Notes under the pieces: generated by a model
Databases searched by the model: none
What the model was told of the DNA's origin: nothing
The model's input: only the letters and a program-made list of their open reading frames with translations
Made by a program: the position numbers and the translations under genes
In this document: one piece after another, positions 1-64,000 of the stretch
How positions within the stretch are numbered: position 1 is the first letter of the stretch
Layout of the letters: every line of letters starts with the position of its first letter
Assembly: GCA_963796875.1 (NCBI GenBank)
Contig: CAWCNL010000004.1
Coordinates: 203,397 to 267,396, forward strand
DNA length: 64,000 nucleotides
From: an uncultured Actinomycetes bacterium
Lineage (GTDB): Bacteria; Actinomycetota; Thermoleophilia; Gaiellales; JAICJC01
Reading direction: 5' to 3'

Positions 1-1407
1 GGCGAGGTCGCCCAGCGCGGTGAGCCGCAGGCGGCGATGCCGGTTCTCGGCCGCGCAGGTGTAGAGGAACAGCTCGCGCGCCTCGGGCTGCAGCGCCGCG
101 ATCCGCACCGCCAGCGTGGCGACGTCTGACTGCGTGACCGACCGCGCCGCGACCACCGCCCACGCGCGCTGCTCGTCGAGGGCGAGCTTGGAGGCATCGA
201 CCAGCTTCCACTGCTGGGCGATCACGTTGATGCGCCGCTCCGGATCGTCCGAGACGGGCACGATCCACGAGTCTTCCTTGATGATCGGCTTGGCGGGCTT
301 GCGCCGCCGGCGACGGCGGCTGGGCGGGGGCGTGACCAGTCCACCGGGCCGGTAGGCATCCACGCCCAGCAGCGAGTGCAGCGTGACGGTGCGCTCGGTG
401 TGCGGCGCGCCGGCCTCGGCGAAGTCCACGACGATGCCCGACTCCTTACGGCGGTGCAGGCGCATGATGCGGCCCACCCGCTGCTGATAGATGCGCCGGC
501 TGGCGGTCGGCGCCAGGTGCATGCAGACGGTGGCCCGCGGAGCGTTCCAGCCCTCGGCCAGGATCTGGGCATTGACCAGCACGTCGATCTGACCACGGTC
601 GTAGGCGGCCAGCGTCTCGGCCAGTTCGCGCGGCGGGGTGCGGCCCGAGACGGCCGCGGCGCGCATCCCGATGGCGCGCATGGCCGCGGCCACGCGCCCG
701 GCGTGTTCCACGCCGGCCGCATAGACGATGCCGGGGGTATCGCCAAAACGGCTCTGGTAGAGGTCGGCGGCGGCCAGGTTGAGCGGGTCGAGGTCGAGCG
801 CGGCGGCCAGCTGGCTCTGGTCGAAGTCGCCGCCGACGATGTCGACGTTGCGCACCGACGCGATCGGCTTGATGCGGATGCAGCGCAGCGGCGAGACCAC
901 GCCGCGGCGCACCGCCTCGCCCAGCGGGAAATCGGCCACCTCGGCCGGGAACACGTCGGCCACATGCTTTTGCAGCAGCTGGTCGGTGGCGGTCATGCCG
1001 ATGTAGAGCGGCTCGTTGTATGCGCGGATGGCGGCGGCGGTCTTCTCGCCGAGCGCCGTGTGCGCCTCGTCGCAGACGACCACCGTGTAGACGTCGCGGC
1101 GCAGGTCGGCCGAGTGCTTGATGAACCACGAGTAGGTGTTGATGGTCAGCGGCGGCACATCGGGCACCGGATCGCCGCGCATGATCGGCGGTGACAGCCG
1201 GTCGCGGTATCCCTCGGTGCCCAGGTCGCGCGTGAACTGGTCGACGAGCAGGCGCCGATGGGTAAGGATCAGGATGCCGGTCGAACGCCCCGCCTCGACG
1301 AATCCCGCGGCGGCGATCGTCTTGCCCGAAGCGGTGGGATGCTTGAACCGGTAGCGGCGGCTGGCGCCGGGGTCGGGCGGGGCGGCGTCGGCGGCTCGCC
1401 TCGTCAT
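1..1407 (-). CDS. SF2 DEAD/DEAH-box (type III res-subunit-like) helicase core, partial; runs off the left edge
   Basis: Own minus-strand translation (not in the ORF track because no stop lies in the window): MTRRAADAAPPDPGASRRYRFKHPTASGKT (Walker A at 1318-1341), VVVCDEAH (DEAH box), IGMTATD, QRVGRIMR (motif VI). Confidence 0.85.
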   Translation of the reverse strand, partial: MTRRAADAAPPDPGASRRYRFKHPTASGKTIAAAGFVEAGRSTGILILTHRRLLVDQFTRDLGTEGYRDRLSPPIMRGDPVPDVPPLTINTYSWFIKHSADLRRDVYTVVVCDEAHTALGEKTAAAIRAYNEPLYIGMTATDQLLQKHVADVFPAEVADFPLGEAVRRGVVSPLRCIRIKPIASVRNVDIVGGDFDQSQLAAALDLDPLNLAAADLYQSRFGDTPGIVYAAGVEHAGRVAAAMRAIGMRAAAVSGRTPPRELAETLAAYDRGQIDVLVNAQILAEGWNAPRATVCMHLAPTASRRIYQQRVGRIMRLHRRKESGIVVDFAEAGAPHTERTVTLHSLLGVDAYRPGGLVTPPPSRRRRRRKPAKPIIKEDSWIVPVSDDPERRINVIAQQWKLVDASKLALDEQRAWAVVAARSVTQSDVATLAVRIAALQPEARELFLYTCAAENRHRRLRLTALGDLA

Positions 1408-2015
1408 CGATCTCGTCGACGCCGAGCAGGCTGGGGTCGGCGCTGGCCACCGGATCTGGCGGGTCGTGCGACGGCGGATTCGGAGTCGTCGTCGTCCTCG
1501 TCGTACTCCTCGGTCTCGTCATCGTCGTCTTCTGGGTCGTACGCCGACTCCTCAGACTCGAGCACGATCTCGCCGAGTTCGGCGGTGTCGTCGTCGTCAT
1601 CCTCGTCGCCGTTGGTGCTCTCGTCCGGCTCGACCACGCGCTGCAGGTCGCCGATCAGTGCCGCGAGCTGTCCGGCCAGCGCGTCGACCTGGTGGCGGCG
1701 CAGCGTGGTGCCCGAAGCGAGCTTGGGCTGAGACTCCGACAGCACCCGCTCGAGGCCGAGCACCAGCGAGAAGTCGCGCGACCATTCGAAGCTGGGGTAC
1801 AGCGCCCCGCGGTCGATCTCGGCGAGCGCCGCGTCCAGCGCAGCGCGGCGCACGGTACCCGTCGCCAATGCATCGGCGGGGTCCTCGCCTTCGTGCAGAA
1901 ACGGCTCGCCACACCAAGCAGCTGCTGAGTGCGCGGCCGCTTCAAGGTCAGCCTCGAAGCGTAAAGTCATGTGGTCTGGTGGCTGCGGGCTTTCAGGGCG
2001 CCAAAACGGCGACAC
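1404..2015 (-). CDS. Helicase N-terminal module (RRHQ motif plus long poly-acidic insert). Separate frame, ATGA overlap with the helicase core
   Basis: ORF track 203 aa: TLRRHQVDALAGQLAAL, then a D/E-rich tract (DEDDDDDTAE...DDDDETEEYDEDDDD). Its stop TGA (1406-1404) overlaps the ATG (1407-1405) of the core ORF. A likelier internal start is the ATG at 1970. Confidence 0.5.
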   Translation of the reverse strand: MSPFWRPESPQPPDHMTLRFEADLEAAAHSAAAWCGEPFLHEGEDPADALATGTVRRAALDAALAEIDRGALYPSFEWSRDFSLVLGLERVLSESQPKLASGTTLRRHQVDALAGQLAALIGDLQRVVEPDESTNGDEDDDDDTAELGEIVLESEESAYDPEDDDDETEEYDEDDDDSESAVARPARSGGQRRPQPARRRRDR

Positions 2016-2057
2016 CAGCAGTCGGCATGCAGTCTACTGTATTTCCCCGGACGGCGA

Positions 2058-2848
2058 TTACATGAGCGCCGAGCGCACGAGCGCGCCCAGCGGCCGTGCG
2101 AGGCCGGGTGTCGAGGCGAACACGCCGCCGTCACCGGAATCGTCGATCGGGTCGAGCCGTTCGACCACCCCTCCGGCCTCTGTCACGAGTAATTCACCGG
2201 CAGCACGGTCCCAGATCTTGAGGGGGACTTCGTAGTAGGCGTCGATGCGGCCTGCCGCAACCCAGGCCAGATCGAGGGCGGCCGATCCGCCGCGGCGTAC
2301 GTCGCGCACGCGCGCGAGGAGTTCAGCGGTGGCCCGGCCCTGACGCACGCGAGGCTCCGGCGCATAGGATATCCGGTGGCCAGGAGCGCCCACTCGGGAC
2401 GATCCTCGGCGCCGTGACCGAGATCGGCTGCGCCGTTCAGAGTGGCGCCGGCGCCGCGGCCGGCGGCGAACAGCTCGTCGCGGGTGGGGTCGTACACCAC
2501 GCCCACCATCCAGCCCTCGTCGTCCTGCACGGCGATCGACACCGCCCAGGCCGGATAGCCGTAGAGGTAGTTGGTGGTGCCGTCCAGCGGATCGATCACC
2601 CAGCGCAGACCCGAACCGCCGGCGGTGCCTCCCCCCTCCTCGCCCAGGATCGCATCGTTGGGCCGCTCGCGCGCAAGCGTGGCGCGCAGCAGCGCCTCGG
2701 CGTCGCGGTCGGCGTCGGACACCAGGTCGATCGCCGTCGATTTGGTGTCGACGCCGCGGGCCGGGCCGCCGAAGCGCTCGAGCAGCAGGGCGCCCGCATC
2801 GCGCGCCATTTCGACGGCGAGGGGCAGCAGGCTTTCCGGCACAGACAC
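2058..2848 (-). pseudogene. Inositol monophosphatase family protein (SuhB/ImpA-like), frame break near 2385
   Basis: The N-terminal two-thirds lie in the tail of ORF 2183..3790 ([22 protein letters not shown]). The C-terminus lies in ORF 2058..2393 ([20 protein letters not shown]). The join ...LLATG / SYAPEPR needs a 1-nt shift. GTG starts at 2848/2842. Confidence 0.85.
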
Positions 2849-2971
2849 GCCCGGGAGTCTAGAGCCGCCGTCAGCGTGCCGGAGACCGATTGGAGACGAT
2901 TTTGAAAATACCGCAGAAAAGCGCTGGTATTTGCGTGGTTCTTGGGGCAAACTTGAGCCGTGGGCAAGTTC

Positions 2972-3100
2972 ATGAGGAAATTGCGGGAGCGGCGCACCGA
3001 GCGCCGGCTGTCGCGGGAGCTGGAGTTGCGCTTCCGCGAACAGCTGGACGCCCGGGCTGTCGCTGCCAATCGCCTGAGCGACGAGACACACGCGGGCTGA
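2972..3100 (+). CDS. Possible small basic protein (42 aa; GTG alternative at 2960)
   Basis: Own translation: MRKLRERRTERRLSRELELRFREQLDARAVAANRLSDETHAG*. Followed 10 nt later by the 33-bp palindrome. Too short for the ORF track. Confidence 0.25.
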   Translation: MRKLRERRTERRLSRELELRFREQLDARAVAANRLSDETHAG

Positions 3101-3109
3101 GATCGCTGA

Positions 3110-3142
3110 CTGCAACAAACGTGCCTGGCACGTTTGTTGCAG
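3110..3142. repeat. 33-bp near-perfect palindrome, copy 1 (core GCAACAAACGTGCC-N-GGCACGTTTGTTGC)
   Basis: ctgcaacaaacgtgcc t ggcacgtttgttgcag read directly. The same 14-bp arms recur at 4520-4550. Confidence 0.9.
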
Positions 3143-3163
3143 TCCGGGGCTCATGCTGCCCCG

Positions 3164-3622
3164 ATGGCTCGGCTGGTCTACGCGCGCATCTCGGAGACGC
3201 TCCTGGGCGGGCCCATGCCCTACACCGAGCGCCACGTGCGCAACCTGAGCGATGAGGGCGTGACCGCGGTGATCAACCTGTGCGAGGACAGCGAGTACTG
3301 GTCGGGCGAACGCGAGCTGGTCGGCGAGCAGTACCGCAGCGTAGGGATCGTCGAGCACCGCCTGGCCGTGCGCGACGGCGCGACCGTCCCGCCACACGTG
3401 CTCGATTCGGCCGTCGAGGTGGCCGCCGCGGGCGGAACGGTGTACGTGCACTGCCGCGGCGGACGCGAGCGCTCGGCCACTGTGTGCGCCGCGATCGTCT
3501 CGCACGCCGAGCGGCTCGACGCGGCCGCAGCCGTGCGCCGCGCACAGGCCGCCAATCCGGTATTCAAGCCGTTGCCGTGGCAGGTGCAGGCGCTCGAGCA
3601 GTGGGCGCTGACCCGCTCTTGA
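3164..3622 (+). CDS. Dual-specificity / Cys-based protein phosphatase
   Basis: ORF 3134..3622. Active-site loop VHCRGGRERS (HCxxGxxRS). Likely start MARLVYARI at 3164. Confidence 0.8.
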   Translation: MARLVYARISETLLGGPMPYTERHVRNLSDEGVTAVINLCEDSEYWSGERELVGEQYRSVGIVEHRLAVRDGATVPPHVLDSAVEVAAAGGTVYVHCRGGRERSATVCAAIVSHAERLDAAAAVRRAQAANPVFKPLPWQVQALEQWALTRS

Positions 3623-3827
3623 GCCACTGCGGTTTCCAGGAATTGGGGTAGAATCGGCGCCGCTCTGATCTGTCTCCCGCCGCGCGTCCGCGCGCGAGCC
3701 GGTACTGGACCCACCGGGGGAGACCGTTGTCCGGCGGCCCACCGGACAGCATGACGGGGCCGCCTCCCCGGAGACGGCCCCGTCTTCCACGCTTTGACGT
3801 ATTTTTCGTGTTGGTGCTCAAGATCGC

Positions 3828-4511
3828 GTGGATCGTGGGCGATCCTGGGGAATGCCTCCTCGTATGACCCCTTTCGAGTTCAACCACACGCTCGCGCGGC
3901 TGCGCGAACACCTGCACACCGCGTTCACTGCAGCGGCGGCTCTGGGGCTGCTCGCCGTGGCCGCGCTGGTGGCGCACGGTTTCACGCGTGTGATCGCACC
4001 TCGCATGTCGAGCACCGTGGCGGTGCTCGCGGGTGCCGCCTGCGGCGTCGCGCTGCTGGTGGCCTGGTACGTGTCGATGCAGCGGCGAGATGTGTACGAC
4101 GCCATCGTGCTGGCCCGCTTCCGCCATGTCGGCGGCGACGCGGTCAGGCGCCACGCCGCGAAGCTGGTCGATGAGCGCTGCCGCCGCCAGCTGGCAACCG
4201 CGATCAGCCGGGTGGTCGAGAACGCCGACGTGGGCCTGCCGTCCGCTGTTCCGATCGACCGCCTGGCCGTGCGCGGCTCGCGCCTGCAGCTCAGTGCGCT
4301 GGCTGCCGGCCTGCGCGACCCGAATCGCGAAGTGCAGGCGCACGGCATGGTGCTCGTGCGGCGTCTGATCACCAACGGCGCTCGCAGTCCCCTCTACTAC
4401 CACGAGGGCGAGAGCGACGCACTGGAGCGCGAGCTCGACCGCATCAACCGCGAGCTATGGGCGATCGAGGCCGAGGCCGTCGCCGAGCACGAATACACGC
4501 TCGCCGCATAA
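3828..4511 (+). CDS. Hypothetical membrane protein (two hydrophobic helices, soluble C-terminal domain)
   Basis: ORF track 227 aa with hydrophobic segments AAALGLLAVAALVAHGF and VAVLAGAACGVALLVAWYV. Codon bias is consistent with coding. Start uncertain (3828/3852/3864). Confidence 0.6.
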   Translation: MDRGRSWGMPPRMTPFEFNHTLARLREHLHTAFTAAAALGLLAVAALVAHGFTRVIAPRMSSTVAVLAGAACGVALLVAWYVSMQRRDVYDAIVLARFRHVGGDAVRRHAAKLVDERCRRQLATAISRVVENADVGLPSAVPIDRLAVRGSRLQLSALAAGLRDPNREVQAHGMVLVRRLITNGARSPLYYHEGESDALERELDRINRELWAIEAEAVAEHEYTLAA

Positions 4512-4519
4512 CGCACGAA

Positions 4520-4550
4520 CGCAACAAACGTGCCAGGCACGTTTGTTGCG
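4520..4550. repeat. 31-bp perfect palindrome, copy 2 of the GCAACAAACGTGCC element
   Basis: cgcaacaaacgtgcc a ggcacgtttgttgcg, sited between convergent genes (4511 end, 4567 end). Confidence 0.9.
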
Positions 4551-4566
4551 TTTGTAGGCGATGGAG

Positions 4567-5742
4567 CTAGGTGTCGAGCAGCTTCTCCACACCGCGCCGC
4601 TCGAGCCCGCGGGCGATCACCAGCCTCTGGATCTCGGAGGTGCCCTCCCAGATGCGATCGACGCGCAGTTCGCGCCACAGCCGCTCCACCGGGTTCTCGC
4701 GCATGTAGCCGCGGCCACCGAAGATCTGCAGCACCCGGTCGGACACGCGCCCGGCCGTCTCGGAGGCGATCAGCTTGGCCATCGACGCCTTGTGGTGCAC
4801 CAGCTTGCGATCGGCGCCCGAGTCGTACAGCCAGCCGACGTAGTAGGTCAGAAGCCGCGCCGCCTGCACCTCGGCTGCACAGTCGGCCAGCGCGAATGAC
4901 ACCGCCTGGTGGTCGAAGATCCGGCTGCCGAACTGCTCACGCTCGAGCGCCCACTCCGTGCCCAGCTCGATCAGCCGGTTGCAGGCACCGATGCAGCGCG
5001 CCGCGATGTGCACGCGCTCCTCGATGAACCACTCGCCGGTGAGCGTGAACCCCTCCCCCACCTCGCCCAGGATGTTCGCGGCAGGCACCGGAGTGTTGGT
5101 GAACGTGAACTCGGGATGCCGGTAGGGAAAGTTGTGGGTGAAGTCGGGGTCGGCCGTCATCTCGACGCCCGGCGAATCCTTGTCGACCAGAAACAGCGTG
5201 GGCTGGCGATCGATGCCGTCCACCGCCCAGGCCAGCACGATGAAGTAGCTCGCCACGTCGCCGTCGGTCACAAACCACTTGGTGCCGGAGAGCTCGTAGT
5301 TGCCGTCCGCCGTCTTGACCGCCTCGGCCTTGATGGCGCGCGGATCGGAGCCCGCGTCGGACTCGGTGATCGCGAAGGCATGCCGGTGGTCGTTGCGCAC
5401 GTCGGGCAGCAGGTAGCGCTCGATCTGCTCGGGCGTGCCGTGCACGAGCACGTTCGAGGGGCTCCACACCAGTACCCACAGGCAGTTGGTGAGGCGGCCC
5501 AGCTGCTCGTGAGTGACGATCTGCTCGGTCAGGTTGAACCCGCCGCCGCCGAACTCCTTGGGGATGTTGTTGGCGCCGAGGCCGGCGGCCTGGATCGCCG
5601 CCTTGGCCTTGGCGTGAGACTCGGCCGACAGCCGCCCGTGGCTCTGCTCTGCCTCCAGCTCGAGCGGCTGCAGATGTTCGTCCACCAGCGTTCGCACGCG
5701 GGCGCGCAGATCGCGAAGCTCGGGGCTGAGAGTGAAGTCCAT
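4567..5742 (-). CDS. Acyl-CoA dehydrogenase
   Basis: 391-aa ORF with the typical ACAD layout and C-terminal IFGGRGYMRENPVERLWRELRVDRIWEGTSEIQR. Confidence 0.95.
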   Translation of the reverse strand: MDFTLSPELRDLRARVRTLVDEHLQPLELEAEQSHGRLSAESHAKAKAAIQAAGLGANNIPKEFGGGGFNLTEQIVTHEQLGRLTNCLWVLVWSPSNVLVHGTPEQIERYLLPDVRNDHRHAFAITESDAGSDPRAIKAEAVKTADGNYELSGTKWFVTDGDVASYFIVLAWAVDGIDRQPTLFLVDKDSPGVEMTADPDFTHNFPYRHPEFTFTNTPVPAANILGEVGEGFTLTGEWFIEERVHIAARCIGACNRLIELGTEWALEREQFGSRIFDHQAVSFALADCAAEVQAARLLTYYVGWLYDSGADRKLVHHKASMAKLIASETAGRVSDRVLQIFGGRGYMRENPVERLWRELRVDRIWEGTSEIQRLVIARGLERRGVEKLLDT

Positions 5743-5763
5743 AGAGCGATGCCTTTCGGGTGG

Positions 5764-6870
5764 TTAGGTGGCGATCGGACGCAGCGCGGCGGCCGATCCG
5801 CCGAATACGAGGGCCGCCGGTACGTGTTCGGGATCGACCCCCAGCAGATGTGGATGATCGAGGATAACCTCAACCTCAGGTAGAGGGTGAGTTAGCCCGA
5901 GTGCGCGGGCGCCGTTGGCCGACCCGATGTCGAGCAGATACTCGGTCGGCCCGGTGCCCCCCGGCGGCACGAGCACGTTGCGCCGCTGCGCGTCGCGGCG
6001 GGCGATCGCCTCGACCTCGCGCACCTCGACGATCGGATCGATGATGGTGTTGGAGTCCGACCCGATGCAGATCGGGATCCCCCGCTCGAACATGCGCAGG
6101 GCCGGCAGAAACCCGTCGCCCAGGTTCGCCTCGGTGGTGGGGCAGGCGCACACCGTCGCCCCGGCCTGAGCGATCAGATCGAGCTCGGCGTCGGTCACGT
6201 GGGTGACGTGGATCAAGGTGGTGCGGCTCGAGAGAATGCCCACCTCGGCCAGAAGCTCGATGGGCCGCACGCCGTACTCCTCGAGGCACTCCTCGATCTC
6301 GCGCAGCTGCTCGTTGGCGTGGATGTGGATCACCATCTCGCGCGCCTCCGCGTGCGCGGCGATCCGCTCGAGCCACGGCCGCGGCACCGCCCGCACGCTG
6401 TGCGGAGCAAGTCCGACCTGGGTCAGCTCGGACAGCTCGTCCACCCGCTCCAGGTACGCGTCGATCGACGGGTCGCAGAACCGCCGCTGTCCGGCGCTGG
6501 GCGGCTTTCCCTGCCCCCCGCGCTCGTAGGCGGTCTCCAGCAGCACCAGCTCGATGCCGGCGTCCTGGGCCGCGGCGATCACCGCCTTGGACATCGCGTT
6601 TCGGTCGGCGTAGGGCTCGCCGCCGGGCTGGTGGTGCGGGTAGTGGAACTCGCCCACCGCCACGTAGCCCGCTCCGACCATCTCCTGGTAGGCGGCGCGG
6701 CACACGGCGTGAATCGAGTCGGGGTCGAGCGCTCCGGCGGCGGCATACATCGCCTCGCGCCACGACCAGAAATCGTCGTGGGGATGGGCCGGATCGACCC
6801 GCTCGACCAGGCCGCGCATTCCGCGCTGGAATGCATGTGAATGTGCGTTGACGAACCCAGGAAGTCGCAT
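5764..6870 (-). CDS. Amidohydrolase-superfamily deaminase (formimidoylglutamate deiminase / guanine deaminase-like), N-terminally short
   Basis: 368 aa with the HxH metal motif close to the start (VNAHSHAFQRGMRG), plus HANE and GSDS motifs. The family normally has about 50 more N-terminal residues. Confidence 0.8.
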   Translation of the reverse strand: MRLPGFVNAHSHAFQRGMRGLVERVDPAHPHDDFWSWREAMYAAAGALDPDSIHAVCRAAYQEMVGAGYVAVGEFHYPHHQPGGEPYADRNAMSKAVIAAAQDAGIELVLLETAYERGGQGKPPSAGQRRFCDPSIDAYLERVDELSELTQVGLAPHSVRAVPRPWLERIAAHAEAREMVIHIHANEQLREIEECLEEYGVRPIELLAEVGILSSRTTLIHVTHVTDAELDLIAQAGATVCACPTTEANLGDGFLPALRMFERGIPICIGSDSNTIIDPIVEVREVEAIARRDAQRRNVLVPPGGTGPTEYLLDIGSANGARALGLTHPLPEVEVILDHPHLLGVDPEHVPAALVFGGSAAALRPIAT

Positions 6871-8081
6871 GGCCGCGTATTGTCACACGAACGTGGCAGA
6901 CATCGATCCACACAGGTTCTGGGGCTGGTTCGACCAGCTCGCCGAGATCGGCCGCACCGACACGGGCTGGAACCGCGTCGCGTGGACGCCGCTCGAGGCC
7001 GAGGCGCGCACGTGGTTCACCGCCGCGGCCGAGGAGATCGGCCTGGAGGTGCGGCGCGACGGCGCCGGCACGCTCTGGGCGGTCACCCCCGATGCCGACG
7101 AGGGCCCGTGGGTATGCGCCGGGTCGCACCTGGACACCCAGCCCAACGGCGGTGCCTACGACGGCGCGCTGGGCGTGGTCAGCGCACTCGAAGCCGCTGC
7201 GGCGCTGCTCGACTCCGGCGTGAAGCGGCGCCACCCGCTGGCGGTCGTGTCGTTCGTGGACGAGGAGGGTGCCCGCTTTCGGGTGGCCTGCTTTGCGAGC
7301 CTCGCGATCACCGGCGGGCTCGACATCGACCACGTACTCGAGGCGATGGGCGACGCACCCCAGATCTACGACGTGACCGCCGAGTCGCTGCGCGCCGCGC
7401 CCGCGCAGCTCGCCCGCGTGCGCTCGATGCTGGAGGTGCACGTCGAGCAGGGTGTGAGCCTGGTCGAGCGCGACCTGGCGGTGGGAATCGCCACGGTGCT
7501 CACCCCCCGGCAGCGGTGGAAGGTCGAGTTCTTCGGCGCCGCCAACCACGCCGGCACGACGATGATGCCGGGCCGCCGCGACGCCCTGGTGGCCGCCGCG
7601 CCGTTCGTGCTGGAGGTCGACCGGGTGGCCCGCGCCCACCCCGGTGCGGTCGGCACGGTCGGCAAGGTCGAGGTCGTGCCGGGCTCGACCAACTCGATTC
7701 CCGGCCATGTGACGGTCTCGCTCGACGTGCGCGCACCCGAGCTCGCCACCGTCGAGGAGATGGTGGACACGCTGCGCGACCGGTTCGGCGAGGCGCACGT
7801 TCTCGCTCGAGGCGCGCAACGACGGCGCGACGTTCGATCCCGTCCTGCGCGCGATGCTCTCCGAGGCGGCGCAGCGGCGCGGGATCGCCGCCGGCGACCT
7901 GCCCTCGTATGCGGGCCACGATTCGGGCATCCTCGCGCCGCATGTGCCTGCGGCGATGGTGTTCGTCCGCAACCCGACCGGCGCGAGCCACACGCCGGAG
8001 GAGTCCGCCGAGCGGGAGGACTGCGAGGCCGGCGTGCAGGTGCTGACCGACGCGCTCGAGGCCGCGCTGACAACCAGTTGA
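6869..8081 (+). pseudogene. M20-family amidase (allantoate amidohydrolase / N-carbamoyl-L-amino-acid hydrolase type), frame break near 7797
   Basis: ORF 6848..8095 is good up to ...RDRFGEAHV. The true C-terminus is in ORF 7854..8081 (YAGHDSGILAPHVPAAMVFVRNPTGASHTPEE). The bridging frame reads FSLEARNDGATFDPVLRAMLSEAA. Confidence 0.85.
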
Positions 8082-8246
8082 CGGCCTGTGGGTAACCCTG
8101 TGGACATCCGCGTTTCGGCATGGTGAACGTCCCAATCGTCACCTGACAATCCCGCAGATTGCGCGAAATTCGCAACGCATTTCGCAGATGCGGGTTGACG
8201 CATACCTGTGGAAAAGCGCACGATCGTTCTCCACCCCCTACGCCCT

Positions 8247-8282
8247 GGCCGGACTCGGCCCATTTGCTCTCTGAGTCCGGCC
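8247..8282. repeat. Hairpin: perfect 10-bp stem (GGCCGGACTC / GAGTCCGGCC), 16-nt loop
   Basis: Read directly. Lies in the intergenic region between the amidase and the RCC1 gene. Confidence 0.8.
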
Positions 8283-8308
8283 CGGGTGGTGGTGGGTGAA
8301 GCACAGAG

Positions 8309-8390
8309 GGGGTCAGCCACCTTTTATGCATGGGCAGGCGTTTGGTTGCAAGACTCGGCATCCGCCCATGCACAAAAGGTGGCTGACCCC
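8309..8390. repeat. Long inverted repeat: 27-bp arms (26/27 match), 28-nt spacer
   Basis: Left arm ggggtcagccaccttttatgcatgggc (8309-8335). Right arm gcccatgcacaaaaggtggctgacccc (8364-8390). Confidence 0.85.
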
Positions 8391-8470
8391 TTTATGCACT
8401 CTGATGCGTTGGCAACAGCTGTTACGACGTGTACGATCGTGGCGGTACCCAAGCTGGGAGGGGTTGGAAA

Positions 8471-9629
8471 ATGGGTCACGCTTCGACACGGCGCGCTGTT
8501 CCTGCAGCGCAGCGCCGCCGCGGGCATTGCGCTCTCGAGCGCCGGACTGTTCTTCGAGACGCCCGCATACGCCGCGGCCACGAAGGTCTATGCATGGGGT
8601 GACAACGCCGACGGACAGCTCGGCGACGGCACCACCACCGCCCACCACTCGCCGGGCGGATCGATCCTGGCAAACGTGATCGACTGCGACGGCGGCCGCG
8701 AACACGCCATCGCCCTCGATGCGAGCGGCGCCGTGTGGTGCTGGGGCATCAATAACTACGGCCAGTGCGGCGACGGCACCACCACCAACCGCAAGACACC
8801 GGTCAAGGTGACGTTCCCCGGCGCCCGGCCGATCATCGCCGTGGCCACCGGCCACTACCACTCCATGGCCCTCGCGGCCGACGGCAGCGTCTGGGCCTGG
8901 GGTTGGAACTCGTTCGGCGTGCTGGGCGACGGCACCACGACCAACCGCAAGACGCCGGTCAAGGTCAGCGGCATCACCGACGCGATCGCCATCGCCGGTG
9001 GCCGCGACCACTCGCTGGCACTGCGCGCCGGACACACCGTGCTCGCCTGGGGCGACAACCAGTACGGCAACCTCGGCACCGGCAATACCACCAACCACAA
9101 GACCCCCGTGGCGGTCACCGGCCTCGCCAACGTCACCCAGATCACGGGCGGTCGCGACCACAGCCTCGCGATCGACTCGAGCGGTGCAGTCTGGGCCTGG
9201 GGCTGGAATCAGTACGGCATGATCGGCGACGGCACCACGGCCAACAAGACCAAGCCGGTCAAGGCCACGGGCATCACCGGAGCGAAGGCCATCACCGCCG
9301 GCGCCAACCACAGCGTCGCGCTGCTCAGCACCGGCAAGGTGTACTGCTGGGGCCAGAACTCCTACGGCCAGCTCGGCGACGGCACCGGGAAGGCACATAC
9401 CAAGCCGACGGTCGTGCCCTCGCTCTCGAACGTGACCGCGGTCGGCACCGGACGGCTGCACACCCTCGCCTCGAGCGCCTCGACCGTATGGGCCTGGGGC
9501 GACAACGAGTTCGGTGAGCTTGGCGACGGCAGCACCACCAAGCGCACCGCACCGGTGGTCGTGCCCGGAATGAGCGGTGCAACATCGCTCGGCGGCGGGC
9601 GCGACTACTCGGTGATCCTCGCCAACTAG
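8471..9629 (+). CDS. Secreted RCC1-repeat (seven-bladed propeller type) protein; start region ambiguous or frameshifted
   Basis: ORF 8208..9629 has repeated [14 protein letters not shown] units. A strong SD (GGGAGGGG at 8456-8463) plus ATG 8471 sits in a different frame from the repeat body (see findings). Confidence 0.85.
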
Positions 9630-9667
9630 CGATACCCTTCTGCCTCGAGCAACTCAGGAGGCCGAGG

Positions 9668-10171
9668 ATGGATTTACGAGGCGTGCAGGAACCGCTCAAG
9701 GCGGGATATCGCAGCGAGCCGGGAAGCTCGCAGATCACGCTCACGGCGCGGGGTCAGAGCGGCGACTCGCCGATCGCGTGCTCGGTCGATCTGGGCCGCG
9801 CGATTCACGAGGCCCAGGCCCACGCCGGGGTCGGTGGCGAGGGTACCGCGGCGTGCTCGGGCGACCTGCTGCTCGGCGCGCTCGCGGCGTGTGCCCAGCT
9901 CACCTGCCAGATGGTGGCCGAGGCGATGGGCCTCGCGGTCGAGCACATCGGTGTGACCGTGGAGGGCGACCTCGACCTGGCCGGGACGCTGGGCATCGAC
10001 CGGGCCGCGCCGGTGGGATTCAGCGCCATCCGCACCACGTTCGATCTCGAGGCGCCAGACGTGAGCGCCGAGGACATGGAGGCGCTGCAGCGGAAGACCG
10101 AGCGCTACTGCGTCGTCTACCAGACGCTCACCTCGCCGCCCGCGGTCGAGACCACCTGGACGAGGAGCTGA
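9668..10171 (+). CDS. OsmC/Ohr family peroxiredoxin-like protein
   Basis: 167 aa with the OsmC-type pattern (LLLGALAACAQLTCQMVAEAMG ... KTERYCVVYQTL, two conserved Cys). Confidence 0.85.
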   Translation: MDLRGVQEPLKAGYRSEPGSSQITLTARGQSGDSPIACSVDLGRAIHEAQAHAGVGGEGTAACSGDLLLGALAACAQLTCQMVAEAMGLAVEHIGVTVEGDLDLAGTLGIDRAAPVGFSAIRTTFDLEAPDVSAEDMEALQRKTERYCVVYQTLTSPPAVETTWTRS

Positions 10172-10172
10172 G

Positions 10173-10682
10173 ATGCCGACCAACTTCGAGCGCGCCTTCG
10201 AGGGCCATCCTGACGTCTACGCCGCGTGGCGGCAGCTGAACGGGTCGATCAAGGAGGGCATGGATGTGCGCCGCTACGAGCTGGCAACTCTCGCGGCCGC
10301 CCAGGCGCTGGGGTCGAGCTACTGCTCGCTGGCCCACGGCAAGATTCTCGCCACCGAGTTCGGAGAACCGGTCGAGGCGATCGTGCGCGACCGCCGCAAT
10401 GCCGGACTGAGCGATGTGGACATCGCGGTGATGGATCTGGCCGAGAAGGTCGCCCGCGCACCGGGAGCGATCTCGGCAGCCGACCTTGACGAGCTCCGCA
10501 ACCTCGGGCTCTCGGACAAGGACGTCATGGACGTCGTGTTGGCGGCCAGCGCGCGCTGCTTCTTCTCGACCGCGCTCGACGCTCTCCTGGTACAGCCCGA
10601 CGCGGCCTTCGACGAACTCGATGCGGGCATGCTCGACGTGCTCGTGGTGGGGCGGCCGATCGCCGCGCGCGCCGCGGGTTGA
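10173..10682 (+). CDS. Carboxymuconolactone decarboxylase / AhpD-like alkylhydroperoxidase family protein
   Basis: 169 aa. Sits 2 nt after the OsmC stop. Helical CMD-like sequence (ATLAAAQALGSSYCSLAHG). Confidence 0.75.
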   Translation: MPTNFERAFEGHPDVYAAWRQLNGSIKEGMDVRRYELATLAAAQALGSSYCSLAHGKILATEFGEPVEAIVRDRRNAGLSDVDIAVMDLAEKVARAPGAISAADLDELRNLGLSDKDVMDVVLAASARCFFSTALDALLVQPDAAFDELDAGMLDVLVVGRPIAARAAG

Positions 10683-10849
10683 CGCGCCGGAGGCTCGCGT
10701 CCGACCCACGCGTTACCGTTTCTTAACGAGAGAACAATCGTCGCTCGGTACGGTTCCTGGCGGTAAGCGAAGCGAGTCTGCACTTCCGCCAGGCAGGACA
10801 AGCGGGAGGCAATATGCGGACTTTTCATGGTCCAAGGAGACAATTTCTG

Positions 10850-11338
10850 ATGTCCTCTCGGTACTACGTCACCGCCGATCTGGGCGGCGGTGAGGAAATC
10901 ATCGGGATCTATTTCGACCAGCGGCTGTTGGCCGAGCATGCTCGGCCCGGCTCCGTGATCCTGGCCGACGTGATCCTCCCCATGTCCTACGAGGTGGAGG
11001 AGTCCTCGATCAGCGATCTGACCTGGTATGAGGCCGTCCGTTTCGTCGACGCTGCCCGCGAAGACGCCGTCGAGCATTCGCGCGAACTTGGCCCCGGTAT
11101 CGCCGTGGGCAAGGCCTTCTCGCTCACTCACGAGGAGGGCGACATCTGGTACGTCGTCACCGACCTCACCGACAGCGAGGCCGAGGTCGAGTGGCGAGGC
11201 TTCGGCGATACCCGCCGCACCGACCGGCGACTGGGTTGGGGCGGCGTGTTCGACCGCAAGATCATCCAGGGCCACATCGCCCGGCACGATGCGATCGCCG
11301 AACTGGGTGGCCTCGCGCTCGAGGCGCTGCTCGCCTAG
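10850..11338 (+). CDS. Hypothetical protein
   Basis: ORF 10814..11338. AAGGAG lies 8 nt upstream of ATG 10850 (MSSRYYVTADLGG). No family recognised. Confidence 0.6.
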   Translation: MSSRYYVTADLGGGEEIIGIYFDQRLLAEHARPGSVILADVILPMSYEVEESSISDLTWYEAVRFVDAAREDAVEHSRELGPGIAVGKAFSLTHEEGDIWYVVTDLTDSEAEVEWRGFGDTRRTDRRLGWGGVFDRKIIQGHIARHDAIAELGGLALEALLA

Positions 11339-11348
11339 AAGCTCGCAG

Positions 11349-11981
11349 CTAGTGCAGCGAGAACGGCGGGTACTCGTCGGTGATCAAGATCTCCATGTAG
11401 GCGGCCACGCGCAGCCCCCAGCGGTGCACGCCGACCACGTAGTCGAACAACCCGCGCGGGTAATGGCCGGTGAACAGGATCGCAAACCAGGCGGCGATCA
11501 CGGCAAAGATTACTCCGATGCCGAGGAAGAACAGGCAGAAGTAATGCGGGATGGCGAGCAGCCACTTGACCAGCGGCATCCAGCGTGACAGCACGCTCGA
11601 GCGTCTGGCCGCTGGAGCTGCGAGGTGCACCGTCTGCTCCTCGTCGGTGGACGGGTACTGGTCGTTGAGCAGCGCCCCGTAGGCGGTCACGCGGGTGGTG
11701 AACCGCGTCAGCTCGAGGTTCCAGTCAAACCACCAGCCTGGATACTTGCGGCGAAAGAGCAGCATCAGGACGACGGGCATGACCAGGATGCCGCCGCCGG
11801 TGGCGACCGTGCGCACGGCTTCACCGTTCACCGTGACCGTGTACGACGAGTGCGAGACGAGCGCGATCAGGATCCCGATGGGGATCAGGTAGAACAGTCG
11901 CAGGAGCGTCGAGAGCCGGTCGAGCGACCGGTCGGGATAGTCGATCTCGAGCGTGGCGGGATATGGGGCGCGTGTGTGCAT
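11349..11981 (-). CDS. DUF4389-type membrane protein
   Basis: 210 aa. Hallmark C-terminal block FTGHYPRGLFDYVVGVHRWGLRVAAYMEILITDEYPPFSL. Confidence 0.8.
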   Translation of the reverse strand: MHTRAPYPATLEIDYPDRSLDRLSTLLRLFYLIPIGILIALVSHSSYTVTVNGEAVRTVATGGGILVMPVVLMLLFRRKYPGWWFDWNLELTRFTTRVTAYGALLNDQYPSTDEEQTVHLAAPAARRSSVLSRWMPLVKWLLAIPHYFCLFFLGIGVIFAVIAAWFAILFTGHYPRGLFDYVVGVHRWGLRVAAYMEILITDEYPPFSLH

Positions 11982-12042
11982 GCTTGGCCGTTCGCCCGCC
12001 TTCGCCGCGTTCCTGCCCGCCGAGCCGCACTATCCTGCGTGC

Positions 12043-12225
12043 ATGTCTCTCTCCAAACGCGACCAAAAGCAGCGCCAGATGGTGCGGGGCGGCTACGCCG
12101 GGATCGGCGTGGGCGTCGTCCTGCTGCTGTTCGCACTCTCGGCCGGCTCGATCATCATCGGCATCCTCGGGATCGTCGTGCTGGCGATCGCGGGTTGGGT
12201 GACCAAGCAGGTGCGCTCGCTCTAG
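12043..12225 (+). CDS. Small membrane protein (60 aa)
   Basis: Internal ATG of ORF 11953..12225: MSLSKRDQKQRQMVRGGYAGIGVGVVLLLFALSAGSIIIGILGIVVLAIAGWV. Confidence 0.5.
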   Translation: MSLSKRDQKQRQMVRGGYAGIGVGVVLLLFALSAGSIIIGILGIVVLAIAGWVTKQVRSL

Positions 12226-12413
12226 CCGCGCCTGGCCGTCGCGCGGCCGGCCGACCACCACAGCGCCATCACCACGACGGCAGGGAGCGCCCACCAGCCG
12301 GGCAGACCGGCGGCGGTGATCGCGGCCGCCGCGGCAACGCCGATGACGGCACCCAGCGCCGGGCGCCAGTCGTCGCCGGCGATGAACTCGGAGACGGCAT
12401 GAAACGCGTTCAC
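12222..12413 (-). CDS. Small membrane protein (63 aa), GTGA-coupled to the upstream gene
   Basis: GTG at 12413 overlaps stop 12412-12410. VNAFHAVSEFIAGDDWRPALGAVIGVAAAAAITAAGLPGWWALPAVVVMALWW. Confidence 0.4.
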   Translation of the reverse strand: MNAFHAVSEFIAGDDWRPALGAVIGVAAAAAITAAGLPGWWALPAVVVMALWWSAGRATARRG

Positions 12414-13151
12414 TCGCCCACCTCCAGGGCGGTCGGCCGGGGTCGCAGCGCGTCGACCATCAGCCACGCGGCCCCTGCATAGATCCCAAGCAGCGGCAGA
12501 ATCATCACGTCGCCGCCCGGCCACCCGATCGATGCCCCCTCGCCGGCCCAGAACGTGCCGAACGTGGTCAGCAGGAGGCCCACGGCGAACTTGATCGCGT
12601 TCTCGGGTACGCGGGCCAGGGGCGCACGCACCGCCACGCCAACGGCGGTGACCACGAGCACGGCTGCGATCGCGGCGAGCGGCGGCGAGCCCGACCCGAC
12701 CCTGGGTCGACCCGAACGTGATGACGATGAACGCCACCTCAAGGCCCTCGAGCAGCGTGACCTTGAACGTCATCGCAAAGCTGTAGCGGTCGAGCCCCGC
12801 CCTCGCGCCCGGCATTTCCTGCGCCACACGCAGGTCGCGCGCAAAGGCGGCATCCTCGTCGCGCTGGGCCAGGACGCCGGCCGCGCGCAGGATCGCCTTG
12901 CGCAGCCATTGCAGCCCGAAGATCAGGAGCAGCACGCCCACGATCAGCCGCAGCGCGTCGATCGGTATCGAGGTCAGCGCCGAGCCGAGGATCGCGACGA
13001 TCACCGCCAGCACCGCAAGTCCCACGGCGACGCCGATCAGCGCCGAGCGATAGCCTCGGCTGAGGCCCATCGCGAGCACCACGGTAAGGGCCTCGACGGC
13101 CTCGACCGCGCTCGCTAGAAACGCGGTGACAAACAGCAGGACGGGAGTCAC
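12410..13151 (-). pseudogene. Multi-pass membrane protein (COG4280 / GDT1-UPF0016-like), frame break near 12680
   Basis: The N-terminal half is in ORF 12222..13238 (EAVEALTVVLA, LEGLEVAFIVITFG). The C-terminal half is in ORF 12410..12742. A 1-nt correction gives RVGLAAALAAIAAVLVVTAVG. Confidence 0.6.
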
Positions 13152-13264
13152 GCACCCGCACCGTACCCGCACAATCTGAGAATCGCCTGCCGGATGCGAC
13201 CGCCACGTGACCGCAACGTCGGCAACCTGGTTCGCCAAAGCGGATCACGGGTAGAGGCACTGGA

Positions 13265-14504
13265 ATGCCAACCGCGCTCTACGAGGTTCTTGCGCTCGCG
13301 CTGCTCGCCGCCACGCTGGGGTTTGCGGTGGCGCGGCCGCGAGGACTGCCCGAGGCGATCGTGGCGGTGCCTGCCGCACTGGCCCTGGTGGCCGTCGGCG
13401 CACTCAGCGGCGCCCAGGCCCGATCGGAGCTACGCGAGCTGGCCCCAACGGTGCTCTTCCTGGCCGCGGTGCTTGTGCTCGCCGATCTGAGCGAGCGGCA
13501 CGGCGTGTTCGCGGCGGCGGGAAGCTGGATGGCTCGGGCCAGCGGCGGTCGGCCGGTGGCCCTGCTGGGGCTGGTGTTCGGGGTCGCCGCGGTCGTCACG
13601 GCCGCGTTGAGCCTCGACGCCACAATCGTGCTGCTCACCCCGGCCGTCTTCCAGACGGTGCTGCGGCTACGGGTGCGCGCCAAGCCGCATGTCTACGCGT
13701 GCACCCACCTCGCCAACTCGGGGTCGCTGCTGCTTCCCGTCTCGAACCTCACAAACCTGCTCGCCTACCGCGCCAGTGGACTCACGTTCTCGCATTTCGC
13801 AGCGCTGATGGCGCTCCCCTGGCTCGCCGCGATCGTCGTGGAGTGGTTCGTGTTTCGGCGGTTCTTCGATGCCGATCTGGGTGGCCGGGGAGTGGCGCTC
13901 GACGAGCCGGTAGCCGTGCCACTCTTCGCGGTGACGGTGCTCGGTCTGACGCTGCTCGGGTTCTTCGTCACCTCGGCGTTCGGCGTCAGCCCGGCGTGGG
14001 CGGCGCTCGCCGGAGCGATCGTGCTCGCCGCGCCGCTGCTGCGCCGCCGAGCACTCTCCGCCCACCTCGGTCGGCTCCGCGCTCGACCTGCCGTTCCTGG
14101 CCTTCGTGCTCGGCCTGGGCCTGATCGTGAAGGCCGTTTCGGTGCACGGCCTGGGCGATCTGGTGGCCGATGTCGTGCCCACCGGGCACTCGCTCGCCGC
14201 CCTGCTCGCAATCGCGGTGCTCGCGGCGATCCTCGCAAGCCTGGTCAATAACCTGCCGGCCGTCCTGCTGCTGCTTCCCGCAGTCGCCGGCGCCGGGCCG
14301 GTTCTGGCGGTGCTCGTCGGCGTGAACATCGGCCCCAACCTGACCTACACCGGGTCGCTCGCGACACTTCTGTGGCGGCGGATTCTGCAGCGCCACGATG
14401 CACCGCCCTCGATCAGCGAGTTCGTGCGGCTGGGTGCGATCACCGTCCCGCTGGGCGTGGTCGCCGCAACCGTGGCCCTCTGGGTGTCGCTGAGGGTGGC
14501 ATGA
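13265..14504 (+). pseudogene. ArsB/NhaD-superfamily permease (arsenical pump membrane protein / YbiR-like), frame break near 14055
   Basis: ORF 13265..14251 is good to ...AAPLLRRRA. It continues in the 14106..14504 frame (SALDLPFLAFVLGLGLIVKAV ... NNLPAVLLLLP ... GVNIGPNLTYTGSLATLLW). Confidence 0.8.
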
Positions 14505-15016
14505 TGAAGGGCATGCGAGCCGCGATCTGGATCGTCGAAGGCACCTGGCAGGGCTGCGTTGACGCCGCTCGCGACCTGCTGCCCGCAGATGCCGAGGTGC
14601 TGCTGCTGCACGCCGCCTCGGAGGATGCGCAGCGGGCGCTGGAGGGAGCGGTCGGCGGCCTGCTCGGCCGAGGCCCGCACCACCATCCGTCCGGGCCCAC
14701 GCTGAGCGCGCTCTCGGCGGCCGAGGCCGATGCGCTCCTGGCAGGCGCCGAGCAGCGCTTGGGCCGCGGGTCGCTGGGACGCATCCATGTGCAGTCCGGC
14801 GTGCGCGCAGAGCGGGCGATCGTCGATGCGCTGACCGCCGTCGACGTACTGGTGGTCGCCCGCGACGGCGAACGCTCGCGGCTGGGCCCCCACAGCTTCG
14901 GGCACATGACGCGGTTCGTGGTCGATCACGCGCCGTGCACGGTGATCGTGGCCTGGCCGGACGAGGCTCCGTCGCCTCAGACCATTCCCCCGCCCCCACC
15001 TCATCCACCGCATTGA
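14501..15016 (+). CDS. Universal stress protein family
   Basis: The tail of ORF 14372..15016 from MMKGMRAAIW. ATG 14501 overlaps the ArsB-like stop 14502-14504. C-terminal GSVTxxVxxxAxCPV-like block GHMTRFVVDHAPCTVIVA. Confidence 0.75.
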   Translation: MMKGMRAAIWIVEGTWQGCVDAARDLLPADAEVLLLHAASEDAQRALEGAVGGLLGRGPHHHPSGPTLSALSAAEADALLAGAEQRLGRGSLGRIHVQSGVRAERAIVDALTAVDVLVVARDGERSRLGPHSFGHMTRFVVDHAPCTVIVAWPDEAPSPQTIPPPPPHPPH

Positions 15017-15720
15017 GGCAGGTGGCCGTCACCGGAGCCGCCGGCGGGATTGGCTCGCTGATCGTCCCGCGGCTCGCCGGCCGATGGCAGATCCGCGCCA
15101 CCGACCTGCGCCCCGCAGATGGTGTGGAGCAGCTCGACGTGACCTCGATTGACGACTGCCGGAAGGCGTTCGCTGGGGCCGACGCCGTGGTGCATCTGGC
15201 CGCCGATCCCTCCCCCGAGGCGGATTGGCAGGCGCTGCACGGCCCGAACGTGCAGGGGGCCTACGCAGTCTCGGCGGCGGCGCGGGATGCCGGGGTGCGG
15301 CGGCTGGTGCTGGCCTCGAGCCAGCAGGCGGTCTCGGGCTATGACCAGACCCGCCAGCGGCGGTCGGCTGATGCACCGCTTCCGGCAAACCTCTATGGAG
15401 CGACGAAGGCCTGGGTCGAGGCGCTCGGAGGGTGGGTCGCGACCACCTCCGAGACCTCGGTGGTGGCGTTGCGGATCGGGTACTTCGCTGCCCAGCCGCC
15501 GGCCGGTGAGGATGCGACGCCGCGCAATCTGGCCGCCTGGTTGAGCCACGACGACTGCGTGAAGCTGATCTGCGCAGCGGTCGAGACCGAACGCTCGGGG
15601 TTCATCGTTGTGAACGGCATCTCGGCCAACCGTCACCGGCACGCCGAGCTGGGCGACGCCGAGCGCGCGATCGGCTACCACCCCGCCGACGACGCCTGGC
15701 AGCACTCCTCGGATGAATGA
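15013..15720 (+). CDS. NAD-dependent epimerase/dehydratase (extended SDR)
   Basis: VAVTGAAGGIGS Rossmann motif and YGATK catalytic YxxxK. TTG 15013 or GTG 15022 start, overlapping the Usp stop. Confidence 0.8.
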   Translation: MRQVAVTGAAGGIGSLIVPRLAGRWQIRATDLRPADGVEQLDVTSIDDCRKAFAGADAVVHLAADPSPEADWQALHGPNVQGAYAVSAAARDAGVRRLVLASSQQAVSGYDQTRQRRSADAPLPANLYGATKAWVEALGGWVATTSETSVVALRIGYFAAQPPAGEDATPRNLAAWLSHDDCVKLICAAVETERSGFIVVNGISANRHRHAELGDAERAIGYHPADDAWQHSSDE

Positions 15721-15721
15721 A

Positions 15722-15736
15722 AGGGGTCTGACCCCT
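15722..15736 (+). terminator. Short GC hairpin after the epimerase stop (AGGGGTC-T-GACCCCT) followed by GTTATT
   Basis: Palindrome read directly 2 nt after stop 15720. The T-tract is weak. Confidence 0.35.
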
Positions 15737-15799
15737 GTTATTCAGAGCACTTCTGGTTTCGCTATTGAGCCTCTCGGCTGAAATGCCGACAACGCTCGT

Positions 15800-16450
15800 G
15801 TGAAGTCGATTCGCATCCCTGCCGCAGTGGCTGCCGCCGCCGCAAGCGCACTGCTCGCCTCGGGCTGTGGCCTGATGAGCTCGAGCCCCGCCACCCTGCC
15901 CGGTTCGCAGGCCAGAGTCACGCCTTCCGAGTCCGTGCAGCAGATGGTGTTGCAGTCCGGCGACGTGAGCGCCTACGAGCTGCAGGATCAGGGCGGGGAG
16001 AAGCTCAGCGAGCAGTTTCCGCCGGTGGGCACGCCGCATCGCGCGGCGGCCATCGCCCTGCTGCGCAAGAACTGGCTTGCAAGCCGCCATTCGATGCTGC
16101 TCGACCAGTCGGACAACTACCGCGTGGTGAGCGACGTGAACCTGTTCAAGACCGCCGCCGCCGCACACAGGATCTGGAAGCTCGAGATCCAGAAGAAGGG
16201 TGTGACGAGGCTGCAGGTGCCCACCGGCGCGCCACCCAACTCCGTGCTCTTCGCGTGGGTCGACGGCGGAAATCTGCAGTACTGGCTCGGTTGGCAGCGC
16301 GATCGCGTGATCGCCTACGTCGCGCTCTCGTCCGATACGGGCACTACCGACGCGCCGAGCGCGACCGCGATTCAATCGCTAAACCTGGCCGCTCACGCAC
16401 TCGACGCCAAGGTGCGCGGCGCCCTCTTGATCGCCTCACCGAACGCCTGA
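15800..16450 (+). CDS. Lipoprotein, hypothetical
   Basis: Signal plus lipobox: MKSIRIPAAVAAAAASALLASGC. Confidence 0.7.
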   Translation: MKSIRIPAAVAAAAASALLASGCGLMSSSPATLPGSQARVTPSESVQQMVLQSGDVSAYELQDQGGEKLSEQFPPVGTPHRAAAIALLRKNWLASRHSMLLDQSDNYRVVSDVNLFKTAAAAHRIWKLEIQKKGVTRLQVPTGAPPNSVLFAWVDGGNLQYWLGWQRDRVIAYVALSSDTGTTDAPSATAIQSLNLAAHALDAKVRGALLIASPNA

Positions 16451-16473
16451 ACCCGGCCAGCAGCTGACGAGGG

Positions 16474-18451
16474 GTGCCCGGACTCCGGGGACGATACAAC
16501 GTAGTACGGTACAGTTCGGGGATCGAGGCCCCGCTTCCCACTTCGAACCACCCCGCCGCCAGACGCCTGATACTCGGCGTGGCCACCTGGTGTCGTACGT
16601 CACCCGCCGGGCTCCTGGCCCTCGGCGTCGTGATCGGCCTCACCGCCGGGGTGGGCGCCGTGCTCTTCCGCGAGCTCGTGGTGGGCGCCACGCAGATCTT
16701 CTCCGGGCACCGCGACTTCAGCGCCGCCGGCCGGGTGCCAAACGGTCACATCGCCGTGCTGGGAATCTGGTTCATCATCCTCGCGCCGGTGGTCGGAGGT
16801 CTGATCTACGGCCCCCTGATCGAGCGCTACGCAAGCGAGGCGAAGGGCCACGGCGTGCCTGAGGTGATGCTCGCGGTGTCGGAGAACGGCGGGCGCATCC
16901 GGCCCCGGGTGGCGGCGATCAAGTCTGCCGCCTCGGCGATCTGCATCGGCTGTGGCGGATCGGTTGGCCGCGAGGGCCCAATCGTCCAGATCGGGTCGGC
17001 GCTGGGGAGTTCGTGCGGGCAGGCGTTCGGGCTCTCCGAATCGCGGCTGCGGCTGCTGGTCGCGTGCGGTGCGGCCGGCGGAATCTCGGCGACCTTCAAC
17101 GCGCCCATCGCGGGCGTCTTCTTCGCCCTCGAGCTGATCCTGCGCGACTTCGAGTTCGAATCCTTCGGGGTCGTCGTGCTCAGCTCGGTCGCGGCCGGCG
17201 CTGTCGGCCGCGCCGCGTTCGGCTCGGCCCCGTTCCTGACCATTCCTGCCTTCCAGCAGCGGTCGGTCTGGGAGTACGGGTTTTACATCGGTCTGGGTCT
17301 GGCTGCCGCGGTGATCGGCACGGCGTTTGTGCGGGTGCTCTACGGCATGGAAGATGCCGCCGACCGCATCTGGCGAGGGCCGGCGTGGATGAGGCCGGCC
17401 GTCGGAGGCGTGCTGCTGGGAGTGCTCCTGCTCGCCATGCCCCAGCTGTACGGGGTCGGGCTATCCGGTGCTCGAGCGGGCGGTGAACGGCAACTACGCG
17501 CTGTGGTTTCTGCTCTTGCTGCTGTGCGGCAAGATCGCCGCCACGAGCCTGACCATGTCGATCGGCGGGTCGGGCGGCGTGTTTGCCCCGTCGCTCTTCA
17601 TGGGCGCGATGCTGGGCGCCGCGTTCGGCGATGCGGCCGCGCAGCTTGCACCCCACGCCACCGGCCCGACCGGCGCCTACGCACTCGTCGGCATGGGCGC
17701 TGTGTTCGCCGCCGCCTCGCGGGCGCCGATCACGGCCGTGATCATCATCTTCGAACTGACCGGCGACTACCACATCATCCTGCCGCTGATGGTCGCGGTG
17801 GTGATCGCGGTATCCCTCGCCGCGCTGCTTTCGGGCGAGTCGATCTACACCGCGAAGCTGCGCCGCCGCGGCGTCGACCTGCGCCGCCATCGGCAGTTCA
17901 TCAGCCGCAAGTTGACCGCCGGCGAGGCCGCCAGGCCGCTACCACCAGCGGTGGCGGCCGACGAACCTCTGGCCGCGCTGCTGGAGCGCTTTGCGCGCAG
18001 CGGCGAGCCGGTGCTTCCGGTGTACGAGGATGACGGCCACCTCGTCGGCGCCGTGAACGCCCGCACGCTCGACGAGGCGGCGAGCGGCGGCCGGCTTGCC
18101 GCAACGGCCGCAGACCTGGCCGAGCCCGTCACGTCGGTGGCCGCCGGGCAACGCCTGGACGACGTGCTCGACCAGATGCTCGCGCTTCACGCAGACGCGT
18201 TGCCGGTCGCCGACGACGATGGCAAGATGATCGGCTGGATCACCCACCGCGATGTGCTGATCGCCTACCGCAACGAGCTTCCCCAGATACGGGGGGGAAA
18301 CTCGTCACGACCGGCGCCCGGGCCGCTGCGGGGGGCAAAGAGTTTCGTGGATTTATACCGTAGTACGATCTATTATTCGGCGCATGGGAAGGTACATCGT
18401 GACGGCGGTTGCGGAACTGGAAGCCGGCGACGACCTCGGCGCGTGGCATGA
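16474..18451 (+). pseudogene. ClC voltage-gated chloride channel with C-terminal CBS pair, frame break near 17460
   Basis: GSVGREGP, GISATFNAPIAG and GGVFAPSLFMGA motifs. ORF 16474..18033 and ORF 17468..18451 join at YGVG / YPVLERAV. The C-terminal end is uncertain (G7 run at 18292-18298). Confidence 0.9.
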
Positions 18452-18662
18452 GGCGCACAAGGGCACCCACCTCCTGCACTGGGAAGTTTCTACCGTGCGC
18501 CCGCTCGATCGTCCCGAGCAAACCATCGCGTTTCACACGGCCACCGACGAGCAGGTCGGCAAGGTCAGGCTCGGGCGGGCGATCGGGTTGAGCGCGACGA
18601 TCCTCGCCGCAGTCGCGTTTCCGAGCCATCTGGCTCTGACCTCACTGTTCCCGGGGTGGTGA
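18384..18662 (+). CDS. Hypothetical small protein
   Basis: ORF track 92 aa. An alternative GTG at 18399 sits after GGAAGG. No family recognised. Confidence 0.35.
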   Translation: MGRYIVTAVAELEAGDDLGAWHEAHKGTHLLHWEVSTVRPLDRPEQTIAFHTATDEQVGKVRLGRAIGLSATILAAVAFPSHLALTSLFPGW

Positions 18663-18682
18663 AAATGCTCGTCGGGCTCCCT

Positions 18683-19015
18683 TCACCGACCGGTTTGAAC
18701 AGCGCCACCCGTAGCGCTCGCCGCCACCACACTGATCTCGGTCGGGGCGAACTTGTCCACGTACTGCTGCACCCTTGCCATGCGGGGCTTGAACTCGGGC
18801 GAGGATTTCCACGCCCGGACGGCGTCGAGATCGTCCCATCCGACGATGCTGACGAACCGTTCGGGGTCTCTCAGATCGCGGGCCAGGACGGCCTGCTGCG
18901 CGCCGGGCAACTGCGCCGACCAGTTGGCGAACTCCTCCCAGGCATCCAGGAACGCCTGCTCGCTGCCCGCAAACGGCCGCCACGACCCGGTGGTGTAGAC
19001 CGGTGTGGCCGTCAC
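18683..19015 (-). CDS. Antibiotic-biosynthesis-monooxygenase (ABM) domain protein
   Basis: 110 aa. Typical ABM pattern (FVSIVGWDDLDAVRAWKSSPEF). Confidence 0.8.
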   Translation of the reverse strand: MTATPVYTTGSWRPFAGSEQAFLDAWEEFANWSAQLPGAQQAVLARDLRDPERFVSIVGWDDLDAVRAWKSSPEFKPRMARVQQYVDKFAPTEISVVAASATGGAVQTGR

Positions 19016-19420
19016 GGGGCCAGCCGTCCAAGCGCACGCTCCAGGCGTGATCGGGCTTCAATCGCGAGCGGCTCGAGGTCGCCGTTCTGGGCCACATGCA
19101 TCGCAGCGATCGGCTCCATCGCGGCCACTCGGACGGTGTCGCCGTCCTGCCTCACCACCACGTTGCACGGCAGCAGCACGCCCAGGTCGGGTTCGATACC
19201 CAGGCCCCGATGGGCCAGCGGCGGGTTGCACGCGCCCAGGATCACGTACGGCGGCTCCTCCACGCCGAGCTTGGCGGCAAGCGTCGCCTGCACGTCGATC
19301 TCGGTGAGCACCCCGAACCCCTCGGTCGGCGAGCTCCGCGCGGACGCGGGTGACAACATCGGCGAACTCGCCCTCGACGGTTGTCACCAGGGCGTAGTTC
19401 GTGTGGGTCAATGTCTCCAT
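19012..19420 (-). pseudogene. DUF302 domain protein, frame break near 19330 (extra G in a G-run)
   Basis: The N-terminus METLTHTNYALVTTVEGEFADVVTRVRAELADRG (ORF 19058..19420) continues as FGVLTEIDVQATLAAKLG...LLPCNVVV (ORF 19012..19359). The junction is cgaggggttcgggg. Confidence 0.75.
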
Positions 19421-19435
19421 CTCATTCCTCTCCTT

Positions 19436-19471
19436 TACAAGTACACAGTTGTAGAGTAGTATACTTGTAGA
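19436..19471. promoter_or_regulatory. AT-rich divergent promoter/operator region: 8-bp inverted repeat TACAAGTA-N18-TACTTGTA plus direct TTGTAGA repeats
   Basis: Read directly between the DUF302 start (19420, minus) and the ArsR start (19493, plus; AAGGAG at 19480). Probable ArsR operator, by position only. Confidence 0.45.
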
Positions 19472-19492
19472 AGATTCTCAAGGAGACCGCCA

Positions 19493-19845
19493 ATGCCCCC
19501 CTCACATCCACTTCCCGAACCCGTTGTCGAGCTGATTGCAGAGCGCTTCCGCGTGATGGGCGAGCCGCTGCGCATCCGCATCCTCGACCGCCTGCGGCAG
19601 GCCGAGACCTCAGTCGGCGAGCTCACCGGCGAGCTCGGCGCGACGCAGCAGAACATCTCGCGCCATCTCGCCGTGCTGCACGCGGCGGGCATCGTGTCGC
19701 GCCAGAAGGAGGGCACGAAGGTCGATCTACGCCATCACCGACGATTCGGTGTTCGCCCTGTGCGAGGCGGTGTGTGGATCGCTGCAGCAGTCCGTGGCAG
19801 AGCTCGCGCAGATCCTGGGCGACACGACCCCCAGCTGCGCGATGA
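19493..19845 (+). pseudogene. ArsR/SmtB family transcriptional regulator, frame break near 19720
   Basis: RILDRLRQAETSVGELTGELGATQQNISRHLAVLHAAGIVSRQKEGTKV, then shifts to IYAITDDSVFALCEAV. Confidence 0.8.
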
Positions 19846-21966
19846 GCGAGCTGGGGCCGATCGGCCGGCTAGGCCGTTTCACCGCCGCACACGTACGCGG
19901 CGGTGGTGCTTACGTGGGTGGTCATCGCGGTCGCCTTCGGGGCGCTTGCACCCGCGCGTCGAAACCGCGCTCTCGGGCGCCGGCTGGCAGGCCAACGGCT
20001 CGCAGTCGGTGAAGGCGCGCGACATCATTCAGCAGAAGTTCGGCGGCCAGAGTTCGGAGGCGATCATGGTCGTACTGCACTCCCCCACCCTGACCGCGAC
20101 CGACCCGGCGTTCGGTGCCACCGTTCAACGCGTCGAGCAGATTCTGCGCGCCGACCCGGCGATCTCGACGCGTCGTCGGGCCCCAGCCGGGCGTCACGAT
20201 CTCGCGCGACGGCCACACGGCCGTGGTAATGGGCGGCGCGGCCCGCAACCCCACGCAGATGGTGGCGGCGGCCGATGCTCTGAAGGGCAAGCTGAGCGAT
20301 GCCGGCACCACCGCCGTCACGGTGCACGCCACCGGCGCCTCGGCGATGTGGTCTGACTTCAACACCGCCAACCGCACCGCGATGATGCAGTCGGAACTCT
20401 TCAGCTGGCCGGTGACGCTGCTGATCCTGGTGTTCGCGTTCGGCTCGCTGGTCGCCGCGGGGCTGCCGCTGATGCTCACCATCACCGGCCTCGTGGCAAG
20501 CGCCGGCGTGCTCTATCTGGGTACGCAGGTCAGCGACATCTCGATCTGGGCGATGAACTTCGCGCTCATGTTCGCGCTCGCGCTGGGCATCGACTACGCG
20601 CTCTTCATCGTGGCCCGGTATCGCGCCGCCCTCTTTGGATCGGGCCTTCGCCCGGCCGAGGCGGTGGCCGTCACCATGGACACCGCCGGCAAGGCGGTGC
20701 TCTTCTCGGGCCTCACGGTACTCATCTCGCTCACGGCCGTGATGCTGGTGCCGAGTCCCGCGTTTCGCTCGATGGCGCTCGGCATCATGGTGTCGGTGAT
20801 CTTCGTGCTCGGAGCGGCGCTGACGCTGCTGCCTGCGGTGCTCGCCTGGCTCGGCCCTCGCGTCGACCGCCTCTCGCTCTCGTGGGTGCACACCGGTGAG
20901 CACCGGTCTGCGCGGTTCGCTGCGTGGGCCGAGCGGCTGTGGCGCCGGCCGCTGCTGTTCGGTGCCGGAGCCCTGGTGATCCTGCTGGCGCTGGCCGCGC
21001 CGATCCTCGGACTGCGCACCGGCATGCCGTCGATCAAGGTCGTCCCCACCGGCGACAGCTCGCGCATCGGCTATGACCAGGTCGCCAAGGCATTCGGCAG
21101 CGGCGCGCCGGGCGCGCTCCAGATCGTGGTGCCGGCCGCGCAGAGCCGGGCGGCGGCGCACGTGCTCGGCACCGACCGCGGCATCGCGGCGGTCACGCCG
21201 GCCCAGCTCGACCGGGCCCATACCTTCGCCCTGATCCAGGCGGTGCCCAACGCCGATCCGTCGAGTCCCGCGGTGGGATCGACCGATCGATCGGCTGCGC
21301 AACACGCTGCCGCCCGGCACCCTGGTGGGCGGTGCCACGGCCGAGAACCACGACCTCGAGTCGGCCCTTGCAACCGCCACCCCGCGGGTGATCGGCGTAG
21401 TGCTCACGCTGGGATTCGTGCTCTTGCTGTTCGCCTTGCAGGCGCCGGTGATCGCGCTTGTCGGCGTGCTCGCCAACGTGCTTGCCACCGGTGCGGCGTT
21501 CGGCGTCGCCCGGCTCGTGTTCCAGAACGGCCACGGCGCATCGATCCTGGGATTCCAGTCGCAGGGGTTCCTGGACGCATGGGCGCCCGTGTTCTTCTTC
21601 GCGATGATCTTCGCGATCGCCATGGACTACACCGTGTTCCTGCTGGCATCGGCCAAGGAGCACTACGACCGGTCGGGCGATCCGCACGAGGCGATGGTCG
21701 GCGGCCTCGCCCATTCCGGCCGTGTGATCCTGGCCGCGGCGGCGGTGATGGTGGCGGTGTTCTTCACCTTCGCCCTCTCGGGGCCGCTGCCGCCCAAGGA
21801 GATGGGCACGATCCTCGGCATCGCGGTGCTGCTGGACGCGGTGCTCGTCCGCCTAGTGCTGATTCCGGTGGCGCTGCGCCTGCTCGGCGACTGGGCGTGG
21901 TGGCTCCCGAAGTGGGCCGGCAGGGTTCTTCCGACCGTCACGTTTGGGCATTCGGAAGCCGCCTGA
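19842..21966 (+). pseudogene. MMPL/RND-superfamily membrane transporter with at least 4 frame breaks (about 19895, 19955, 20165, 21290)
   Basis: Pieces: MSELGPIGRLGRFTAAHVR / VVLTWVVIAVAFGALAP / RVETALSGAGWQANGSQSVKARD... / ORF 20115..22235 body / ORF 21325..21966 (AIAMDYTVFLLASAKEH). Confidence 0.85.
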
Positions 21967-21970
21967 ATGG

Positions 21971-23011
21971 TCAGCGGCGCGCCGTAAGCCAGGCTTGCAG
22001 CCACCGTCCCTGGTCGTTCAACGCCGTGCCGGTGGCCAGGCCAAAATGCGGGCTGTCAGACATGTCCCACCGGGCGAAGCTGAGGTGGAGCGCCGTGAGG
22101 AGGCGTCGCATCTGCTGGTCGTATGAGCGCCATCCGGGGACGGTGTGCACGCCCCACTCCCCCACGATCATCGGGATCCCCCGCGCGCGGGTGCGCTGGT
22201 ACGGGATCATGAGATTGGCACGCTGCGCCGCGTAAGTTCCGGTGTACGTCGACGAGCGCTGGTTGTGGGTGCGGCCCCACGACGGCAGCCAGTTGTCGGC
22301 CCGGGCGTCCATGCCGTCACCACAACACCCGTTGTAGAAACTGTGCCAATCGAGTACCGCGTTGCGCAGCTTGAACCCGGCGCAGCTGAAGCACACGTTG
22401 GTGCCGTAGTTTCCGCCGCGCACGTTGAAGAAGATCGCGCGGCCCGGCGCCTGGGCAGCGATCGCGTTACGCACAGGAGCCTGCCAGCGCAGGATCTGCT
22501 GGTCGAGCCTGGGCGTGCCGTGCGGCGTGCTCGGCAGGGACGGCTCGTTGACGATGCCAAAGCCGATCACGCGAGGGAAGTGCCGGTAGCGCCTCGTGAT
22601 CACGTTCACGAAGGGCAGGTAGGCGGCGTGGCTGGCCGCAGCCCGGGAGGTGTAGAAGCCTGCGCGGTCGGCAAACCAGCTCGGCTGCGGGCGCACACGC
22701 AGGTCGAGCTCCATGTTGATGCGATGCGACTGCAGCATCTGCACCGCAGCGTCGAGCATCTTCAGCTGCGCGGTCGAGAATGTACCGCGCGATGGCTCGA
22801 TCAGATTCCAGAACACCCGGATCCGCACGAAGCGCGCGCCCACGGAGGGAATCTGCTTGACCAGAAACGAGCGATAGTCGACGTTGACACCGCGCAGGAC
22901 CACGCGATGGCCGGCCGCGTTCAGAAATGCGGCGCCGTGGACGTGAATCGCTGGGGCTTTGGCGGTGAGCGCCGCCGGGGGTGGCGCAAGCGCGAGGGCC
23001 ATGTCTCGCAT
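21971..23011 (-). CDS. Glycoside hydrolase family 5-like (cellulase superfamily)
   Basis: ORF 21971..23233. FGIVNEP (acid/base) and IVGEWG (nucleophile) motifs. Likely start MRDMALALAPPPAA at 23011. Confidence 0.65.
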   Translation of the reverse strand: MRDMALALAPPPAALTAKAPAIHVHGAAFLNAAGHRVVLRGVNVDYRSFLVKQIPSVGARFVRIRVFWNLIEPSRGTFSTAQLKMLDAAVQMLQSHRINMELDLRVRPQPSWFADRAGFYTSRAAASHAAYLPFVNVITRRYRHFPRVIGFGIVNEPSLPSTPHGTPRLDQQILRWQAPVRNAIAAQAPGRAIFFNVRGGNYGTNVCFSCAGFKLRNAVLDWHSFYNGCCGDGMDARADNWLPSWGRTHNQRSSTYTGTYAAQRANLMIPYQRTRARGIPMIVGEWGVHTVPGWRSYDQQMRRLLTALHLSFARWDMSDSPHFGLATGTALNDQGRWLQAWLTARR

Positions 23012-23135
23012 ACTGCACCAACTCAGCCGGACTCCGAGCCGGTCACTCGCTGTGTCCGTGTGTGCCCGCCCCATCCGTCCAGGCGAGCCGCAAAGCGCGT
23101 AACATCTGTCGCGATGTCGAGACGGTGCAGTTGAC

Positions 23136-23951
23136 ATGGTCGCCGAGATCGAAGCCGCAGAGGCCCGCGCCTGGGCCGACCTGTACGCTGCAGCGCCAGA
23201 GGACTGGGCGGCGTCGGTGGGCCTGGACACCACGTGGATCGGCCAGACGCTGGTGCTGCGCTGGGCGGCAACCGGGCGCCGCTACTTCAACCGGGCGATC
23301 GGCCTCGGCGTGACGGCACCCGCGACCGAAGCGGCGCTCGACCAGGTGCTCGACCACTGGGGCTCGGCCGGCATCGGGATGTGCCTCGTCCAGTCAATGC
23401 CCGCGTGCGTTCCCGGCGGGTACACGAGCTGGCTCGAGGCGCGCGGGCTCACGCCGTTCGAAAGACAGGATCGGGTCGTACGCGACGCCGCACCGCTGGT
23501 GTCATCGCCCACGATCCTCGCCGACTGTGAGCTGGTCGTCGAGCAGGTCACCCAGAGCACCGCCGACGAATGGGCAGACTTCCTGCAGCGCGTCTACAGG
23601 CTGGACACCGGCACATGGCTGCAGCGCCTGGCCGGCCGCCCGCGCTGGCACATCTATCTGGCTCGCGAGGGCGGCGAGATCAAGGCCGCCCGCAGCATGT
23701 ACGCAGGCGCCGACGGGTATGCCTGGTGGGGCATGGACTGCCCCGTGCCCGGGCTCATGACTCCCGACTACGTCCCCGACGCGGCGGTCTGCGAAGCGCT
23801 CGTCCACGTTGGCCTGCGGCACGGCGTGCGGTGGTTTCTGGCCGATATCGAAGCGCCGTCGGACACCATGGACACGCCGGCATACACATCGTTCTCGGAG
23901 CTGGGATTCACGCGGCCGTACGTCCGCACGCACTGGGCGGCGATCGACTGA
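23136..23951 (+). CDS. GNAT-family acetyltransferase-like protein (two-lobed)
   Basis: 271 aa. RYFNRAIGLGV and a C-terminal acetyltransferase-like block. Assignment from pattern memory only. Confidence 0.5.
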   Translation: MVAEIEAAEARAWADLYAAAPEDWAASVGLDTTWIGQTLVLRWAATGRRYFNRAIGLGVTAPATEAALDQVLDHWGSAGIGMCLVQSMPACVPGGYTSWLEARGLTPFERQDRVVRDAAPLVSSPTILADCELVVEQVTQSTADEWADFLQRVYRLDTGTWLQRLAGRPRWHIYLAREGGEIKAARSMYAGADGYAWWGMDCPVPGLMTPDYVPDAAVCEALVHVGLRHGVRWFLADIEAPSDTMDTPAYTSFSELGFTRPYVRTHWAAID

Positions 23952-24244
23952 TGCACGCCTCGGTGTGGCGATTTGCCGGAGACCCCGATGACCTCGAGCA
24001 GCGGTATGAGGCGATGCTCGCCGATATCCCCGCCAAGGTGATGCGGCTGCACCTGTGCCTGCGCTGCCCCGACGGCATCCTGATCGTGGATACCTGCCCC
24101 AGCCGCGAGGTATTCGAGCAGTTCGCCGCGAGTCCGTTCCCGGCGCTGCGGGCTGCCCACGGGCTGCCTGATCCCGTCGCCGTCGAGGACCATCCGGTGC
24201 TTGCGGCGTTCGTCGACGGCCGCCGACGAGCACCGCGCGCGTGA
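23951..24244 (+). CDS. Hypothetical small protein (97 aa)
   Basis: ATG 23951 overlaps the TGA of the upstream gene by 1 nt. MHASVWRFAGDPDDLEQRYEAMLADIPAKVMRLHLCLRCPDGILIVDTCPSREVFEQF. Confidence 0.45.
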   Translation: MHASVWRFAGDPDDLEQRYEAMLADIPAKVMRLHLCLRCPDGILIVDTCPSREVFEQFAASPFPALRAAHGLPDPVAVEDHPVLAAFVDGRRRAPRA

Positions 24245-24345
24245 GGCGTCGACGCCTGCCGGCGTCAAACCCACCCGAAATTCCTCTGCCGCGCCATGAG
24301 ATGCTGACCCTATCGGGGTTGCGGATCAGACCACGCGACTCCCGC

Positions 24346-25033
24346 TCACATTGCCGCCCTCGCCGGTGCGGCGTCGAGGCTCTTGCCGCCGAGCAGACCG
24401 GCAAACCGCGATGCGAGCGCCATGACCGTGAGGGCAGGGTTGGCGCTCCCCTGTGTGGGCATCACGCTGCCGTCACAGACGAACAGGTTGGGAACCCCCC
24501 ACACACGGTGTGATGAGTCGATCACGCTCTCTGCCGGATCGGTGCCCATGCGACAACCGCCGACGAGATGCGCGTACCGGTCGATGGTCAGCGTGTCCTG
24601 CGCCCGGCCGACTCCCAGATCTCGACGAGCTTCTGCTTGGCGTAGGCGATGTTGTTGCGATCGTTGTCGCACTGCGAGTAGTCGAAGCGCGCCAGCGGCA
24701 TCCCGAACTCGTCGGTCTGGTCAGGCAGCGTGACGCGGTTCTCGGCGCGCGGCAGCAGTTCGCAGAGCGTGCCGAGCACCGTCCAGTGGTTGTAGTCGCG
24801 CATGTACTCCCGCAACGCCGCGCCGCGGTGTCCGTCGGCGAGCACGTATTCGGCCCAGCCGATCGGAAGCGGGCTGACCGTCTGGATCGAGAACCCGCGC
24901 GCGAAGCCGCGCGACTCGTCGGTCTCGTAGAACTGCTCGGAGGAGACCTCCGGCGGCAGCCCGGGACGAACATGCCGAGTCGCGAAACGCCCACGTTTGG
25001 CGATCCAGTAGCCACGAATCCGCCGCCTTCGGG
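24346..25033 (-). pseudogene. GMC oxidoreductase, C-terminal fragment only, with internal frame break (about 24600-24640)
   Basis: FYETDESRGFARGFSIQTVSPLPIGW...NRVTLPDQTDEFGMPLARFDY (frame of ORF 24588..24845), then HLVGGCRMGTDPAESVIDSSHRVWGVPNLFVCDGSVMPTQGSANPALT (ORF 24346..24672). The N-terminal FAD domain is absent; an in-frame stop lies at about 25035. Confidence 0.8.
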
Positions 25034-25059
25034 CTCATCCTGACGACCTGAAACGACAG

Positions 25060-25480
25060 ATGTCAAAGACGCGAACATGCGTCCCAGGCTTAAGCGTGTC
25101 GGTGCGAAGACTCCAACTCGCGTACCCACATCCGTTCGAGGGCCGCATCGTGTGCTCTGCCCGGCGAAGCGACGGCGTCCTCGACAACGACGACGCTCAT
25201 CCCTTCGGCCAGCAGCCAGTCCGAGCACCTCCTTGCCGATCACCGGCGGATCCCCAGCAGCCTCCAGGAGTGCAGGATGAAGGCCACCCATCTCCTCGGG
25301 GGTCTCGGCCGAGGCAATCACAGGTAACCTGCAGAATCTCGCCCGGCCAGGATGAACGCGATGCGCTCGAGGAATCAGATGACTCGAGTCCATCGACCTT
25401 TTCTATGAACCTCTCCTGGACGTCAACCAGAACCAGGACGCAGTCTTCACACTCGACCGGTAGACCAATGGTGATCGATC
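25060..25480 (-). pseudogene. Isochorismatase / cysteine-hydrolase family remnant, several frame breaks
   Basis: Fragments in three frames: CVLVLVDVQERFIEKVDG; VIASAETPEEMGGLHPALLEAAGDPPVIGKEVLG; LLAEGMSVVVVEDAVASPGRAHDAALERM. Confidence 0.5.
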
Positions 25481-25488
25481 CTCCTAGA

Positions 25489-25701
25489 TCACGGCTGCGG
25501 CGAGCTCGGGTTGGGTCCTGGGGCGGTGTTGCCAATCTCGACGACGTCGGCCAACTGCCAGCCTGGCCGCGGCACTGCGGCGAGCAACCTCTGCGTGTAC
25601 GAATGCTCGGGGTTGTCGAGCACGCCGTCGGTCAATCCCCGCTCGACCACCTCGCCCCTGCGCAGCACGATCACCTGCTCGGTCACCTGGCGTACCACCG
25701 C
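25489..25701 (-). pseudogene. C-terminal tail (about 70 aa) of a Dpp/Opp-type ABC ATP-binding protein, truncated
   Basis: LAVVRQVTEQVIVLRRGEVVERGLTDGVLDNPEHSYTQRLLAAVP begins immediately after the nuoB-like stop codon (25705-25707). No upstream ATPase sequence is present. Confidence 0.7.
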
Positions 25702-25704
25702 CAG

Positions 25705-26207
25705 CTAGGCTTTGGCCTTCTCGACTTCGTAGGCCGGTGGCACATCGGCTCGGATCCGCTCCTGAAGCAGGAGCAGGCCGTCGATGACCGCTTCGGGTCG
25801 CGGTGGGCAACCCGGCACGTGAACGTCGACCGGGATGATCTTGTCGACGCCCTGAAGCACTGCGTAATTCGCGAACATGCCGCCCGAACTGGCGCATGCC
25901 CCCATCGCCATCACCCACTTGGGCTGAAGCATCTGGTCGTAGATCTGCCTGATCGGCGGAGCCAACTTGTGGGCTGCACGCCGGACACGATCACCAGATC
26001 CGCCTGTCGCGGCGACGCTCGAAACACCTCCGACCCGAACCGGCCGATGTCGTAGCGCGGCGTCGGCAGAGCCATCATCTCGATGCCGCAGCACGCCAAG
26101 CCGAACTGCTCTGGCCAGATCGAGTTGGACTGTGCCCACCGACGCGCGCGCTCCATCGTCGTGCAGCGACGGATCGCTTTGGATATCGAGACAGGGTACG
26201 TAGCCAT
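25705..26207 (-). pseudogene. nuoB: NADH-quinone oxidoreductase subunit B (NuoB / hydrogenase small-subunit-like), orphan, frame break near 25960
   Basis: [30 protein letters not shown] (ORF 25911..26207), then [32 protein letters not shown]...[12 protein letters not shown] (tail of ORF 25705..27105). All four Fe-S cluster Cys are present. Confidence 0.85.
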
Positions 26208-26222
26208 TGCCGAATGGGCTGC

Positions 26223-27800
26223 TCAGGCCTGGGGCACCTGACGCCGGCGGAACCCGACGAATGCCACGCACGACGTGAGGGCCGCCGCCAGCGCCAACCA
26301 GGCCAGTGCAGTGGTGTTGACGGCGTCGAGTGGCGGTGTTCCTACGTACGTCAGGGGAGACAGGTTCAGCACCCAGTCCGGAAGCTGGAGGCCCTTTCCG
26401 AGTAGTCCGATGAAGGCAACTCCGCCGAATACCGCCCACGCGAGACCGAACGCGCGCGGCACTAACCCGTAGAGGAGCGCTGCGATGGCCGCGATGACTA
26501 GCTCGGCTGGCAGGTAGGCCAGCCCCGACTTCAGCAAGGCACCGACGTAGCCGGAGTCCCCAGTGGACAGCGCAGTGGCGCAGCCGTAAACGACTGACGT
26601 GATTGCGACCACGCCGATCAGCCCGGTGGTCACGACGAGGACTTGTACGGCGAGCCACCGTACCCTGCCCAATGCTCCAGCGAGGATGGGTTCGAGGCGG
26701 CCAGCAGCCTCCTCGTGCCCTAGTAAGCCGAGGGACTGGACGACGTAGCCGCAGGCGATGATGGCGAGGTAGACCTGGGTCGAGGCGAGGAAGCCGTCGG
26801 CCGCGTTCGCCGCGGTGATCCCCATCGTCTTGCTCAGCGAGGGGTTGCCGAGGATGGCACTCGCGGCGTCTTGGGCGAGGGCGCCCATGACCGCAGCCAA
26901 CGCGACAGATCCGACCATCCACCCGAGGAGCGAGCCGCGTTGCTCGTACAGCGCGAAGCCGAGAGGTCGAACTAGCCAGGCGGAGGCCGACGATTCCTTT
27001 GGACCTTGACGGTAGAGCGCCGCCCCCAGGTCTCTGCGTCCGGCGAGAACGATTGCCAGAACCGACAGTCCGGTTGCGACAACGGCGGGGATGAGCAGGA
27101 CCCACCAGCGGGGATCATCGGCGAACGGCGCAGTCTTCTCGAGCCAGCCGAGCGGCGAAAGCCATACCCAGAATGTGTCGTTGACGTCGCCGATGCCACG
27201 CAGGATGTAGGAGAGCGCGATGGCGACGAACCCCAGGGCATAGACACCTCTGGTATGCAGGACGACCTGGGCGCAGACGGCAGCGAGCGCAGCGAAGACG
27301 ACGGTCACCATCCCGAGGGCCAGGGCGTAGAGCACTGCCGGGCCGAGCTCGATACCGGCGGCGAGCAGGGAGAGCGCGAAGCCGACATCCATCGTCACCA
27401 CGGCGGCGACCACGAGCACCAGCGCACTCACAACCGGGGCTCGGCGGTCAACCCGTCCCGCCAGCAGCATTTCGAGGCGACCGGACTCCTCCTCGCCCCG
27501 CGTCATTCCCGCGACCAGGGCGATCCCCATGAGTGGCATCAGGAAAGAGGCGATAAAACCAAACTCATCCTGGATGATGCCGCCAAGCGTGTCGATGCCC
27601 TCCACGTGGCCGTTGATCGCGATCAGGGCGTCACTGACCAGGGCGGTCCCGTATGACGCGATCTTCTCGGGTGTGTCGTACAGCTGAGCGACGGCGATCG
27701 CGGTGACAGCGAGGCTGCCGGCGACGGCGAGCACCCATACCATCAGGCGTCGGCGCTGGATGCGCCACAAGTTCGCCAGCATGATTCCGGGGCCGGTCAA
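26223..27800 (-). CDS. ABC-2 type exporter permease (large, about 12 TM)
   Basis: 525 aa, uninterrupted, highly hydrophobic. ATGA-type 4-nt overlap with the upstream ATPase gene. Confidence 0.75.
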
Positions 27801-28753
27801 GCTTCCACCGAGACGGCCTGGTCGTCGCTGTAGTTCCGCAGGAACAGCTCGTCCAGGCTCGGTGGCTCGACGGTGAGGCTCCGGATGCCGGCGGCGTGGA
27901 TAACTCCGATCGCCTCGCCGAGCTCGTCAGCGCCGACCGTGAACCGCGTCTCGATGCCTCCGTCAACAGCACCGGTGGTGAGGTTCTCTAACCCGGCGAC
28001 GCGTTCAAGCGATTCGGCCGCGGATGCGGTCAGCGCGTGGACGCTCGTCCGCGTATGTCGGCGCAGATCCGCGAGCGTTCCCGAGGTCACCGTCTTGCCG
28101 CGCCGGATAATGCTGACCCGGTCGGCCAGCGCCTCCACCTCTGAGAGGATATGGCTGGACAGCAGAACCGTCACGCCCTGCTCGCAACGCTCTCTGATCA
28201 CGCCCTGGAACACCTGCTCCATCAGGGGATCGAGCCCTGAGGTCGGCTCGTCGAGGACGAGCAGTCCCACGTCACTCGCGAGCGCCGCCACCAGCGCCAC
28301 CTTCTGACGGTTGCCCTTCGAGTAGTCGCGCGCCCGTTTGGTCGGATCAAGGTCGAAACGCTCGATCAGTTCGGCCCGCCGCTTGGGATCCATCCCACCG
28401 TGAACCCCGGCCAGGACGTCCATGCACTGCCCTCCGGTGAGCCCCGCCCACAGCGACACATCACCGGGCACATAGGCCAGGTCGCTCCGCAGACTGGTGC
28501 CATCGCTCCATGGGTCGCGGTCGTAGAGCGTGATCCTGCCACCGTCCCGGCGCATCAGTCCGAGCAGGATCCGGATGGTGGTGGACTTTCCTGCCCCGTT
28601 TGGCCCGACAAACCCGTGCACCTCGCCGCGGGCCACGACGAGGTCAAGGCCATCCAGCGCCCGGAAGCTGCCGAACCGCTTCACCAGCCCCTCGATCCGA
28701 ACGATGACGCCGCTCATGTCCCTCGTCGGCCGATCCGAAGGTAGCTTGGTCAT
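27797..28753 (-). CDS. ABC transporter ATP-binding protein (DrrA-like)
   Basis: GPNGAGKST (Walker A), LTGGQ... and LSKGNRQKV-type signature (YSKGNRQKVAL), LLVLDEPTSGLD (Walker B). Start ATG 28753 preferred (MTKLPSD); ORF track start is 28774. Confidence 0.9.
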   Translation of the reverse strand: MTKLPSDRPTRDMSGVIVRIEGLVKRFGSFRALDGLDLVVARGEVHGFVGPNGAGKSTTIRILLGLMRRDGGRITLYDRDPWSDGTSLRSDLAYVPGDVSLWAGLTGGQCMDVLAGVHGGMDPKRRAELIERFDLDPTKRARDYSKGNRQKVALVAALASDVGLLVLDEPTSGLDPLMEQVFQGVIRERCEQGVTVLLSSHILSEVEALADRVSIIRRGKTVTSGTLADLRRHTRTSVHALTASAAESLERVAGLENLTTGAVDGGIETRFTVGADELGEAIGVIHAAGIRSLTVEPPSLDELFLRNYSDDQAVSVEA

Positions 28754-28865
28754 TTGCCCAAACCATATGCCCAAGATGGTGAGCCTGTCAAGGAGCGCAA
28801 AGCCATGAGAACTGGGGCTTGACGCTTGGAGGCCGTCCGACTACCGTTTGGGCAAATGACCAAGC
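28744..28865. promoter_or_regulatory. Divergent control region bounded by a perfect 20-bp inverted repeat (GTTTGGGCAAATGACCAAGC) that contains both start codons
   Basis: Arms at 28744-28763 (reverse complement) and 28846-28865, with an 82-bp spacer. Both genes begin ...FGQ-MTK from the same sequence. Confidence 0.6.
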
Positions 28866-29536
28866 CCGATAGACCGAGGCACGGGACCGCGACGGCGGCG
28901 GCGGCCGAAGGCTCGACGCGAGAGCGGATTCTGAAAGCGACGGTCGAACTGATGGCAGAGACCGGAATCGATCGGGTCCGCACGCGCGCCATCGCTGAGC
29001 GTGCGGGTGTCAACCCGGCGCTCGTGCACTACCACTTCGGATCGATTGCAGCGCTGGTCATGGAGGCCGCTGAATACGCCCTGCTCGAGGAACTGGGACC
29101 GTCGATCGACGTCTTCGTTTCGGCTGCCACGGTGCAGGAAGGAATCACAGCCATGCTCGAATGGATCGAGCAGAAGGCACAGCGAACCCCCGGCGCAACC
29201 ATCCTCGCCGAGGCGATGGTGAAGTCAACACGAGATCAGGCATTCCGGCGCTGGACGAAGCAAGCATCCTGGCGGTTCCGGACAATCATCCTCACGCGAC
29301 TCAAGACCGCACATGCTAACCACGAGCTCGACCCCGGTCTCGACATCGAAGCGACTGCTGTTCTGCTTGCCGCAGCGCTCGACGGACTCTTGTTCCACCG
29401 CCTGGTCGACCCCGGCCTCGACATCAGACAAACTGCCGAGCCCATCGCCCGGATGCTTGGAACTCCCGGACCTGCGGTCGCCGCCAATAACGACGCGACG
29501 AAACAACGGCGACGCGATGGTTCCTTCAAGCAGTGA
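28856..29536 (+). CDS. TetR/AcrR family transcriptional regulator
   Basis: TRERILKATVELMAETGIDRVRTRAIAERAGVNPALVHYHFGS (HTH). ORF track start 28826; ATG 28856 preferred. Confidence 0.85.
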   Translation: MTKPDRPRHGTATAAAAEGSTRERILKATVELMAETGIDRVRTRAIAERAGVNPALVHYHFGSIAALVMEAAEYALLEELGPSIDVFVSAATVQEGITAMLEWIEQKAQRTPGATILAEAMVKSTRDQAFRRWTKQASWRFRTIILTRLKTAHANHELDPGLDIEATAVLLAAALDGLLFHRLVDPGLDIRQTAEPIARMLGTPGPAVAANNDATKQRRRDGSFKQ

Positions 29537-29613
29537 GCCGATGACGCTGGCCAGGCCGCCGTCCAGTTGGTGCTCGACGAGGCGCTCACCGTCGTCGAAG
29601 GCCTCCAGCTCGA

Positions 29614-30243
29614 CTAGGAGTCGGCGGCGCTTCGTGCAAGGCGCGCAGTGATCGCCTTGCGCGCCCGGTTGATGGGCTGCACGGTGCCGTAGAGCAGGAA
29701 CGCCATGTTTGCCATCAAGAGGTGGCCGTTCAGCTCGAACACGAGTTGGTCGGGATCCTCGGCGATGAGCTGTCCGCTGTCCTGCGCTTCCCTGACCAGC
29801 TGCGTCAGGAGGTCTGTCCACCCGCGCTGGAACTCCGCGATCCGTTCTCGGACAGCGCCAGGATGCGTGTCGAATTCTGCGGCTGCCGAGGCGAAGAAGC
29901 AGCCGCCGGGGAACACACGTCGCTCGACGTGGGAGAGGAACTGCTCGCACAGCATCTTCAGCTTCTCAAGCGGGGTCTTCGCAGCGGCGGCGGGCGCGAT
30001 CACCTCGGCGTCGAAGATCGCGCTGGCGGTGTCGATCGCGGCCAACTGGAGTTCCTCTTTCGACCCGAAGTGGGCGTAGAGGCCGCTCTTGCTCATTCCG
30101 ATGTGGTCGGCAAGGCCAGCGATCGAGAGGCCCTCGAGACCCTCTACGGTGGCCAGTTTGGCCGCCGCGTCGAGGATCGTTTGCCGGCTTCGCTGACCGT
30201 CTGATCGAGGTTTCCGCTGTGGCTGCCGGGGTCTCGTCTGCAT
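29614..30243 (-). CDS. TetR/AcrR family transcriptional regulator
   Basis: SRQTILDAAAKLATVEGLEGLSIAGLADHIGMSKSGLYAHFGSKEELQ. Confidence 0.9.
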   Translation of the reverse strand: MQTRPRQPQRKPRSDGQRSRQTILDAAAKLATVEGLEGLSIAGLADHIGMSKSGLYAHFGSKEELQLAAIDTASAIFDAEVIAPAAAAKTPLEKLKMLCEQFLSHVERRVFPGGCFFASAAAEFDTHPGAVRERIAEFQRGWTDLLTQLVREAQDSGQLIAEDPDQLVFELNGHLLMANMAFLLYGTVQPINRARKAITARLARSAADS

Positions 30244-30260
30244 CTCATTTGCAAGTTAGC

Positions 30261-30301
30261 ACGATCGGTCGTATCATGCCAAATCGAAAACGACCGATCG
30301 T
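30261..30301. promoter_or_regulatory. Probable TetR operator: perfect 12-bp inverted repeat ACGATCGGTCGT-N17-ACGACCGATCGT
   Basis: Read directly in the 75-bp gap between TetR (minus) and the MFS pump (plus). GGAG RBS at 30310-30313. Confidence 0.65.
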
Positions 30302-30318
30302 ACTATTTAGGAGTCGAG

Positions 30319-31884
30319 ATGCGTACCACTGAAGAAGGTTCAACGACCCCCACGGCGCCGAGCGGGAGTACGGCCACGGGGCGCGGGAATTCGCTGCAGG
30401 AACGGCCGCTGCTTCGGACAGGACGCGGTGCGCTGACCCTGGCACTGCTCCTGCTGGTTCAGTTCCTGGATTTCCTCGATGTCTCCATCGTGAACGTGGC
30501 CCTGCCCTCGATCCGGCACGACCTCGGCTTCTCAGAGCAGAGCCTGCAGTGGGTCGTAAGCGGCTACGTGCTGACCTACGGAGGCCTGTTGCTGCTTGGT
30601 GGGCGTGCCGCTGATCTGGTTGGCCGGCGACGGATCCTTCTGATCGGACTGGCACTGTTCGCGCTCGCGTCGCTCGTCGGCGGCATTGCGCAGACCGAGC
30701 AGGTGCTCGTGGCCGCCAGGCTCGTGCAGGGGGCGGGCGCCGCGATGATGTCCCCGGCCGCTTTGTCGATATTGACAACGACCTTCACCGGCCGGCGCGA
30801 TCGCAACCTCGCCGTGGGCGCCTGGGCCGCCGTGCCGGGCCTGGCCGGCGCGGCGGGAGTCGTCCTGAGCGGCATCCTCACCCAGGGCCCCGGCTGGCGG
30901 TGGATCTTCTACCTCAACGTGCCGGTGGCGATGCTCGCGGCCATCGGAGCGCTGGTACTGCTCGATGGCGGAGCGCATCGGCACAAAGGACGCCGGTTCG
31001 ACGTTCCGGGGGCAGTGCTTGGCACGGCGGGCATGCTGCTGTTCATCTGCGGGGTCGTTCGCGCTCCAGACATCGGCTGGCGTGCCACCGAGACGATCGC
31101 CGCCCTCGTTCTTGCGGTGGCCCTGCTCGTCGCCTTCGTTGCCAACGAGAGTAAGGCACCGAACCCGCTCGTCCCATTTTCCCTCTTTCGCATCAAGGGA
31201 CTGGCGACCGCGAACGTGACCCAGCTGATCACGTTCAGCGGCGTCTACTCCATGTTCTTCTTCCTCAGCGTCTACATGCAGAACGTGCTCGGCTACTCGC
31301 CACGGGACACTGGCCTGGCCTACCTGCCACTCACCTTCGGCTTCATGGTGGCAGCGGGCATTGCGACTCCGCTCCTGCCGCGGATCGGCGCCATGCCGGT
31401 CATGGCCTCCGGAGCGATCATCGCTGCAGGCGGCCTCTACGTCCTCTCATGGGCGCCGGTGGACGGTGCATTCCTGGTCGATTTGCTTCCGGGGATCACA
31501 CTTGTCGCACTTGGTGCGGGTGCCGTCTTCACCGGCGCCACCGCCGCTGCCACCGAGGATGTCCCGCACGAGCATGCAGGTGTCGCTTCCGGGCTGCTGA
31601 ACGCCTCCATGCAGTTCGGCGGTGCTCTCGGGCTCGCCATCTTGTCTGCAGTGGCGACGAGTAGGACGAATGCCGAGCTGGAATCCGGTGCCAGCCTGCC
31701 CTTCGCCCTGACCGCCGGCTTCCAGCGCGCCTTCTTCATCGGCGCGCTCTTCCTGGTTGGCGCTGCCCTTATCGCCCTTCTCGCCGGCAACGCCCGCCGG
31801 GCCGCCACTGATCCGGCCCCCCGGCCGGGTCCATCGATGTCCCAGCGGGTGCCCGCGCCGATCGAACTGCCGGTCGACCGATGA
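30319..31884 (+). CDS. MFS transporter, DHA2 (EmrB/QacA, 14-TMS) drug:H+ antiporter type
   Basis: 521 aa. LDVSIVNVALPSI, GGRAADLVGRRR (motif A-like). Long enough for 14 TMS. Confidence 0.9.
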   Translation: MRTTEEGSTTPTAPSGSTATGRGNSLQERPLLRTGRGALTLALLLLVQFLDFLDVSIVNVALPSIRHDLGFSEQSLQWVVSGYVLTYGGLLLLGGRAADLVGRRRILLIGLALFALASLVGGIAQTEQVLVAARLVQGAGAAMMSPAALSILTTTFTGRRDRNLAVGAWAAVPGLAGAAGVVLSGILTQGPGWRWIFYLNVPVAMLAAIGALVLLDGGAHRHKGRRFDVPGAVLGTAGMLLFICGVVRAPDIGWRATETIAALVLAVALLVAFVANESKAPNPLVPFSLFRIKGLATANVTQLITFSGVYSMFFFLSVYMQNVLGYSPRDTGLAYLPLTFGFMVAAGIATPLLPRIGAMPVMASGAIIAAGGLYVLSWAPVDGAFLVDLLPGITLVALGAGAVFTGATAAATEDVPHEHAGVASGLLNASMQFGGALGLAILSAVATSRTNAELESGASLPFALTAGFQRAFFIGALFLVGAALIALLAGNARRAATDPAPRPGPSMSQRVPAPIELPVDR

Positions 31885-33062
31885 TCGCCAACCCAGGGAC
31901 TCGAAACTCGGGCTACGGAGCCGTCGCTGGCGTCCTTTTCGCCTGCTTATTCGCGGCGCAGGCAGCGGGGATCGCGCTGTCCCCGGTTCTCGCCCAGGTC
32001 GCACACGATGTGAACGTCTCCACCGCACTCGCCGGCCAACTCCGGACGGTTGCCGGACTCTCCGCCAGCCTGACTGCATTGGCGTTCGCTCGCTTCGGCG
32101 CGCCCCTGTCGCTCCGCGCCGCGTTGATCGCCGGGTCGCTCCTACTCGCTGCTGGTTCGCTGGCAAGCGCAGCCGCCCCGAACTTTGCGACGCTCGCAGC
32201 GGCACAAGTCCCGGTCGGGGCCGCAATCGCCACGCTCACAACCGGGGGCACCCTGGCAGCCGCCGAGTGGGTGTCCCCCGACCACCGTGGAACAACGCTG
32301 TCTTGGGCCCTGATCGGCCAGCCCGCAGCGTGGATTATCGGAATGCCACTATTCGGCGTCGTGGGAGAGCAAAGCTGGCGCTACACCTGGCTCGTCCTAC
32401 CCTTCGTGATGGCGCTCGTCGCCGGCGCGGCCGTCGCCGTACGGGGGACCCGCGCGACCGTCGCGCCACCCCCACCATCCATGCACGCGGCATTGGCGTC
32501 GCCTGGCATAGCCCGCTGGCTCCTCGCCGAACTGCTGGCGAACGCAGCCTGGGCCGGAACGCTCGTCTATTCCGGATCGCTCTTCGTCGAGTCCTACGGG
32601 ATCTCCAGCGCACTGACCGGGGCCCTACTCGCCGTCGGTGCCGCCGCCTACGTATCGGGCAATCTCACCTTCGCACGCATCTCGACCGGCGACCCGATGA
32701 ACCTGCTCGTCCGGCTGTCGGCCGCGCTCGCAGTTTCGACCATGCTCTTCGGCGCAGTTCGTCCCGTTCTGGCCACCAGTCTGGTGCTCTTCTCGATCGC
32801 CGCGTGGGTCTCGGGCGGCCGCACCCTGATCTCCAGCATGTTTGGGCTGAGCATGACTCCGGAAGTTCGGCAGGCCGCAATGGCGTTGCGGGCTGCGTCG
32901 ATGCAGTTCGGCTACTTCATCGGCACGTTCGCGGCCGGCGTCGCTCTGGGGGTGGGCGGCTACGCAGCGTTCGGAGCGACGATCGGCGCGCTCTTCCTGT
33001 CGTCTGCTCTCGTCCTGCGCTACTTCACTATCGACCACGGCGTTGCTGCGCCGCTCGCGTGA
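31881..33062 (+). CDS. MFS transporter (12-TMS type)
   Basis: 393 aa, hydrophobic throughout. ATGA overlap with the upstream MFS gene. Confidence 0.75.
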   Translation: MIANPGTRNSGYGAVAGVLFACLFAAQAAGIALSPVLAQVAHDVNVSTALAGQLRTVAGLSASLTALAFARFGAPLSLRAALIAGSLLLAAGSLASAAAPNFATLAAAQVPVGAAIATLTTGGTLAAAEWVSPDHRGTTLSWALIGQPAAWIIGMPLFGVVGEQSWRYTWLVLPFVMALVAGAAVAVRGTRATVAPPPPSMHAALASPGIARWLLAELLANAAWAGTLVYSGSLFVESYGISSALTGALLAVGAAAYVSGNLTFARISTGDPMNLLVRLSAALAVSTMLFGAVRPVLATSLVLFSIAAWVSGGRTLISSMFGLSMTPEVRQAAMALRAASMQFGYFIGTFAAGVALGVGGYAAFGATIGALFLSSALVLRYFTIDHGVAAPLA

Positions 33063-33159
33063 CGATTCCGGCTCGCGCTTGGCAAGGGGCACGCCTGATA
33101 TCAACGGCGGGGATGGGATTGCGCGCGACGCGATGGTGTGTTTCGAGGAAAGGACTGAA

Positions 33160-33666
33160 ATGTCGATTCATTCGCAGCTCAACTCAGCCGTCTTCATGCT
33201 TGACATGAAGTGCCGCATGCCAGCGACCGCCGCGGTGGCGTTTGAGGCGTTCACGGATCCAAACCGGGTCGCGGAGTGGTTCGGGCCGAAGGACTACACC
33301 GTCTCAAGCGTCGAGTTCACCCCACGCGTCGGAAGCCGGTACCGCATTGAGATGCAGCCGCCCAAAGGCAAGCATTTCTTCATCACCGGCGAGGTGCGTG
33401 AAGCGGACGCGCCGAATCATCTCGCGTTCACCTTCGTCTACGAGGAGCCCCACGCCGACGATGTCGCGAATCACGTGAGCCTGTCGTTCCTCGATCTTGG
33501 CGAAGCGACCGAAACCCACCTGACTCACGGCCCGTTCAGGACGCCTGGCCGCTGTGCACTCCACCGCGACGGGTGGAGCGACTCGTTCGACACACTTGAG
33601 TGCTTGCTCTCTCTCGCCTCGCCGCCACCGAAAACCCGCCCATTTCCGAGCAGGCGATCGACATGA
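33160..33666 (+). CDS. SRPBCC / AHSA1 (Aha1-like) domain protein
   Basis: RBS GAGGAAAGG before ATG 33160. AFEAFTDPNRVAEWFGPKDYTVSSVEFTPRVGSRYRIEMQPPKGKHFFITGEVRE. Confidence 0.7.
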   Translation: MSIHSQLNSAVFMLDMKCRMPATAAVAFEAFTDPNRVAEWFGPKDYTVSSVEFTPRVGSRYRIEMQPPKGKHFFITGEVREADAPNHLAFTFVYEEPHADDVANHVSLSFLDLGEATETHLTHGPFRTPGRCALHRDGWSDSFDTLECLLSLASPPPKTRPFPSRRST

Positions 33667-33957
33667 GTCTGGTGCATCTGGGCAGCCCATTGGTGAAGCC
33701 CGCGTGCCACACCAGATTCGGCGGGATCTGGAGCCTGCAAGAACCGCAAACTGTGGAGTGCCACTTGCGAATCGACGCCGGCTAATTAGCCGGGATCACC
33801 GATATTCCGATTCCAGCGCGTAAGCATTCGGCTTACATCCGAGTCGGTCCTGAGCTTCTTTCCGCTCAACCACGCCGTCCTCACGGGAGCCCAACGCCCC
33901 AACAGGGCCATCCCGATGCCGTTCTCGTGATGCTCCGGTGATGCACGACAAAGCTGC

Positions 33958-33991
33958 AGAAATAGGAAAGCCCTGTAAAACAGGGCTTTCC
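33958..33991 (-). terminator. Rho-independent terminator of rnpB (GGAAAGCCCUG-UUUUA-CAGGGCUUUCC then UAUUUCU)
   Basis: Perfect 11-bp stem at 33965-33991 read directly. A U-rich tail follows on the minus strand. Confidence 0.75.
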
Positions 33992-33992
33992 G

Positions 33993-34332
33993 TTAGCCGA
34001 TCTGTAAGCGGGATTCTGTCGTGGACAGCCATCCATCTGGGCCGGCCGTTGCCGTCCGGCTCTTGCCGCCTACCTGGAGCTCGGCGGGCCGCGTCATCGC
34101 TCCTGTTTGACGTTGCACCGGGTGGGGCTTGCCTAGCCATCCACATCTCTGCGGATGCTGGTGGGCTCTTACTCCACCGTTTCACCCTTACCGCTCGCTG
34201 ATGCGAGCGGCGGTTTGCTTTCTGTTGCGCTATCCATCGGGTTTCCCCGTCCGGGCGTTACCCGGCACCCTGCCCTTCGGTGTCCCGACTTTCCTCGACG
34301 GCCGAAGCCGCCGCGGCTGTCCGATCGGCGAT
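33993..34332 (-). ncRNA. rnpB: RNase P RNA, bacterial type A
   Basis: The minus strand reads GAGGAAAGUCGGGAC, GGGCAGGGUGCCGGGUAACGCCCGG, GCAACAGAAAGCAAACCGCC, GGUAAGGGUGAAACGGUGGAGUAAGAGCCCACC, CCACGACAGAAUCCCGCUUACAGAUCGGC. P1 pairs GCCGAUC/GAUCGGC and P2 pairs GGACAGCC/GGCUGUCC. Confidence 0.92.
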
Positions 34333-34345
34333 CGCGAAGTCTAAT

Positions 34346-34711
34346 TCACGATTTTGGCGCGGGGCGCACGTCGATGACGCCGACGGTCGTCGTGTAGGTG
34401 TGGCCGCGCAGATCAAACCGCACGCTGAGCGGCCAGGGGCCCGACGCGCCGGGGGCAGGCACGTTTCGCACGACGAATGCGCGGCGGCCCGCCGGCTTTG
34501 CCGGCCATGCCCCGTCTGCGGTGATCAGGTCGACGTCGGCGGCACCCTTCGGCATCGCGTAGAGATGCACGGTGACCGCCTGGTTGGCCTGCGGCTGGCC
34601 GGGGCTCGTGGCCACCACCGGCGCGGCGCCCGAGTACGCCTGCGACGGCTGCTGGCTGTGCAGAAACGCGATCAAGAGGATCGTGAAGAGCTTTGCGAGC
34701 GCAGCGATCAT
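34346..34711 (-). CDS. Possible separate secreted protein (121 aa, signal peptide, beta-rich FixH/YtkA-like) embedded in-frame at the 3' end of the SBP ORF
   Basis: Internal ATG 34711 preceded by GAGGTGAGG. MIAALAKLFTILLIAFLHSQQPSQAYSG... No stop separates it from the upstream SBP frame. Confidence 0.35.
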   Translation of the reverse strand: MIAALAKLFTILLIAFLHSQQPSQAYSGAAPVVATSPGQPQANQAVTVHLYAMPKGAADVDLITADGAWPAKPAGRRAFVVRNVPAPGASGPWPLSVRFDLRGHTYTTTVGVIDVRPAPKS

Positions 34712-35794
34712 CGCGGCCTCACCTCGCGCCACACAGACCGCCCGGGCATCGGCGTCGGCCTCGCTCACATTCGAGAGCTGAAGTTTGGAGATGACCTCGG
34801 CCGGCGGGTAGATGGCCGGGTTCACGAGCATCGGTGAGGGCACGACGTAGTTGGCCTCGCCGACGACCGATGCGCGCTGCGACGCCACGGTGTCGTGGGC
34901 GGCAACGGTCGGCAGCAGCGTGTCGTTCAACCACGCGTGGGCGGTGACCGGATCCGGCGCGAATGTCGCGATGCAGTAGCTGCGCATGTTTGCCACTGCT
35001 CCTTCTTTCGGCACAACGAAGCGTGTTCCTGACTCCGGAGATCGGAAGTCCATTGACGAACCGAGTGCGGCGAGCCGCCGGCCGATGCGGTTGGGGTGTC
35101 GCGCCGTCGACCGCAGCACCAGCGAATGGCGCAGCGGCCGCAGAAACCGCCGCACCTCGTTGAGGTTCGAGGCCGAGGCGCTGCTCCACGAGTGCCCCAG
35201 GGCAAGCATCGCCGCACCGATGACATTTTCGGCATCGTTGGGCACCGACACCTCGCGGGGGAATCGGCGGGCAAGGTCGAAGAACCCCACCCACGTATCG
35301 GCAGGGTCGATGACCGTCGTGTTGGTCGCGTAGCCGACCGTGGTGTAGTCCTTGCCGATCGAGTGGTTGCTCCCCGAGTCGTACGGCGGATCGCCAAACG
35401 GCGAAGTGATGAGGCGCGTGTTGGGCACGAGCGTGTGATCGACCGGCTCGAGCAAGTTTTGGGCCATCAGCGAGAGCATCCCGTAGCGGCCGAGCAGCAC
35501 CACGTCGTACTGGACGGACCTCGCCGCGACCTCGATCAACACCGCATCGACCGACGTCTGATGGTGAACGGTGACGTCAACCCCCCGCGCCTTGGCGAAG
35601 TCGGCGATCGTCGCGGGCGCGACCGCTCCGGGAGGGATCGAGAGGATCAGGTTCTTATCGAGCACCTGATCCTGGTCGGGCACCTGCTGGGCGGGAATGA
35701 TCTGCGACCCCGAGTTATTCCCAGGGCCGACCGAGCAGCCTGCCGTCAGGGCTGCTGCGCCCGCCACCAGGAGCTCGCGTCGGGAGATCTTCAT
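34346..35794 (-). CDS. Polyamine (PotD/PotF-like) ABC substrate-binding lipoprotein; ORF as assembled runs through into the next signal-peptide protein
   Basis: 482-aa ORF. Tat/lipobox-like N-terminus MKISRRELLVAGAAALTAGCS. The SBP body ends at about residue 360. Confidence 0.7.
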   Translation of the reverse strand: MKISRRELLVAGAAALTAGCSVGPGNNSGSQIIPAQQVPDQDQVLDKNLILSIPPGAVAPATIADFAKARGVDVTVHHQTSVDAVLIEVAARSVQYDVVLLGRYGMLSLMAQNLLEPVDHTLVPNTRLITSPFGDPPYDSGSNHSIGKDYTTVGYATNTTVIDPADTWVGFFDLARRFPREVSVPNDAENVIGAAMLALGHSWSSASASNLNEVRRFLRPLRHSLVLRSTARHPNRIGRRLAALGSSMDFRSPESGTRFVVPKEGAVANMRSYCIATFAPDPVTAHAWLNDTLLPTVAAHDTVASQRASVVGEANYVVPSPMLVNPAIYPPAEVISKLQLSNVSEADADARAVCVARGEAAMIAALAKLFTILLIAFLHSQQPSQAYSGAAPVVATSPGQPQANQAVTVHLYAMPKGAADVDLITADGAWPAKPAGRRAFVVRNVPAPGASGPWPLSVRFDLRGHTYTTTVGVIDVRPAPKS

Positions 35795-35853
35795 CGCGGC
35801 ATTCTCGCAGTCGCCGTAACGCCTACCGCGGTGCTACCTCACTGCGAACAGCT

Positions 35854-36090
35854 TCAGGATGCGAGCGACAACGCCACTGGCTCGTCGTGCGCCTCGGTGA
35901 GTACCGAACCGCACTCGGTACATGTGAGCTCGATGATCCCCCGCTCCACCTCGCACGCCTCCGCCTGAGCACCGCACACTGCACAGGCGGGGCCGTGCTC
36001 ACGAGACGCATCGCGGGCAGCCGCCAGTGCGCCGAGAATCACATCCTCGAGCCGCGGCTCAACGGGAAACAAGGGGACAAGCTGGCTCAC
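35854..36090 (-). CDS. Small zinc-ribbon protein (78 aa), translationally coupled to lexA
   Basis: CAVCG...14 aa...CTECG. Its GTG start overlaps the lexA TGA (ctGTGAgcc at 36087-36090). Confidence 0.55.
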   Translation of the reverse strand: MSQLVPLFPVEPRLEDVILGALAAARDASREHGPACAVCGAQAEACEVERGIIELTCTECGSVLTEAHDEPVALSLAS

Positions 36091-36716
36091 AGCCGCCTCA
36101 TGACCGCCTTGACCGAACCCAGGATCGACACCTGCTCCGGGTAGGTCGGCTCCATCGTGTCGTTCTCGGGCTGCAGCTTGACGCGGCCGCCCTCGCGGAA
36201 GAACCGCTTGACCGTCGCTCCCTCCTCGTCAACGAGCGCCACGACGATCTCACCGTTGCGCGCGTCCTGCTGCTTCTGCACGACCACCATGTCGCCCGGC
36301 AGGATGCCGGCGTTGATCATGCTCTCGCCGCGGACCGTGAGGATGAAATCTGCTGAGTCGGTGAGCTGATCGGGAATCGCGACATAGTCATCGATGCGAT
36401 CCTCGGCGATCACCGGAGAACCTGCGGCGACCTCGCCGACCAGCGGAAGCCGGGTCGTGCGGTTGTAGACTGGCGCGGCGGCCACCGCGGCCGAACGACT
36501 CCGTCCCCCTTCGATCACCTCGAGGGCGCGCGGCTTAGTGGGATCGCGCCGGATCAGACCCGCGCTCTCGAGCTTTGCGAGATGCGCGTGTACCGTCGAC
36601 GGGGACGTGAGCCCGACCGCCTGGCCAATCTCGCGCACCGTCGGTGGATAGCCATGCTTTTCCACATGGGCGTTTACGAACTCGATGATCTCGCGCTGTC
36701 GGTCGGTCAGATCCAC
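36087..36716 (-). CDS. lexA: LexA repressor
   Basis: LTDRQREIIEFVNAHVEKHGYPPTVREIGQAVGLTSPSTVHAHLAKLE (wHTH), VRGESMINAGI (Ser nucleophile), TVKRF (Lys). GTG start at 36716; the ORF track start at 36965 is too far upstream. Confidence 0.95.
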   Translation of the reverse strand: MDLTDRQREIIEFVNAHVEKHGYPPTVREIGQAVGLTSPSTVHAHLAKLESAGLIRRDPTKPRALEVIEGGRSRSAAVAAAPVYNRTTRLPLVGEVAAGSPVIAEDRIDDYVAIPDQLTDSADFILTVRGESMINAGILPGDMVVVQKQQDARNGEIVVALVDEEGATVKRFFREGGRVKLQPENDTMEPTYPEQVSILGSVKAVMRRL

Positions 36717-36732
36717 TTGCCCGGCTCCTTGG

Positions 36733-36748
36733 TCGAACGTGTGTTCGG
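36733..36748. promoter_or_regulatory. SOS box upstream of lexA (TCGAAC-GTGT-GTTCGG)
   Basis: 15/16 match to the actinobacterial/Gram-positive LexA box TCGAAC-N4-GTTCGA, 17 nt upstream of the lexA start. Confidence 0.75.
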
Positions 36749-36822
36749 AGTGAAGGATGCCACGGGCGTCGGACGGACGCAAACTCGGCGGGAAAGGAGG
36801 TAGATGGAAAGGAGAAAGGGGG

Positions 36823-37078
36823 CTACAAGGGTAGTAACGTCTGGCGCAGGGCCTGGAAAACTGCGGGTTTGGGGGTAGCAGGTGTCGGGCGGTGGTTCCG
36901 GGCGGTGGCAGGTCGAAGCCGGGCGACTGCTTGGGACGTGATGAGTGCGCCGGGGCGTATGTCAACCGGCGCGAAGTCGAACACGCCCCCAGGGTCGGGC
37001 GATCCGGTGTGCTCCCCTCCCGAGCAGCCTACTACCGCGATGGAAGCCAACAAAACCGCCGATACCCAAATCCTCGGC
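36823..37078 (-). CDS. Short lipoprotein-like ORF or fragment (85 aa)
   Basis: MPRIWVSAVLLASIAVVGCSGG lipobox. The C-terminal third is encoded by degenerate R49 repeat sequence, so it may be a remnant. Confidence 0.3.
36861..36930 (+). repeat. R49 interspersed repeat, two degenerate or truncated copies
   Basis: ctgcgggtttgggggtagcagg and tgtcgggcggtggttccgggcggtggcaggtcgaagccgggcgactgc. Confidence 0.6.
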
Positions 37079-37148
37079 ATACCCCAGGGTACGTTCCTTA
37101 GCGGTCTCCCCGTCCCCAGGCACCGCACATTGCTGCACTCTGCCCGAA

Positions 37149-37248
37149 GTCGCTACTGGTTCGCGGCCGGTGGCAGGCCGTGGCTGAAGCTTGACCACCT
37201 GGTGCTGCGGCTGGTTCGGGGGCGGTGACGGGCGATGGCTCGACCGTG
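37149..37248 (+). repeat. R49 repeat, two tandem copies
   Basis: gtcgctactggttcgcggccggtggcaggccgtggctgaagcttgacc followed by gctgcggctggttcgggggcggtgacgggcgatggctcgaccgtg. Confidence 0.85.
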
Positions 37249-37502
37249 CTCAAGCGCGAGCTGGTTGATCCCGATCAGGTTTCGCGTGGCTGCCTCGATA
37301 GCGCAGCCGTAGCTTGCCCTTGACCGACATATCAAACTTGCTATAAATAGCATATGAGCTATATCTCATCCCGGTCGCAAGTTCGGATAACGCGATGACC
37401 GCCATCACCTATCTGGAGCTCGCCGGGTCGGCCATTGCGATCGGCTGGCTCGCGTGGCGGGCTCGAATCAACTCCGCCAAGTTGCCTGCCGATACGGTCG
37501 TG

Positions 37503-38471
37503 ATGAGGCCGCTGCGATGTCTGGTGGTTGGGATACTGGTCGTGGCTGCGGCTGGTTGTGGAAACACGCCGAGCAGTCCGTCCGCTGCGCAGTGCATGCA
37601 GGCATGGAACAAGGGGAACAGTTCGACCAATGGGCTGGTCGGCCGAGACGTCTGGGCTGTCGGGTATTCGAACACCAACGGCGCTGATGAGCCCAGCACG
37701 GTTGGCTGCTTCATGACGTTCGCTCTCGGGGGCGGACGGTACGTGATGTTCGAGCCCGACAGAGACGAAAGCTACGACGAGAAGTCTTCAGCAAAGCAGA
37801 TCGCCGCGACCGGGCTCGACTTTCAACCCGACACCACCGTCAGCCCGGTCATCGTGCTGACCACTGCCCAACTCGCGGCAGTGAATCAGGGCGCGGCCCC
37901 CATCCAGCCCTACCCTGGCGGTACCCCCACCGGATGTCAGGACGACGACGGGACGGTGCACCCGAGCGGCGGTTGCTCACCGCATGACCCGAGCGTTACT
38001 TCCGACGGGATCCAGACACAAATCGCGGACACTTCCAGGGACACGATGATCGCCACGATCCACTGGGGGCCGATCTGGTGGCTAGGCCCCACCCTCGAGG
38101 GAGCGCCGGTCGTGGGCGGGGGTGGAGGGAAACTGGTGCAGGGAGACAACGGGCGACGGGTCTGGTACCAAGTTCAATCCGGTGGGCACTCATGGCAGAT
38201 CGGCGTAATCACGCTCGATCGCGCCCACCCGACAATCCCAAAGTGCCCATTCTGGAACCCCATCTACTACGCACCAATCTGCCAGGGCACAACCCAGCTC
38301 GGCCAACTGATCACCACCGCCAATCCAGCCGGACGGCTGATCGCCGTCTTCGCCACCCCCGCAAACCCAGACGACAGCACACGCCTTCCACCCACACTCG
38401 TCGCTCAAATCCGCACATCCCTGACCCAGGCCACACCAACCGCCGTGATCGATATCGGACACGCCGACTGA
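37503..38471 (+). CDS. Lipoprotein, hypothetical (322 aa)
   Basis: Internal ATG of ORF 37395..38471: MRPLRCLVVGILVVAAAGCGNT lipobox. Preceded by an AT-rich region with small palindromes (TGCTAT-AA-ATAGCA; ATGAG-N6-CTCAT). Confidence 0.65.
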   Translation: MRPLRCLVVGILVVAAAGCGNTPSSPSAAQCMQAWNKGNSSTNGLVGRDVWAVGYSNTNGADEPSTVGCFMTFALGGGRYVMFEPDRDESYDEKSSAKQIAATGLDFQPDTTVSPVIVLTTAQLAAVNQGAAPIQPYPGGTPTGCQDDDGTVHPSGGCSPHDPSVTSDGIQTQIADTSRDTMIATIHWGPIWWLGPTLEGAPVVGGGGGKLVQGDNGRRVWYQVQSGGHSWQIGVITLDRAHPTIPKCPFWNPIYYAPICQGTTQLGQLITTANPAGRLIAVFATPANPDDSTRLPPTLVAQIRTSLTQATPTAVIDIGHAD

Positions 38472-38508
38472 GTCCAAGCACCCAGAGGTCGTAACGGAGC
38501 ATTACCCC

Positions 38509-38575
38509 GGCGTTGCGACTGGTTCGGGGGCGGTGGCCGACAGAAGCCGAGCGTGGCCGTGGCGTTGCGGGCGTG
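38509..38575 (+). repeat. R49 repeat, one copy plus the start of a second
   Basis: ggcgttgcgactggttcgggggcggtggccgacagaagccgagcgtggcc then gtggcgttgcgggcgtg. Confidence 0.85.
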
Positions 38576-38696
38576 AACTCAGCCAGCGGCCCGCCTCTCC
38601 ATCTACCTCCTTTGCAAACTCGGCGGGGGAAGGCTGTTGGAGGGGGTTCCTGAGGTGCAAGTCGTAACGCGTCGACCAGCCGGTCAGTGGTGGCGG

Positions 38697-41600
38697 TTAC
38701 GCCGAGGTCGCGTCTTGGGTGGTTCGAGGAGAGGCAGCGAGAAGCTGGTAGAGGGTCGCGCCGGTCTCAGCGGCGAACTCGCTGACGCCGTCGGCGTGTC
38801 GGTTGGCGTCGCTGGTACGGCCTTCTGCTGCCGCTTGGCGAGCGGCGAGCAGGTGGGCGTCGGCTGTTAGTGGGTGGCTGCCGACTTCTGCGTAGAGAGT
38901 GGCGGCTTCTGCGTATCGCATGTCTGCGGTTAGCAGGAGAGGCCGTCGCCAGCGAGAGGCCTCGGGGAGGAGGACTGCCGCGCCGCGGAGATCGTTGTGG
39001 CGGTCTAGCCAGGCGAGTGCCAGAGCGAGTTCGCAGAGGGTGATCGCAGTGTTGAACAGGCCGTGGCGGCGATGCCAGTTCGCGAGGTATCTGTCACATA
39101 CTCGCCGGGCTGTTGCGAGATCGGGTTGGAAGGTGTGTATTCGTCCCTCGAGTGCAAGGCCCTGGAACAGCAGGTAGTCGTTCTCACTGGCTGTTGCGAA
39201 CTCGGTGATCACCTTCGCGTCATCGAGAGCGTCTGTCGCGGCGCCGCGGGCGAGGCTGGTTCGCCCGCGCGTGAGGCGTATGTTGGCGTCGGTGTAGCCA
39301 TTGGTTGTTTGGATCTGCGAGATGAGAGTAAGAGCTGTGGCCCAGTCGCCGGCGTGATACAGCTGGTAGGCGCGTTGGCAGGCGATGTCTTCCAGGAAGA
39401 ACGTCTCGCCGTATCGAGAGGCCCAATCGGCAGCCGTGGCGAGCGCGTCATCAGCGGCGGCGAAGTCGCCGAGCGCCGTCATCGTTTCGGACAGGTTGCT
39501 GTACACCATGGTCGTGTAGCTATCAGAATGGGCCGCGAAGGTCTCCGCGGCGTGGCGCATGTCGGCGATGCCCGCATCGATCTCGCCGTGCTCCACTCGG
39601 GCCATGCCCCGGACTTCGAAGAGACGGGCTTGGCCGACCGCGAGCCCGGCCTGGCCCGAAGCAGCAACCATCTGCTCCGCGAGAATCGTGAGCGCCTCGT
39701 CGGTCGCTCCGGTCAGATAGAGGCGGAACGCGCGGTGGGCCGCGATCTTGCACGTGATCTCGCTGGTGGGGACATGGGCGGCGTACTCCGCCGCCTTGGC
39801 CTGGTGCGCGGCGGCATTGTCGGCGTCCCCCTCGTGGTCCTTGTACCAGTTCCCGAGCATGAGCTCGACGTGCGCGGCCGCCTCCCACGCGTAAACACCC
39901 AGCTGGGCGTCGATGACCTCGCGGAAGAACTCGACGTCAACGGTGTCGCTGCCGTTGTAGAGCGCGCGGGCCTCGCCGAAGAGCAGTGCGGGTCGCTGGG
40001 GATGGTCTGCTGGGGTGAGTTCGATCGCGGCGTGGTAGTGACGCGCTGCCGCTGACCATGCATAGACAGCTGACGCCTGCTCGGCTGCCTCCGCAAATGC
40101 GGCTCTGGCCCTGGCTGTGAGTGGGGTGGTGTCCTCGCCGAGCAGCCGGCGGAGTTGCAGCGCTTGGTGGTAGTGGTCGGCGAGTAGCTCGGCCTTGTCC
40201 TCTCGGTGCGCGGCGTGCTGTTCGATCCAGGCCGCGGCTGCTTCGTGTTTTTGGGCGCGTTGAGCGCGACGGATCTGTGAGTAGGCGACGTCTCTTGTGA
40301 GCGCGTGGCCGAACGTGAACTCGGTCTCGCCGTCGAGTGAGCTTCGCCGTTCGCGCACCACCAGCTGCTTTCGTTCCAGAGCGTGGAGGAGTTCCTCGGC
40401 GTCCCAGGTGCTCCGCTTGGTCAGCGCACATACAGCTCCGATCCACGCGGTTCGTCCGATCACTGCGGCGTCCTGTATGAGCGACTTCTGGTCGGGGGAG
40501 AGCGCGTCGAGGCGGGCTGCGATGATGCCCTGGATCGTCTCTGGTAGGTCGGTGATCTGGCCCGCGAGGTCCCATCCTGTGTGGTGGTGGACGAGAAGGT
40601 CGCGGTCTTGCAGCATCCGCACGTATTCCTGGGCGTACAGTGGATTGCCGTCGGCGTGTTGCACGAGCGCGTGCTGGATCTCGGCCGGGAGCAGTGTCTG
40701 CTGGAGCAGCCCTCCCACCAGCCGGGCGGTGTCCTGATCGGAGAGTGGTGTGAGCATCAAAGTGTGCGCGTTGGTCTTGCCGCCGGCCCAGCCTGGGCGT
40801 CGCTCCAAGAGCTCGGGCCGCGCCGTGCACACGATGAGTAGCGGCACCGCGCCCCCGCGGTCAGCCATGAGGTCGATGAAATCGAGCAGCGCGTCGTCGG
40901 CCCAGTGGATGTCCTCAAACGCAAGCACCGTCGGCCCGGCCTCCGCCAGAGCCTCCAAGAACCGGCGCCACGCTGCGAACGCCTCGCCCCGACCACCCTC
41001 CGACCCGGTGGTCACGGCCTCGAGGCCTACGAGCGGGCCAAGATGGCGCGCCACCCATTCCGTGTCGCGCTGCGCCAAGCAGATCGCATCGACCGCTTCG
41101 TGGAGCTTTGCTCTAGCCACATCGGCCGTGTCGGACTCCAGGATCCCAGCCTGCAGCTTGATCATCTCTCCCAGCGCCCAAAACGCGATCCCCTCTCCGT
41201 AGGCCAGCGACCGGCCCCGCCGCCAGGTGACCAGCTCGGGCACCTCGCCGACATACGCATACAGCTCGTCAACAAGTCGCGATTTACCGATCCCCGGCTC
41301 GCCGATCACCGAAACGAGCTGCGTCGACGATTCGTCGCGGGAGCGCTCCCACGTTTCGACCAGTAGTCCTCGCTCACGGCCACGGCCGACCAGCGGCAGC
41401 CGGTCGCGATACTGCTCGGGAACGATCGAACGTGGCGCTCGCGCAACCCATACCCGGACAGGTTCGGACTTCCCTTTCGCCGCGACCGGTTCAGCGTCGT
41501 CATACTGGATCGCACGGCTCGTCGAACGATACGTCGAAGCGTCCACCAGCACCCTGTCGGTGGGCGCGGCGGCCTCAAGCCGCGCCGCCGTGTTTACGAC

Positions 41601-42062
41601 ATCCCCGATCGCATCGGGGTGGCCGTCGGCCGGGAGCGTCACGACCACCTCTCCGGTCGTGATCCCGACGCGCACGTGTAGGTCACCTCTCAGATCTCCA
41701 ACCCGGTTGCAGATCGCGAGGCCACAACGCACCGCTCGTTCGGGGTCGTCCTCGTGAGCCACGAAAGCCCCGAAAAGCGCCATCACCCCGTCGCCGGTGA
41801 ACTTCGCGACCAACCCGCCGGTGCGCTCCACCTCCTCGCGCAGCACCGCGAAGTACGGATCGAGAAACCCCTCGACGTCCTCCACGTCCAGGCTCTCCGA
41901 CCGCCGCGTGAACCCCGCCAGGTCGGCAAACAGCGTAGTGACAACGCGACGCTCGCGACGCTCCGTAACCTCACTGTCAAGACGCGTGCCGCACTCCGAA
42001 CAGAACTTCGCCGCCGCTGGAACAGCGACCCCACACTGTGGACACGACGCCGGCGCCATCAC
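38697..42062 (-). CDS. Zinc-ribbon / class III adenylyl-guanylyl cyclase / STAND (AAA_16-type) ATPase / TPR-repeat protein, paralog A (1121 aa)
   Basis: CPQCG..CSECG. Cyclase motifs FADLAGFT, KFTGDGVMALFG, GDVVNTAARLE. Walker A GEPGIGKSRLV. Walker B VLAFEDIHWADDALLDF. Long helical-repeat C-terminal half. No HTH seen. Confidence 0.9.
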   Translation of the reverse strand: MMAPASCPQCGVAVPAAAKFCSECGTRLDSEVTERRERRVVTTLFADLAGFTRRSESLDVEDVEGFLDPYFAVLREEVERTGGLVAKFTGDGVMALFGAFVAHEDDPERAVRCGLAICNRVGDLRGDLHVRVGITTGEVVVTLPADGHPDAIGDVVNTAARLEAAAPTDRVLVDASTYRSTSRAIQYDDAEPVAAKGKSEPVRVWVARAPRSIVPEQYRDRLPLVGRGRERGLLVETWERSRDESSTQLVSVIGEPGIGKSRLVDELYAYVGEVPELVTWRRGRSLAYGEGIAFWALGEMIKLQAGILESDTADVARAKLHEAVDAICLAQRDTEWVARHLGPLVGLEAVTTGSEGGRGEAFAAWRRFLEALAEAGPTVLAFEDIHWADDALLDFIDLMADRGGAVPLLIVCTARPELLERRPGWAGGKTNAHTLMLTPLSDQDTARLVGGLLQQTLLPAEIQHALVQHADGNPLYAQEYVRMLQDRDLLVHHHTGWDLAGQITDLPETIQGIIAARLDALSPDQKSLIQDAAVIGRTAWIGAVCALTKRSTWDAEELLHALERKQLVVRERRSSLDGETEFTFGHALTRDVAYSQIRRAQRAQKHEAAAAWIEQHAAHREDKAELLADHYHQALQLRRLLGEDTTPLTARARAAFAEAAEQASAVYAWSAAARHYHAAIELTPADHPQRPALLFGEARALYNGSDTVDVEFFREVIDAQLGVYAWEAAAHVELMLGNWYKDHEGDADNAAAHQAKAAEYAAHVPTSEITCKIAAHRAFRLYLTGATDEALTILAEQMVAASGQAGLAVGQARLFEVRGMARVEHGEIDAGIADMRHAAETFAAHSDSYTTMVYSNLSETMTALGDFAAADDALATAADWASRYGETFFLEDIACQRAYQLYHAGDWATALTLISQIQTTNGYTDANIRLTRGRTSLARGAATDALDDAKVITEFATASENDYLLFQGLALEGRIHTFQPDLATARRVCDRYLANWHRRHGLFNTAITLCELALALAWLDRHNDLRGAAVLLPEASRWRRPLLLTADMRYAEAATLYAEVGSHPLTADAHLLAARQAAAEGRTSDANRHADGVSEFAAETGATLYQLLAASPRTTQDATSA

Positions 42063-42230
42063 GACCCCGAGCGTACCTTGCCACCTGCGATCTGAACAAC
42101 CAATCGGGTCGTGCTTTGCTCTTTTGGGCGGTAGCCTGCATCGGCGTGTGGAAGCTGGGCAAGTGGATCCCCTGAGAGCCTCGGTACGTAGGTCAGAATC
42201 GCTGAGTGTGGCTGCGTTGCAGTGTCCGAT

Positions 42231-43883
42231 CTATGGAGTGGCGGGTCCCGTGAGTTCGTCGAGTCGTTGGTCGATGATGCTGGCGACTGACGCGCGGGTG
42301 CCGACGTGCCCTGTGAGGGCGAGCAGGAATGGTTCGCGTTCGAGGGCGTAGAGGTCGGCGTCGGTGTGAGCGATGACTGTGGCTGTTCGCGGCATGTTGC
42401 GGATCAGAGCGATTTCGCCCACGCCTTCGGCGCGGCTTCGGGCTACGACGACAGCGTCGTTCTTCAAGACATCGAGCTGGCCGCGCGCGATCGCGTAGTA
42501 ACGGTCGCCGGGATCGCCCTCGCGGATGACGACCGTTCCTGCCGGCACTTGCAGAGGCGTCAGTGATTTGGCGAGTGTCTCCAGCGCCGGTGCGGGGAGT
42601 GCCTCGAACAATGGGATCGATCGCAACAGGCGAAGCTCGACCACGGGCACCGTGGCCGCGGCGTCCAACGCACGGAGTCGGGGGGCGAGCACCGCAACTG
42701 TGAGGACCACGATCAACGCTGTCCCGACCATCGCGCCGTTGACACCCCAGAGGCCGACCAGGATTGGCACGATCGTCACGCCTATCGCGAGGCCAGCGCA
42801 GATTAGGCCTTCCAGCATCCCGAACACCTGCGCCAACACGCGGGGTGGTGCGGTGCGCTGCAGCAGTGTACGGCCGGTCACGTCGAACACGCCCCGGCTG
42901 AGGCCCGCCACGGTAAACAGGATCAGCGCACTTGCGACCGTCGTGTAGCCGGCCAGCAGCAGAAGTGCGACCGGCCCAGCCAGCCCCGCGGCGATGAGCA
43001 TCGGTGCCTGGCGGCGCCCGCCCACCATCAGGCCGGTGATCGCGATTGCAAGCAATCCGCCCGCTCCGGCGGCGGCCGTCAGATAGCCCGCGCCGCCCTG
43101 CCCCATCCCCAACTCGCCGACTGCGAGCACAACGTAGATCAGATCCAGCGCGCCCACCAGCACGTACTGTGCGCCGAGCACTGCGACGAGGGTGAGCACT
43201 GCTGGGTTATCGGCCAGAAGCTGAAGACCGCCAACCGCGTCCCGCCCACCGGAATCGCTACCGGAAGACTCCACGTACGGGCGCGGCCCCGGGATCGTGG
43301 CGATCAGGAGCGACGCCACAAGGGCGAGGACAACCATTGCACTGACGGCTGCGGCTGGTCCGCTTGAGTTCAGCAGCACGGCGACGCCGATCGGTGTGAC
43401 CAGTGTGGCCGCGCTCTCCAGCCAACCCTGCCCTGCGTTGGCTGCCGCGAGTTCTGCGGGTGATGTCACCACCGATGGCAACAACACGGCCTGCGCCGGG
43501 CGCGGTACACAGATCGCGAGGTTGACAATCGGAGCCAGTGCGAACACGAGGAACCGCGGCGCGCCCGTCGCCATCAACAGGGCCACACCGGCCATCGACA
43601 ACCCCAGGGCCACATACCCCCACAGCAACACGCGGCCGGGTCGGTACCGGTCGGCCAGCGCACCGAGCCGAGTGGCGAGCAGAGCGCCGGGAACAAGCTG
43701 CACGAGCGCCATCACGCTCGCAGCCCTGGCACCCCCGCCGCTGCCATATGCATAGACGATCAGCACGACCCAGACACCCATGATCGCTCCGACGAATGCC
43801 GTGTAGGCGATTCCCACCCGCAGTAGCGTCCGGTTCCGGGCCGCCGAACCGAACACGCCGGCCGAGGCTCGCAGGCGATCCAT
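42231..43883 (-). CDS. MFS transporter fused to a C-terminal cyclic-nucleotide-binding (CAP/cNMP) domain
   Basis: 550 aa. About 400 aa of TM helices, then LRSIPLFEALPAPALETLA...IREGDPGDRYYAI...GVGEIALIRNMPRTATVIA (FGE-L/I-AL ... RTA phosphate-binding cassette). Confidence 0.9.
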   Translation of the reverse strand: MDRLRASAGVFGSAARNRTLLRVGIAYTAFVGAIMGVWVVLIVYAYGSGGGARAASVMALVQLVPGALLATRLGALADRYRPGRVLLWGYVALGLSMAGVALLMATGAPRFLVFALAPIVNLAICVPRPAQAVLLPSVVTSPAELAAANAGQGWLESAATLVTPIGVAVLLNSSGPAAAVSAMVVLALVASLLIATIPGPRPYVESSGSDSGGRDAVGGLQLLADNPAVLTLVAVLGAQYVLVGALDLIYVVLAVGELGMGQGGAGYLTAAAGAGGLLAIAITGLMVGGRRQAPMLIAAGLAGPVALLLLAGYTTVASALILFTVAGLSRGVFDVTGRTLLQRTAPPRVLAQVFGMLEGLICAGLAIGVTIVPILVGLWGVNGAMVGTALIVVLTVAVLAPRLRALDAAATVPVVELRLLRSIPLFEALPAPALETLAKSLTPLQVPAGTVVIREGDPGDRYYAIARGQLDVLKNDAVVVARSRAEGVGEIALIRNMPRTATVIAHTDADLYALEREPFLLALTGHVGTRASVASIIDQRLDELTGPATP

Positions 43884-43996
43884 CGGCCAAGCGTATACAG
43901 GGACGCGACTCTCCCGCCCGAGCAGCCGCTGAGTGCCCGCGTGCTGCCTGAGGGTGGGCCTAGAGATCGGCGAGGCGGGCGGGGTCGCTAGCTCCT

Positions 43997-46900
43997 ATGA
44001 TTGGCGATTCAGTGATCTGCCCGAACTGCTCAACGATTGCCGAGGGCGCGAAGTTCTGCCCTGAATGTGGAACCGCGATGGGCGTAACGCCTGTGTCGGA
44101 GCGCCGCGAACGGCGCGTCGTCTCGGTGCTGTTCGCCGATCTGGTCGGTTTCACCAGTCGGTCGGAGCGACTGGACGTCGAGGATGTCGAGGGCTTCCTG
44201 CAGCCGTACTTCCAACTGCTCGAAGCTGCAGTCCAGAGCACCGGGGGCGTGGTGGCGAAGTTCACTGGTGATGGCGTGATGGCGATGTTCGGTGCCGACG
44301 TTGCGCATGAGGACGATCCCGAACGGGCGGTGAGAGCCGGACTCGCGATATGCGAGGGAATCGCTGATCTGGATGACGGTGTTCTTAATGTGCGGGTCGG
44401 CGTCACGACTGGAGAGGTTCTGGTCACCCATGACGCACACGGACGCATGGATGCCGTCGGTGATGTTGCGAACACGGCCGCCAGGCTGGAATCGGCGGCA
44501 CCGGTCGGCCGCATGCTGGTCGATACCCACACGTACCGCTCGACAGAACTGGCGATTCTTTACGACCAAAGCGACGGTGTCGTCGCTAAGGGCAAGTCCG
44601 GCAAGATCGAGGCTTGGATAGCCGTCCAGGCGCGATCAATCGTGCCGGAGCAGACGAGGGCGTCCGATCTGCCGCTGGTTGGGCGCGAGGCGGAGTGCGT
44701 CATGCTGCGCGGAGCACTTGACCGCAGCCTTCGAGATCCGGCTACGCAGCTGATCACCGTGGTCGGACCACCGGGTATCGGCAAAAGCAGACTCGTCGAA
44801 GACCTGGGCGATTATGTTGAGGACGTCCAGGAGCTGATCACCTGGCGCCGCGGCCGCTCACTCTCGTACGGCGAGGGGATCGCCTTCTGGGCGCTGGGAG
44901 AGATGATCAAGTTGCAGGCCGGGATTCTCGAGTCCGACGATGGCCAGGTTGCCGACGAAAAGTTGAGGGTGGCGGTGGTGAATCTGATCGTCGTCGACGA
45001 GGGTGATCGGGATTGGGTGATCCGCCACTTGAGACCGCTGGTAGGGTTGGATCGCACGGTCTCGGCCGAGGCGAATACTGCTGAGGCGTTCGCCGCCTGG
45101 CGGCGGTTCTTCGAGGCGATGGCCGAGGAAGGGCCGACGGTGCTCGTGTTCGAGGACATCCACTGGGCCGACGATGCGCTGCTCGATTTCATCGACCTGC
45201 TAGTCAGCCGTGCTGGTGCCGTGCCGCTGCTGATCGTGTGCACCGCCCGGCCAGAGCTCTTTGAACGTCGACCGGCCTGGGGAGGCGGCAAGCCCAACGC
45301 GAGCACGATTTCGTTGACGGCGCTGAGTGGCGAGGACACGGCACGACTGGTCGCCGAACTGCTTAATCAGGCGTTGCTTCCAGTGGATGTCCAGCAGGCG
45401 CTGCTTGATCGGGCGGGTGGAAACCCGTTGTACGCGCAGGAGTATGTTCGTATGCTGCAAGACCGGGCTCTCCTGCGACGGGGGGAAGCCGGCTGGAGCC
45501 TCGAGGGCGAGATCGACGGCCTGCCCGAGTCTGTTCACGGAATCATCGCCGCCCGCCTGGACACCCTGTCACACGACGAGAAACAACTGATCCACGACGC
45601 AGCCGTGATGGGCCGAACCGCGTGGCTCGGGGCCGTGTGTGCGCTCACGCCCCGCCCATCCGCCAGTGCAGATGATCTACTCCACGCGCTGGAACAAAAA
45701 CAGCTCGTCCAGCGGGTACGCCGGCCGACGATCACTGGAGAGACCGAGTTTCGGTTCGCCCACGCGCTCACCGTCGAAGTCGCCTACGCACAGATCCGTC
45801 GAGCCGACCGCGCTCAAAAACACGAGGCCGCAGCGGCGTGGATCGAGCGACTGGCCGAAGGGCGGGAGGACAAAGCAGAGCTGCTCGCTCACCACTACGC
45901 AACTGCGCTCGAGCTGCGCCGCCAGATAGGTGAAACTCCCGACGACCTGCTCAGGCGTGCGGCAAGCGCCCTAGCAGAAGCCGGGCGCCAATCGGCTGCT
46001 CTGAACGCGTACACTCGCGCTGTCGGGTATTTCGACGCCGCACTCGACGCCCTCCCCGACGACGACCCAACACGGGCAGATCTGCTCTATGACCGTGCCG
46101 TGGCCCAGTCGCGTGGCGGCGCGGTCACTGACGCCGAACTCGACCAGGCGCTCGAGGCGCAGTTGGCCGCTCAGTGCTGGGAGGGAGCCGCCCGGGTGGA
46201 GGTATTGATCGCGCATCGCGCCACGCGAGAGGACGGTGACCTCAAACGTGGACTCGATCACCTTGATAATGCGAGTCGCTACGCGCAGCGCGTGCCCTAC
46301 TCGCACACCGCCAGTGAGGTCGCCCACACACGGCTGCGCGCGCTCCTCAGTGAAGTGGGTAACGAGCACGACCTGGTCGGGTTAGCGCGAGAGGGGCTTC
46401 AACGTGCCGAGGCTGCAGGCGACGAGGTGGGTGCGGCGTTGCTGCTGTCCGACCTCGCCGACGCACGGTTCGAAGCCGGCGATCTCGACGGGATCGACGA
46501 CGCTGAGAAGTCGGCCGACATGCTCGACCGGCTGTCCGACCGGGCCGCCGCAAACGCTTACAACTCGCTCGCGTGGAACTATTTCAACGTCGGTCGGCTG
46601 GATGATTCGCTGGCCGCGCTGGGCCGGGCGCGCGACTGGGCCGGACGCATGGGAGAGCCGTACTTGCTTGCGCAGGTTGAAGGAAGCGGCGCAGAAATCA
46701 ATTATTACGCCGGTTCGTGGCAGTCCGCCAGGATTATCACGGAGCGCTATCTCGATGATCCAGCTCGATTTCATGCCATGGCGGCACGCAACATCCGCGG
46801 GCGACTCGCGCTCGCCGCCGGTGACATGGACACCGCGCGCGCAGACGCGAACGACAACATCGAGTTCGGTGAGTCGGCTGACAACCACGAGTTCCTCTGT

Positions 46901-47353
46901 CCCGGTCTGGCGCTGCTCGCCGCGACCGAGCGAGTCGCCGGTGATCGTGCGGCGTCAGAGCGCGCGATCACGCGCTACCTCGAAGCGTGGCATGCTGCCG
47001 GCGGGTCGACACCCCCGACCCTCGCCGAGGTGGCGCTCGTCCAAATCGGGGACGGTTCCAACGACGCTATTATTGGTGCGGCGCTGATCCTCGACGAACG
47101 GGTTCACTGGCGGGCGCCAATACTGGCACTCGCGCACGGCCACTACGAAGAAGCCGTGCGGATGTTCGAGGTAATCGGCTCGTCGCCGTTAACGGCCGAG
47201 GCCGATTTCCGCGCTGCTACGCGAGCCCGTGCCGTGGGTGATGATCACTCCGCCCGACACCACGCGCGTGCCGCGCGCACATTCGCGGAGCGTGTTGGGG
47301 CAGGTCGGATGCTGGTTGAACTCGACGCTCTCCAACGGTCGGAAACGGCATAG
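43997..47353 (+). CDS. Zinc-ribbon / class III cyclase / STAND ATPase / TPR protein, paralog B (1118 aa)
   Basis: CPNCS..CPECG, FADLVGFT, KFTGDGVMAMFG, GDVANTAARLE, GPPGIGKSRLV, VLVFEDIHWADDALLDF. Shares WRRGRSL-YGEGIAFWALGEMIKLQAGILESD with paralog A. Confidence 0.9.
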   Translation: MIGDSVICPNCSTIAEGAKFCPECGTAMGVTPVSERRERRVVSVLFADLVGFTSRSERLDVEDVEGFLQPYFQLLEAAVQSTGGVVAKFTGDGVMAMFGADVAHEDDPERAVRAGLAICEGIADLDDGVLNVRVGVTTGEVLVTHDAHGRMDAVGDVANTAARLESAAPVGRMLVDTHTYRSTELAILYDQSDGVVAKGKSGKIEAWIAVQARSIVPEQTRASDLPLVGREAECVMLRGALDRSLRDPATQLITVVGPPGIGKSRLVEDLGDYVEDVQELITWRRGRSLSYGEGIAFWALGEMIKLQAGILESDDGQVADEKLRVAVVNLIVVDEGDRDWVIRHLRPLVGLDRTVSAEANTAEAFAAWRRFFEAMAEEGPTVLVFEDIHWADDALLDFIDLLVSRAGAVPLLIVCTARPELFERRPAWGGGKPNASTISLTALSGEDTARLVAELLNQALLPVDVQQALLDRAGGNPLYAQEYVRMLQDRALLRRGEAGWSLEGEIDGLPESVHGIIAARLDTLSHDEKQLIHDAAVMGRTAWLGAVCALTPRPSASADDLLHALEQKQLVQRVRRPTITGETEFRFAHALTVEVAYAQIRRADRAQKHEAAAAWIERLAEGREDKAELLAHHYATALELRRQIGETPDDLLRRAASALAEAGRQSAALNAYTRAVGYFDAALDALPDDDPTRADLLYDRAVAQSRGGAVTDAELDQALEAQLAAQCWEGAARVEVLIAHRATREDGDLKRGLDHLDNASRYAQRVPYSHTASEVAHTRLRALLSEVGNEHDLVGLAREGLQRAEAAGDEVGAALLLSDLADARFEAGDLDGIDDAEKSADMLDRLSDRAAANAYNSLAWNYFNVGRLDDSLAALGRARDWAGRMGEPYLLAQVEGSGAEINYYAGSWQSARIITERYLDDPARFHAMAARNIRGRLALAAGDMDTARADANDNIEFGESADNHEFLCPGLALLAATERVAGDRAASERAITRYLEAWHAAGGSTPPTLAEVALVQIGDGSNDAIIGAALILDERVHWRAPILALAHGHYEEAVRMFEVIGSSPLTAEADFRAATRARAVGDDHSARHHARAARTFAERVGAGRMLVELDALQRSETA

Positions 47354-47389
47354 AGCGTTGACTGCACGACCGGTGAGCTAACGTGCGCG

Positions 47390-47414
47390 ACCCCGGGGTG
47401 GACCGCTCCGGGGT
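47390..47414 (+). terminator. GC hairpin after paralog B (ACCCCGG-N11-CCGGGGT); no clear T-tract
   Basis: Read directly 37 nt after the stop. Confidence 0.3.
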
Positions 47415-47480
47415 GAGAATGGATGATCGCCAGACCCGTGGCACGTCGCGACGAGGGGTCGGATCAGCTTCGGGGTCTGA

Positions 47481-47666
47481 CGACCTTCCAACTCTACGAG
47501 GCTGATCGTACACACACACACACAGAACACCCAAGAAAATGTTGCACTGCCACAAGGCCGCTATACCATCACGATCAACGGCGGCAGCGGCGGATGGCGG
47601 ATCGTCGTGAAGGCTGGGGCGACGGTAACGAAGACACTCAACGTGGTCGTATTCCCGTTCGGGTAG
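47481..47666 (+). pseudogene. Start-less C-terminal remnant of a PEGA/CarboxypepD_reg-like beta-sandwich protein containing a (CA)7 microsatellite
   Basis: Own translation: ...HTHTHTQNTQENVALPQGRYTITINGGSGGWRIVVKAGATVTKTLNVVVFPFG*. No standard start codon in frame. CA repeat at about 47509-47523. Confidence 0.35.
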
Positions 47667-47670
47667 GAAA

Positions 47671-47805
47671 CGCCGCCACCCCCGAATCACCTGGAACGCC
47701 CGGTCAACGCTCGGCCATCGCCTGTCACCGCCCCCGAACCAGCCGGGACGCCAGGTCAACGCTCGGGCCATCGCCTGTCACCGCCCCCCGAACCAGCCGC
47801 AACAC
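47671..47805 (-). repeat. R49 repeat, three tandem copies in reverse orientation (first truncated)
   Basis: gtcaacgctcggccatcgcctgtcaccgcccccgaaccagccgggacgcc and gtcaacgctcgggccatcgcctgtcaccgccccccgaaccagccgcaacac. Confidence 0.9.
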
Positions 47806-47846
47806 CCGGGCCACCCCAGCACCGCCACACCGATTCGATTCGGTGA

Positions 47847-48344
47847 CTATCCCGCCGAGTTGAAGTGGCTCGTGCCGAATGAGACCGATGTCTTCGGTAC
47901 GCCCCAGGGACAACGCGATGGGGTCACTGCCACCGTACCCGAGTCAGTGCCCGGTTCCGTCGCCTGAACGATCTTCCACACCAGGTGGTGAACGCCCTTG
48001 CCGCCGACCACCCACCGTTGACCCGGCTGAAGCGTCCTCTTCGACGGTGTGCCTCCGTTGATCGCGACCGACACAACCTCCGTCGCTGTGTTCGGATCGG
48101 CGAGGAACGCCGAGGCGAAACCCTTGGGCGGCACGCATTTGGTAGACACCGTCCCGAGGCTTCTCAACGAGACCAGCGGAATCCACGCACTGATCTTGAT
48201 CACTGGCGCGGTTGACGTCACTGGAACCGCCGACGTGCTGCTGCCCGAAGACGAGCTCGGAACCGTGGTAGTCACGGTTGCGGTGGTGGCGCCTGCACAA
48301 CCGGCGACAACGCACGAGATGAGGACGATCGGGATGAGTCTCAT
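47847..48344 (-). CDS. Lipoprotein, hypothetical (165 aa)
   Basis: MRLIPIVLISCVVAGCAGATT lipobox, then a Thr/Ser-rich linker. A small hairpin CACCGA-N6-TCGGTG sits just downstream (about 47820-47837). Confidence 0.65.
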   Translation of the reverse strand: MRLIPIVLISCVVAGCAGATTATVTTTVPSSSSGSSTSAVPVTSTAPVIKISAWIPLVSLRSLGTVSTKCVPPKGFASAFLADPNTATEVVSVAINGGTPSKRTLQPGQRWVVGGKGVHHLVWKIVQATEPGTDSGTVAVTPSRCPWGVPKTSVSFGTSHFNSAG

Positions 48345-48508
48345 ATGACCACTACGCGCTGAGCGGCCGTCTGCGTCTCGTCGCGCACTCGCCGCGTCGC
48401 CGTCTGCTGAGCTAATCGACATAGACTGAGAGTAGATCCGCAGAACGCCCCGGTTATTATTTTCGCCTCGGACGACGCGGCTGTCCGGCCCGAGCCGCAA
48501 CCCTCGGG

Positions 48509-48667
48509 CAAGGCTCAGCCTTCGCCTGCCACTGCCTCAGAACCAGCCGTAACACCAGGCCAAGCTTCAGCCATCACCCGCCACCGCCCCCGAACCAGCC
48601 GCAACGCCAGGTCAACGCCCAGCCGTCGCCCCGCGACCCACACCGGACACCGTCGGTCGGCAACACC
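48509..48667 (-). repeat. R49 repeat, three tandem copies in reverse orientation (third degenerate)
   Basis: caagcttcagccatcacccgccaccgcccccgaaccagccgcaacgcc is the best copy (48561-48608). Confidence 0.85.
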
Positions 48668-48854
48668 TGCCTCAAGGCTGGATCTCGGAATGTCGATGCC
48701 GATGCAGGCTGGACCGATCACCTACCGAAGGTATGGATCGTGGGTGGCTCACCGAGCCGGCAAGCGGAGGGACTGTGATCAGCGTGACGGGCGCGTCGGC
48801 CCAAATGGTCATCCGACCAGGGTCGAAGCCGATAGGCGTGGAAGGACGAGACAC

Positions 48855-49346
48855 TTGAGCGAGTCTTTGAGTGACACGACGGTTTATGTTCGCCTGCTCA
48901 ACGAAGATGTGGAGGTCTGGAGACCGGTCAGGGCAGAGCTGCTCGGTCGCGGGTGCTTCCGGATCAACCCGAGTGAGCCGTATGATCGAGACTTGGAGGA
49001 GTGGGAGTTCGCTCCCGGCCAAACGGTGTACGCTCGCCCAACGGCGCTCGCCGACGGTGAGGCACTCACGGCCGTCTCCCCGGCTGATCCGTTCGCCATC
49101 GAGCTGAACGAGCTCACTGACCTATGCGGAACGCTTCTGACTGACGATGATCGCTGGGCTGCGCACCGATTGATCGATCACGGTGAGGGAGGCGAGGTCC
49201 TAACCGTGCTGGCAGCCGCGATCGCTCGTGCCCACCCTCGTGTCGAGCCCAATACCAAAATCGCTCGCTCGGAAGGTTCTCCGACGTGGAACGGGACTGG
49301 TACCAGACGGCGACTGGCCAGTCGGCTTTGTCGCCATCGCAAGTGA
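48855..49346 (+). CDS. Hypothetical small cytoplasmic protein (immunity-protein-like two-module layout)
   Basis: TTG 48855 after GGAAGGA. SESLSDTTVYVRLLNEDVEVWRPVRAELLGRGCFRINPSEPYDRDLEEWEFAPGQTVYAR. No family recognised with confidence. Confidence 0.5.
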   Translation: MSESLSDTTVYVRLLNEDVEVWRPVRAELLGRGCFRINPSEPYDRDLEEWEFAPGQTVYARPTALADGEALTAVSPADPFAIELNELTDLCGTLLTDDDRWAAHRLIDHGEGGEVLTVLAAAIARAHPRVEPNTKIARSEGSPTWNGTGTRRRLASRLCRHRK

Positions 49347-49357
49347 TTGACTGCTCA

Positions 49358-49409
49358 GGGCAACGCTCGGCCATCGGCTGCTACCGCCCCCCGAACTACC
49401 CGCGAGGCG
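49358..49409 (-). repeat. R49 repeat, single reverse-orientation copy
   Basis: gggcaacgctcggccatcggctgctaccgccccccgaactacccgcgaggcg. Confidence 0.8.
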
Positions 49410-49514
49410 ACCCTGCTTGCTACCCCCGCCGTGCGGATCACCACGCCCGGCGCTGGACGCTACTACCCTCGTAGCGTCTGGCGCAGGGCCTCACGATCTA
49501 CACGTCCAGGGTAG

Positions 49515-49829
49515 TTAGCCGCCAGCCGTCTGCCAGGTGAACGTTCGGCAAGTGACCGCCAACCGCTGGTCGCTCTCTTCCTCGTCCCAGTTGAGGAACT
49601 TGAACCGCCGCAGGGGCGGGACGTGCTCCTGCTCCGCCAGCGCGAAGAGCAGCATCCCTACTGGATCGTTGGATTCGATCGAGTCCACGCCCTCGAAACG
49701 ACACCGGAAGTGATCCCCTGCCGCCCCCTCAACATCCACATCAAGCGACTCGCCTGCAACTCGCACTGCGGTGATCCGGCCATCGTGAAAGCTCCAGTGA
49801 CCTGCGTATGACACAGTTCGTCCGCTCAT
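49515..49829 (-). CDS. Hypothetical small protein (104 aa)
   Basis: ORF track. Good codon bias. MSGRTVSYAGHWSFHDGRITAVRVAGESLDVDVEG... Confidence 0.55.
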   Translation of the reverse strand: MSGRTVSYAGHWSFHDGRITAVRVAGESLDVDVEGAAGDHFRCRFEGVDSIESNDPVGMLLFALAEQEHVPPLRRFKFLNWDEEESDQRLAVTCRTFTWQTAGG

Positions 49830-49922
49830 CAGTCAGGCTTGTATCGACACCGCGCCGACCGCCTTGAATCAAACGTGTTTCCGACAGGCCACGCTGCCCG
49901 ACCCTGGCTGAGGGTTGCCCGT

Positions 49923-50038
49923 CTGTTGCGGCTGGTTCGGGGGCGGTGGCAGGCGATGGCCGAACATTGAGCTGACGTTGTGGTCGGTTCGGGGGCGGTG
50001 GCAGGCGATGGTTCGACCGTGGCCTGACGTTGTCGGCT
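49923..50038 (+). repeat. R49 repeat, two tandem copies plus a partial third
   Basis: ctgttgcggctggttcgggggcggtggcaggcgatggccgaacattgagc; gacgttgtggtcggttcgggggcggtggcaggcgatggttcgaccgtggcc; gacgttgtcggct. Confidence 0.9.
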
Positions 50039-50041
50039 CAG

Positions 50042-50203
50042 TCAGAAGCTAGCGGCGACTTCGGCCAAGAGCTTCGAGATCACTTCGTCATCGAGCCCAG
50101 GCGGATCGAGCCGTACGTTCCAGGCGTACTGGAGAAGCGGGTCGTCTCCAGGTGTGTACTGCCAATCGATGATGATCTTGCCGCTTTGAGGCTGAGAATC
50201 CAT
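50042..50203 (-). CDS. Very small hypothetical protein (53 aa)
   Basis: MDSQPQSGKIIIDWQYTPGDDPLLQYAWNVRLDPPGLDDEVISKLLAEVAASF (tail of the spurious long ORF 50042..50806). Confidence 0.35.
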   Translation of the reverse strand: MDSQPQSGKIIIDWQYTPGDDPLLQYAWNVRLDPPGLDDEVISKLLAEVAASF

Positions 50204-50256
50204 CCACGCAGGGTATTCGGATTCGCGGACACCGTCGAGCGCTTCGAGATTTGACT

Positions 50257-50355
50257 GTGCATTGGGGCTGGTTCGAGGGGCGGTGGCAGGCGATCGGCCG
50301 AGCGTTGACCAGGCGTACCAGGCGGTGAGGGGCGGCGGCAGATGTCCATCGACGC
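50257..50355 (+). repeat. R49 repeat, one good and one degenerate copy
   Basis: gtgcattggggctggttcgaggggcggtggcaggcgatcggccgagcgttgacc, then aggcgtaccaggcggtgaggggcggcggcagatgtccatcgacg. Confidence 0.85.
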
Positions 50356-50417
50356 CTGCCTCCCACAGCTTGAGATCCGCCGACTCGGTGCCCAACGAAG
50401 AATGTAACCGTTGCCCT

Positions 50418-50466
50418 AAGTTGCGGCTGGTTCGGGGGCGTGGCAGGCGAGGGCCGAACCTGAGCC
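50418..50466 (+). repeat. R49 repeat, single copy
   Basis: aagttgcggctggttcgggggcgtggcaggcgagggccgaacctgagcc. Confidence 0.9.
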
Positions 50467-50508
50467 TAGGGTTGACTACGAGGTACCCGGCAATACGATG
50501 AGGGAGAT

Positions 50509-50640
50509 ATGACTGCCGGTGTACGTGCATTCGGGCGACGCTTCGTGAGCGACCAAGCCTTCCGGATGGCCGTGATCGGCGCGGTTGGCCTGGTCGCGTT
50601 CCTGTTTCTCGTCGTGAGCAGCGTGATCCAGAGCCTTTGA
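50509..50640 (+). CDS. Tiny single-TM protein (43 aa)
   Basis: AGGGAG RBS. MTAGVRAFGRRFVSDQAFRMAVIGAVGLVAFLFLVVSSVIQSL*. Confidence 0.4.
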   Translation: MTAGVRAFGRRFVSDQAFRMAVIGAVGLVAFLFLVVSSVIQSL

Positions 50641-50665
50641 TGGCACCGCGTCGAACGTTGAGGTG

Positions 50666-50713
50666 GTGTTGCGGCTGGTTCGGGGGCGGTGGCAGACCAG
50701 AGCCGCGGTGACG
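50666..50713 (+). repeat. R49 repeat, single copy
   Basis: gtgttgcggctggttcgggggcggtggcagaccagagccgcggtgacg. Confidence 0.9.
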
Positions 50714-50721
50714 ACCCGGCC

Positions 50722-50847
50722 CTAGCTTCGCCTGAGCGAACGGGCGGCCAGCGTAAGAACAACCGCGACGATCGCGACCAAGACCAGCAGGATCAGGACG
50801 ATCCACGCCTGGCTGGTCGAGATGGCGGTCAACATCAAAGGAAGCAT
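50722..50847 (-). CDS. Tiny single-TM protein (41 aa)
   Basis: MLPLMLTAISTSQAWIVLILLVLVAIVAVVLTLAARSLRRS*. Confidence 0.35.
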   Translation of the reverse strand: MLPLMLTAISTSQAWIVLILLVLVAIVAVVLTLAARSLRRS

Positions 50848-50882
50848 ACGCCGGGCCGACGGGGAGATCCAGCGTTGCCCTG

Positions 50883-50995
50883 GCGCGTTGCGGCTGTGTC
50901 GGGAGCGGCGGCGGATCGACACCGAGCGTTACGGTGGCGCGATGAAACAGGTCGGCGGCGGGTTCGGGGGCGGTGGCAGGCCGAAGCTGAACGTC
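50883..50995 (+). repeat. R49 repeat, two tandem diverged copies
   Basis: gcgcgttgcggctgtgtcgggagcggcggcggatcgacaccgagcgttacgg; caggtcggcggcgggttcgggggcggtggcaggccgaagctgaacgtc. Confidence 0.8.
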
Positions 50996-51034
50996 TCGGG
51001 GAACCAGGGCTGGAGCGGTAACGTCTAAGAGAGC

Positions 51035-51442
51035 GTGATGACACGGATCATCATCGCGATCTGCTTCGCCTTACTGTGTACAGTGGCCACGGTTGGCTGC
51101 GGCGGTGGAGGATCGCCGTGCACCGACTGCACGGCCCCAAGCGGAGCGACAGTAACGGGCACGGTGTTGGTGAGAACCCCGGCTGGTGGCGCGAAGCTCG
51201 TTCCACACGCCCGACTTCGAATCCACGGCTTCGCCAGCGGCACTAACCGCGCGATCAAAGCGCACTTCCGCACCGGCGATCACGGAGGATTCAGCTTTGG
51301 ACTGGGGCCCGGCCATTACACGCTGATCGCCATTACGGGGCGTCACGGTTCGCAAGCGAAAGAAACCTTCGCGGTCGCCGACTCTCTCGCGACTGTCCAT
51401 CTCCGAATTGTGGGCACAGTTCCGCCTACCACTGAGCTCTGA
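51035..51442 (+). CDS. Lipoprotein with CarboxypepD_reg/PEGA-like beta-sandwich
   Basis: MMTRIIIAICFALLCTVATVGCGGGG lipobox. GTVLVRTPAGG...GPGHYTLIAI. Confidence 0.6.
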   Translation: MMTRIIIAICFALLCTVATVGCGGGGSPCTDCTAPSGATVTGTVLVRTPAGGAKLVPHARLRIHGFASGTNRAIKAHFRTGDHGGFSFGLGPGHYTLIAITGRHGSQAKETFAVADSLATVHLRIVGTVPPTTEL

Positions 51443-51446
51443 TCTA

Positions 51447-51498
51447 GAGCGTTGCGGCTGGTTCGGGGGCGGTGGCAGGCGATGGCCGAGCGTCGACC
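51447..51498 (+). repeat. R49 repeat, near-consensus copy
   Basis: gagcgttgcggctggttcgggggcggtggcaggcgatggccgagcgtcgacc. Confidence 0.95.
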
Positions 51499-51521
51499 GG
51501 GTGTGTAGCTGGGTTCCCGTG

Positions 51522-51716
51522 CTACCAGGGACGCTGCCAGGAGCCGTCGCGCCGCAGGAACTGCAGGACAGGCACCGCCACGACCCCGATGGCGCAGACC
51601 TTGATCAGCAGCAGGATCGTGGTGCCGTGGCCGCCAGCGGTCACGTACCCCAGTACGTAGGCCAGTAGAAAGCCAACCAGTGACGCAGCGATCCGGAGTG
51701 CTCTGTCGATCTTCAC
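51522..51716 (-). CDS. Small two-TM membrane protein (64 aa)
   Basis: MKIDRALRIAASLVGFLLAYVLGYVTAGGHGTTILLLIKVCAIGVVAVPVLQF. Confidence 0.5.
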   Translation of the reverse strand: MKIDRALRIAASLVGFLLAYVLGYVTAGGHGTTILLLIKVCAIGVVAVPVLQFLRRDGSWQRPW

Positions 51717-51792
51717 AGCTCGATCTTACCGCCAGCTGTGCCCGATGGGAAGACGACATCCCGGAGAGTGTTTCGAGCCCGCGCTGACCTCA

Positions 51793-52323
51793 TCATCTGC
51801 AGATGACGGTGCGGGGTTGCTCGTGGGCGGGTCGGACGACGACCACCATTCCGAGGTGGGTCGGTGACCAGCGTCGGGTGGCCCAGCCGCTTCCCTCGCC
51901 GCCTCCCGGAGCGCCGTACACCGCGTGATTGAGCGCCGAGCAGTTCTCCAGCTGCGGGCCGTCGAGGCCGGTCGGCTGCAGGAACCAGGAGCAAACGAAC
52001 GGCGCGAACCCTGCGATGCCACAGCCGAGGGTCAGCCGACACGCCGCCGCGAGTCCGCGGCGATGCCAGACGACACCGATCGCAAGCATCATCGCGACAA
52101 CGATCGCGGAGATAACCAGGGCATCAATGAGGGCACCGTGCGTGTCAGCTTCGATGAGCTTGCGGTTCGCGAGATAGGCGTTGGCCCGCCAGAAGTCGGC
52201 TCGGGCGATGTAGATGTGCCACAGCACTGTCACCCAGAAACCCCACCCGATCAGAAACGCGCCGATCACAAACACGAGCCATCTGCGGCTGGGTGCTGGT
52301 ACGGCGAGCGTCGTGGCTGTCAC
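51793..52323 (-). CDS. Membrane protein, hypothetical (176 aa)
   Basis: Several hydrophobic helices (WLVFVIGAFLIGWGFWVTVLW; ALVISAIVVAMMLAIGVVW). Confidence 0.55.
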   Translation of the reverse strand: MTATTLAVPAPSRRWLVFVIGAFLIGWGFWVTVLWHIYIARADFWRANAYLANRKLIEADTHGALIDALVISAIVVAMMLAIGVVWHRRGLAAACRLTLGCGIAGFAPFVCSWFLQPTGLDGPQLENCSALNHAVYGAPGGGEGSGWATRRWSPTHLGMVVVVRPAHEQPRTVICR

Positions 52324-52565
52324 GGTGTTCTGGTCTCCAGTCGGTCGGTCGGGCGATCGTCACCAGCGGGCATCGCCGGCTCCCTCGATTGCCTGCACAA
52401 CCATGATCGGCAGTCACTCGTGAATGACTTACCCCTGGATGAGCGTTGACTCCGGGCGAGCGGGGTCGCACCGATCTGTGTCGTCGCGGTCCGGCGGCGG
52501 CAAGTGCGTTCCGACTACCGAGACCTCTGCCGCGGACTCGAGAGTGACCTACGCGCTGGCGGCGA

Positions 52566-55500
52566 TCAGTTGCTCGGCTTCGCGCTGATAGGCAATAGCT
52601 CCGGTCCGGTCGGCAAAGCTGAGGACGGCTGCGACATGGTCGGCAGCGTCAGCTGGCCGGCCTTGCTCGGCGGCCTGGCGGGCGGCGAGGAGGTGGGCGT
52701 CTGCGGCGAGCGGATGGCTTCCGATTGTGGTGTAGCGTCTGCGGCTTCGGCGTAGCGCGCTTCGGCGGTGAGGAGGAGCGCCTCACGCCAGCGGACGATC
52801 TCGGGGAGCTGGAGCGCCGCATTGCGGATGTCATCGTGGCGGTTTGTCTCGGCGAGGATGGGAGCGATTTCGCACACGTGACATCACCGGGCACCTCCCG
52901 CGGTAGCGTTCTCGTTGAAGCGGGTGAGGAGGCGATCGCACGCGTCCACGCTGGCTTGATGATCGCCCAAGATGTGGGCGCAACGGGCTTGCAGCGCAAG
53001 GCCCATGTAGAGGAAGTCATCGTTCTCGGCGCCTTCGCTGTACAGAACGACGGCTGCGGCCGCCTCTGAAGCGCCGGTGGTGTCTCCCCGGCCAAGGTCG
53101 AGGTGCCGCACGACAAACCGCGATGTGGTGATAGTCGAAGGGGCTGGTGTCGGAGGAGGCAGCTAGTGCGAGGAGTTGGTCGGCGGTGTCCCAGTCGGCG
53201 AGGTGATACGCCTGGTAGGCGCGTTCGCTGGCGATCCAGGTCATGTATGACGGGAGGGCGAAGCTGCGTCGCCCACTCCGCGGCATTCGCAAAGGCAGCG
53301 TCTGCAGCGCTCAGATCGCCGAGGCCCTGCGACGTGTCTGCCAGGTTGCCATATGCGGCGGCGGTTCGTGGATGCGCGTGCTCGGCGAGCGTTTCTGCTG
53401 CTTCCTGCATGTCGGCCACACCGTCGTAGTCACCGAGGTCAACGCGGGCACAGCCGCGCCAGATCAGGAGCAGAGCTCGGCCGATCACCAAGCCGGCCTT
53501 CTCGGCCAGGGGGATCATGTGGTTGACCAGCGCGAGAGCCTCGGCTTGCTCGCCGTGGGAAACCATGCCGAACGCCTGGTCATACTGCGATCATGCACAT
53601 CGTGTCGCTAGGGGGTACCCGAGCGGCGTACTCCGCCGCCGCTCGTCAGGTGCAGTAGACCGCTCTCTCCGTCAGCTCCTGACTCCTGGTACCACCGGCC
53701 CAGCATCCGCTCGATCTGGGCGGCCGCGTCCCAATCCTCCACGGTGAGTTGGGCTCGAATCGCAGCTTCCAGGAGTTCGGGCGTTGCGGTCTCGCCGTCG
53801 AAGAGCGCGTTCGCATGGCCCAGCAGCAGCGCCGCTCGTTGCCGATCGTCCTGCGGCGGGGCGAGGGCCAGCGCTGCCTCGAAGTACCGTGCCGCTGCGA
53901 GATGGGCATGCGTCGCTGCTGCCTGGTTGGCAGCCTCGGTGAACGCGGCAAGCGCGCGTGGCGCGATTTCGTCGATCGGCTCTCCCATCGCCTCACGCAG
54001 CGACAGCGCCTGACTGTAGTGGTCTGCAAGCAGCTCAGCCTTGTCGTCGCGGCCCGCGGCGAGCTGTTCGATCCACCGTGCTGCGGCTTCGTGTTTCTGG
54101 GCTCGGTCGGCGCGGCGGATCTGGCTGTAGGCGACCTCTCGGGTGAGTGCGTGGCCGAACTGGAACTCGGTCTCGCCCTCGATCGAGCTGCGCCTGACCC
54201 GCTGCACGAGCTGTTTTCGCTCCAGGCGCGTGCAGTAGCTCTTCGGCTTGCCACGTGCTGCGTTCGGTGAGCGCGCAGACGGCGCCGATCCACGCAGTCT
54301 TGCCGACCACCGCGGCGTCTTGCAGTAGCGCCTTCTCCTCGGCCGAGAGCGTGTCGAGCCGCGCTGCGATGATGCCCTTGAGCGACTCGGGCAGGCCGCC
54401 GACGTCGCCGGTCAGCGTCCATCCACCGGCGCGCGTGAACAAGCACCCCGCGGTCCTGCAGCATCCGCACGTACTCCTGCACGTACAGCGGATTACCCCC
54501 CGCCTGGGCGAGCAGCGGCTGTTGCACCTCTGCGGGAAGCAGACCCTGGTCGAGCAGGCCGCCGACCAGCCGCGCGGTGTCTTCGTCGGAGAGCGGCGTG
54601 AGCGAGATCGTCGTTGCGTTCGTCTTGCCGCCGGCCCAGCCTGGCCGCCGCTCGAGGAGCTCTGGCCGTGCTGTGCATGCGATCAACAACGGTACGGCAC
54701 CGGCGCGATCGGCGACCAGGTCGATGAAATCCAGCAGCGCCGTCATCCGCCCAGTGGATATCCTCGAACACGAGCACCGTGGGGCCCTGCTCGGCCAACG
54801 CCTCGACGAACCTGCGCCACGCAGCGAACGCCTCTACCCGGCCGCCGTCGCCGCCGCTCGGCGCGGCATCCAGCCCGACCAGCGGACGCAGATGCCGCGC
54901 CAGCCAGACCCGATCGCGTTCGTCGAGCGTGACCGCCGCGACCGCCTCCGTGAGTTTCTGTTGCGCTACATCGGCAGAGTCGGACTCGAGGATTCCCGCC
55001 TGGGCTTTGACCATCTCACCCAGCGCCCAGAACGCGATCCCCTCTCCGTAGGAGAGCGACCGGCCCCGTCGCCATGTGATCAGTTCGGGGAGCTCGCTCC
55101 ACATGGGCGTAGAGCTCTTCCACCAGCCGCGACTTGCCGATTCCCGGCTCGCCGATCACCGAGACCAGCTGCGTGGATCGCTCCCGCCGCGATCGATCCA
55201 ACACCGCTCGCAACATGTCTGACTCGGCCTCGCGGCCTACCAACGGCAGCTGGTCGCGCTGCTGCTCGGGAACCACCGACACCGGATCCACCGCTACCCA
55301 CACAGCCACCGGCGTGGCCTTGCCTTTCGCGTCGACCGGCTCGGCCTCCGCGTAGCGAATAGCCCGGCTGGTGGCACTGATACGTCCACTCGTCCACCAG
55401 CACCCGGTCGGTCGGTGCGGCAGCCTCCAGCCGCGCCGCGGTGTTCACCACATCGCCGATCGCATCGGGATGCCCATCGGCGGGGAGCGTCATCAAAGCC

Positions 55501-55913
55501 TCCCCCGTCGTGATCCCAACCCGCACATGCAACCCCGTGCCCAGCCCGACCGACGCGCTCGCAGATGCGAGGCCACAGCGGACGGCTCGCTCCGGGATCG
55601 TCCTCGCGCGTTGTCGATCGCACCAAACAACGCCATCACGCCGTCGCCGGTGAACTTCGCCACCAACCCACCCGTGCGCTCGACCTCCTCTCGCAGGACC
55701 GCGAAATACGGATCGAGGAACCCCTCCACATCCTCGACATCCAAGCGTCTCAGACCGCCGCGTAAACCCGGCCAGGTCGGCAAACAGCATTGTGACGATT
55801 CGCCGCTCACGGCGCTCTGCCGCCGCGAGAGTCTCAAGCGGCGCGCCACAGGCCCCACAGAACCGGAACCCCTCAGGATTCTCCGTCCCACACTGCGAAC
55901 AGACCGGCATCAC
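52566..55913 (-). pseudogene. Third zinc-ribbon / cyclase / STAND / TPR paralog (C), decayed by many frame breaks
   Basis: N-terminus MMPVCSQCGTENPEGFRFCGACG...RIVTMLFADLAGFTRRSETL (ORF 55080..55913). Further pieces are scattered over ORFs 55493..55891, 55016..55309, 54493..55104, 53646..54746, 54035..54442, 53608..54207, 52649..53566 and 52566..52877, all colinear with paralog A. Confidence 0.85.
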
Positions 55914-56043
55914 CCAAGTCTACGGAGAATCCGTCACAAGTGCACAGACGTTCGCCGATGAACACCCTCGAACTCTCATCCCTCCCGGGGATCCGCTCTA
56001 CCCGGGTGCCCACCCCCGATGCGCCGGCGTCCTGCGAGGGTGG

Positions 56044-56093
56044 GCGTCGATGGGCTCGGTTCGGGGGGTGGCAGGCGATGGCCGAGCGTTGCC
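56044..56093 (+). repeat. R49 repeat, single copy
   Basis: gcgtcgatgggctcggttcggggggtggcaggcgatggccgagcgttgcc. Confidence 0.85.
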
Positions 56094-56115
56094 GCTCGTC
56101 GCGAAAGGGGACGTT

Positions 56116-57177
56116 TTACGCTGTGCGTGCGCGGCGTCGTCGGATGAGTGCCACGATGCCTGCGGCTACGGCGAGTGTGGCGATACCCGCAGCGCCGAGT
56201 GCCCAGGTCGCGCCCTCGTCGTTTGGTGCAGAAGGTGCCGGTGGGAGGGCGGTGATTGTGACCGGGCCGCCGCTCGATGCGATCCGGTTCCGAGCGAATA
56301 GCGTGAACCTGACCCTTCCTCGTCGGTTGACCTTGACCTGTACCGTGCCCCTGGAGGTTCGGGCTACTGCTGCGATGCGTTTGGCCGCTGGGATCACGCT
56401 GACGCCGTCGAAGTCGGAAGCCTTGACGATCACGTCCTTGAGTGGCAGCGGGTTGAGATTGTGGATCGTGTACGGCACGGTGACGGTGTCTCCCATGTGC
56501 ACGCTGCCAAGATCGCGAGTGGACACGCGAAGGTCGAGTGGTTCGGGTACGAGCTTCGTCGCCAAGACGACGACCTTGGGTGCAGTGACGCTGGCAAGGC
56601 GGATATCGTCGATCTCCTGGACGCTCATCTTGAGGATGTTGACGCCTCGCCGAACGGCGCTCAGGGAGGGGAAGTTTGCGACCGGGACGGTGAACATCGT
56701 TGAGTGCTCGACGTGCTCGGTGTAGCCGCGCACGATGTCGAGGGTGTTCCAGTCAATCCTCTGCCCGGCCCGGTCGCGCTGGAATACCTCGATCTGTCCC
56801 CAGGTGTGGCCGTTTGACCCGATGCCGATCACTGCTTCACCCGGGCCAGAGTCTGGCGCGAGCCTGACCTGGATATCGGTCGCCATAATCCACCAGCCTG
56901 GGTGGGGTCGGTGGATCGTGTTGGAGAGCCGATAGGGCAGCCGGGCGAGACGGTAGTCACGCTCGCCAGCGCCGACGGTGATCGGCCCGGATGCTCCGAC
57001 CGGCGTCGCAACGCCGTTGCCCAGCTCGTTCTGAAACGCCTTACTCACCTCGGGCGGTAAAGGCGTGTCGGAGTCCGACCCGAGCGCGGTTCCCCCACCA
57101 CAGGCCAGCGCCATCGCCGTTGCGCCAACGGAGACAAACGTCCGTCGCCGCCTGACCCTGGTAGCTTCAGTCCGCAC
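56116..57177 (-). CDS. Cell-surface protein: lipoprotein-type signal, beta-rich body, C-terminal TM anchor with Arg-rich tail
   Basis: GTG 57177: VRTEATRVRRRRTFVSVGATAMALACGGG. C-terminus WALGAAGIATLAVAAGIVALIRRRRARTA*. Confidence 0.6.
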   Translation of the reverse strand: MRTEATRVRRRRTFVSVGATAMALACGGGTALGSDSDTPLPPEVSKAFQNELGNGVATPVGASGPITVGAGERDYRLARLPYRLSNTIHRPHPGWWIMATDIQVRLAPDSGPGEAVIGIGSNGHTWGQIEVFQRDRAGQRIDWNTLDIVRGYTEHVEHSTMFTVPVANFPSLSAVRRGVNILKMSVQEIDDIRLASVTAPKVVVLATKLVPEPLDLRVSTRDLGSVHMGDTVTVPYTIHNLNPLPLKDVIVKASDFDGVSVIPAAKRIAAVARTSRGTVQVKVNRRGRVRFTLFARNRIASSGGPVTITALPPAPSAPNDEGATWALGAAGIATLAVAAGIVALIRRRRARTA

Positions 57178-57190
57178 CGCGAGAACATAG

Positions 57191-57271
57191 CCTGGTGGTC
57201 GGTTGGCAGTCGGACGAAAACCCGGCCCGGCGTTGCGACTGCGGCAGAGACTCTGCCGTGGCGGTGTCAAG
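57191..57271 (+). repeat. R49 repeat, degenerate copies
   Basis: cctggtggtcggttggcagtcggacg and ggcgttgcgactgcggcagagactctgccgtggcggtgtcaag. Confidence 0.5.
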
Positions 57272-57335
57272 TACGTTCGAGTACGCGCCGATGAGTGATC
57301 GATGAGTCAACTACAACGAATCGTCGGGTAGCCTG

Positions 57336-57908
57336 ATGGACTCTGTTAATCCTGAGAGTGGCGAGGGTTCTGCGGTGGGTGTCGCGTACCAGGCGTCCCT
57401 GCGGTGGAGCTACTTGTGGCTCGGCGTGTCTCTTGCCGTCGGGTGTTTGATTATGGGTGTAGCGGTTGTGTGGGTTAGCTTGCAGTACAGGGCCCACGGC
57501 ACCAGTTGGGGGATTGCGGGTTTCGCGTTCCTCTCGACTGTGGTCGTCGGCGGGGCGACGGCGTTCGGCGCGAAGTCGGAGCTGCGAAGCGCAGTCATCG
57601 ACGCGAATGGCATCCACGGTGTGAACCTGTACGGACGAGATCGCAGCTTCTCGTGGGATGACGCGATCGGTGCGGTGGTTGTCCAAAACCTGATCGGTGG
57701 CGGCCCATCACTTCTGCACGCCACGGCGAGGAAACGCCTGGGAGTCGCTCCGCGATGTTCGTTTTCGTGGCGTGCAAGCCACGGGGTTCCCAGTGCTGTA
57801 GCGCGCATCATCGAGGAATGCGATCGGCGTGACCTTCCGGTGAGGAACCGGGAACTGCTCGCACCCGACAAGCCAAAGCCGTCCGCCGTCCACAACGCGG
57901 AAACGTAG
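57336..57908 (+). CDS. Membrane protein, hypothetical (two N-terminal TM helices plus soluble domain)
   Basis: 190 aa. SYLWLGVSLAVGCLIMGVAVVWVSL and WGIAGFAFLSTVVVGGATAF. Confidence 0.55.
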   Translation: MDSVNPESGEGSAVGVAYQASLRWSYLWLGVSLAVGCLIMGVAVVWVSLQYRAHGTSWGIAGFAFLSTVVVGGATAFGAKSELRSAVIDANGIHGVNLYGRDRSFSWDDAIGAVVVQNLIGGGPSLLHATARKRLGVAPRCSFSWRASHGVPSAVARIIEECDRRDLPVRNRELLAPDKPKPSAVHNAET

Positions 57909-57942
57909 CGCTGCCGATTCCGTCGACGGCCGCCGAACCTGG

Positions 57943-57994
57943 CAGCGTTGCGGCTGGTTCGGGAGCGGTGGCAGGCGATGGCCGAGCGTTGGCC
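57943..57994 (+). repeat. R49 repeat, near-consensus copy
   Basis: cagcgttgcggctggttcgggagcggtggcaggcgatggccgagcgttggcc. Confidence 0.95.
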
Positions 57995-58028
57995 GCGGTG
58001 TGACGGGTTGGCGGCCCTTGGTGCTGGT

Positions 58029-58427
58029 CTAGGCGACGACCGAGACCCAGCGTTTCGCGGTGCGAGCGGTGCAGCGTACGGTGTTGGTAGCGTGATCGAG
58101 CTTTGTCGGGCCAAGGCAGGCATACCAGGTGTAACCGCCTGGAGTGCCACTCCCGCGATACCGCCCGCACCACCTGTACCAGCCAGTCCCCTCAGCTTGG
58201 TATCGAGCGGTGACGGCGATGAACGCGCTAGGCCGCTTGGGGCTGCGGATTACGACTGCGATCTCGGGCCACGAATGATCTACGTGAACCGGCAAGAAGG
58301 TGCACCGCGGTGCACCGGTTCCGGTCAGCGAGATCTTGGTCGGAACCGCGGGCGACGTTGTGGCGGCGAGTGCGGCCGTCGCGACACTCACGAGCACTAC
58401 CGTCGCGATCGCAAGGCACTTCTTCAT
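58029..58427 (-). CDS. Small secreted Cys-containing protein (132 aa)
   Basis: MKKCLAIATVVLVSVATAALAATT signal peptide (internal ATG of ORF 58029..58457). Confidence 0.5.
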   Translation of the reverse strand: MKKCLAIATVVLVSVATAALAATTSPAVPTKISLTGTGAPRCTFLPVHVDHSWPEIAVVIRSPKRPSAFIAVTARYQAEGTGWYRWCGRYRGSGTPGGYTWYACLGPTKLDHATNTVRCTARTAKRWVSVVA

Positions 58428-58514
58428 CCTTGGGAGTCTCCTCGGGTGGCCGCCCAACAGGTCGGACGGGAGTTCTTGGAAGCGCCGGGAGTGTTGCAGA
58501 TCCCGAGATCCCGG

Positions 58515-60218
58515 CTACTCCTTGCGGATGTTGGTGAAGTAGGCCTTCGAGGTCGCCTGGAGCTCGGGGTTGAATCCCGTCCACCCGTGGAGATACGCGG
58601 CGAGCCACCGCTCGTTGACCAGGAAGATGTACGGCTTGTCGGTGTTGATGATCTCCTGCATGTGCCTGATGATCGCCGTGCGCTTCTGCTGGTCGACCGT
58701 GGTCCCTTGCTCGTCGAAGAGAGCGTCGTAGGTCGGGTTGGAGTAGCCGGTGTCGTTCCAGCCACCCCACTGCGACTTGGTCAGAATCGACAGGATGTAA
58801 TTGGGGTCGATGTAGCCGGCGTAGTACCACAAGCCGATGTCATAGTTCTTGTAGGTACCGTTGGGGCCCTGGAAGTAGGCGTACGCCTGTGATGTATCCC
58901 CAGGCGAGGTCTCGGTCACGTGTACGCCGATCTTCTGCCAGTTGGCGGCGATCTGCTGGAACGCGACGTCACCGTTGTAGTCGAGGTCGGTGGGGACGGC
59001 GATCGAGTAGCTCATGGCGTGGGCCGCCTGCGGATACTTGCCTCCGGTGGCCGGCACGACGCGGATGCCGTTCGCCCCCTTCTTGTAGCCGAGACTGTCC
59101 AGGATCCTGTTTGCCTTGGCAAGATCGAACGGCAGCGGCTGGACTGCCTGATTGACGAACGAGCCGGAGAGAGACGTGACGATGTTTGCCCACGGAATCG
59201 CGTGGCCGTCCCAGACGACGGCCACGAGCGACTTGCGGTCGATGGCGTACTCCAGCGCCGTCTTCACCTTGGAGCTGAGGAGTTCACGGTTCTTGGGCTT
59301 GGCAGGGTTGGAGTTGAAGAGCAGCGTGGGGATGTTCGCGCTTGGCCCCTCCCAACCGACCAGGTCGGAGTGGGACTTCACGAACGAGGCCGCCTGGAAC
59401 GGGATCTGATCGACCGCGTCGAGATTGCCGGCGCTGAGGTCTGCGAGCATCGACGTCGCGTTGGTGTAGTACGTGAGGGCGACCACCTTGACGTGAGACC
59501 GTGGACCGTAGAAGTACGGGTTGGCCCGGAACACCGTCGTGCCCTTCTCCGCGTACTTCGAGATGTAGTACGGCCCGCCGGCCACCACGGGCAGGTGTTG
59601 GTCTGGGAAGAACGACTTCAGCCCCGTGCCGTGTGCTCCCACGTAGTGTGACCAGATGTGTTTTGGCAGTACCCAGAAACCCACGAGCTCTGCCAACGCA
59701 TCGCCCACCGGGTGGTGGTAGCTGACCACCAGGGTCGTCGGGTTCGGTGCCTGGAACGATTTGACGCCGGCCAGGAACCCTGCGAGAAGGGCCGTCGGAC
59801 CGCGGCCGTAGCGCAGAATCAGCTGCCCCGTCCAGGCGGCGTCCGCAGCGGTGAGCGGAGTCCCGTCCGACCACTTGCTGCCGGCCCTGACGTGAAACGT
59901 CCATACCGTGCCGGCCTTGTTTGCCGACCAGGTCTTTGCCCAGTCGGCGACCACGTGGTCCTTGGCGTTGTACTGGATCAGCTGCGGGTAAAGCATGTTG
60001 TAGGCGTTGTAGGACTGCGTCTCGTATCCCACGAACGGGTTCAGCGAGTCGATGTAGTTGGTTGTGCCTAGGGTGAAGATCGCGGGGTTCGATCCGCTCC
60101 CTCCTGACGCACCGCCGCATCCGGCGAGCGCGAGCGTCAGCAGACAACCAACGAACGCTGCCAGGATTGCCGGCGTGCGACGCTGGGTTGTGATCGGCGT
60201 TCCTCTCATGTCATGCAC
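58515..60218 (-). CDS. ABC transporter substrate-binding protein, family 5 (peptide/nickel, DppA/OppA-like), orphan
   Basis: 567 aa, uninterrupted. Lipobox LTLALAGCGG. No permease or ATPase genes are adjacent. Confidence 0.9.
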   Translation of the reverse strand: MHDMRGTPITTQRRTPAILAAFVGCLLTLALAGCGGASGGSGSNPAIFTLGTTNYIDSLNPFVGYETQSYNAYNMLYPQLIQYNAKDHVVADWAKTWSANKAGTVWTFHVRAGSKWSDGTPLTAADAAWTGQLILRYGRGPTALLAGFLAGVKSFQAPNPTTLVVSYHHPVGDALAELVGFWVLPKHIWSHYVGAHGTGLKSFFPDQHLPVVAGGPYYISKYAEKGTTVFRANPYFYGPRSHVKVVALTYYTNATSMLADLSAGNLDAVDQIPFQAASFVKSHSDLVGWEGPSANIPTLLFNSNPAKPKNRELLSSKVKTALEYAIDRKSLVAVVWDGHAIPWANIVTSLSGSFVNQAVQPLPFDLAKANRILDSLGYKKGANGIRVVPATGGKYPQAAHAMSYSIAVPTDLDYNGDVAFQQIAANWQKIGVHVTETSPGDTSQAYAYFQGPNGTYKNYDIGLWYYAGYIDPNYILSILTKSQWGGWNDTGYSNPTYDALFDEQGTTVDQQKRTAIIRHMQEIINTDKPYIFLVNERWLAAYLHGWTGFNPELQATSKAYFTNIRKE

Positions 60219-60442
60219 CTGGCCTTCGAGATCAGTCGGATGTCCTCGCGCTGCTGGATGAGTTCATCGTACGCCCATGGGTACGCTGCGTGGATGCCAA
60301 ACGGACACGCAAGGGATTCGGTTCGTGGCGATCTCGCGGCAGGAGACGCGGTGTTCTCGCCCGCCGCCGATCAGCAGTACCGGACAGCGACAGTCGATCT
60401 GAGTCCCTAAAGGCGCGGTTTGCGCCGACCGATAGGCAGGCT

Positions 60443-60796
60443 ATGAAGAAGATGCTGGTCGTCGCGCTTGTGGTCGTCGTCGGACTCCTGGCCTACACGC
60501 GCCTTTCGGCCTCGGCATCGGAACACCGTCGGGCGATCGACACGGTGAAAACCGTGGCTGCCGGACCTGACCAGCTCGAAAACGTCAGCTGCACCGACTA
60601 TGGGAAGCGCCAGATCGATGTGATCGGAACCGCTTCGCTTTGGTCGTGCTCCTGGGTTAACGGCACCACCGGCGAGTTCAACCGCGGTTGTGTCGTTCTG
60701 AGCGGGAAGATCCCCGGCGTTAACGGTACCGGAACGATTATCAAGTCGTGCGAGCACCCCACACTCAACACGTCCGGCTCCGGTTCATCGTCCTAA
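60443..60796 (+). CDS. Small secreted protein (117 aa)
   Basis: MKKMLVVALVVVVGLLAYTRLSASA signal; Cys-containing body. Confidence 0.5.
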   Translation: MKKMLVVALVVVVGLLAYTRLSASASEHRRAIDTVKTVAAGPDQLENVSCTDYGKRQIDVIGTASLWSCSWVNGTTGEFNRGCVVLSGKIPGVNGTGTIIKSCEHPTLNTSGSGSSS

Positions 60797-60824
60797 CCAC
60801 GGCCGACGGTACCTAGCCACTCAG

Positions 60825-60869
60825 GTAGATCGCCTCGGTCGAGGTGGCAGGCGATGACCGAGCTTGCCG
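60825..60869 (+). repeat. R49 repeat, diverged copy
   Basis: ggtagatcgcctcggtcgaggtggcaggcgatgaccgagcttgccg. Confidence 0.6.
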
Positions 60870-60887
60870 AGGCATCGCATCGGGGCT

Positions 60888-61322
60888 ATGGTGAGCATTG
60901 TGATATCCGCCTCGATTTCGTCGGCCGGTGCATTGTATGTCGCTGATGCAGGGTCGACGATTGATGTGATGGTGGTAGTCATGGCTGTGGTTGGCGTGGT
61001 TCTGGCCGTTCTCGCCGTGATCCCGTGGCAGCCGTTGGGCAGGCTAGAGGCTCTGGTGGCTGCGGTTCTCGTCCTTGTGGCAAGCACGTTTGGTGTGCTA
61101 ATCCTGGGGTCTTCGGCGTCGATCTACGCCGACGGCTCGACACACTGGGACCACACGCCGCACGGCGCGGCGGTTCTCGGCGGAGTCTGTGCGGTCGTGG
61201 CCCTGGCGATCCTCCTGAGCGCACGCACCGCGCCTGTGCTGATGAGAGTCGGCCTGGCCGTCGGATCGTTAGGGACGATGCTGCTGACTGCGAGTCAGTT
61301 TGCCTACCACACCCCTGGCTGA
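60888..61322 (+). CDS. Membrane protein, hypothetical (about 4 TM)
   Basis: MVSIVISASISSAGALYV...VMVVVMAVVGVVLAVLAVIPW... (internal ATG of ORF 60864..61322). Confidence 0.55.
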   Translation: MVSIVISASISSAGALYVADAGSTIDVMVVVMAVVGVVLAVLAVIPWQPLGRLEALVAAVLVLVASTFGVLILGSSASIYADGSTHWDHTPHGAAVLGGVCAVVALAILLSARTAPVLMRVGLAVGSLGTMLLTASQFAYHTPG

Positions 61323-61381
61323 GCGTTGCCCGGCATTCCAGGCGGTTCGGGGGCGGTGGCAGGCGATGGCCGAGCTTGAGG
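61321..61381 (+). repeat. R49 repeat with a small 5' insertion
   Basis: gagcgttgcccggcattccaggcggttcgggggcggtggcaggcgatggccgagcttgagg. Confidence 0.85.
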
Positions 61382-61471
61382 GAGGGTCGTGAGTGGGGCC
61401 GGAGCGTGGGGCTCCCGCCGGTGAACCGCCACAGATATCGATACCCGCGATACCCGGCGTCCACGTCAAGA

Positions 61472-61518
61472 GCGATGCGCGGTGTCGGGTTCGGGGGTGG
61501 TGTCAGGCCGCAGTTACG
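61472..61518 (+). repeat. R49 repeat, diverged copy
   Basis: gcgatgcgcggtgtcgggttcgggggtggtgtcaggccgcagttacg. Confidence 0.6.
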
Positions 61519-61723
61519 AGCGCGCCTTCAGGCGGTCGGCTCCGTGGATGGCGAATCCCACGAGCAGCAGGCCCAGCGCGACCCACGTCAGCGCGAGATC
61601 CTGGCTGATCCAGGCGAGCAGCGACACTGCCAGTGCCAGGATCGCCAGCCCAAGTTCGACCTGGCGGAGTCGATTTCCGCGCAGGTACTCGGCACGGCCC
61701 TCTATCCAGTGGTTGGAGTCCAC
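61514..61723 (-). CDS. Small two-TM membrane protein (69 aa)
   Basis: ELGLAILALAVSLLAWISQDLALTWVALGLLLVGFAIHG. Confidence 0.5.
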   Translation of the reverse strand: MDSNHWIEGRAEYLRGNRLRQVELGLAILALAVSLLAWISQDLALTWVALGLLLVGFAIHGADRLKARS

Positions 61724-61882
61724 ATGCAGATGCTACCGCCTTGTCTAGGTACGCGTGAGATCCCCGTACTCCCCCAGGTTCGGTTTCCCGAGTGTTGCGG
61801 CCGCGTCGACGGCGGTTTGATCCCTCGGCGGGAACTACTTGGCCGATCTTTGTGTCCAACAGAGACTCACGAGGTTTCGGAG

Positions 61883-62467
61883 GTGGTGAAGCTGTCCGCA
61901 CATAAATCGGTCGTCTACGTGGTCGGTGCGTGTTTTGTGCTTCTGTTCGCATCGGGATGCAACTCCTGGGACTCTTCGGCTCCACCGCCTCCCAAGGTCG
62001 GATCCTCCACAGAGGCAACTCAGAGCAGCCCGACAGCGCCGGTGCAGCCCAATGCTGGCAGCCGACGAGGCACTCGCGTCATGATTCACTATTCGGTCGG
62101 GGACTGGAAACGCACGGCCGACGCCGTTCAGACCCCGTGTCCCAGCCACGCTGCGTGTCGGCCGGTGCGGATTCCTGGAGCATCGCCGGTGGCGTGGAAC
62201 CTCGGTGTCTGGCGGACGCTGTCGTGTAATCCGCCGCGAGGTGAATACGACGACCCTGGCAAAGCTTGCCGAGCGTTGCTCAACTTCAATCGGATCTTCC
62301 ACCACCGAACTGCGAGGCCATGCTACTGCCCAGCAGCGTTTGGGATTCCCGCCAGGGCCATCGGGAAGATCCGCGGGCGAGCGGTGAGCCTTCCGATCGA
62401 TGGATGCACCGCGTGTGGACTCGGCCAGCAGGCGGGGCGAGACTCCATCACGTTGACGCCCACCTAG
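61883..62467 (+). CDS. Lipoprotein with subtilisin-inhibitor (SSI)-like Cys pattern
   Basis: GTG 61883/61886: VVKLSAHKSVVYVVGACFVLLFASGC lipobox. LSCNPPRGEYDDPGKACRALL ... CYCPAAFGIPARAIGKIRGRAVSLPIDGCTAC resembles the SSI fold signature (from memory). Confidence 0.45.
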   Translation: MVKLSAHKSVVYVVGACFVLLFASGCNSWDSSAPPPPKVGSSTEATQSSPTAPVQPNAGSRRGTRVMIHYSVGDWKRTADAVQTPCPSHAACRPVRIPGASPVAWNLGVWRTLSCNPPRGEYDDPGKACRALLNFNRIFHHRTARPCYCPAAFGIPARAIGKIRGRAVSLPIDGCTACGLGQQAGRDSITLTPT

Positions 62468-62879
62468 GCTTCCAGCACCGCAGGTCGAGTGGTTCGATGG
62501 TCAACCCCGCCTCAGCGAGCACACGCGTTCGTGCGCGGGCGCGGCAAGGGCCTCGACGAGTACCGGCGAAAGCGGCTCGGGTTGGTTTGGAACCGCGAGA
62601 GATGCGGCCGTCGATGCGCAGAAGCGCAGCCGGGATCGCTGCGACCAGTGCCCGGCTGGTCGCCCTGTCGGAATCCGACGCCGAACCCCAAGAACTCGAA
62701 GAGCCGTTGGAGACTCGCACGAACGTTGGTACACGCCATGCAGGGCCGCGGCAACTCGCTCGCGGATGGGGTCCGGTTCGAGGGCTCTCCCGATGCGTCC
62801 GAGCAGGGACGGTCGGGCCGACGTCAGAGCGCCCCGCCGCACACGACCGTCACGCCGCGCCACCTCGTAGTATCGCCTG

Positions 62880-64000
62880 GTGGGGTATCTCGACACGCTC
62901 AGGAAGCTCGCCGCCAATCGCTCGCTGCGCCGCTGCGGGATCGGGTTTGCGTGCTATTCGGCCACCGAGTACGGCAGCTGGCTCGCGATCCTCGTCTACG
63001 CCTACGCGCAGGGCGGGGCGAGCACCAGCGGTCTGCTGGCATTCGCGATCCTGGTGCCGTGCATTCCGCTTGCGCCGGTGCTGGCCACGTTTGCCGACCG
63101 CTACCAGCCGGGCAAGGCGCTGGCGGCCGGATTCCTCGCCCAGGGCGTTGGACTGGGTGCTCTGGCAGCGGTGCTGGGTGCCGGCCTCGATCCGCTGGTC
63201 GTCTACATCGTTGCCGTGCTCAGCGGGCCGACGCTCAACCTGACCCGGCCCACGATCAACGTCGTACTCCCACTGGCGGTGCACACGCCCGACGAGCTGA
63301 CCGCGGGCAACGCCGCCATGGGCTGGATCGAGAGCGTCGGCGTGGTCGCCGGGCCGCTTTTGGCATCGCTGGTGTTCGTCGTCGGCGGCCCGGGCCTCGT
63401 GATCGGTGTGCTGGCGGCGTTGATGCTGGTGGCGGCCGTGATCGCGTGGCCGCTCGCGCGCGAGCTGCCACCGGCCGGTGACGCCCCGCCCGGATCGGCT
63501 CTGGCCGACACCTGGGAGGCGTTTCGCACGCTCATCGACCAACCGCAGACGGCGGGGCTCGTGAGTGTGGTCGCCTCACCATGCCTGTTCTCGGGCGCAC
63601 TCGACGTGCTGATGGTGCCGCTCGCGATCGGCGTGTTGGGGATCGGCGATTCGGGAGTGGGCCTGCTCAACGCCGCGTACGGAGCGGGTGGGCTGGTGGC
63701 GGTGGTCGTAACCCTGCGCCTGGTGGGCCGCAAGCGGTTTGCGCCGGCGTTGATCGCCGCGGCGCTCGGGATGGGCGCCGCGATTGCGCTGATCGTCCCC
63801 GTCGAGCGGCTGGCCACGGTGCTCCTGCTGCTGGCGGCCGCCAACGTCGCGGCGAACACCTTCGACGTCGCCGGGCGCACGCTGCTTCAGCGCACCGGAT
63901 CACCGCGCGTGCTGGGCCGGATCTTCGGCGTGCTCGAGGGCCTGCAGATGTTTGGACTGGCGGTGGGGTCGCTGCTGTTCGCGGTGTTCAACAGCCTGGG
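62880..64000 (+). CDS. MFS transporter, paralog of the cNMP-domain MFS at 42231..43883; partial, runs off the right edge
   Basis: Own translation from GTG 62880 (in-frame TAG at 62868): VGYLDTLRKLAANRSLRRCGIGFACYSATEYGSWLAILVYAYAQGG...FADRYQPGKALAAGF, colinear with ...IAYTAFVGAIMGVWVVLIVYAYGSGG...LADRYRPGRVLLWGY. Confidence 0.8.
   Translation, partial: MGYLDTLRKLAANRSLRRCGIGFACYSATEYGSWLAILVYAYAQGGASTSGLLAFAILVPCIPLAPVLATFADRYQPGKALAAGFLAQGVGLGALAAVLGAGLDPLVVYIVAVLSGPTLNLTRPTINVVLPLAVHTPDELTAGNAAMGWIESVGVVAGPLLASLVFVVGGPGLVIGVLAALMLVAAVIAWPLARELPPAGDAPPGSALADTWEAFRTLIDQPQTAGLVSVVASPCLFSGALDVLMVPLAIGVLGIGDSGVGLLNAAYGAGGLVAVVVTLRLVGRKRFAPALIAAALGMGAAIALIVPVERLATVLLLLAAANVAANTFDVAGRTLLQRTGSPRVLGRIFGVLEGLQMFGLAVGSLLFAVFNSL

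Follow-up and report, generated by a model that had tools for sequence, protein, structure and literature searches.

The window analysed here, a 64,000-nucleotide stretch of DNA from an uncultured Actinomycetes bacterium, raises the question of whether its clustered broken reading frames record genes in decay or an assembly of uneven quality. The sequence-only reading had counted about 15-17 breaks in the first 26 kb, none from 26223 to 52323 and many within a single gene further right (paralog C), and it had left the choice between uneven assembly quality, possibly with a chimeric contig, and pseudogenisation of older chromosomal genes next to a more recently acquired or selected block. We ran a codon-usage Viterbi model over the window to segment it, listed the same-strand frame switches, and tested each of them by Pfam or PDB matches on the repaired proteins and by DNA alignment against intact relatives (Table 1). 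The clustering proved to be real and far beyond chance (if breaks occurred as often as on the left, 19 kb of coding sequence would be free of them with a probability of ~6e-6), but the count for 1-26 kb is now 13 confirmed breaks plus one to two probable ones in a helicase linker. Model switches at 14492, 14965, 22007, 23067 and 23947 are ordinary gene boundaries or model noise.

Table 1. Positions of frame breaks and of the features that surround them in the window.
Feature	Position	Strand	Frame change	Remarks
Helicase (ResIII/Helicase_C)	1396..1466	-	one net -1 or two +1	probable; in acidic low-complexity linker
IMPase	~2348 (2330..2370)	-	-1	one Inositol_P match (residues 3-243) crosses junction at residue 164
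M20 amidohydrolase	~7796 (7780..7812)	+	+1	Peptidase_M20 match (80-392) crosses junction at residue 304
OFeT_1/COG4280-like permease	~12679 (12660..12700)	-	+1	OFeT_1 match (152-260) crosses junction at residue 185
ArsB/CitMHS-like permease	~14068 (14050..14085)	+	+1	ArsB (71-415) and CitMHS (37-358) matches cross residue 277
ClC channel	17458..17460	+	+1	extra G (GG -> GGG) between ...YGVG and YPVLE... codons
DUF302 gene	19327	-	+1	extra base (C on + strand, GGT[C]GGC); DNA alignment to L062, L064
ArsR gene	19725	+	+1	extra A (GTCG[A]TC); DNA alignment to L062, L064
MMPL transporter	19899 (G), 19951 (C), 20170 (G), 21285 (G)	+	all +1	DNA alignment to two intact relatives
Gene remnants	24367..25704	-		GMC oxidoreductase C-terminal 195 aa; 60-aa C-terminal fragment of oligopeptide ABC ATPase
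Cassette	25705..29536			nuoB-like gene, ABC-2 permease, ABC ATPase, one further gene; common to many relatives
nuoB-like gene break	25981		-1	1-bp deletion (CCC -> CC)
Break-free block	26223..47353			ABC transporter, MFS genes, RNase P RNA, SBP, LexA, paralogs A and B, MFS-cNMP fusion
RNase P RNA	33989-34332			
Cyclase paralog A	38697-42062	-		
Cyclase paralog B	43997-47353	+		
Gene-poor stretch	47333..51554			dense in ~52-nt repeat; flat GC1/2/3 in ORFs
Cyclase-AAA_16 paralog C	52549..55910	-		full length apart from indels; natural start and stop kept

Within the left segment, the breaks claimed for the IMPase, M20, COG4280-like, ArsB-like, ClC, DUF302, ArsR, GMC and nuoB-like genes are all borne out by Pfam, PDB or relative alignments, and the four claimed for the MMPL transporter are four single-base insertions relative to two intact relatives. 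The zone in which the M20 break may lie contains no run of four or more identical bases, and the break in the COG4280-like permease is masked in that its ORF (12222-13238) remains open in the wrong frame. For the ClC channel, tblastn with 67-68%-identical intact homologs changes frame at the tabulated position, where the DNA was read directly; the repaired protein shares 67% identity with its best homolog at 100% coverage and departs from homologs by conservative changes only. Alignments to PDB entry 1j3m (DUF302) and to Rv0081 and SmtB (ArsR) likewise cross the repaired junctions. Repaired MMPL shares 83% identity with 703-aa homologs at 100% coverage, and among 316 columns that 97% or more of the homologs conserve it shows a single deviation, which is also the median for the homologs. 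The helicase does change frame around the position first proposed (1404), and this break is graded probable, with one or two shifts; no homolog alignment reaches across the linker. Two claims found no support: the supposed break in an RCC1 signal at 8490 lies in an open ORF (8208-9629) encoding a plausible signal peptide, and a six-frame Pfam search gave no match for an isochorismatase remnant with at least two breaks. About half of the genes in 1-25981 are intact, with gene GC3 values of 0.84-0.95.

At the right-hand end of this segment, true gene decay is present, and it is limited to the truncated remnants listed in Table 1. The GMC fragment lacks the N-terminal domain and carries a -1 break at ~24605, with positions 1-91 and 60-139 of the GMC_oxred_C profile matched in two frames and positions 1-139 once the frames are joined; an oligo_HPY match identifies the second remnant as part of an oligopeptide ABC ATPase. 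Truncation holds for these two fragments only and not for the other broken genes. The adjoining cassette is 80-90% identical in nucleotide sequence to many MAG contigs with non-syntenic flanks, and in 58 loci retrieved with its ABC-2 permease these 3.8 kb are all that is shared with the window. Exact look-ups of the proteins of three intact ORFs gave no match in the collections searched, and no close relative of the region as a whole came to light, the best homologs being 67% (ClC), 83% (MMPL) and 86% (C) identical. Besides its single-base deletion, the nuoB-like gene has a 24-bp in-frame deletion.

To the right, re-annotation did not reveal comparable breaks. The testable genes of 26.2-47.3 kb contain none: Pfam matches are full length, the alignment of paralogs A and B runs from one end to the other, and comparison of the ABC genes with 19 relatives yields no frame-shifting indel. 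The claim of a clean region up to 52323 stands for this block, but not for 47.3-51.6 kb, which holds no recognisable genes; a six-frame Pfam search of 47.3-51.8 kb for genes or decayed genes found no match. The dispersed ~52-nt repeat that is dense there has a mildly unusual folding energy (z = -2.2) and occurs in none of 65 related loci. The comparison of composition that had been proposed for the left and middle segments reveals a step in GC3, from 0.886 in the left genes to 0.783 in the middle block.

Paralog C is indeed riddled with breaks, as had been stated. It carries 17-18 indels of a length not divisible by three between 52657 and 55747, namely 13 single-base insertions, one 2-bp insertion, two 1-bp deletions and one 5-bp deletion, all scored against an intact ortholog as well as against paralog A, and one extra insertion (52657) visible against the ortholog only. 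Once repaired, C can be aligned with A over its full length, its natural start and stop included, and its first 770 residues share 86% identity at 100% coverage with an intact protein (P0241). The dN/dS ratio between C and A is ~0.2, and relative-rate tests count 82 unique changes in C and 86 in A with B as the outgroup, and 20 and 38, respectively, with the homolog from the related locus L010 as the outgroup. Hence, the C lineage is not evolving faster and shows no excess of amino-acid change. Its one apparent stop is flanked by two insertions, one of 2 bp and one of 1 bp. The neighbouring ORFs are open, as claimed, but have no homologs with which they could be compared.

Considered jointly, the single-base events comprise 23 +1 shifts and five -1 shifts. 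Twenty of the 23 insertions are placed to the base by comparison with intact relatives, while those in the M20, OFeT_1 and ArsB genes are deduced only from which way the frame shifts. Some breaks had been thought to sit in G/C runs, but the window's 101 homopolymer runs of at least five bases contain no placed indel, the largest run context being GG -> GGG or CCC -> CC, and homopolymer slippage was rejected on this ground. Repaired reading frames contain no premature stop codon, and conserved-column and relative-rate tests detect no excess of substitutions in MMPL and C. A CpG arises at 14 of the 20 insertions placed to the base (p ~7e-5, for a pattern picked out post hoc). Comparison of the repaired flanks reveals no common motif, be it a recognition or a slippery sequence, and a nuclease-site hypothesis was rejected on this ground. 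Programmed frameshifting and transcriptional slippage, for which one conserved slippery site per gene and a shift common to orthologs would be expected, were rejected as well: up to 18 shifts fall in one gene, the sites have no slippery motif in common, and in the comparison with related genomes that the sequence-only reading had called for, the orthologs in L062, L064 and L065 keep to one frame throughout these sites. The bias towards insertions is by itself no proof of an artefact, since the departure of 23:5 from the natural ratio of 2.1:1 is not significant (p = 0.08).

Microflora Danica MAGs, to which the nearest relatives belong, were assembled from Nanopore reads only, using Flye in nano-hq mode and one round of Medaka (PMC12313526). 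Their conserved ABC genes contain singleton insertions outside homopolymers (L001 has one, L024 two). Over 13 kb, the 99.6%-identical assemblies L062 and L063 are told apart by four single-base indels, including a GG/G[C]G difference of a type common in the window. Stray insertions of the window's type thus also occur in Nanopore-only contigs of relatives. More generally, truncation by frameshifts is commoner in soil ONT assemblies than in HiFi assemblies (PMC13087279), and many annotated bacterial pseudogenes are coverage-dependent assembly artefacts (PMC11017572).

We consider it likely that the breaks stem from a long-read assembly, probably of a metagenome, whose consensus is locally poor. 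This corresponds to the first of the explanations initially offered, uneven quality of assembly or consensus, which the evidence favours: the lesions are indels only, biased towards insertions and located outside homopolymers, the repaired proteins are fully conserved and free of nonsense codons, and stray insertions of like type are seen in the relatives' Nanopore-only contigs. The errors, for the most part spurious single-base insertions, would have been left wherever local read support was poor; both the platform behind the window and the cause in depth or strains are inferred. Such poor support might arise, in order of decreasing plausibility, from low depth on strain-variable 'flexible' segments, from a mixed-strain read pile-up, or from incomplete polishing. 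The left 26 kb would then represent a moderately under-supported segment (~0.55 breaks per kb) and paralog C a very poorly supported one, its ~5 breaks per kb being close to the indel rate expected for a single modern nanopore read; in the organism itself the affected genes would be intact. Several observations count against this reading: (i) so extreme a cluster in the single gene C, with open ORFs adjoining it, is unusual for a purely depth-driven effect, (ii) the real remnants show that there is some true decay nearby, (iii) the insertion bias taken alone does not reject a natural origin, and (iv) the breaks affect accessory or redundant genes, among which true pseudogenes would be expected too.

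The strongest rival, though an unlikely one, is a genuine and recent pseudogenisation in which an accessory island (1-26 kb) and the redundant paralog C, both free of selection, accumulated real indels. Apart from the remnants, it is in keeping with the nature of the broken genes, which encode accessory transport and resistance functions or a third paralog, with the distinct GC3 of the left genes as expected for an island having its own history, and with the spectrum of spontaneous indels in high-GC actinobacteria, which is insertion-biased at 2.1 to 1 (PMC4938668). However, mutation-accumulation lines of the high-GC actinobacterium M. smegmatis yielded 856 base substitutions and 207 indels, with 79% of the indels in simple repeats (PMC4938668). 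At this natural ratio of about 4:1, some 30 indels should be accompanied by ~120 substitutions, a few of which would be stop codons, whereas neither nonsense codons nor a substitution excess is observed and no lesion lies in a homopolymer run. The 17-18 indels in C without faster amino-acid change are hard to obtain under neutral decay, multi-base deletions in the broken genes are confined to the 5-bp one in C and the in-frame one in the nuoB-like gene, and singleton lesions of like type are present in the relatives' Nanopore assemblies. Since almost all breaks are single extra bases in otherwise well-conserved genes, we regard dying genes as an unlikely explanation. The initial picture of older chromosomal genes decaying beside an acquired block is not favoured, and it is in part inverted: the clean block holds the core features LexA and RNase P RNA, while the broken genes are accessory.

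A chimeric contig, in which two organisms having the nuoB-like/ABC cassette in common were joined at ~25.7-29.5 kb and the left part was of low coverage and rich in errors, appears still less probable. The GC3 step at the junction keeps this option alive, a cassette so similar among many MAGs with non-syntenic flanks is a likely assembly trap, and at least 14 copies of the ~52-nt repeat occur in 37-61.5 kb as compared with none in 1-25 kb. Yet, the low GC3 of the middle block comes mainly from the cyclase paralogs (SBP and LexA have values of 0.85 and 0.81, respectively), and a chimera leaves paralog C unexplained. The option is further weakened by synteny: in the relative L059, ClC lies ~5.5 kb from RNase P RNA - SBP - LexA in the order and orientation seen here, and divergence from the window is alike on both sides (ClC 67% identical, LexA 68%). 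This linkage, together with the equal divergence, suggests that both sides belong to one lineage and that the linkage is ancestral. Least probable is a real, localised burst, in a soil actinobacterium, of non-templated single-base insertions with a CpG-creating preference in particular segments, conceivably through error-prone Ku/LigD end-joining (a pathway that is mutagenic in mycobacteria) of repeated double-strand breaks, by which a dozen accessory genes and one paralog would have been inactivated with no other mutational trace: the insertions are indeed single bases not due to slippage, and their creation of CpG is non-random, but no recognition motif is common to the sites, substitutions would have to be absent while the lesions built up, and like lesions separate the two near-identical Nanopore assemblies L062 and L063.

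The main value of our analysis is in quality control. If, as is most likely, we are dealing with consensus errors, some dozen genes and one large signalling protein would be wrongly annotated in this record as pseudogenes or split ORFs. The analysis also provides a practical way of distinguishing artefact and decay that needs no reads and combines (i) the ratio of indels to nonsense codons, (ii) the homopolymer context of the indels, and (iii) relative-rate and conserved-column tests on the repaired proteins. A possible signature of CpG-creating insertions (notably GG -> GCG) in high-GC long-read consensus sequences might also become a target for polishing tools. If the insertions were instead real, an unusual mutational process would be indicated.

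The window resembles chimeric metagenome joins at shared cassettes in that a step in composition meets a cassette found in many genomes, but it differs from them in that L059 keeps the left-hand ClC linked with RNase P RNA and LexA at equal divergence. Pseudogenes arising by reductive or neutral decay are known, for example, from Mycobacterium leprae and from recently host-restricted pathogens. As in such pseudogenes, frameshifts here hit accessory or redundant genes and truncated remnants lie nearby; unlike decay pseudogenes, the repaired frames carry neither in-frame stops nor excess substitution, and the indels avoid simple repeats, against the spectrum measured in an actinobacterium (PMC4938668). 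Close parallels exist with the residual indel errors of long-read assemblies, above all metagenomic ones of low coverage or mixed strains, even though the placed indels lie outside runs of at least five bases, insertions dominate, and many of these create CpG. Classic nanopore errors consist of wrong homopolymer lengths, a signature also of 454 and Ion Torrent data, and in these three respects the window departs from them. It agrees with long-read assembly errors in that single-base indels split genes whose proteins are otherwise fully conserved, nonsense codons are absent, and the density of breaks varies by region.

The frame breaks do occur in this sequence, and they are clustered. A seven-state Viterbi segmentation of the window, using a codon-usage model trained on long ORFs, finds that 1-26 kb holds many frame switches that stay on one strand and are not separated by non-coding DNA, that 26-47 kb shows nothing beyond ordinary gene boundaries, and that 52.5-55.7 kb has a dense run of minus-strand switches, a picture matching that of the sequence-only reading almost coordinate for coordinate. 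When segments were joined as repaired proteins and a single Pfam or PDB match spanning each junction was sought, the breaks previously called in the IMPase, M20, COG4280-like, ArsB, ClC, DUF302, ArsR and MMPL genes were borne out; with those in the GMC and nuoB-like genes, 13 breaks are confirmed in 1-26 kb, and one or two more are probable (see table). A further call in an RCC1 'signal' is unsupported because ORF 8208-9629 is open, and no support was found for an isochorismatase remnant. The Viterbi switches at 14492, 14965, 22007, 23067 and 23947 represent natural boundaries or noise.

ORF 12222-13238 (-) is open in a single frame end to end, yet by codon usage and the OFeT_1 match its true protein changes frame at ∼12679; the probable end is at 12410. 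Automated ORF calling would yield here a 338-aa protein that looks 'intact' and is nonsensical in part.

Frame breaks, indels of paralog C and other features of the window
Feature	Position	Strand	Remark
Helicase	1396-1466		frame change in acidic linker; one or two shifts
IMPase	∼2348		Pfam/PDB match spans junction of repaired protein
M20	∼7796		Pfam/PDB match spans junction of repaired protein
OFeT_1 gene	∼12679	-	Pfam/PDB match spans junction of repaired protein
ArsB/CitMHS	∼14068		Pfam/PDB match spans junction of repaired protein
ClC	∼17457		extra G at 17458-60; match spans junction
DUF302	19327		PDB 1j3m aligned over residues 15-134, across junction
ArsR	19725		match spans junction
MMPL (four breaks)	19899, 19951, 20170, 21285		matches span all four junctions
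GMC_oxred_C			profile positions 1-91 and 60-139 split between two frames
nuoB-like gene	25981		CCC -> CC deletion vs 90%-identical locus L001
Four-gene cassette	25705-29536		nuoB-like, ABC-2 permease, ABC ATPase, one further gene
Paralog A	38697-42062	-	∼1,110-1,120 aa
MFS transporter fused to cyclic-nucleotide-binding domain	42231-43883	-	between A and B
Paralog B	43997-47353	+	∼1,110-1,120 aa
Paralog C	52549-55910	-	∼1,110-1,120 aa
C, single-base insertions			n=13
C, further insertion			n=1; visible against ortholog alone
C, 2-bp insertion			n=1
C, 1-bp deletions			n=2
C, 5-bp deletion			n=1
∼52-nt repeat	37149-37269, 38512-38577, 47672-47817, 48476-48619, 49358-49391, 49909-50042, 50409-50443, 50652-50705, 50952-51017, 51435-51517, 56063-56113, 57931-58013, 60835-60866, 61319-61401, 61480-61513

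Between the two broken regions, 26.2-47.3 kb is free of breaks: Pfam matches are full length, the alignment of the cyclase paralogs A and B covers both completely, and comparison with 19 relatives shows no break in the ABC genes; were breaks as frequent here as on the left, 19 kb of coding sequence would contain none with P ∼6e-6. The earlier claim that all genes in 26-52 kb are intact thus holds by all tests up to 47.3 kb; 47.3-51.6 kb can be called neither clean nor broken since a six-frame Pfam search of 47333-51554 (4.2 kb) gave zero matches and this stretch offers no convincing genes to score. GC1/2/3 is flat across its ORFs, whose translations are rich in arginine; only a few small ones look real (49515-49829 (-); the lipoprotein-like 51035-51442 (+)).

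The same stretch is crowded with a GC-rich dispersed repeat of ∼52 nt (core GGTTCGGGGGCGGTGGCAGGCGATGGCCGAGC), with at least 14 copies that run in either orientation and are frequently paired in tandem, 52-55 nt apart. All copies lie within 37-61.5 kb, none in 1-25 kb, and none of the 65 related loci contains the repeat. Folding prediction sets it only mildly apart (z = -2.2), and it looks like a genome-specific element of the REP (repetitive extragenic palindromic) or MITE (miniature inverted-repeat transposable element) kind. Paralogs A, B and C share a zinc ribbon, an adenylate/guanylate cyclase domain, AAA_16 and a region of repeats; the MFS fusion sits between A and B, and the whole may constitute a cNMP signalling module.

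Comparison with intact relatives allowed lesions to be placed at base level. The ABM-DUF302/ArsR-MMPL cassette also occurs in two relatives (loci L062 and L064) at 77% nucleotide identity, and against both the window carries one extra base at each of the DUF302, ArsR and MMPL breaks, six in all. Paralog C, described earlier as riddled with breaks, indeed shows a series of indels when aligned to A and to its intact ortholog P0241 of locus L065 (86% protein identity over the first 770 repaired residues). Across the window, single-base shifts number 23 for +1 and 5 for -1. Twenty of the 23 insertions were placed to the base (17458, the six of the MMPL cassette, and 13 in 52877-55747), those in M20, OFeT_1 and ArsB being known from frame-shift direction only. 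The window has 101 homopolymer runs of at least 5 bases, and no placed event falls inside one; 14 of the 20 placed insertions create a CpG by putting C 5' of G, often GG -> GCG (chance expectation 27%, p ∼7e-5, for a pattern spotted post hoc).

A technical cause is the most probable one. Real pseudogenisation, the other option raised by the sequence-only reading, appears unlikely as the source of the breaks. Genuine decay is present at 24.4-25.7 kb: the GMC oxidoreductase there lacks an N-terminal domain and, of an oligopeptide ABC ATPase, a 60-aa tail is left, truncations that point errors cannot yield. The repaired reading frames contain no premature stop; an apparent stop in C sits between two compensating insertions. 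Repaired MMPL aligns along its entire length with intact 703-aa proteins at 83% identity and, of 316 columns that at least 97% of homologs conserve, deviates at only 1, equal to the homolog median; repaired ClC departs from consensus only conservatively. Repaired C keeps its natural start and stop, has dN/dS ∼0.2 against A (dS ∼1), and, when B is the outgroup, carries 82 unique changes vs 86 for A, or 20 vs 38 when the homolog from locus L010 is used instead. In M. smegmatis mutation-accumulation lines, 856 substitutions accompanied 207 indels, 79% of the latter in simple repeats (PMC4938668), so that 30 natural indels would be expected to lie mostly in runs and to bring over 100 substitutions plus a few stops. 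The insertion excess is not in itself diagnostic (p = 0.08), given that insertions naturally outnumber deletions 2.1 to 1 (PMC4938668).

A chimeric join as source of the unevenness is less probable still. GC3 is uniformly higher in the left genes (0.886 vs 0.783), the repeat is missing there, and the segment adjoins the cassette at 25705-29536, which many metagenome-assembled genomes (MAGs) share at 80-90% nucleotide identity; all three features would fit a chimeric join or a strain-variable island. However, in L059, a locus from a relative, ClC ... RNase P RNA - SBP - LexA keep this order and the two sides are equally diverged, which favours low or mixed read support on flexible segments of one genome, from which regional errors would follow. 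An exotic insertion process is the least probable.

The RNase P RNA, SBP and LexA genes are adjacent in the window and in L059 (regions compared: 33935-34293 and 17001-17846); ClC lies 15.6 kb and 5.5 kb upstream, respectively, which implies that the window has ∼10 kb of extra accessory DNA between them. Repeat copies at 51451 and 56063 flank C, which could be a strain-variable segment. The 25705-29536 cassette matches contigs labelled as several different actinobacterial groups at the identity stated and contigs labelled Chloroflexia at ∼65%, with non-syntenic flanks, suggesting horizontal spread or a very conserved module.

At ∼1 per 200 nt, the indels of C are nearly as dense as would be expected in a single raw modern nanopore read. 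The window itself is actinobacterial DNA (GC content 63-71%) whose gene content puts it with Gaiellales/Thermoleophilia-like soil bacteria, and its closest homologs and loci are almost all 'MFD' (Microflora Danica) MAG contigs, a few matches being labelled Gaiellaceae, Gaiella occulta or Solirubrobacteraceae. Conserved ABC genes of relatives carry singleton non-homopolymer insertions (one in L001, two in L024) and, in L004, one homopolymer deletion. In L024 (10001-11574), L001, L004, L048, L055 and L058, the ABC-2 permease copy either has a length not divisible by three or carries singleton 1-nt indels; in public long-read MAG contigs of this group, conserved genes are thus also broken by indels. 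Between L062 and L063, two assemblies of 99.6% identity, there are four single-base indels in 13 kb, of which two are non-homopolymer; one of these two is GG vs G[C]G (L062 position 3285). MFD long-read MAGs were built from Nanopore reads only, with Flye in nano-hq mode and one Medaka polish (PMC12313526); in soil assemblies, frameshift truncations are reportedly retained more in ONT than in HiFi data (PMC13087279), and many annotated bacterial pseudogenes are coverage-dependent assembly artefacts (PMC11017572).

What the first reader, a model, noticed from the sequence alone, without database searches (positions are those of the whole stretch)
36779..38627. 1.8-kb segment with transposon-like ends (19-bp TIRs plus perfect 14-bp target-site-like duplication) but no transposase
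Read directly:
- GCAAACTCGGCGGG (36779-36792) is immediately followed by AAAGGAGGTAGATGGAAAG (36793-36811).
- At the other end, CTCTCCATCTACCTCCTTT (38595-38613) is the reverse complement of the same 19-mer with one mismatch. It is immediately followed by the identical GCAAACTCGGCGGG (38614-38627).

DR-TIR...TIR-DR is the classic footprint of a transposition event.

- The interior holds a lipoprotein fragment, an AT-rich promoter-like patch, a 322-aa lipoprotein gene and several R49 repeats, but no recognisable transposase. It would therefore be a cargo-carrying non-autonomous element mobilised in trans.
- The TIR itself is a consensus Shine-Dalgarno plus ATG (AAGGAGG-TAG-ATG), and both ends open tiny MERR... 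ORFs.
- Removing the segment would join the lexA upstream region directly to the 3' flank of cyclase-STAND paralog A.
Basis: seen in the sequence. Interest (0 to 1): 0.65.

Follow-up and report, generated by a model that had tools for sequence, protein, structure and literature searches.

The report
Transposase-less lipoprotein cassette beside lexA
A 1.8-kb stretch just upstream of the lexA promoter carries one rare lipoprotein gene and is bracketed by repeats that look like the scar of a DNA insertion, but no enzyme, second full copy or empty site was found, so it is most likely a one-off fossil insertion of modest interest.

Summary
GCAAACTCGGCGGG occurs at 36779-36792 and 38614-38627. It directly abuts a 20-nt inverted repeat (36793-36812 / 38594-38613, 19 of 20).

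The interior holds a real, very rare lipoprotein gene with its own promoter-like patch, a truncated lipoprotein gene and the host's own intergenic repeats. It encodes no recombinase, and none was found in about 58 ORFs across the window.

The transposon reading is only partly supported:
- The inverted repeat is absent from 185,579 species genomes, JGI metagenomes, IMG/VR and PLSDB. The source genome itself is not in those collections.
- No empty site was found. Removing the segment does not recreate the lexA upstream region of relatives, three of which share a conserved motif that the window lacks.
- An independent Logan contig joins the same 14-mer and a diverged left end to a different flank. 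The 14-mer is therefore not a random target duplication.

Best reading (about 0.5): a single insertion of a cassette moved by an enzyme encoded elsewhere, target-specific or carrying the 14-mer as a core, in a hypervariable region upstream of lexA. Main rival (about 0.25): a scar of local rearrangement. Interest is modest.

The parts
36779..36792 (+). Left copy of the 14-bp direct repeat GCAAACTCGGCGGG. It lies in the native lexA upstream region. On the minus strand its GTTTGC supplies the candidate -35 (TTGCGT) of the lexA promoter.
   Evidence: Relatives have GCAAACTTCGCGTG (L014, 11/14) and GCAAGCTGGCGGCG (L017) at the same offset from lexA. The promoter assignment is inference from conservation.
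36793..36812 (+). Left terminal inverted repeat AAAGGAGGTAGATGGAAAGG. It is purine-rich, and AAAGGAGGT is a 9-nt match to a Shine-Dalgarno sequence.
   Evidence: Homology to relatives ends at 36785 (L014), 36792 (L017) and 36800 (L016).
36822..36856 (+). Small hairpin repeat module (GCTAC...GTARC followed by GTCTGGCGCAGGGCC), also present at 49456-49492.
36877..36925 (+). Degenerate copy of the R49 REP-like host repeat.
   Evidence: (family D5: 36900-36925 against 38528-38553).
36930..37080 (-). Truncated lipoprotein gene. It has a signal peptide and lipobox (MPRIWVSAVLLASIAVVGC...) and then runs into repeat DNA.
   Evidence: ORF 36823..37128(-); no Pfam hit. The truncation is inference.
37143..37242 (+). 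Two tandem R49 repeats.
   Evidence: (family D1).
37320..37347 (+). Promoter-like patch TTGACC-16 nt-TATAAA with GCTAT/ATAGC palindromes, upstream of the lipoprotein gene.
   Evidence: Read. The consensus scan did not call it because its last base is A. A similar ATAGC-rich patch lies upstream of the homologue in L002.
37503..38471 (+). Cargo gene for a 322-aa lipoprotein (lipobox LVVAAAGC). The database copy was called from the ATG at 37395 (358 aa).
   Evidence: P0001 is 100% identical. It is 48% identical to P0002 over its full length, with conserved cysteines. Only 17 relatives were found among 1.84 billion representative proteins. No Pfam domain.
38506..38550 (+). R49 repeat downstream of the lipoprotein gene.
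38594..38613 (-). Right terminal inverted repeat (AAAGGAGGTAGATGGAGAGG on the minus strand; 19/20 to the left arm).
   Evidence: Identical in the independent contig L001.
38614..38627 (+). Right copy of the 14-bp direct repeat. It is followed by the 69-nt 3' flank of cyclase-STAND gene A.
36087..36716 (-). lexA (209 aa, GTG start), the left neighbour. The SOS box TCGAAC-GTGT-GTTCGG lies at 36733-36748.
   Evidence: Pfam LexA_DNA_bind and Peptidase_S24. P0003 is 100% identical. The SOS box was read and is conserved in all relatives.
38697..42062 (-). Adenylate cyclase / AAA_16 STAND gene, paralogue A, the right neighbour. It is transcribed towards lexA.
   Evidence: Pfam. The closest other protein is only 72% identical.

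Best explanation
The segment 36793-38613 is a piece of DNA that was inserted as a unit immediately upstream of the lexA core promoter. It is a cassette without any recombinase of its own. It carries one intact, promoter-equipped gene for a rare lipoprotein, a truncated lipoprotein gene and host-type intergenic repeats.

Proposed mechanism (inferred, not shown):
1. An enzyme encoded elsewhere binds the two 20-bp terminal inverted repeats.
2. It cuts the target on the two strands 14 nt apart.
3. It joins the ends, and gap repair copies the 14-nt segment. That leaves two perfect copies that abut the inverted repeats.

The same 14-mer is also joined to a diverged copy of the left end in a second context. 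The insertion is therefore target-specific, or the element carries the 14-mer as a recombination core, as in an attL/attR pair. It is not a random target-site duplication.

The copy seen here is probably an immobile fossil in a region upstream of lexA that differs in every relative examined.

What is shown: the repeat geometry, the lack of any recombinase, the reality of the cargo gene, the break of synteny at the 14-mer, and the second context of the left end. What is inferred: that the bracket arose by enzymatic insertion, and which kind of enzyme did it.
For: - The bracket is exact and highly non-random: 14/14 direct repeats abutting 19/20 inverted repeats.
- Homology to the closest lexA loci stops at the repeat boundary: L014 (94.7% nt) at 36785, L017 exactly at 36792, L016 at 36800.
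- The left 14-mer sits in native lexA upstream DNA, as expected for a duplicated target.
- The right junction and the whole interior are reproduced at 100% in an independently assembled contig, L001.
- A second, 7%-diverged copy of the 14-mer plus left end exists in another flank. At least the end region is therefore a dispersed sequence.
- The interior is a self-contained unit. The lipoprotein gene is conserved at 48% identity over its full length with its only close homologue, which sits in an unrelated neighbourhood (SecG/AIRS). Both have a similar ATAGC-rich upstream patch.
- Enzymes that make 14-15-bp duplications and choose a specific target are documented: the casposase (PMC5137440).
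- Transposase-less cassettes bounded by inverted repeats and moved in trans are documented: mobile insertion cassettes (MICs) and Tn3-derived miniature elements (TIMEs) (PMC4133298, PMC4337579).
Against: - No other copy of the inverted repeat, and no partner carrying a transposase, integrase or Cas1, was found. This covers the window (about 58 ORFs), 185,579 species genomes, JGI metagenomes, IMG/VR and PLSDB.
- No empty site was found. Precise removal does not recreate the sequence of any relative. The conserved motif that follows the 14-mer equivalent in L014, L015 and L017 is missing from the window. At least one further event is needed.
- L016 has GAAAGGAGG at exactly the same offset as the start of the left inverted repeat. 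The outer 9 nt may therefore predate the insertion.
- The interior is built largely of the host lineage's own repeats (R49 and the hairpin module). Its composition is only mildly atypical: cargo-gene GC3 is within the host range, but the segment's tetranucleotide distance is at the 94th percentile. There is no clear sign of foreign origin.
- A 14-bp duplication is unusually long for ordinary insertion sequences (from memory of IS family tables).
Confidence: 0.5

Rival explanations
1. It is a rearrangement scar rather than a discrete mobile element. The region upstream of lexA is a hot spot where blocks of DNA are swapped, deleted and joined by short homologies. The two 33-bp junctions are by-products of such joins, for example microhomology at CGCAAACT, or capture of a fragment at a staggered break repaired by end joining.
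For: - Every relative has a different neighbour upstream of lexA: an ECF sigma factor in L014, a CarboxypepD_reg protein in L015, a P-loop STAND gene in L016 and a membrane protein in L017.
- The window has about 15 kb (36793-51788) between lexA and a gene that lies 44 nt from the lexA-homologous block (about 60 nt from the 14-mer equivalent) in L017.
- The ancestral motif is lost.
- The interior is made of host repeats and a truncated gene.
- No enzyme and no second full copy were found.
- Only GCAAACT of the 14-mer is strongly conserved in relatives, which fits a microhomology join.
Against: - No simple non-enzymatic process gives a perfect 14-bp direct repeat that abuts a 20-bp inverted repeat at both ends.
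- The standard inversion, tandem-duplication and staggered-break inversion models predict other arrangements (reasoned through here, not computed).
- The 14-mer plus left end recurs in a second context.
Confidence: 0.25
2. It is exactly: an ordinary IS-derived mobile insertion cassette that landed at a random site and made a 14-bp target-site duplication.
For: Same geometry as above. The cassette concept is established (PMC4133298, PMC4337579).
Against: - The identical 14-mer flanks a second, diverged left end in another flank. A random target would not repeat.
- No cognate IS was found anywhere searched.
- Excision does not restore the ancestral site.
Confidence: 0.12
3. It is an invertible (phase-variable) segment. 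The 20-bp inverted repeats are recombination sites for an invertase that flips the promoter-carrying 1.8-kb block.
For: Inverted repeats bracket a block that contains a promoter-like patch.
Against: - No invertase or recombinase is encoded in the window.
- The only independent assembly has the same orientation.
- Inversion does not explain the flanking direct repeats.
- Flipping would expose nothing but 24- and 7-codon ORFs.
Confidence: 0.03
4. It is a miniature, non-autonomous derivative of a casposon, moved by a Cas1-type integrase encoded elsewhere in the genome.
For: - Terminal inverted repeats plus a 14-bp duplication match the 14-15-bp yardstick of the casposase.
- The casposase is also target-specific and integrates artificial mini-casposons bounded only by the terminal repeats (PMC5137440).
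- Casposons occur in Actinobacteria (Streptomyces albulus; PMC4046053).
Against: - No Cas1, PolB or HNH gene is in the window.
- Reported casposon terminal repeats are 25-602 nt (PMC4046053); these are 20 nt.
- The rest of the genome could not be searched.
Confidence: 0.03
5. It is chance or an assembly artefact.
For: - The source is a metagenome-assembled contig.
- Several genes in the window look split, so indel errors are possible.
- The lexA-side junction is not confirmed by the second assembly.
Against: - Chance is excluded by the shuffles.
- The interior, the right junction and the 14-mer/left-repeat junction are reproduced in Logan contig L001.
- Repeats of 14 and 20 nt are too short to cause joins in de Bruijn graphs (general knowledge).
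Confidence: 0.02

Closest known systems
Mobile insertion cassettes (MICs) and Tn3-derived inverted-repeat miniature elements (TIMEs): transposase-less units bounded by IS/Tn-type inverted repeats and moved in trans (PMC4133298, PMC4337579, PMC5444012)
   Same: Short terminal inverted repeats, flanking direct repeats, a passenger gene and no transposase inside.
   Different: - MICs and TIMEs share their ends with an identifiable IS or Tn that supplies the transposase, and they occur in several copies. Here no cognate element and no second full copy was found.
- The duplication is 14 bp, against 5 bp for Tn3-type and mostly 2-12 bp for IS-type elements (from memory).
- The same 14-mer recurs at a second locus.
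Integrated elements flanked by attL/attR that have lost their integrase, such as the cis-mobilisable elements (CIMEs) described in streptococci (from memory; not checked in the literature here)
   Same: A direct repeat of a short core on both sides, inverted sequences just inside the core, no recombinase, and location in a variable island at a fixed chromosomal site.
   Different: - Known cores usually lie in tRNA or conserved gene ends and are intact in unoccupied relatives. Here relatives match only 9-11 of 14.
- A 14-bp spacer between 20-bp inverted arms is not the geometry of tyrosine-recombinase core sites.
- No integrase-bearing partner is known.
Casposons and artificial mini-casposons (PMC4046053, PMC5137440)
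   Same: Terminal inverted repeats, a 14-15-bp duplication, sequence-specific target choice, and terminal repeats that are sufficient for integration in vitro.
   Different: No Cas1 or PolB was found. The terminal repeats are shorter than reported. No natural non-autonomous casposon is known to me. The host lineage is not a known carrier.
REP/BIME-type intergenic repeats
   Same: The interior and surroundings are full of a 45-nt REP-like family (R49) and a hairpin module.
   Different: The 14-mer and the 20-mer are not part of those families. They occur only at the two ends of this segment within the 64 kb.

Membership tests
IS-derived non-autonomous element (MIC / MITE-like) | Terminal inverted repeats at both ends | tested here: met
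   20 nt, 19/20 complementary.
IS-derived non-autonomous element (MIC / MITE-like) | Direct target-site duplication abutting the inverted repeats | tested here: met
   14/14, no spacer. The length is atypical.
IS-derived non-autonomous element (MIC / MITE-like) | Autonomous relative with the same ends and a transposase | tested here: not met
   None in the window, GTDB species genomes, JGI metagenomes, IMG/VR or PLSDB. The rest of the source genome could not be searched.
IS-derived non-autonomous element (MIC / MITE-like) | Several dispersed copies with different flanking duplications | tested here: not met
   The only extra evidence is a second left end in L001, and it carries the same 14-mer.
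IS-derived non-autonomous element (MIC / MITE-like) | Empty site in relatives that equals the flanks joined with one copy of the duplication | tested here: not met
   The lexA loci L014-L017 do not match the joined flanks. The ancestral motif is absent from the window. The cyclase side has no close orthologue.
Integrated element with att core (integrase lost) | Identical core sequence as a direct repeat at both ends | tested here: met
Integrated element with att core (integrase lost) | The core is present at the unoccupied site of relatives | tested here: inconclusive
   11/14 in L014, 9/14 (12 with a gap) in L017, and fewer in L015 and L016. Only GCAAAC(T) is well conserved.
Integrated element with att core (integrase lost) | Cognate integrase-bearing element using the same core | tested here: not met
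   Nothing found.
Integrated element with att core (integrase lost) | Excised circle junction (inverted repeat, core, inverted repeat) detectable | not testable with these tools
   This needs raw reads. The odd flank of L001 is not such a junction (10/35 identity).
Casposon-derived element | Terminal inverted repeats plus a duplication of about 14-15 bp | tested here: met
   The yardstick is from PMC5137440.
Casposon-derived element | Cas1-type integrase (and PolB) in the element or genome | tested here: not met
   Not in the 64-kb window. The remainder of the genome is not testable.
Invertible promoter segment (inverton) | Both orientations present in a population, and an invertase nearby | tested here: not met
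   The orientation is the same in the window and in L001. No recombinase domain was found. A read-level test was not possible.

The most novel reading that the evidence does not exclude
The bracket is the product of a target-specific integrase with a 14-15-nt cutting stagger, the hallmark of Cas1-type casposases. On this reading the segment would be the first natural non-autonomous 'mini-casposon', or the footprint of an undescribed integrase family. It would home to the sequence just upstream of the lexA -35 element in an uncultured actinobacterial lineage, and related elements would have hit the same spot in L016.
Probability: 0.05. Interest if true: 0.75.

Novelty: new member of a known kind. 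Interest (0 to 1): 0.3.

Why it matters
If the bracket is a true insertion footprint, it marks an unknown recombinase in a poorly sampled soil actinobacterial lineage. LexA's nearest named relatives are Gaiellales MAGs at 77% identity. That enzyme would make 14-bp duplications and choose a specific target next to the promoter of the SOS repressor gene.

It would also show how orphan surface lipoprotein genes are shuffled into the variable island upstream of lexA.

As it stands, it is a single, apparently dead copy with no enzyme attached. Its main practical value is as a search seed: the 20-mer and the 14-mer can be looked for in the full genome and its reads.

Tried and rejected
- **Exact protein look-ups.** Look-ups of my own translations of the lipoprotein and lexA genes found nothing, probably because of start-codon differences. 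The database proteins P0001 and P0003 did work.
- **Pattern scans.** I scanned for AAGGAGGTAGATGGARAGG in genome contigs, metagenome contigs and viral contigs, and for the 14-mer plus inverted repeat in viral contigs. Only chance hits turned up, in unrelated and mostly low-GC contexts.
- **PLSDB.** A blastn search with the whole segment found no match.
- **Empty site from the cyclase side.** The closest proteins are 72% and 70% identical, and their contigs have no lexA.
- **More contigs for the left junction.** The neighbouring 78-aa and 89-aa ORFs returned only a fragment without the junction (L036) and L001 again.
- **Circle or tandem junction.** I tested whether the odd flank of L001 is a diverged copy of the right end. 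It is not: 10/35 identity, the median for random 35-mers.
- **Degenerate third inverted repeat.** The sequence after the right 14-mer gives 9/20 at best with a shift, which is not convincing.
- **Further degenerate copies.** No further copy of the 20-mer (5 or fewer mismatches) was found in the window or in nine related loci. The only 14-mer hits at 3 or fewer mismatches were scattered weak ones, the best being GCAAAGCCGGCGGG at 34488 (2 mismatches), and none lies next to the 20-mer.
- **RNA explanations.** Rfam at gathering and permissive thresholds found nothing relevant. Folding of the left end and the right junction was no better than shuffles.
- **Resemblance to the 16S rRNA 3' end.** CCTCCTTT simply reflects Shine-Dalgarno complementarity. 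Similarity does not extend further (read from the sequence).
- **Structure of the lipoprotein.** The AlphaFold2 model has mean pLDDT 38 and is unusable, so no fold search was run.
- **PafBC (RecA-NDp) promoter.** I tried to identify the conserved lexA-upstream motif of relatives as a PafBC promoter. The papers I read did not print the consensus, and the spacing I recalled does not fit, so I make no claim.
Full report
**1. The observation**

- GCAAACTCGGCGGG lies at 36779-36792 and again at 38614-38627.
- The first copy is followed directly by AAAGGAGGTAGATGGAAAGG (36793-36812).
- The second copy is preceded directly by the reverse complement of that 20-mer with one mismatch (38594-38613).

The 19-mer allowing three mismatches occurs nowhere else in the 64 kb, and none of 100 shuffles gave any match. 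The 14-mer has no other close copy. A script that looks for inverted repeats directly flanked by direct repeats scored this bracket 30 exact bases, against a maximum of 20 in 30 random windows.

**2. What lies inside and around**

*Left neighbour.* lexA occupies 36087-36716 on the minus strand, with LexA_DNA_bind and Peptidase_S24 domains. Its SOS box TCGAAC-GTGT-GTTCGG lies at 36733-36748.

*Right neighbour.* A 1121-aa adenylate cyclase / AAA_16 STAND gene occupies 38697-42062 on the minus strand.

*Interior, left to right:*
- a hairpin repeat module also found at 49456-49492;
- a degenerate R49 repeat;
- a truncated lipoprotein gene on the minus strand;
- two tandem R49 repeats;
- a promoter-like patch, TTGACC-16 nt-TATAAA, at 37320-37347;
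- a 322-aa lipoprotein gene, 37503-38471;
- another R49 repeat.

*R49 repeats.* R49 is a 45-nt REP-like family with about 20 copies in the window. It also occurs in relatives.

*The lipoprotein gene.* It is a real gene. It is 48% identical over its full length to its only close homologue, with conserved cysteines. The family is tiny: 17 representatives among 1.84 billion proteins. It has no Pfam domain. A structure prediction was unusable.

*Composition.* The cargo gene's base composition is host-like (GC3 0.74, within the range of neighbouring genes). The segment as a whole is only mildly atypical, with a tetranucleotide distance at the 94th percentile of windows.

*The terminal ORFs.* The ORFs opened by the inverted repeats are 24 and 7 codons long. 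The ATG follows GGAGG by only 3 nt, so the 'SD plus ATG' is not a credible start.

**3. Search for an enzyme and for other copies**

Pfam scans of about 58 ORFs over the whole window found no transposase, integrase, invertase or Cas1.

The inverted-repeat pattern gave:
- seven single chance hits in one genome per 185,579 species;
- fifteen chance hits in JGI metagenomes, none with extended similarity or the 14-mer;
- nothing in IMG/VR.

The whole segment has no match in PLSDB. The source genome is not in those DNA collections. These results therefore say that the ends are not widespread. They do not say that the ends are unique in their own genome.

**4. Relatives of the lexA locus**

Four lexA loci were recovered.

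| Locus | LexA identity | Neighbour upstream of lexA | Homology to the window ends at |
|---|---|---|---|
| L014 | 99% aa, 94.7% nt | divergent ECF sigma factor gene | 36785 |
| L017 | 93% aa | membrane-protein gene | exactly 36792, the last base of the 14-mer |
| L016 | 90% aa | open P-loop STAND reading frame | 36800 |
| L015 | 83% aa | CarboxypepD_reg protein | about 36802 |

- In L017, 44 nt after the break comes a membrane-protein gene whose homologue in the window lies at 51789-52031. The window therefore has about 15 kb where L017 has about 60 nt of intergenic DNA between the 14-mer equivalent and that gene.
- L014, L015 and L017 all carry a conserved motif, GGTTATAGGGATTGCACSAACCCGG, directly after their equivalent of the 14-mer. 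This motif is absent from the entire window.
- Deleting the segment and one 14-mer therefore does not recreate any known relative.
- L016 lacks the motif too. At exactly the same offset it has GAAAGGAGG, the first nine bases of the window's boundary sequence, followed by the STAND reading frame.
- The region from GTTTGC to the SOS box is conserved in all loci. This suggests that the 14-mer contains the -35 element of the lexA promoter (inference).
- On the cyclase side, no orthologue closer than 72% exists, and the contigs examined have no lexA.

**5. A second context for the left end**

Logan contig L001 (run ERR11594399) is identical to the window from 36861 to 41805. That span includes the interior, the right inverted repeat, the right 14-mer and most of the cyclase gene.

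Its first 116 nt differ in three ways:
- an unrelated 35-nt flank;
- then the identical 14-mer;
- then the left inverted repeat and left end with five differences in 68 nt.

The flank is not related to the inner side of the right end (10/35). It is therefore not a circle or tandem junction.

The simplest reading is that at least two diverged copies of '14-mer plus left end' exist in this population. One is next to lexA and one is elsewhere. A random target duplication would not be the same at two loci.

**6. Interpretation**

The exact direct-repeat / inverted-repeat geometry is what a staggered-cut insertion leaves, or what recombination through a short core leaves. I could not derive it from inversion, tandem-duplication or staggered-break inversion models.

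I therefore favour a single insertion of an enzyme-less cassette, moved in trans (about 0.5). The 14-mer would be either a specifically chosen target or a core carried by the element.

Against this stand four points:
- no partner element and no second full copy were found;
- no empty site was found;
- a further event is needed to explain the lost ancestral motif;
- the nine bases shared with L016 suggest that the boundary may be older than the cassette.

The main rival is a scar of repeated local rearrangement in what is clearly a hypervariable spot upstream of lexA (about 0.25). An invertible segment, a mini-casposon and an artefact each get a few per cent.

**7. Comparison with known systems**

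- **Mobile insertion cassettes and TIMEs** (PMC4133298, PMC4337579) are the closest in architecture. The defining link to a cognate transposon was tested and not met.
- **Integrase-less att-flanked elements** fit the repeated core, but not the core geometry or its conservation in relatives.
- **Casposons** match the 14-15-bp duplication and the target specificity (PMC5137440, PMC4046053). The defining Cas1 was not found in the window.

I file the segment as a probable new member of the general kind 'non-autonomous inserted cassette', family unassigned.

**8. Verdict**

It is a single, apparently inactive copy of modest interest (0.3). The decisive data are the rest of the source genome and the raw reads, neither of which these tools can reach.

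Noticed in passing
L001:1-116 against window 36745-36860: An independent Logan contig carries the same 14-mer and a 7%-diverged left end (one indel and four substitutions in 68 nt) joined to an unrelated 35-nt flank ending in a run of nine C. It is then 100% identical to the window for 4.9 kb. This implies a second copy of the end region, or a strain-level rearrangement with a breakpoint about 70 nt inside the segment.
   Followed up: partly
L014:1456-1483, L017 about 253-292, L015 about 9880-9912; absent from the window: A motif of about 27 nt (TGTCCGGGTTCGTGCAATCCCTATAACC in lexA orientation) is conserved directly upstream of the lexA core promoter in three relatives, down to 71% nt identity. 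It may be a second promoter or a regulator site. It is missing in the window and in L016, where the boundary sequence begins GAAAGGAGG instead.
   Followed up: partly
window 36793-51788: About 15 kb separates lexA from the membrane-protein gene at 51793-52323. In relative L017 the two homologous blocks are 44 nt apart. Each of the four relatives has a different gene upstream of lexA. This is a hypervariable island without any recombinase gene. It holds cyclase-STAND paralogues, an MFS-cNMP gene, small lipoprotein genes and many repeats.
   Followed up: partly
window 47700-51500, 56067-61375; also 37143-37242 and 38506-38550; L014:1365-1438; L015:9234-9284: There is a REP-like 45-nt repeat family (consensus about GCGTTGCGGCTGGTTCGGGGGCGGTGGCAGGCGATGGCCGAGCGT). 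It has about 20 copies, often in tandem with a period of about 55-60 nt, confined to intergenic DNA, and it is shared with related genomes.
   Followed up: partly
window 36822-36856 and 49456-49492: A small hairpin module (7-bp stem, 7-nt loop, then GTCTGGCGCAGGGCC) is present at both places. The stem-loop is flipped in the second copy.
   Followed up: no
window 52649-55913 (minus strand): A third cyclase-STAND paralogue, 74% nt identical to part of paralogue A, is split over at least three ORFs. It is either a decaying pseudogene or has frameshift errors from the assembly. Several other genes in the window also match only part of their Pfam models, for example Voltage_CLC at 16474-18033 and Inositol_P at 2183-3790.
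   Followed up: no
window 33989-34332 (minus strand): A bacterial class A RNase P RNA gene (278.7 bits) lies 1.7 kb downstream of lexA.
   Followed up: no
window 37320-37372 and L002:3590-3640: The lipoprotein gene and its 46%-identical homologue in an unrelated neighbourhood both have an AT-rich upstream patch with TTGAC and repeated ATAGC/GCTAT half-sites. This may be a conserved promoter and operator that travels with the gene.
   Followed up: no
window 26475-30954: A second, much weaker bracket has an 8-bp direct repeat (GAGCGCTG) abutting a 12-bp inverted repeat, around 4.4 kb of ABC-transporter and TetR genes. Its score equals the best seen in random sequences, so it is probably chance.
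   Followed up: partly
window 47850-47864 (minus strand): An 11-nt exact match to the 14-mer (AACTCGGCGGG) forms the last codons and stop of the lipoprotein-like ORF 47847-48500. This is marginal statistically and probably a coincidence.
   Followed up: no

What the first reader, a model, noticed from the sequence alone, without database searches (positions are those of the whole stretch)
36861..61518. Dense family of a roughly 49-bp GC-rich interspersed/tandem repeat (R49), at least 25 copies in 25 kb
A unit with consensus GCGTTGCGGCTGGTTCGGGGGCGGTGGCAGGCGATGGCCGAGCGTTGAC recurs in 18 intergenic loci, as singles or as head-to-tail arrays of 2-3 copies with a period of roughly 50-58 bp. The loci are listed as features.

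- Near-consensus copies sit at 51447, 57943 and 49923.
- The repeat is essentially absent from 1-36.8 kb and from inside the long genes.
- It is not palindromic. The best internal pairing I can find is a 6-bp CGGCUG/UGGCCG stem with two G-U pairs.
- It is G-rich on one strand, with several GG/GGGGG tracts.
- It begins and ends with the same GCGTTG word, so arrays are seamless.

In size, tandem habit and intergenic placement it resembles mycobacterial MIRU/VNTR-type elements more than REP hairpins, CRISPR repeats or integron attC sites. Its function is not explained by any feature above. Candidates are a recombination site, a protein-binding site, an RNA element, or purely selfish DNA.
Basis: seen in the sequence. 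Interest (0 to 1): 0.75.

Follow-up and report, generated by a model that had tools for sequence, protein, structure and literature searches.

The report
New 52-bp repeat beside lexA
A previously undescribed 52-bp, G-rich, non-palindromic DNA repeat fills the gaps between genes in a strain-variable region next to the lexA gene of an uncultured soil-type actinobacterium and its relatives, and most likely serves as a recombination substrate there rather than as an RNA or a coding element.

Summary
The repeat is real. A profile built from the copies finds 20 significant copies and about 5 degenerate ones. All lie between 36.9 and 61.5 kb, none lies in 1-36.8 kb, and all are intergenic. Tandem units have a 52-bp period.

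It has no hairpin, no covariation, no Rfam match, no promoter or terminator signal, and no flanking transposase or integrase. It has no exact core match in GTDB representative genomes, JGI metagenomes or IMG/VR, and no blastn match in plasmids or phages.

The host is a Gaiellales-like (Thermoleophilia) metagenome-assembled genome.

The same family occurs in related genomes (LexA 80-99% identical). In the 278 kb sampled there, it is found only upstream of lexA and always in the same orientation. Gene content in that zone differs even between strains with identical LexA.

The repeat consensus is 72/73 identical between two species whose orthologous lexA-region DNA is 69% identical.

Best reading: a lineage-specific, minisatellite-like repeat acting at the DNA level as a recombination substrate in a plasticity zone. 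The mechanism is inferred, not shown.

It resembles MIRUs in architecture but is not a member of that family. It is not an attC site, REP, MITE or CRISPR repeat.

The parts
36893..36933 (+). degenerate R49 copy, the first after the lexA-proximal conserved element
   Evidence: nhmmer E=0.013; sequence
37142..37258 (+). R49 doublet (37142-37196 and 37197-37258), 137 nt upstream of lipoprotein ORF 37395-38471
   Evidence: E=4.6e-6 and 2.3e-12; reproduced in the Logan contig L005
38499..38568 (+). single R49 copy between convergent genes (ORF 37395-38471 and cyclase 38697-42062)
   Evidence: E=9.6e-15
47675..47811 (-). R49 array of 2 full units plus a partial unit, period 52-54
   Evidence: TRF score 194; E=7.9e-19 and 1.9e-15
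48497..48630 (-). R49 array of 2 units plus a partial unit, in the divergent spacer upstream of lipoprotein gene 47847-48344(-)
   Evidence: TRF score 146; E=9.7e-16 and 6.6e-14
49354..49408 (-). single R49 copy; left arm of the only inverted R49 pair
   Evidence: E=1.3e-11; inverted pair I1
49913..50031 (+). R49 doublet, period 52
   Evidence: TRF score 149; E=3.3e-17 and 6.9e-12
50044..50205 (-). 53-aa gene flanked by R49 copies; this module is shared with relative L014 (positions 160-358) at about 75-80% DNA identity
   Evidence: tblastx 71% identity over 56 aa; alignment; blastn 75% over 269 nt including the adjacent R49
50249..50341 (+). R49 copy followed by a degenerate second unit 52 nt downstream
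   Evidence: E=2.6e-15; anchor spacing 52
50408..50474 (+). single R49 copy
   Evidence: E=8.2e-14
50654..50722 (+). single R49 copy
   Evidence: E=1.1e-12
50873..50997 (+). degenerate R49 copy plus a partial copy, upstream of lipoprotein gene 51035-51442
   Evidence: E=8.7e-6 and 6.6e-9
51448..51505 (+). near-consensus R49 copy, 6 nt after the stop codon of 51035-51442
   Evidence: 1 mismatch to the consensus; E=2.9e-16
56055..56094 (+). R49 copy lacking its 5' third
   Evidence: E=8.7e-8; alignment
57943..57996 (+). near-consensus R49 copy
   Evidence: 2 mismatches; E=1.7e-15
60843..60865 (+). R49 3' half, starting at GGTGGCAGG
   Evidence: E=0.0012; alignment
61326..61378 (+). R49 copy, 4 nt after the stop codon of 60864-61322
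   Evidence: E=2.5e-11
61481..61509 (+). marginal R49 core fragment; last member of the field
   Evidence: E=0.75; D7 family member at 85%
36087..36716 (-). lexA, the conserved anchor gene; the R49 field starts on its upstream side here and in relatives
   Evidence: Pfam LexA_DNA_bind and Peptidase_S24; 209-aa product P0003; SOS box TCGAACGTGTGTTCGG at 36733-36748
36787..36881 (+). conserved non-coding element between the SOS box and the variable zone; synteny with relatives ends at or just after it
   Evidence: shared with L010, L011, L012 and L014; weak consensus fold

Best explanation
R49 is a lineage-specific, non-coding, non-palindromic 52-bp direct-repeat family of minisatellite type. 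Its host is an uncultured Gaiellales-like (Thermoleophilia) actinobacterium and a few related species. In all sequence I could examine, it is confined to the plasticity zone immediately upstream of lexA.

I propose that it works at the DNA level, not as RNA or protein.

- **Arrays.** Head-to-tail arrays grow and shrink by slipped-strand mispairing or unequal crossing-over. The shared GCGTTG unit ends make every junction seamless.
- **Dispersed copies.** The mostly co-oriented dispersed copies provide roughly 50-bp patches of near-identical sequence between genes. Gene modules can be deleted, inverted, duplicated or exchanged between strains at these patches.
- **Conserved core.** The approximately 30-bp core (GGCTGGTTCGGGGGCGGTGGCAGGCGA) suggests that a host factor recognises the sequence.

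What is shown: the repeat is real, it is intergenic, it lacks structure, it is restricted to this locus and to one orientation in relatives, the zone is hypervariable, one R49-flanked module is shared, and the consensus is conserved across species.

What is inferred: that recombination at R49 causes the variability, and that a protein recognises the core.
For: - **Distribution in the window.** There are 20 significant copies, all within 36.9-61.5 kb, none in 1-36.8 kb, and all intergenic.
- **Distribution in relatives.** In 278 kb around lexA in 17 related loci, every R49 hit lies upstream of lexA and in the same orientation relative to it. The loci are L007, L008/9, L012/13 and L014, the last with 8-9 copies in 3.4 kb.
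- **Hypervariable zone.** Contigs encoding an identical LexA protein (P0011: L010, L011, L012/13, L014) carry different genes upstream of lexA, and three of them (L010, L011, L012/13) share the conserved flank on the far side. A strain with 99% identical LexA and 94.7% DNA identity (L007) loses synteny with the window at 36785. There it has R49 followed by an ECF sigma gene.
- **Shared module.** A small gene plus its adjacent R49 (window 50038-50305, L014 103-355) occurs in otherwise unrelated contexts.
- **Half-copies.** Truncated copies are 5' halves ending near GCGG(TGGC) in L008 and L012, or 3' halves starting near GGTGGCAGG at the L007 junction and at window 60843. In L008, one gene sits between an R49 3' fragment and a 5' partial copy.
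- **Conserved consensus.** The consensus from 17 window copies and that from 7 L014 copies are 72/73 identical. Orthologous lexA-SBP DNA is 69% identical and RNase P RNA is 86% identical. Copies do not cluster by genome.
- **RNA-level and mobile-element signals are absent.** There is no fold better than shuffles and no covariation. There is no Rfam hit even at E<=5. There are no promoter or terminator signals and no inverted repeats apart from one pair of oppositely oriented copies. No recombinase or transposase domain was found in the island ORFs scanned.
Against: - No recombination event was actually observed with both parental and product junctions. The half-copy pattern rests on about 4-5 cases and could reflect decay or the boundaries of local alignment.
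- Only lexA neighbourhoods (plus or minus 10 kb) of relatives and one 64-kb window were visible, so the locus restriction may be partly a sampling effect.
- Plain homologous recombination does not by itself explain why the consensus stays 98.6% identical across species.
- The orthologous R49 next to the shared 53-aa gene has diverged about as much as the gene itself. Individual copies therefore do not look strongly constrained.
- Not every ORF in the island was scanned for recombinases.
Confidence: 0.42

Rival explanations
1. R49 is the recognition site (att-like) of a dedicated site-specific recombinase encoded elsewhere in the genome. The lexA-upstream zone would then be a cassette platform in which modules bounded by R49 are captured, excised and reshuffled. 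This is a functional analogue of integrons or dif modules, but without hairpin sites.
For: - The field has a fixed anchor next to lexA and a fixed orientation in all genomes that carry R49.
- Small modules sit between R49 doublets in L014.
- L008 shows a 3'-fragment, gene, 5'-partial arrangement, and half-copies break near one point in the core.
- One module is shared between species.
- The consensus is conserved at 72/73 positions.
Against: - No recombinase gene was found in the window ORFs scanned.
- Genes between repeats run in both directions.
- Exact head-to-tail arrays with no cargo are not expected from cassette insertion.
- R49 has no inverted-repeat arms such as recombinase dimers usually bind.
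- Only one shared module was seen.
Confidence: 0.15
2. R49 is an array of binding sites for a sequence-specific DNA-binding protein, such as a regulator, a nucleoid-associated protein or a silencer of acquired DNA. Its role would be to organise or repress the variable region.
For: - An asymmetric core of about 30 bp is much better conserved than the unit flanks (information profile; invariant columns).
- The consensus is conserved across species.
- The tandem period of 52 bp equals five helical turns, which would place bound proteins on one face of the helix. This last point is inference.
- All copies are intergenic.
Against: - No candidate binding protein was identified.
- Copies occur in 5', 3', convergent and divergent spacers with no consistent relation to promoters.
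- Many copies are degenerate in the core.
Confidence: 0.15
3. R49 is a selfish, non-autonomous mobile element copied from a master sequence by an enzyme acting in trans. It would have no host function. Its clustering would reflect local hopping or tolerance of insertions in a dispensable region.
For: - Copies show a star-like relationship, with most nearest to the near-consensus copies, and they do not cluster by genome.
- The consensus is identical across species, as expected for an active master or for horizontal spread.
- Each single copy is flanked by the GAGCGTTGACC word on both sides.
Against: - There are no terminal inverted repeats and no variable target-site duplications. No transposase, RAYT or reverse transcriptase was seen nearby.
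- Exact 21-24-mer cores are absent from GTDB representative genomes, JGI metagenomes and IMG/VR, and blastn finds nothing in plasmids or phages.
- No filled-versus-empty site pair was found.
Confidence: 0.12
4. R49 acts in RNA. Possible roles are a UTR element, a G-quadruplex on the G-rich strand, or an unstructured C-rich Rho-utilisation (rut) site on the other strand.
For: - The core has a G4Hunter score of 1.33-1.4, within the top 1.6% of windows.
- The C-rich strand is C-rich, G-poor and unusually unstructured: 198 of 200 shuffles fold at least as well.
- Nine of about 14 loci place the C-rich strand in the 3' region of a neighbouring gene (derived).
Against: - There is no consensus structure and no covariation, and no Rfam match.
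- Only two-quartet G4s are possible and there is no G3 motif.
- Orientation relative to flanking genes is mixed, and about as many loci place the G-rich strand in a 3' region.
- There are no terminator or promoter signals.
Confidence: 0.08

Closest known systems
Mycobacterial interspersed repetitive units (MIRU/VNTR)
   Same: Both are GC-rich actinobacterial repeats of roughly 40-100 bp. Both occur as single units or short head-to-tail arrays in intergenic DNA, without CRISPR-like spacers (description of MIRUs from PMC3184786; R49 data).
   Different: - The host is a Gaiellales-like lineage, not Mycobacterium.
- MIRUs are described as lying inside operons, with ORFs that overlap the neighbouring genes' stop and start codons, and as having imperfect terminal and internal inverted repeats (PMC3184786). 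R49 often lies between convergent or divergent genes, does not overlap start or stop codons and has no inverted repeats.
- MIRUs are dispersed at about 40-50 sites. R49 is concentrated at one locus in the sequence available.
- Sequence homology to MIRU consensus sequences was not tested.
Neisserial intergenic mosaic elements (NIME/dRS3) and pneumococcal BOX elements
   Same: These are arrays of short repeat units in intergenic DNA at sites of genome plasticity. They are thought to promote recombination, for example at silent pilin loci, and BOX has a tandemly iterated boxB module (PMC3184786).
   Different: - NIME units are bounded by 20-bp inverted dRS3 repeats, and BOX folds into stable structures. 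R49 has neither.
- There is no sequence similarity, and the hosts belong to a different phylum.
Integron attC sites (for example VCR arrays of chromosomal integrons)
   Same: Both are families of similar repeats of roughly 50-130 bp that separate mostly orphan, strain-variable genes in one chromosomal locus. In both, the array is anchored at one end and the repeats share one orientation.
   Different: - attC sites are imperfect palindromes (R''/L'' and L'/R') that fold as hairpins and carry RYYYAAC/GTTRRRY cores next to intI and attI. R49 has only direct GTTG words, no hairpin, and no intI nearby.
- Genes between R49 copies run in both directions, and R49 forms cargo-free tandem arrays.
Repeat-bounded modular islands: tycheposon att arrays in Prochlorococcus and pdif modules in Acinetobacter plasmids
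   Same: These are hypervariable regions built of modules, each bounded by copies of a short site. The modules are shuffled between strains, and in dif modules the recombinase is encoded elsewhere (bioRxiv 10.1101/2020.12.28.424599; PMC6449649).
   Different: - Tycheposon repeats are partial tRNA genes left by integrases. There is no tRNA in this window and R49 is not tRNA-like.
- pdif sites are 28-bp XerC/XerD sites with dyad symmetry, which R49 lacks.

Membership tests
MIRU/VNTR | Direct repeats of about 40-100 bp, single or in short tandem arrays, in intergenic DNA | tested here: met
   52-bp period, 1-3 units per locus, all significant copies intergenic
MIRU/VNTR | Located within operons, with small ORFs in the unit overlapping the stop and start codons of the flanking genes (Supply 1997, as summarised in PMC3184786) | tested here: not met
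   Many loci lie between convergent or divergent genes. Apart from end contacts with two uncertain small-ORF boundaries, copies are 4-520 nt from gene ends, and none overlaps a flanking gene's start or stop codon in that way
MIRU/VNTR | Occurs in Mycobacterium and is homologous to MIRU class I-III consensus sequences | tested here: not met
   The nearest named relatives by LexA are Gaiellales MAGs. A direct alignment to MIRU consensus sequences was not done because no MIRU sequence was available in the tools
MIRU/VNTR | Copy-number polymorphism at a given locus between strains | not testable with these tools
   No second strain with the same flanking genes was retrievable. L005 comes from the same population and is identical in copy number
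Integron attC | Imperfect inverted repeats (R''-L''/L'-R') that fold as a hairpin on one strand | tested here: not met
   Units fold no better than shuffles on either strand; 7 weak consensus pairs with no compensatory changes
Integron attC | Adjacent intI tyrosine recombinase and attI, with cassettes co-oriented | tested here: not met
   No recombinase domain in the scanned ORFs of 36-64 kb. Genes between repeats lie on both strands. Not every small ORF was scanned
REP/BIME/REPIN | Palindrome of about 20-40 bp forming a GC-rich stem-loop, often in inverted doublets, with an associated RAYT transposase | tested here: not met
   No stem-loop. Copies are direct, with only one inverted pair in 25 kb. 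No Y1 transposase domain was found
MITE | Terminal inverted repeats and target-site duplications; long stem-loop when folded | tested here: not met
   No terminal inverted repeats and no hairpin. The flanking GCGTTGAC words are the same in all copies, so they are part of the unit and not variable target-site duplications
CRISPR | Identical repeats regularly interspaced by unique spacers of similar length; cas genes | tested here: not met
   Units are either directly adjacent (period 52) or 100 bp to 9 kb apart, with genes between them. No cas domains were found
Xer/dif-type module sites | 28-bp site with two 11-bp arms of partial dyad symmetry around a 6-bp spacer | tested here: not met
   No dyad symmetry within the unit
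Any curated RNA family (Rfam 15) | Match to a covariance model | tested here: not met
   Only RNase P in the window at gathering score. Nothing overlaps R49 at E<=5

The most novel reading that the evidence does not exclude
R49 is the recombination site of a previously unknown cassette-type gene-shuffling system. The system would be anchored at a fixed platform upstream of lexA in a clade of uncultured Thermoleophilia. Modules encoding cell-envelope proteins and signalling or defence genes would be captured and exchanged at a defined crossover point in the GGGGGCGG^TGGCAGG core. The recombinase would be encoded elsewhere, and expression or recombination could be coupled to the adjacent SOS-controlled promoter region. 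This would be a functional analogue of integrons that uses non-hairpin, direct-repeat sites.
Probability: 0.12. Interest if true: 0.85.

Novelty: new variant of a known kind. Interest (0 to 1): 0.5.

Why it matters
Short intergenic repeat families are common in bacteria, so the existence of one more is not surprising. Three things lift this one above routine.

- It comes from a poorly known, uncultured actinobacterial lineage and matches nothing described so far.
- In every genome where it could be seen, it sits in one place and one orientation. That place is the strain-variable zone upstream of lexA, which in relatives also collects restriction-modification, Hachiman and cyclase genes.
- Its consensus is almost unchanged between species whose neighbouring genes have diverged by about 30%. 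That points to sequence-specific recognition or an active source copy.

If the repeat turns out to mark recombination breakpoints, it would give a concrete, testable handle on how flexible-genome hot spots are built in soil actinobacteria known mainly from metagenomes. If it does not, it is simply a new minisatellite, useful at most as a strain-typing marker.

Tried and rejected
- **Structured RNA or hairpin element.** Rejected. RNAalifold gave 7 weak pairs with no compensatory change. Single units and arrays fold no better than shuffles, except one array at z=-2. Rfam gave nothing.
- **Coding repeat.** Rejected. A 52-bp period is not a multiple of 3.
- **Searching for translated arrays.** A synthetic translation of the repeat found nothing among 5.8 billion proteins. 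A window ORF that runs through an array found nothing among 1.84 billion representatives.
- **Finding the family elsewhere by exact core words.** GTDB representative genomes gave 4 chance hits, JGI metagenomes gave 1 chance hit and IMG/VR gave 0. Plasmid and phage blastn gave no match.
- **What did work.** Fetching lexA neighbourhoods of LexA homologues.
- **Integron, REP, MITE, CRISPR and dif.** Each fails a defining feature; see the membership tests.
- **tRNA-anchored integrative island.** No tRNA or tmRNA in the window.
- **R49 derived from, or complementary to, another sequence in the window such as RNase P.** Only chance matches of up to 11 nt.
- **Promoter or terminator function.** No signal within the units.
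- **Recombinase among the orphan ORFs.** Pfam, NCBIfam, PHROGs and PADLOC gave nothing relevant. By sequence inspection, the orphans look like lipoproteins, membrane proteins or secreted proteins. I therefore did not spend structure predictions on them.
- **Source contig.** I could not retrieve the 376-kb source contig or more of the relatives' genomes. One last look-up returned no DNA.

Full report

Yes. No match appeared in 100 shuffles.

Tandem Repeats Finder reports three arrays with a 52-bp period, at 47679-47803, 48493-48631 and 49934-50033. Gap-free repeat families give 9-10 members.

An nhmmer profile built from seven copies was refined with 26 copies from the window and from relatives. 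It finds 20 copies with E<0.01. About five further degenerate or partial units lie at about 36893, 47670, 48619, 50322 and 61481.

No copy lies in 1-36.8 kb. The only hit inside a long gene has E=0.56.

In a gene model based on GC3 frame bias, Pfam hits and signal-peptide or transmembrane features, intergenic DNA is 22% of 36.7-62.85 kb. All significant copies lie in intergenic DNA, apart from end contacts with two uncertain small-ORF boundaries, and they occupy about 1.2 kb of its 5.7 kb.

The full unit is 52 bp: GGCGTTGCGGCTGGTTCGGGGGCGGTGGCAGGCGATGGCCGAGCGTTGACCT. Single copies usually carry the GAGCGTTGACC word on both sides.

Fourteen loci have the G-rich strand on the plus strand. Three loci, at 47.7-49.4 kb, are inverted.

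An independent short-read assembly (Logan ERR11594399, L005) matches window 36778-41805 at 99.9%, including three copies. The repeat is therefore not an assembly artefact.

**2. What it is not**

- **Not a hairpin or structured RNA.** Consensus units fold worse than most shuffles on both strands (z=+1.1 and +2.0). Arrays give z between -2.0 and +1.6. RNAalifold finds seven weak pairs with no compensatory change.
- **Not a known RNA family.** Rfam finds only RNase P RNA (33989-34332) in the window. Nothing overlaps R49 even at E<=5.
- **Not a promoter or terminator.** No such consensus lies in the units.
- **Not a MITE-like pair.** The only inverted pair is the point where orientation switches, at 49355-49391 and 49939-49975.
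- **Not tRNA-linked.** There is no tRNA or tmRNA in the window.
- **Not coding.** The 52-bp period excludes a coding repeat.
- **Weak G-quadruplex potential.** G4Hunter scores 1.33-1.4 for the core, only two-quartet G4s are possible, and there is no G3 motif.
- **No mobile-element enzymes nearby.** ORFs of the region were scanned against Pfam, NCBIfam, PHROGs and PADLOC. They include:
  - LexA;
  - two intact and one fragmented Zn-ribbon / class III cyclase / AAA_16 genes;
  - a membrane protein with a cNMP-binding domain;
  - a family-5 solute-binding protein;
  - many orphans which, by sequence inspection, look like lipoproteins, membrane proteins or secreted proteins.

  No integrase, transposase, RAYT, reverse transcriptase or Cas domain was seen.

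**3. Where it comes from and where else it occurs**

Exact 21-24-nt core words are absent from one genome per GTDB species (4 chance hits), from JGI metagenomes (1 chance hit) and from IMG/VR (0 hits). Plasmid and phage collections give no blastn match.

The lipoprotein ORF 37395-38471 has no homologue other than itself among 5.8 billion proteins.

A LexA search shows that the closest named relatives are Gaiellales MAGs, class Thermoleophilia. The source is a MAG contig of 376,558 bp.

I fetched DNA around LexA homologues, 278 kb in total. R49 is present in:

- L007 (LexA 99% identical): 1.5 copies.
- L008 and L009 (83%): a 5' partial copy and a 3' fragment flanking one lipoprotein gene.
- L012 and L013 (80%): a 5' partial copy.
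- L014 (80%): 8-9 copies in 3.4 kb, as doublets and triplets separated by small orphan genes.

All these copies lie upstream of lexA and share one orientation relative to lexA. That is the same orientation as the majority of copies in the window.

No copy was found downstream of lexA, or in L010, L011 or L015-L023.

**4. The surroundings are a plasticity zone**

Synteny between the window and all relatives covers only about 33.9-36.8 kb: RNase P RNA, a solute-binding protein, a 78-aa ORF and lexA. It stops just upstream of the lexA SOS box, TCGAACGTGTGTTCGG at 36733-36748.

Five contigs encode the identical LexA protein P0011 yet carry four different gene sets upstream of lexA. Three of those versions (L010, L011, L012/13) share the same far flank, a TetR regulator and an amino-acid permease.

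L007 is 94.7% identical to the window in the lexA region. It switches at window position 36785 to different DNA: R49 followed by an ECF sigma factor gene.

The window's zone has lower GC3 (about 0.70-0.80) than most of 1-36 kb (about 0.80-0.93).

In relatives, the flanks of lexA also hold a restriction-modification system, Hachiman genes, an Mrr-helicase and more cyclase-ATPase genes.

One module is shared between species. Window 50038-50305 contains a 53-aa gene on the minus strand plus the adjacent R49. It is 75% identical to L014 103-355, and the contexts are otherwise unrelated.

**5. Signs of how the repeat behaves**

- **Arrays.** Head-to-tail arrays with 51-55-bp spacing occur both in the window and in L014. 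Arrays of this kind typically arise by slippage or unequal crossing-over. This step is inference.
- **Half-copies.** Truncated copies come as 5' halves ending near GCGG(TGGC) in L008 and L012. They also come as 3' halves beginning near GGTGGCAGG at the L007 junction and at window 60843. In L008 a single gene lies between a 3' fragment and a 5' partial copy. This would fit breakage and joining inside the core. It rests on only 4-5 cases, however, and could instead reflect decay.
- **Consensus conservation.** Copies do not cluster by genome. Mean core identity is 76% within the window, 68% within L014 and 73% between them, and most copies are closest to the near-consensus ones. The majority consensus from 17 window copies and that from 7 L014 copies agree at 72 of 73 positions. 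By comparison, orthologous lexA-SBP DNA is 69% identical and RNase P RNA is 86% identical. A neutrally decaying family should not keep its consensus like this. Possible explanations are selection for a recognised sequence, continual copying from a conserved source, or horizontal spread.
- **Core.** The best-conserved part is an asymmetric core of about 30 bp, GGCTGGTTCGGGGGCGGTGGCAGGCGA.
- **Helical phasing.** 52 bp equals five helical turns. This is an observation only, and its significance is inferred.

**6. Most likely explanation**

R49 is a new, lineage-specific minisatellite-like repeat that acts at the DNA level in the lexA-upstream plasticity zone. Arrays change by slippage. Dispersed, mostly co-oriented copies give short patches of homology, or a recognised site, at which modules can be lost, inverted or swapped.

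- **Shown:** the repeat is real and intergenic, it lacks structure, it is restricted to one locus and orientation in the sequence available, the zone is hypervariable, one module is shared, and the consensus is conserved.
- **Inferred:** R49 is the cause of, or the site of, the rearrangements, and a protein recognises it.

I put this reading at about 0.4. Rivals are:

| Rival | Probability |
|---|---|
| True att-like site of an unseen recombinase | 0.15 |
| Protein-binding array with a regulatory or nucleoid role | 0.15 |
| Selfish element copied in trans | 0.12 |
| RNA-level role (G4 or rut-like) | 0.08 |

**7. Comparison with known systems**

In architecture R49 is closest to MIRUs, but it fails MIRU membership on host lineage, operon context and ORF overlap. 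Homology to MIRU consensus sequences was not tested.

In genomic role it is closest to plasticity-zone repeats such as NIME/dRS3. It also resembles repeat-bounded module systems: integron attC arrays, tycheposon att arrays and pdif modules. It lacks the defining site structure of each of these (see the membership tests; PMC3184786, bioRxiv 10.1101/2020.12.28.424599, PMC6449649).

**8. Verdict and limits**

The finding is genuine and the family is undescribed. I class it as a new variant of a known kind, namely bacterial intergenic interspersed or tandem repeats at plasticity zones. Interest is moderate (0.5).

- The repeat class itself is ordinary.
- The fixed lexA-proximal location and orientation across species, together with the unusually conserved consensus, are unexpected. 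They make a cassette-type recombination system a live but unproven possibility (about 0.12).

The main limits are these. Only lexA neighbourhoods of relatives and one 64-kb window could be examined. No parental and product junction pair was observed. Not every small ORF was screened.

Noticed in passing
window 36787-36881: A non-coding element of about 95 nt (GCGGGAAAGGAGGTAGATGGA...GGGTAGCAACGTC...GGGGGTAGC) lies between the lexA SOS box and the variable zone. It is conserved in L010, L011, L012 and L014 (LexA 80%). In L007 (LexA 99%) and L008/9 it is replaced by a different element of about 45 nt. It contains a Shine-Dalgarno sequence and an ATG, but the downstream reading frames are not conserved. 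The consensus fold is weak.
   Followed up: partly
window 38697-47353 and about 52600-55913: There are two intact paralogous genes (1121 and 1118 aa) and one fragmented paralogue, each encoding Zn-ribbon, class III nucleotide cyclase and AAA_16 domains. They flank a 550-aa membrane protein (MFS-type) with a C-terminal cNMP-binding domain. PADLOC gives domain-level hits to Pycsar cyclases and effectors. The same cyclase type lies next to lexA in L016, L017, L019-L021 and L023. The frameshifts in the third copy could be real decay or long-read errors.
   Followed up: partly
window 36733-36748: An actinobacterial-type SOS box, TCGAACGTGTGTTCGG, lies 17-32 nt upstream of the GTG start of lexA (36087-36716, minus strand). 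It is conserved in all relatives (TCGAACATGTGTTCGA).
   Followed up: partly
window 33989-34332 (-): Bacterial class A RNase P RNA (Rfam, 278.7 bits), 86% identical to the copy in L014. It is part of the small syntenic core next to lexA.
   Followed up: no
window 8586-9555: Seven coding repeats with a period of 147-156 nt lie inside ORF 8208-9629. They carry a WG-N-GQLGDG motif, which looks like an RCC1-type beta-propeller. That assignment is from memory; no family search confirmed it.
   Followed up: no
L010-L014 (upstream of lexA); L014 8783-12102; L019 5304-7309; L023 1098-4274: Contigs encoding the identical LexA protein carry four different gene sets upstream of lexA, and three of those sets (L010, L011, L012/13) share a common far flank. 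The flanks of lexA in relatives hold Hachiman (HamA plus helicase), a restriction-modification pair and an Mrr-helicase. The lexA neighbourhood is therefore a hot spot for variable and defence genes in this clade.
   Followed up: partly
window 37395-38471, 47847-48344, 51035-51442, 56116-57270, 60290-60796: By sequence inspection, most ORFs between R49 copies look like lipoproteins (lipobox after a signal peptide), small membrane proteins or secreted proteins, with no detectable homologues. ORF 37395-38471 matches only itself among 5.8 billion proteins.
   Followed up: partly
window about 61900-62467 and 62850-64000: A possible subtilisin-inhibitor-like (SSI) small protein (Pfam E=2.6e-4, below the curated cut-off) and what looks, by sequence inspection only, like an MFS transporter running off the window end lie just beyond the last R49 copy. 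GC content returns to about 0.69 here, so the island probably ends near 61.5-62.8 kb.
   Followed up: no
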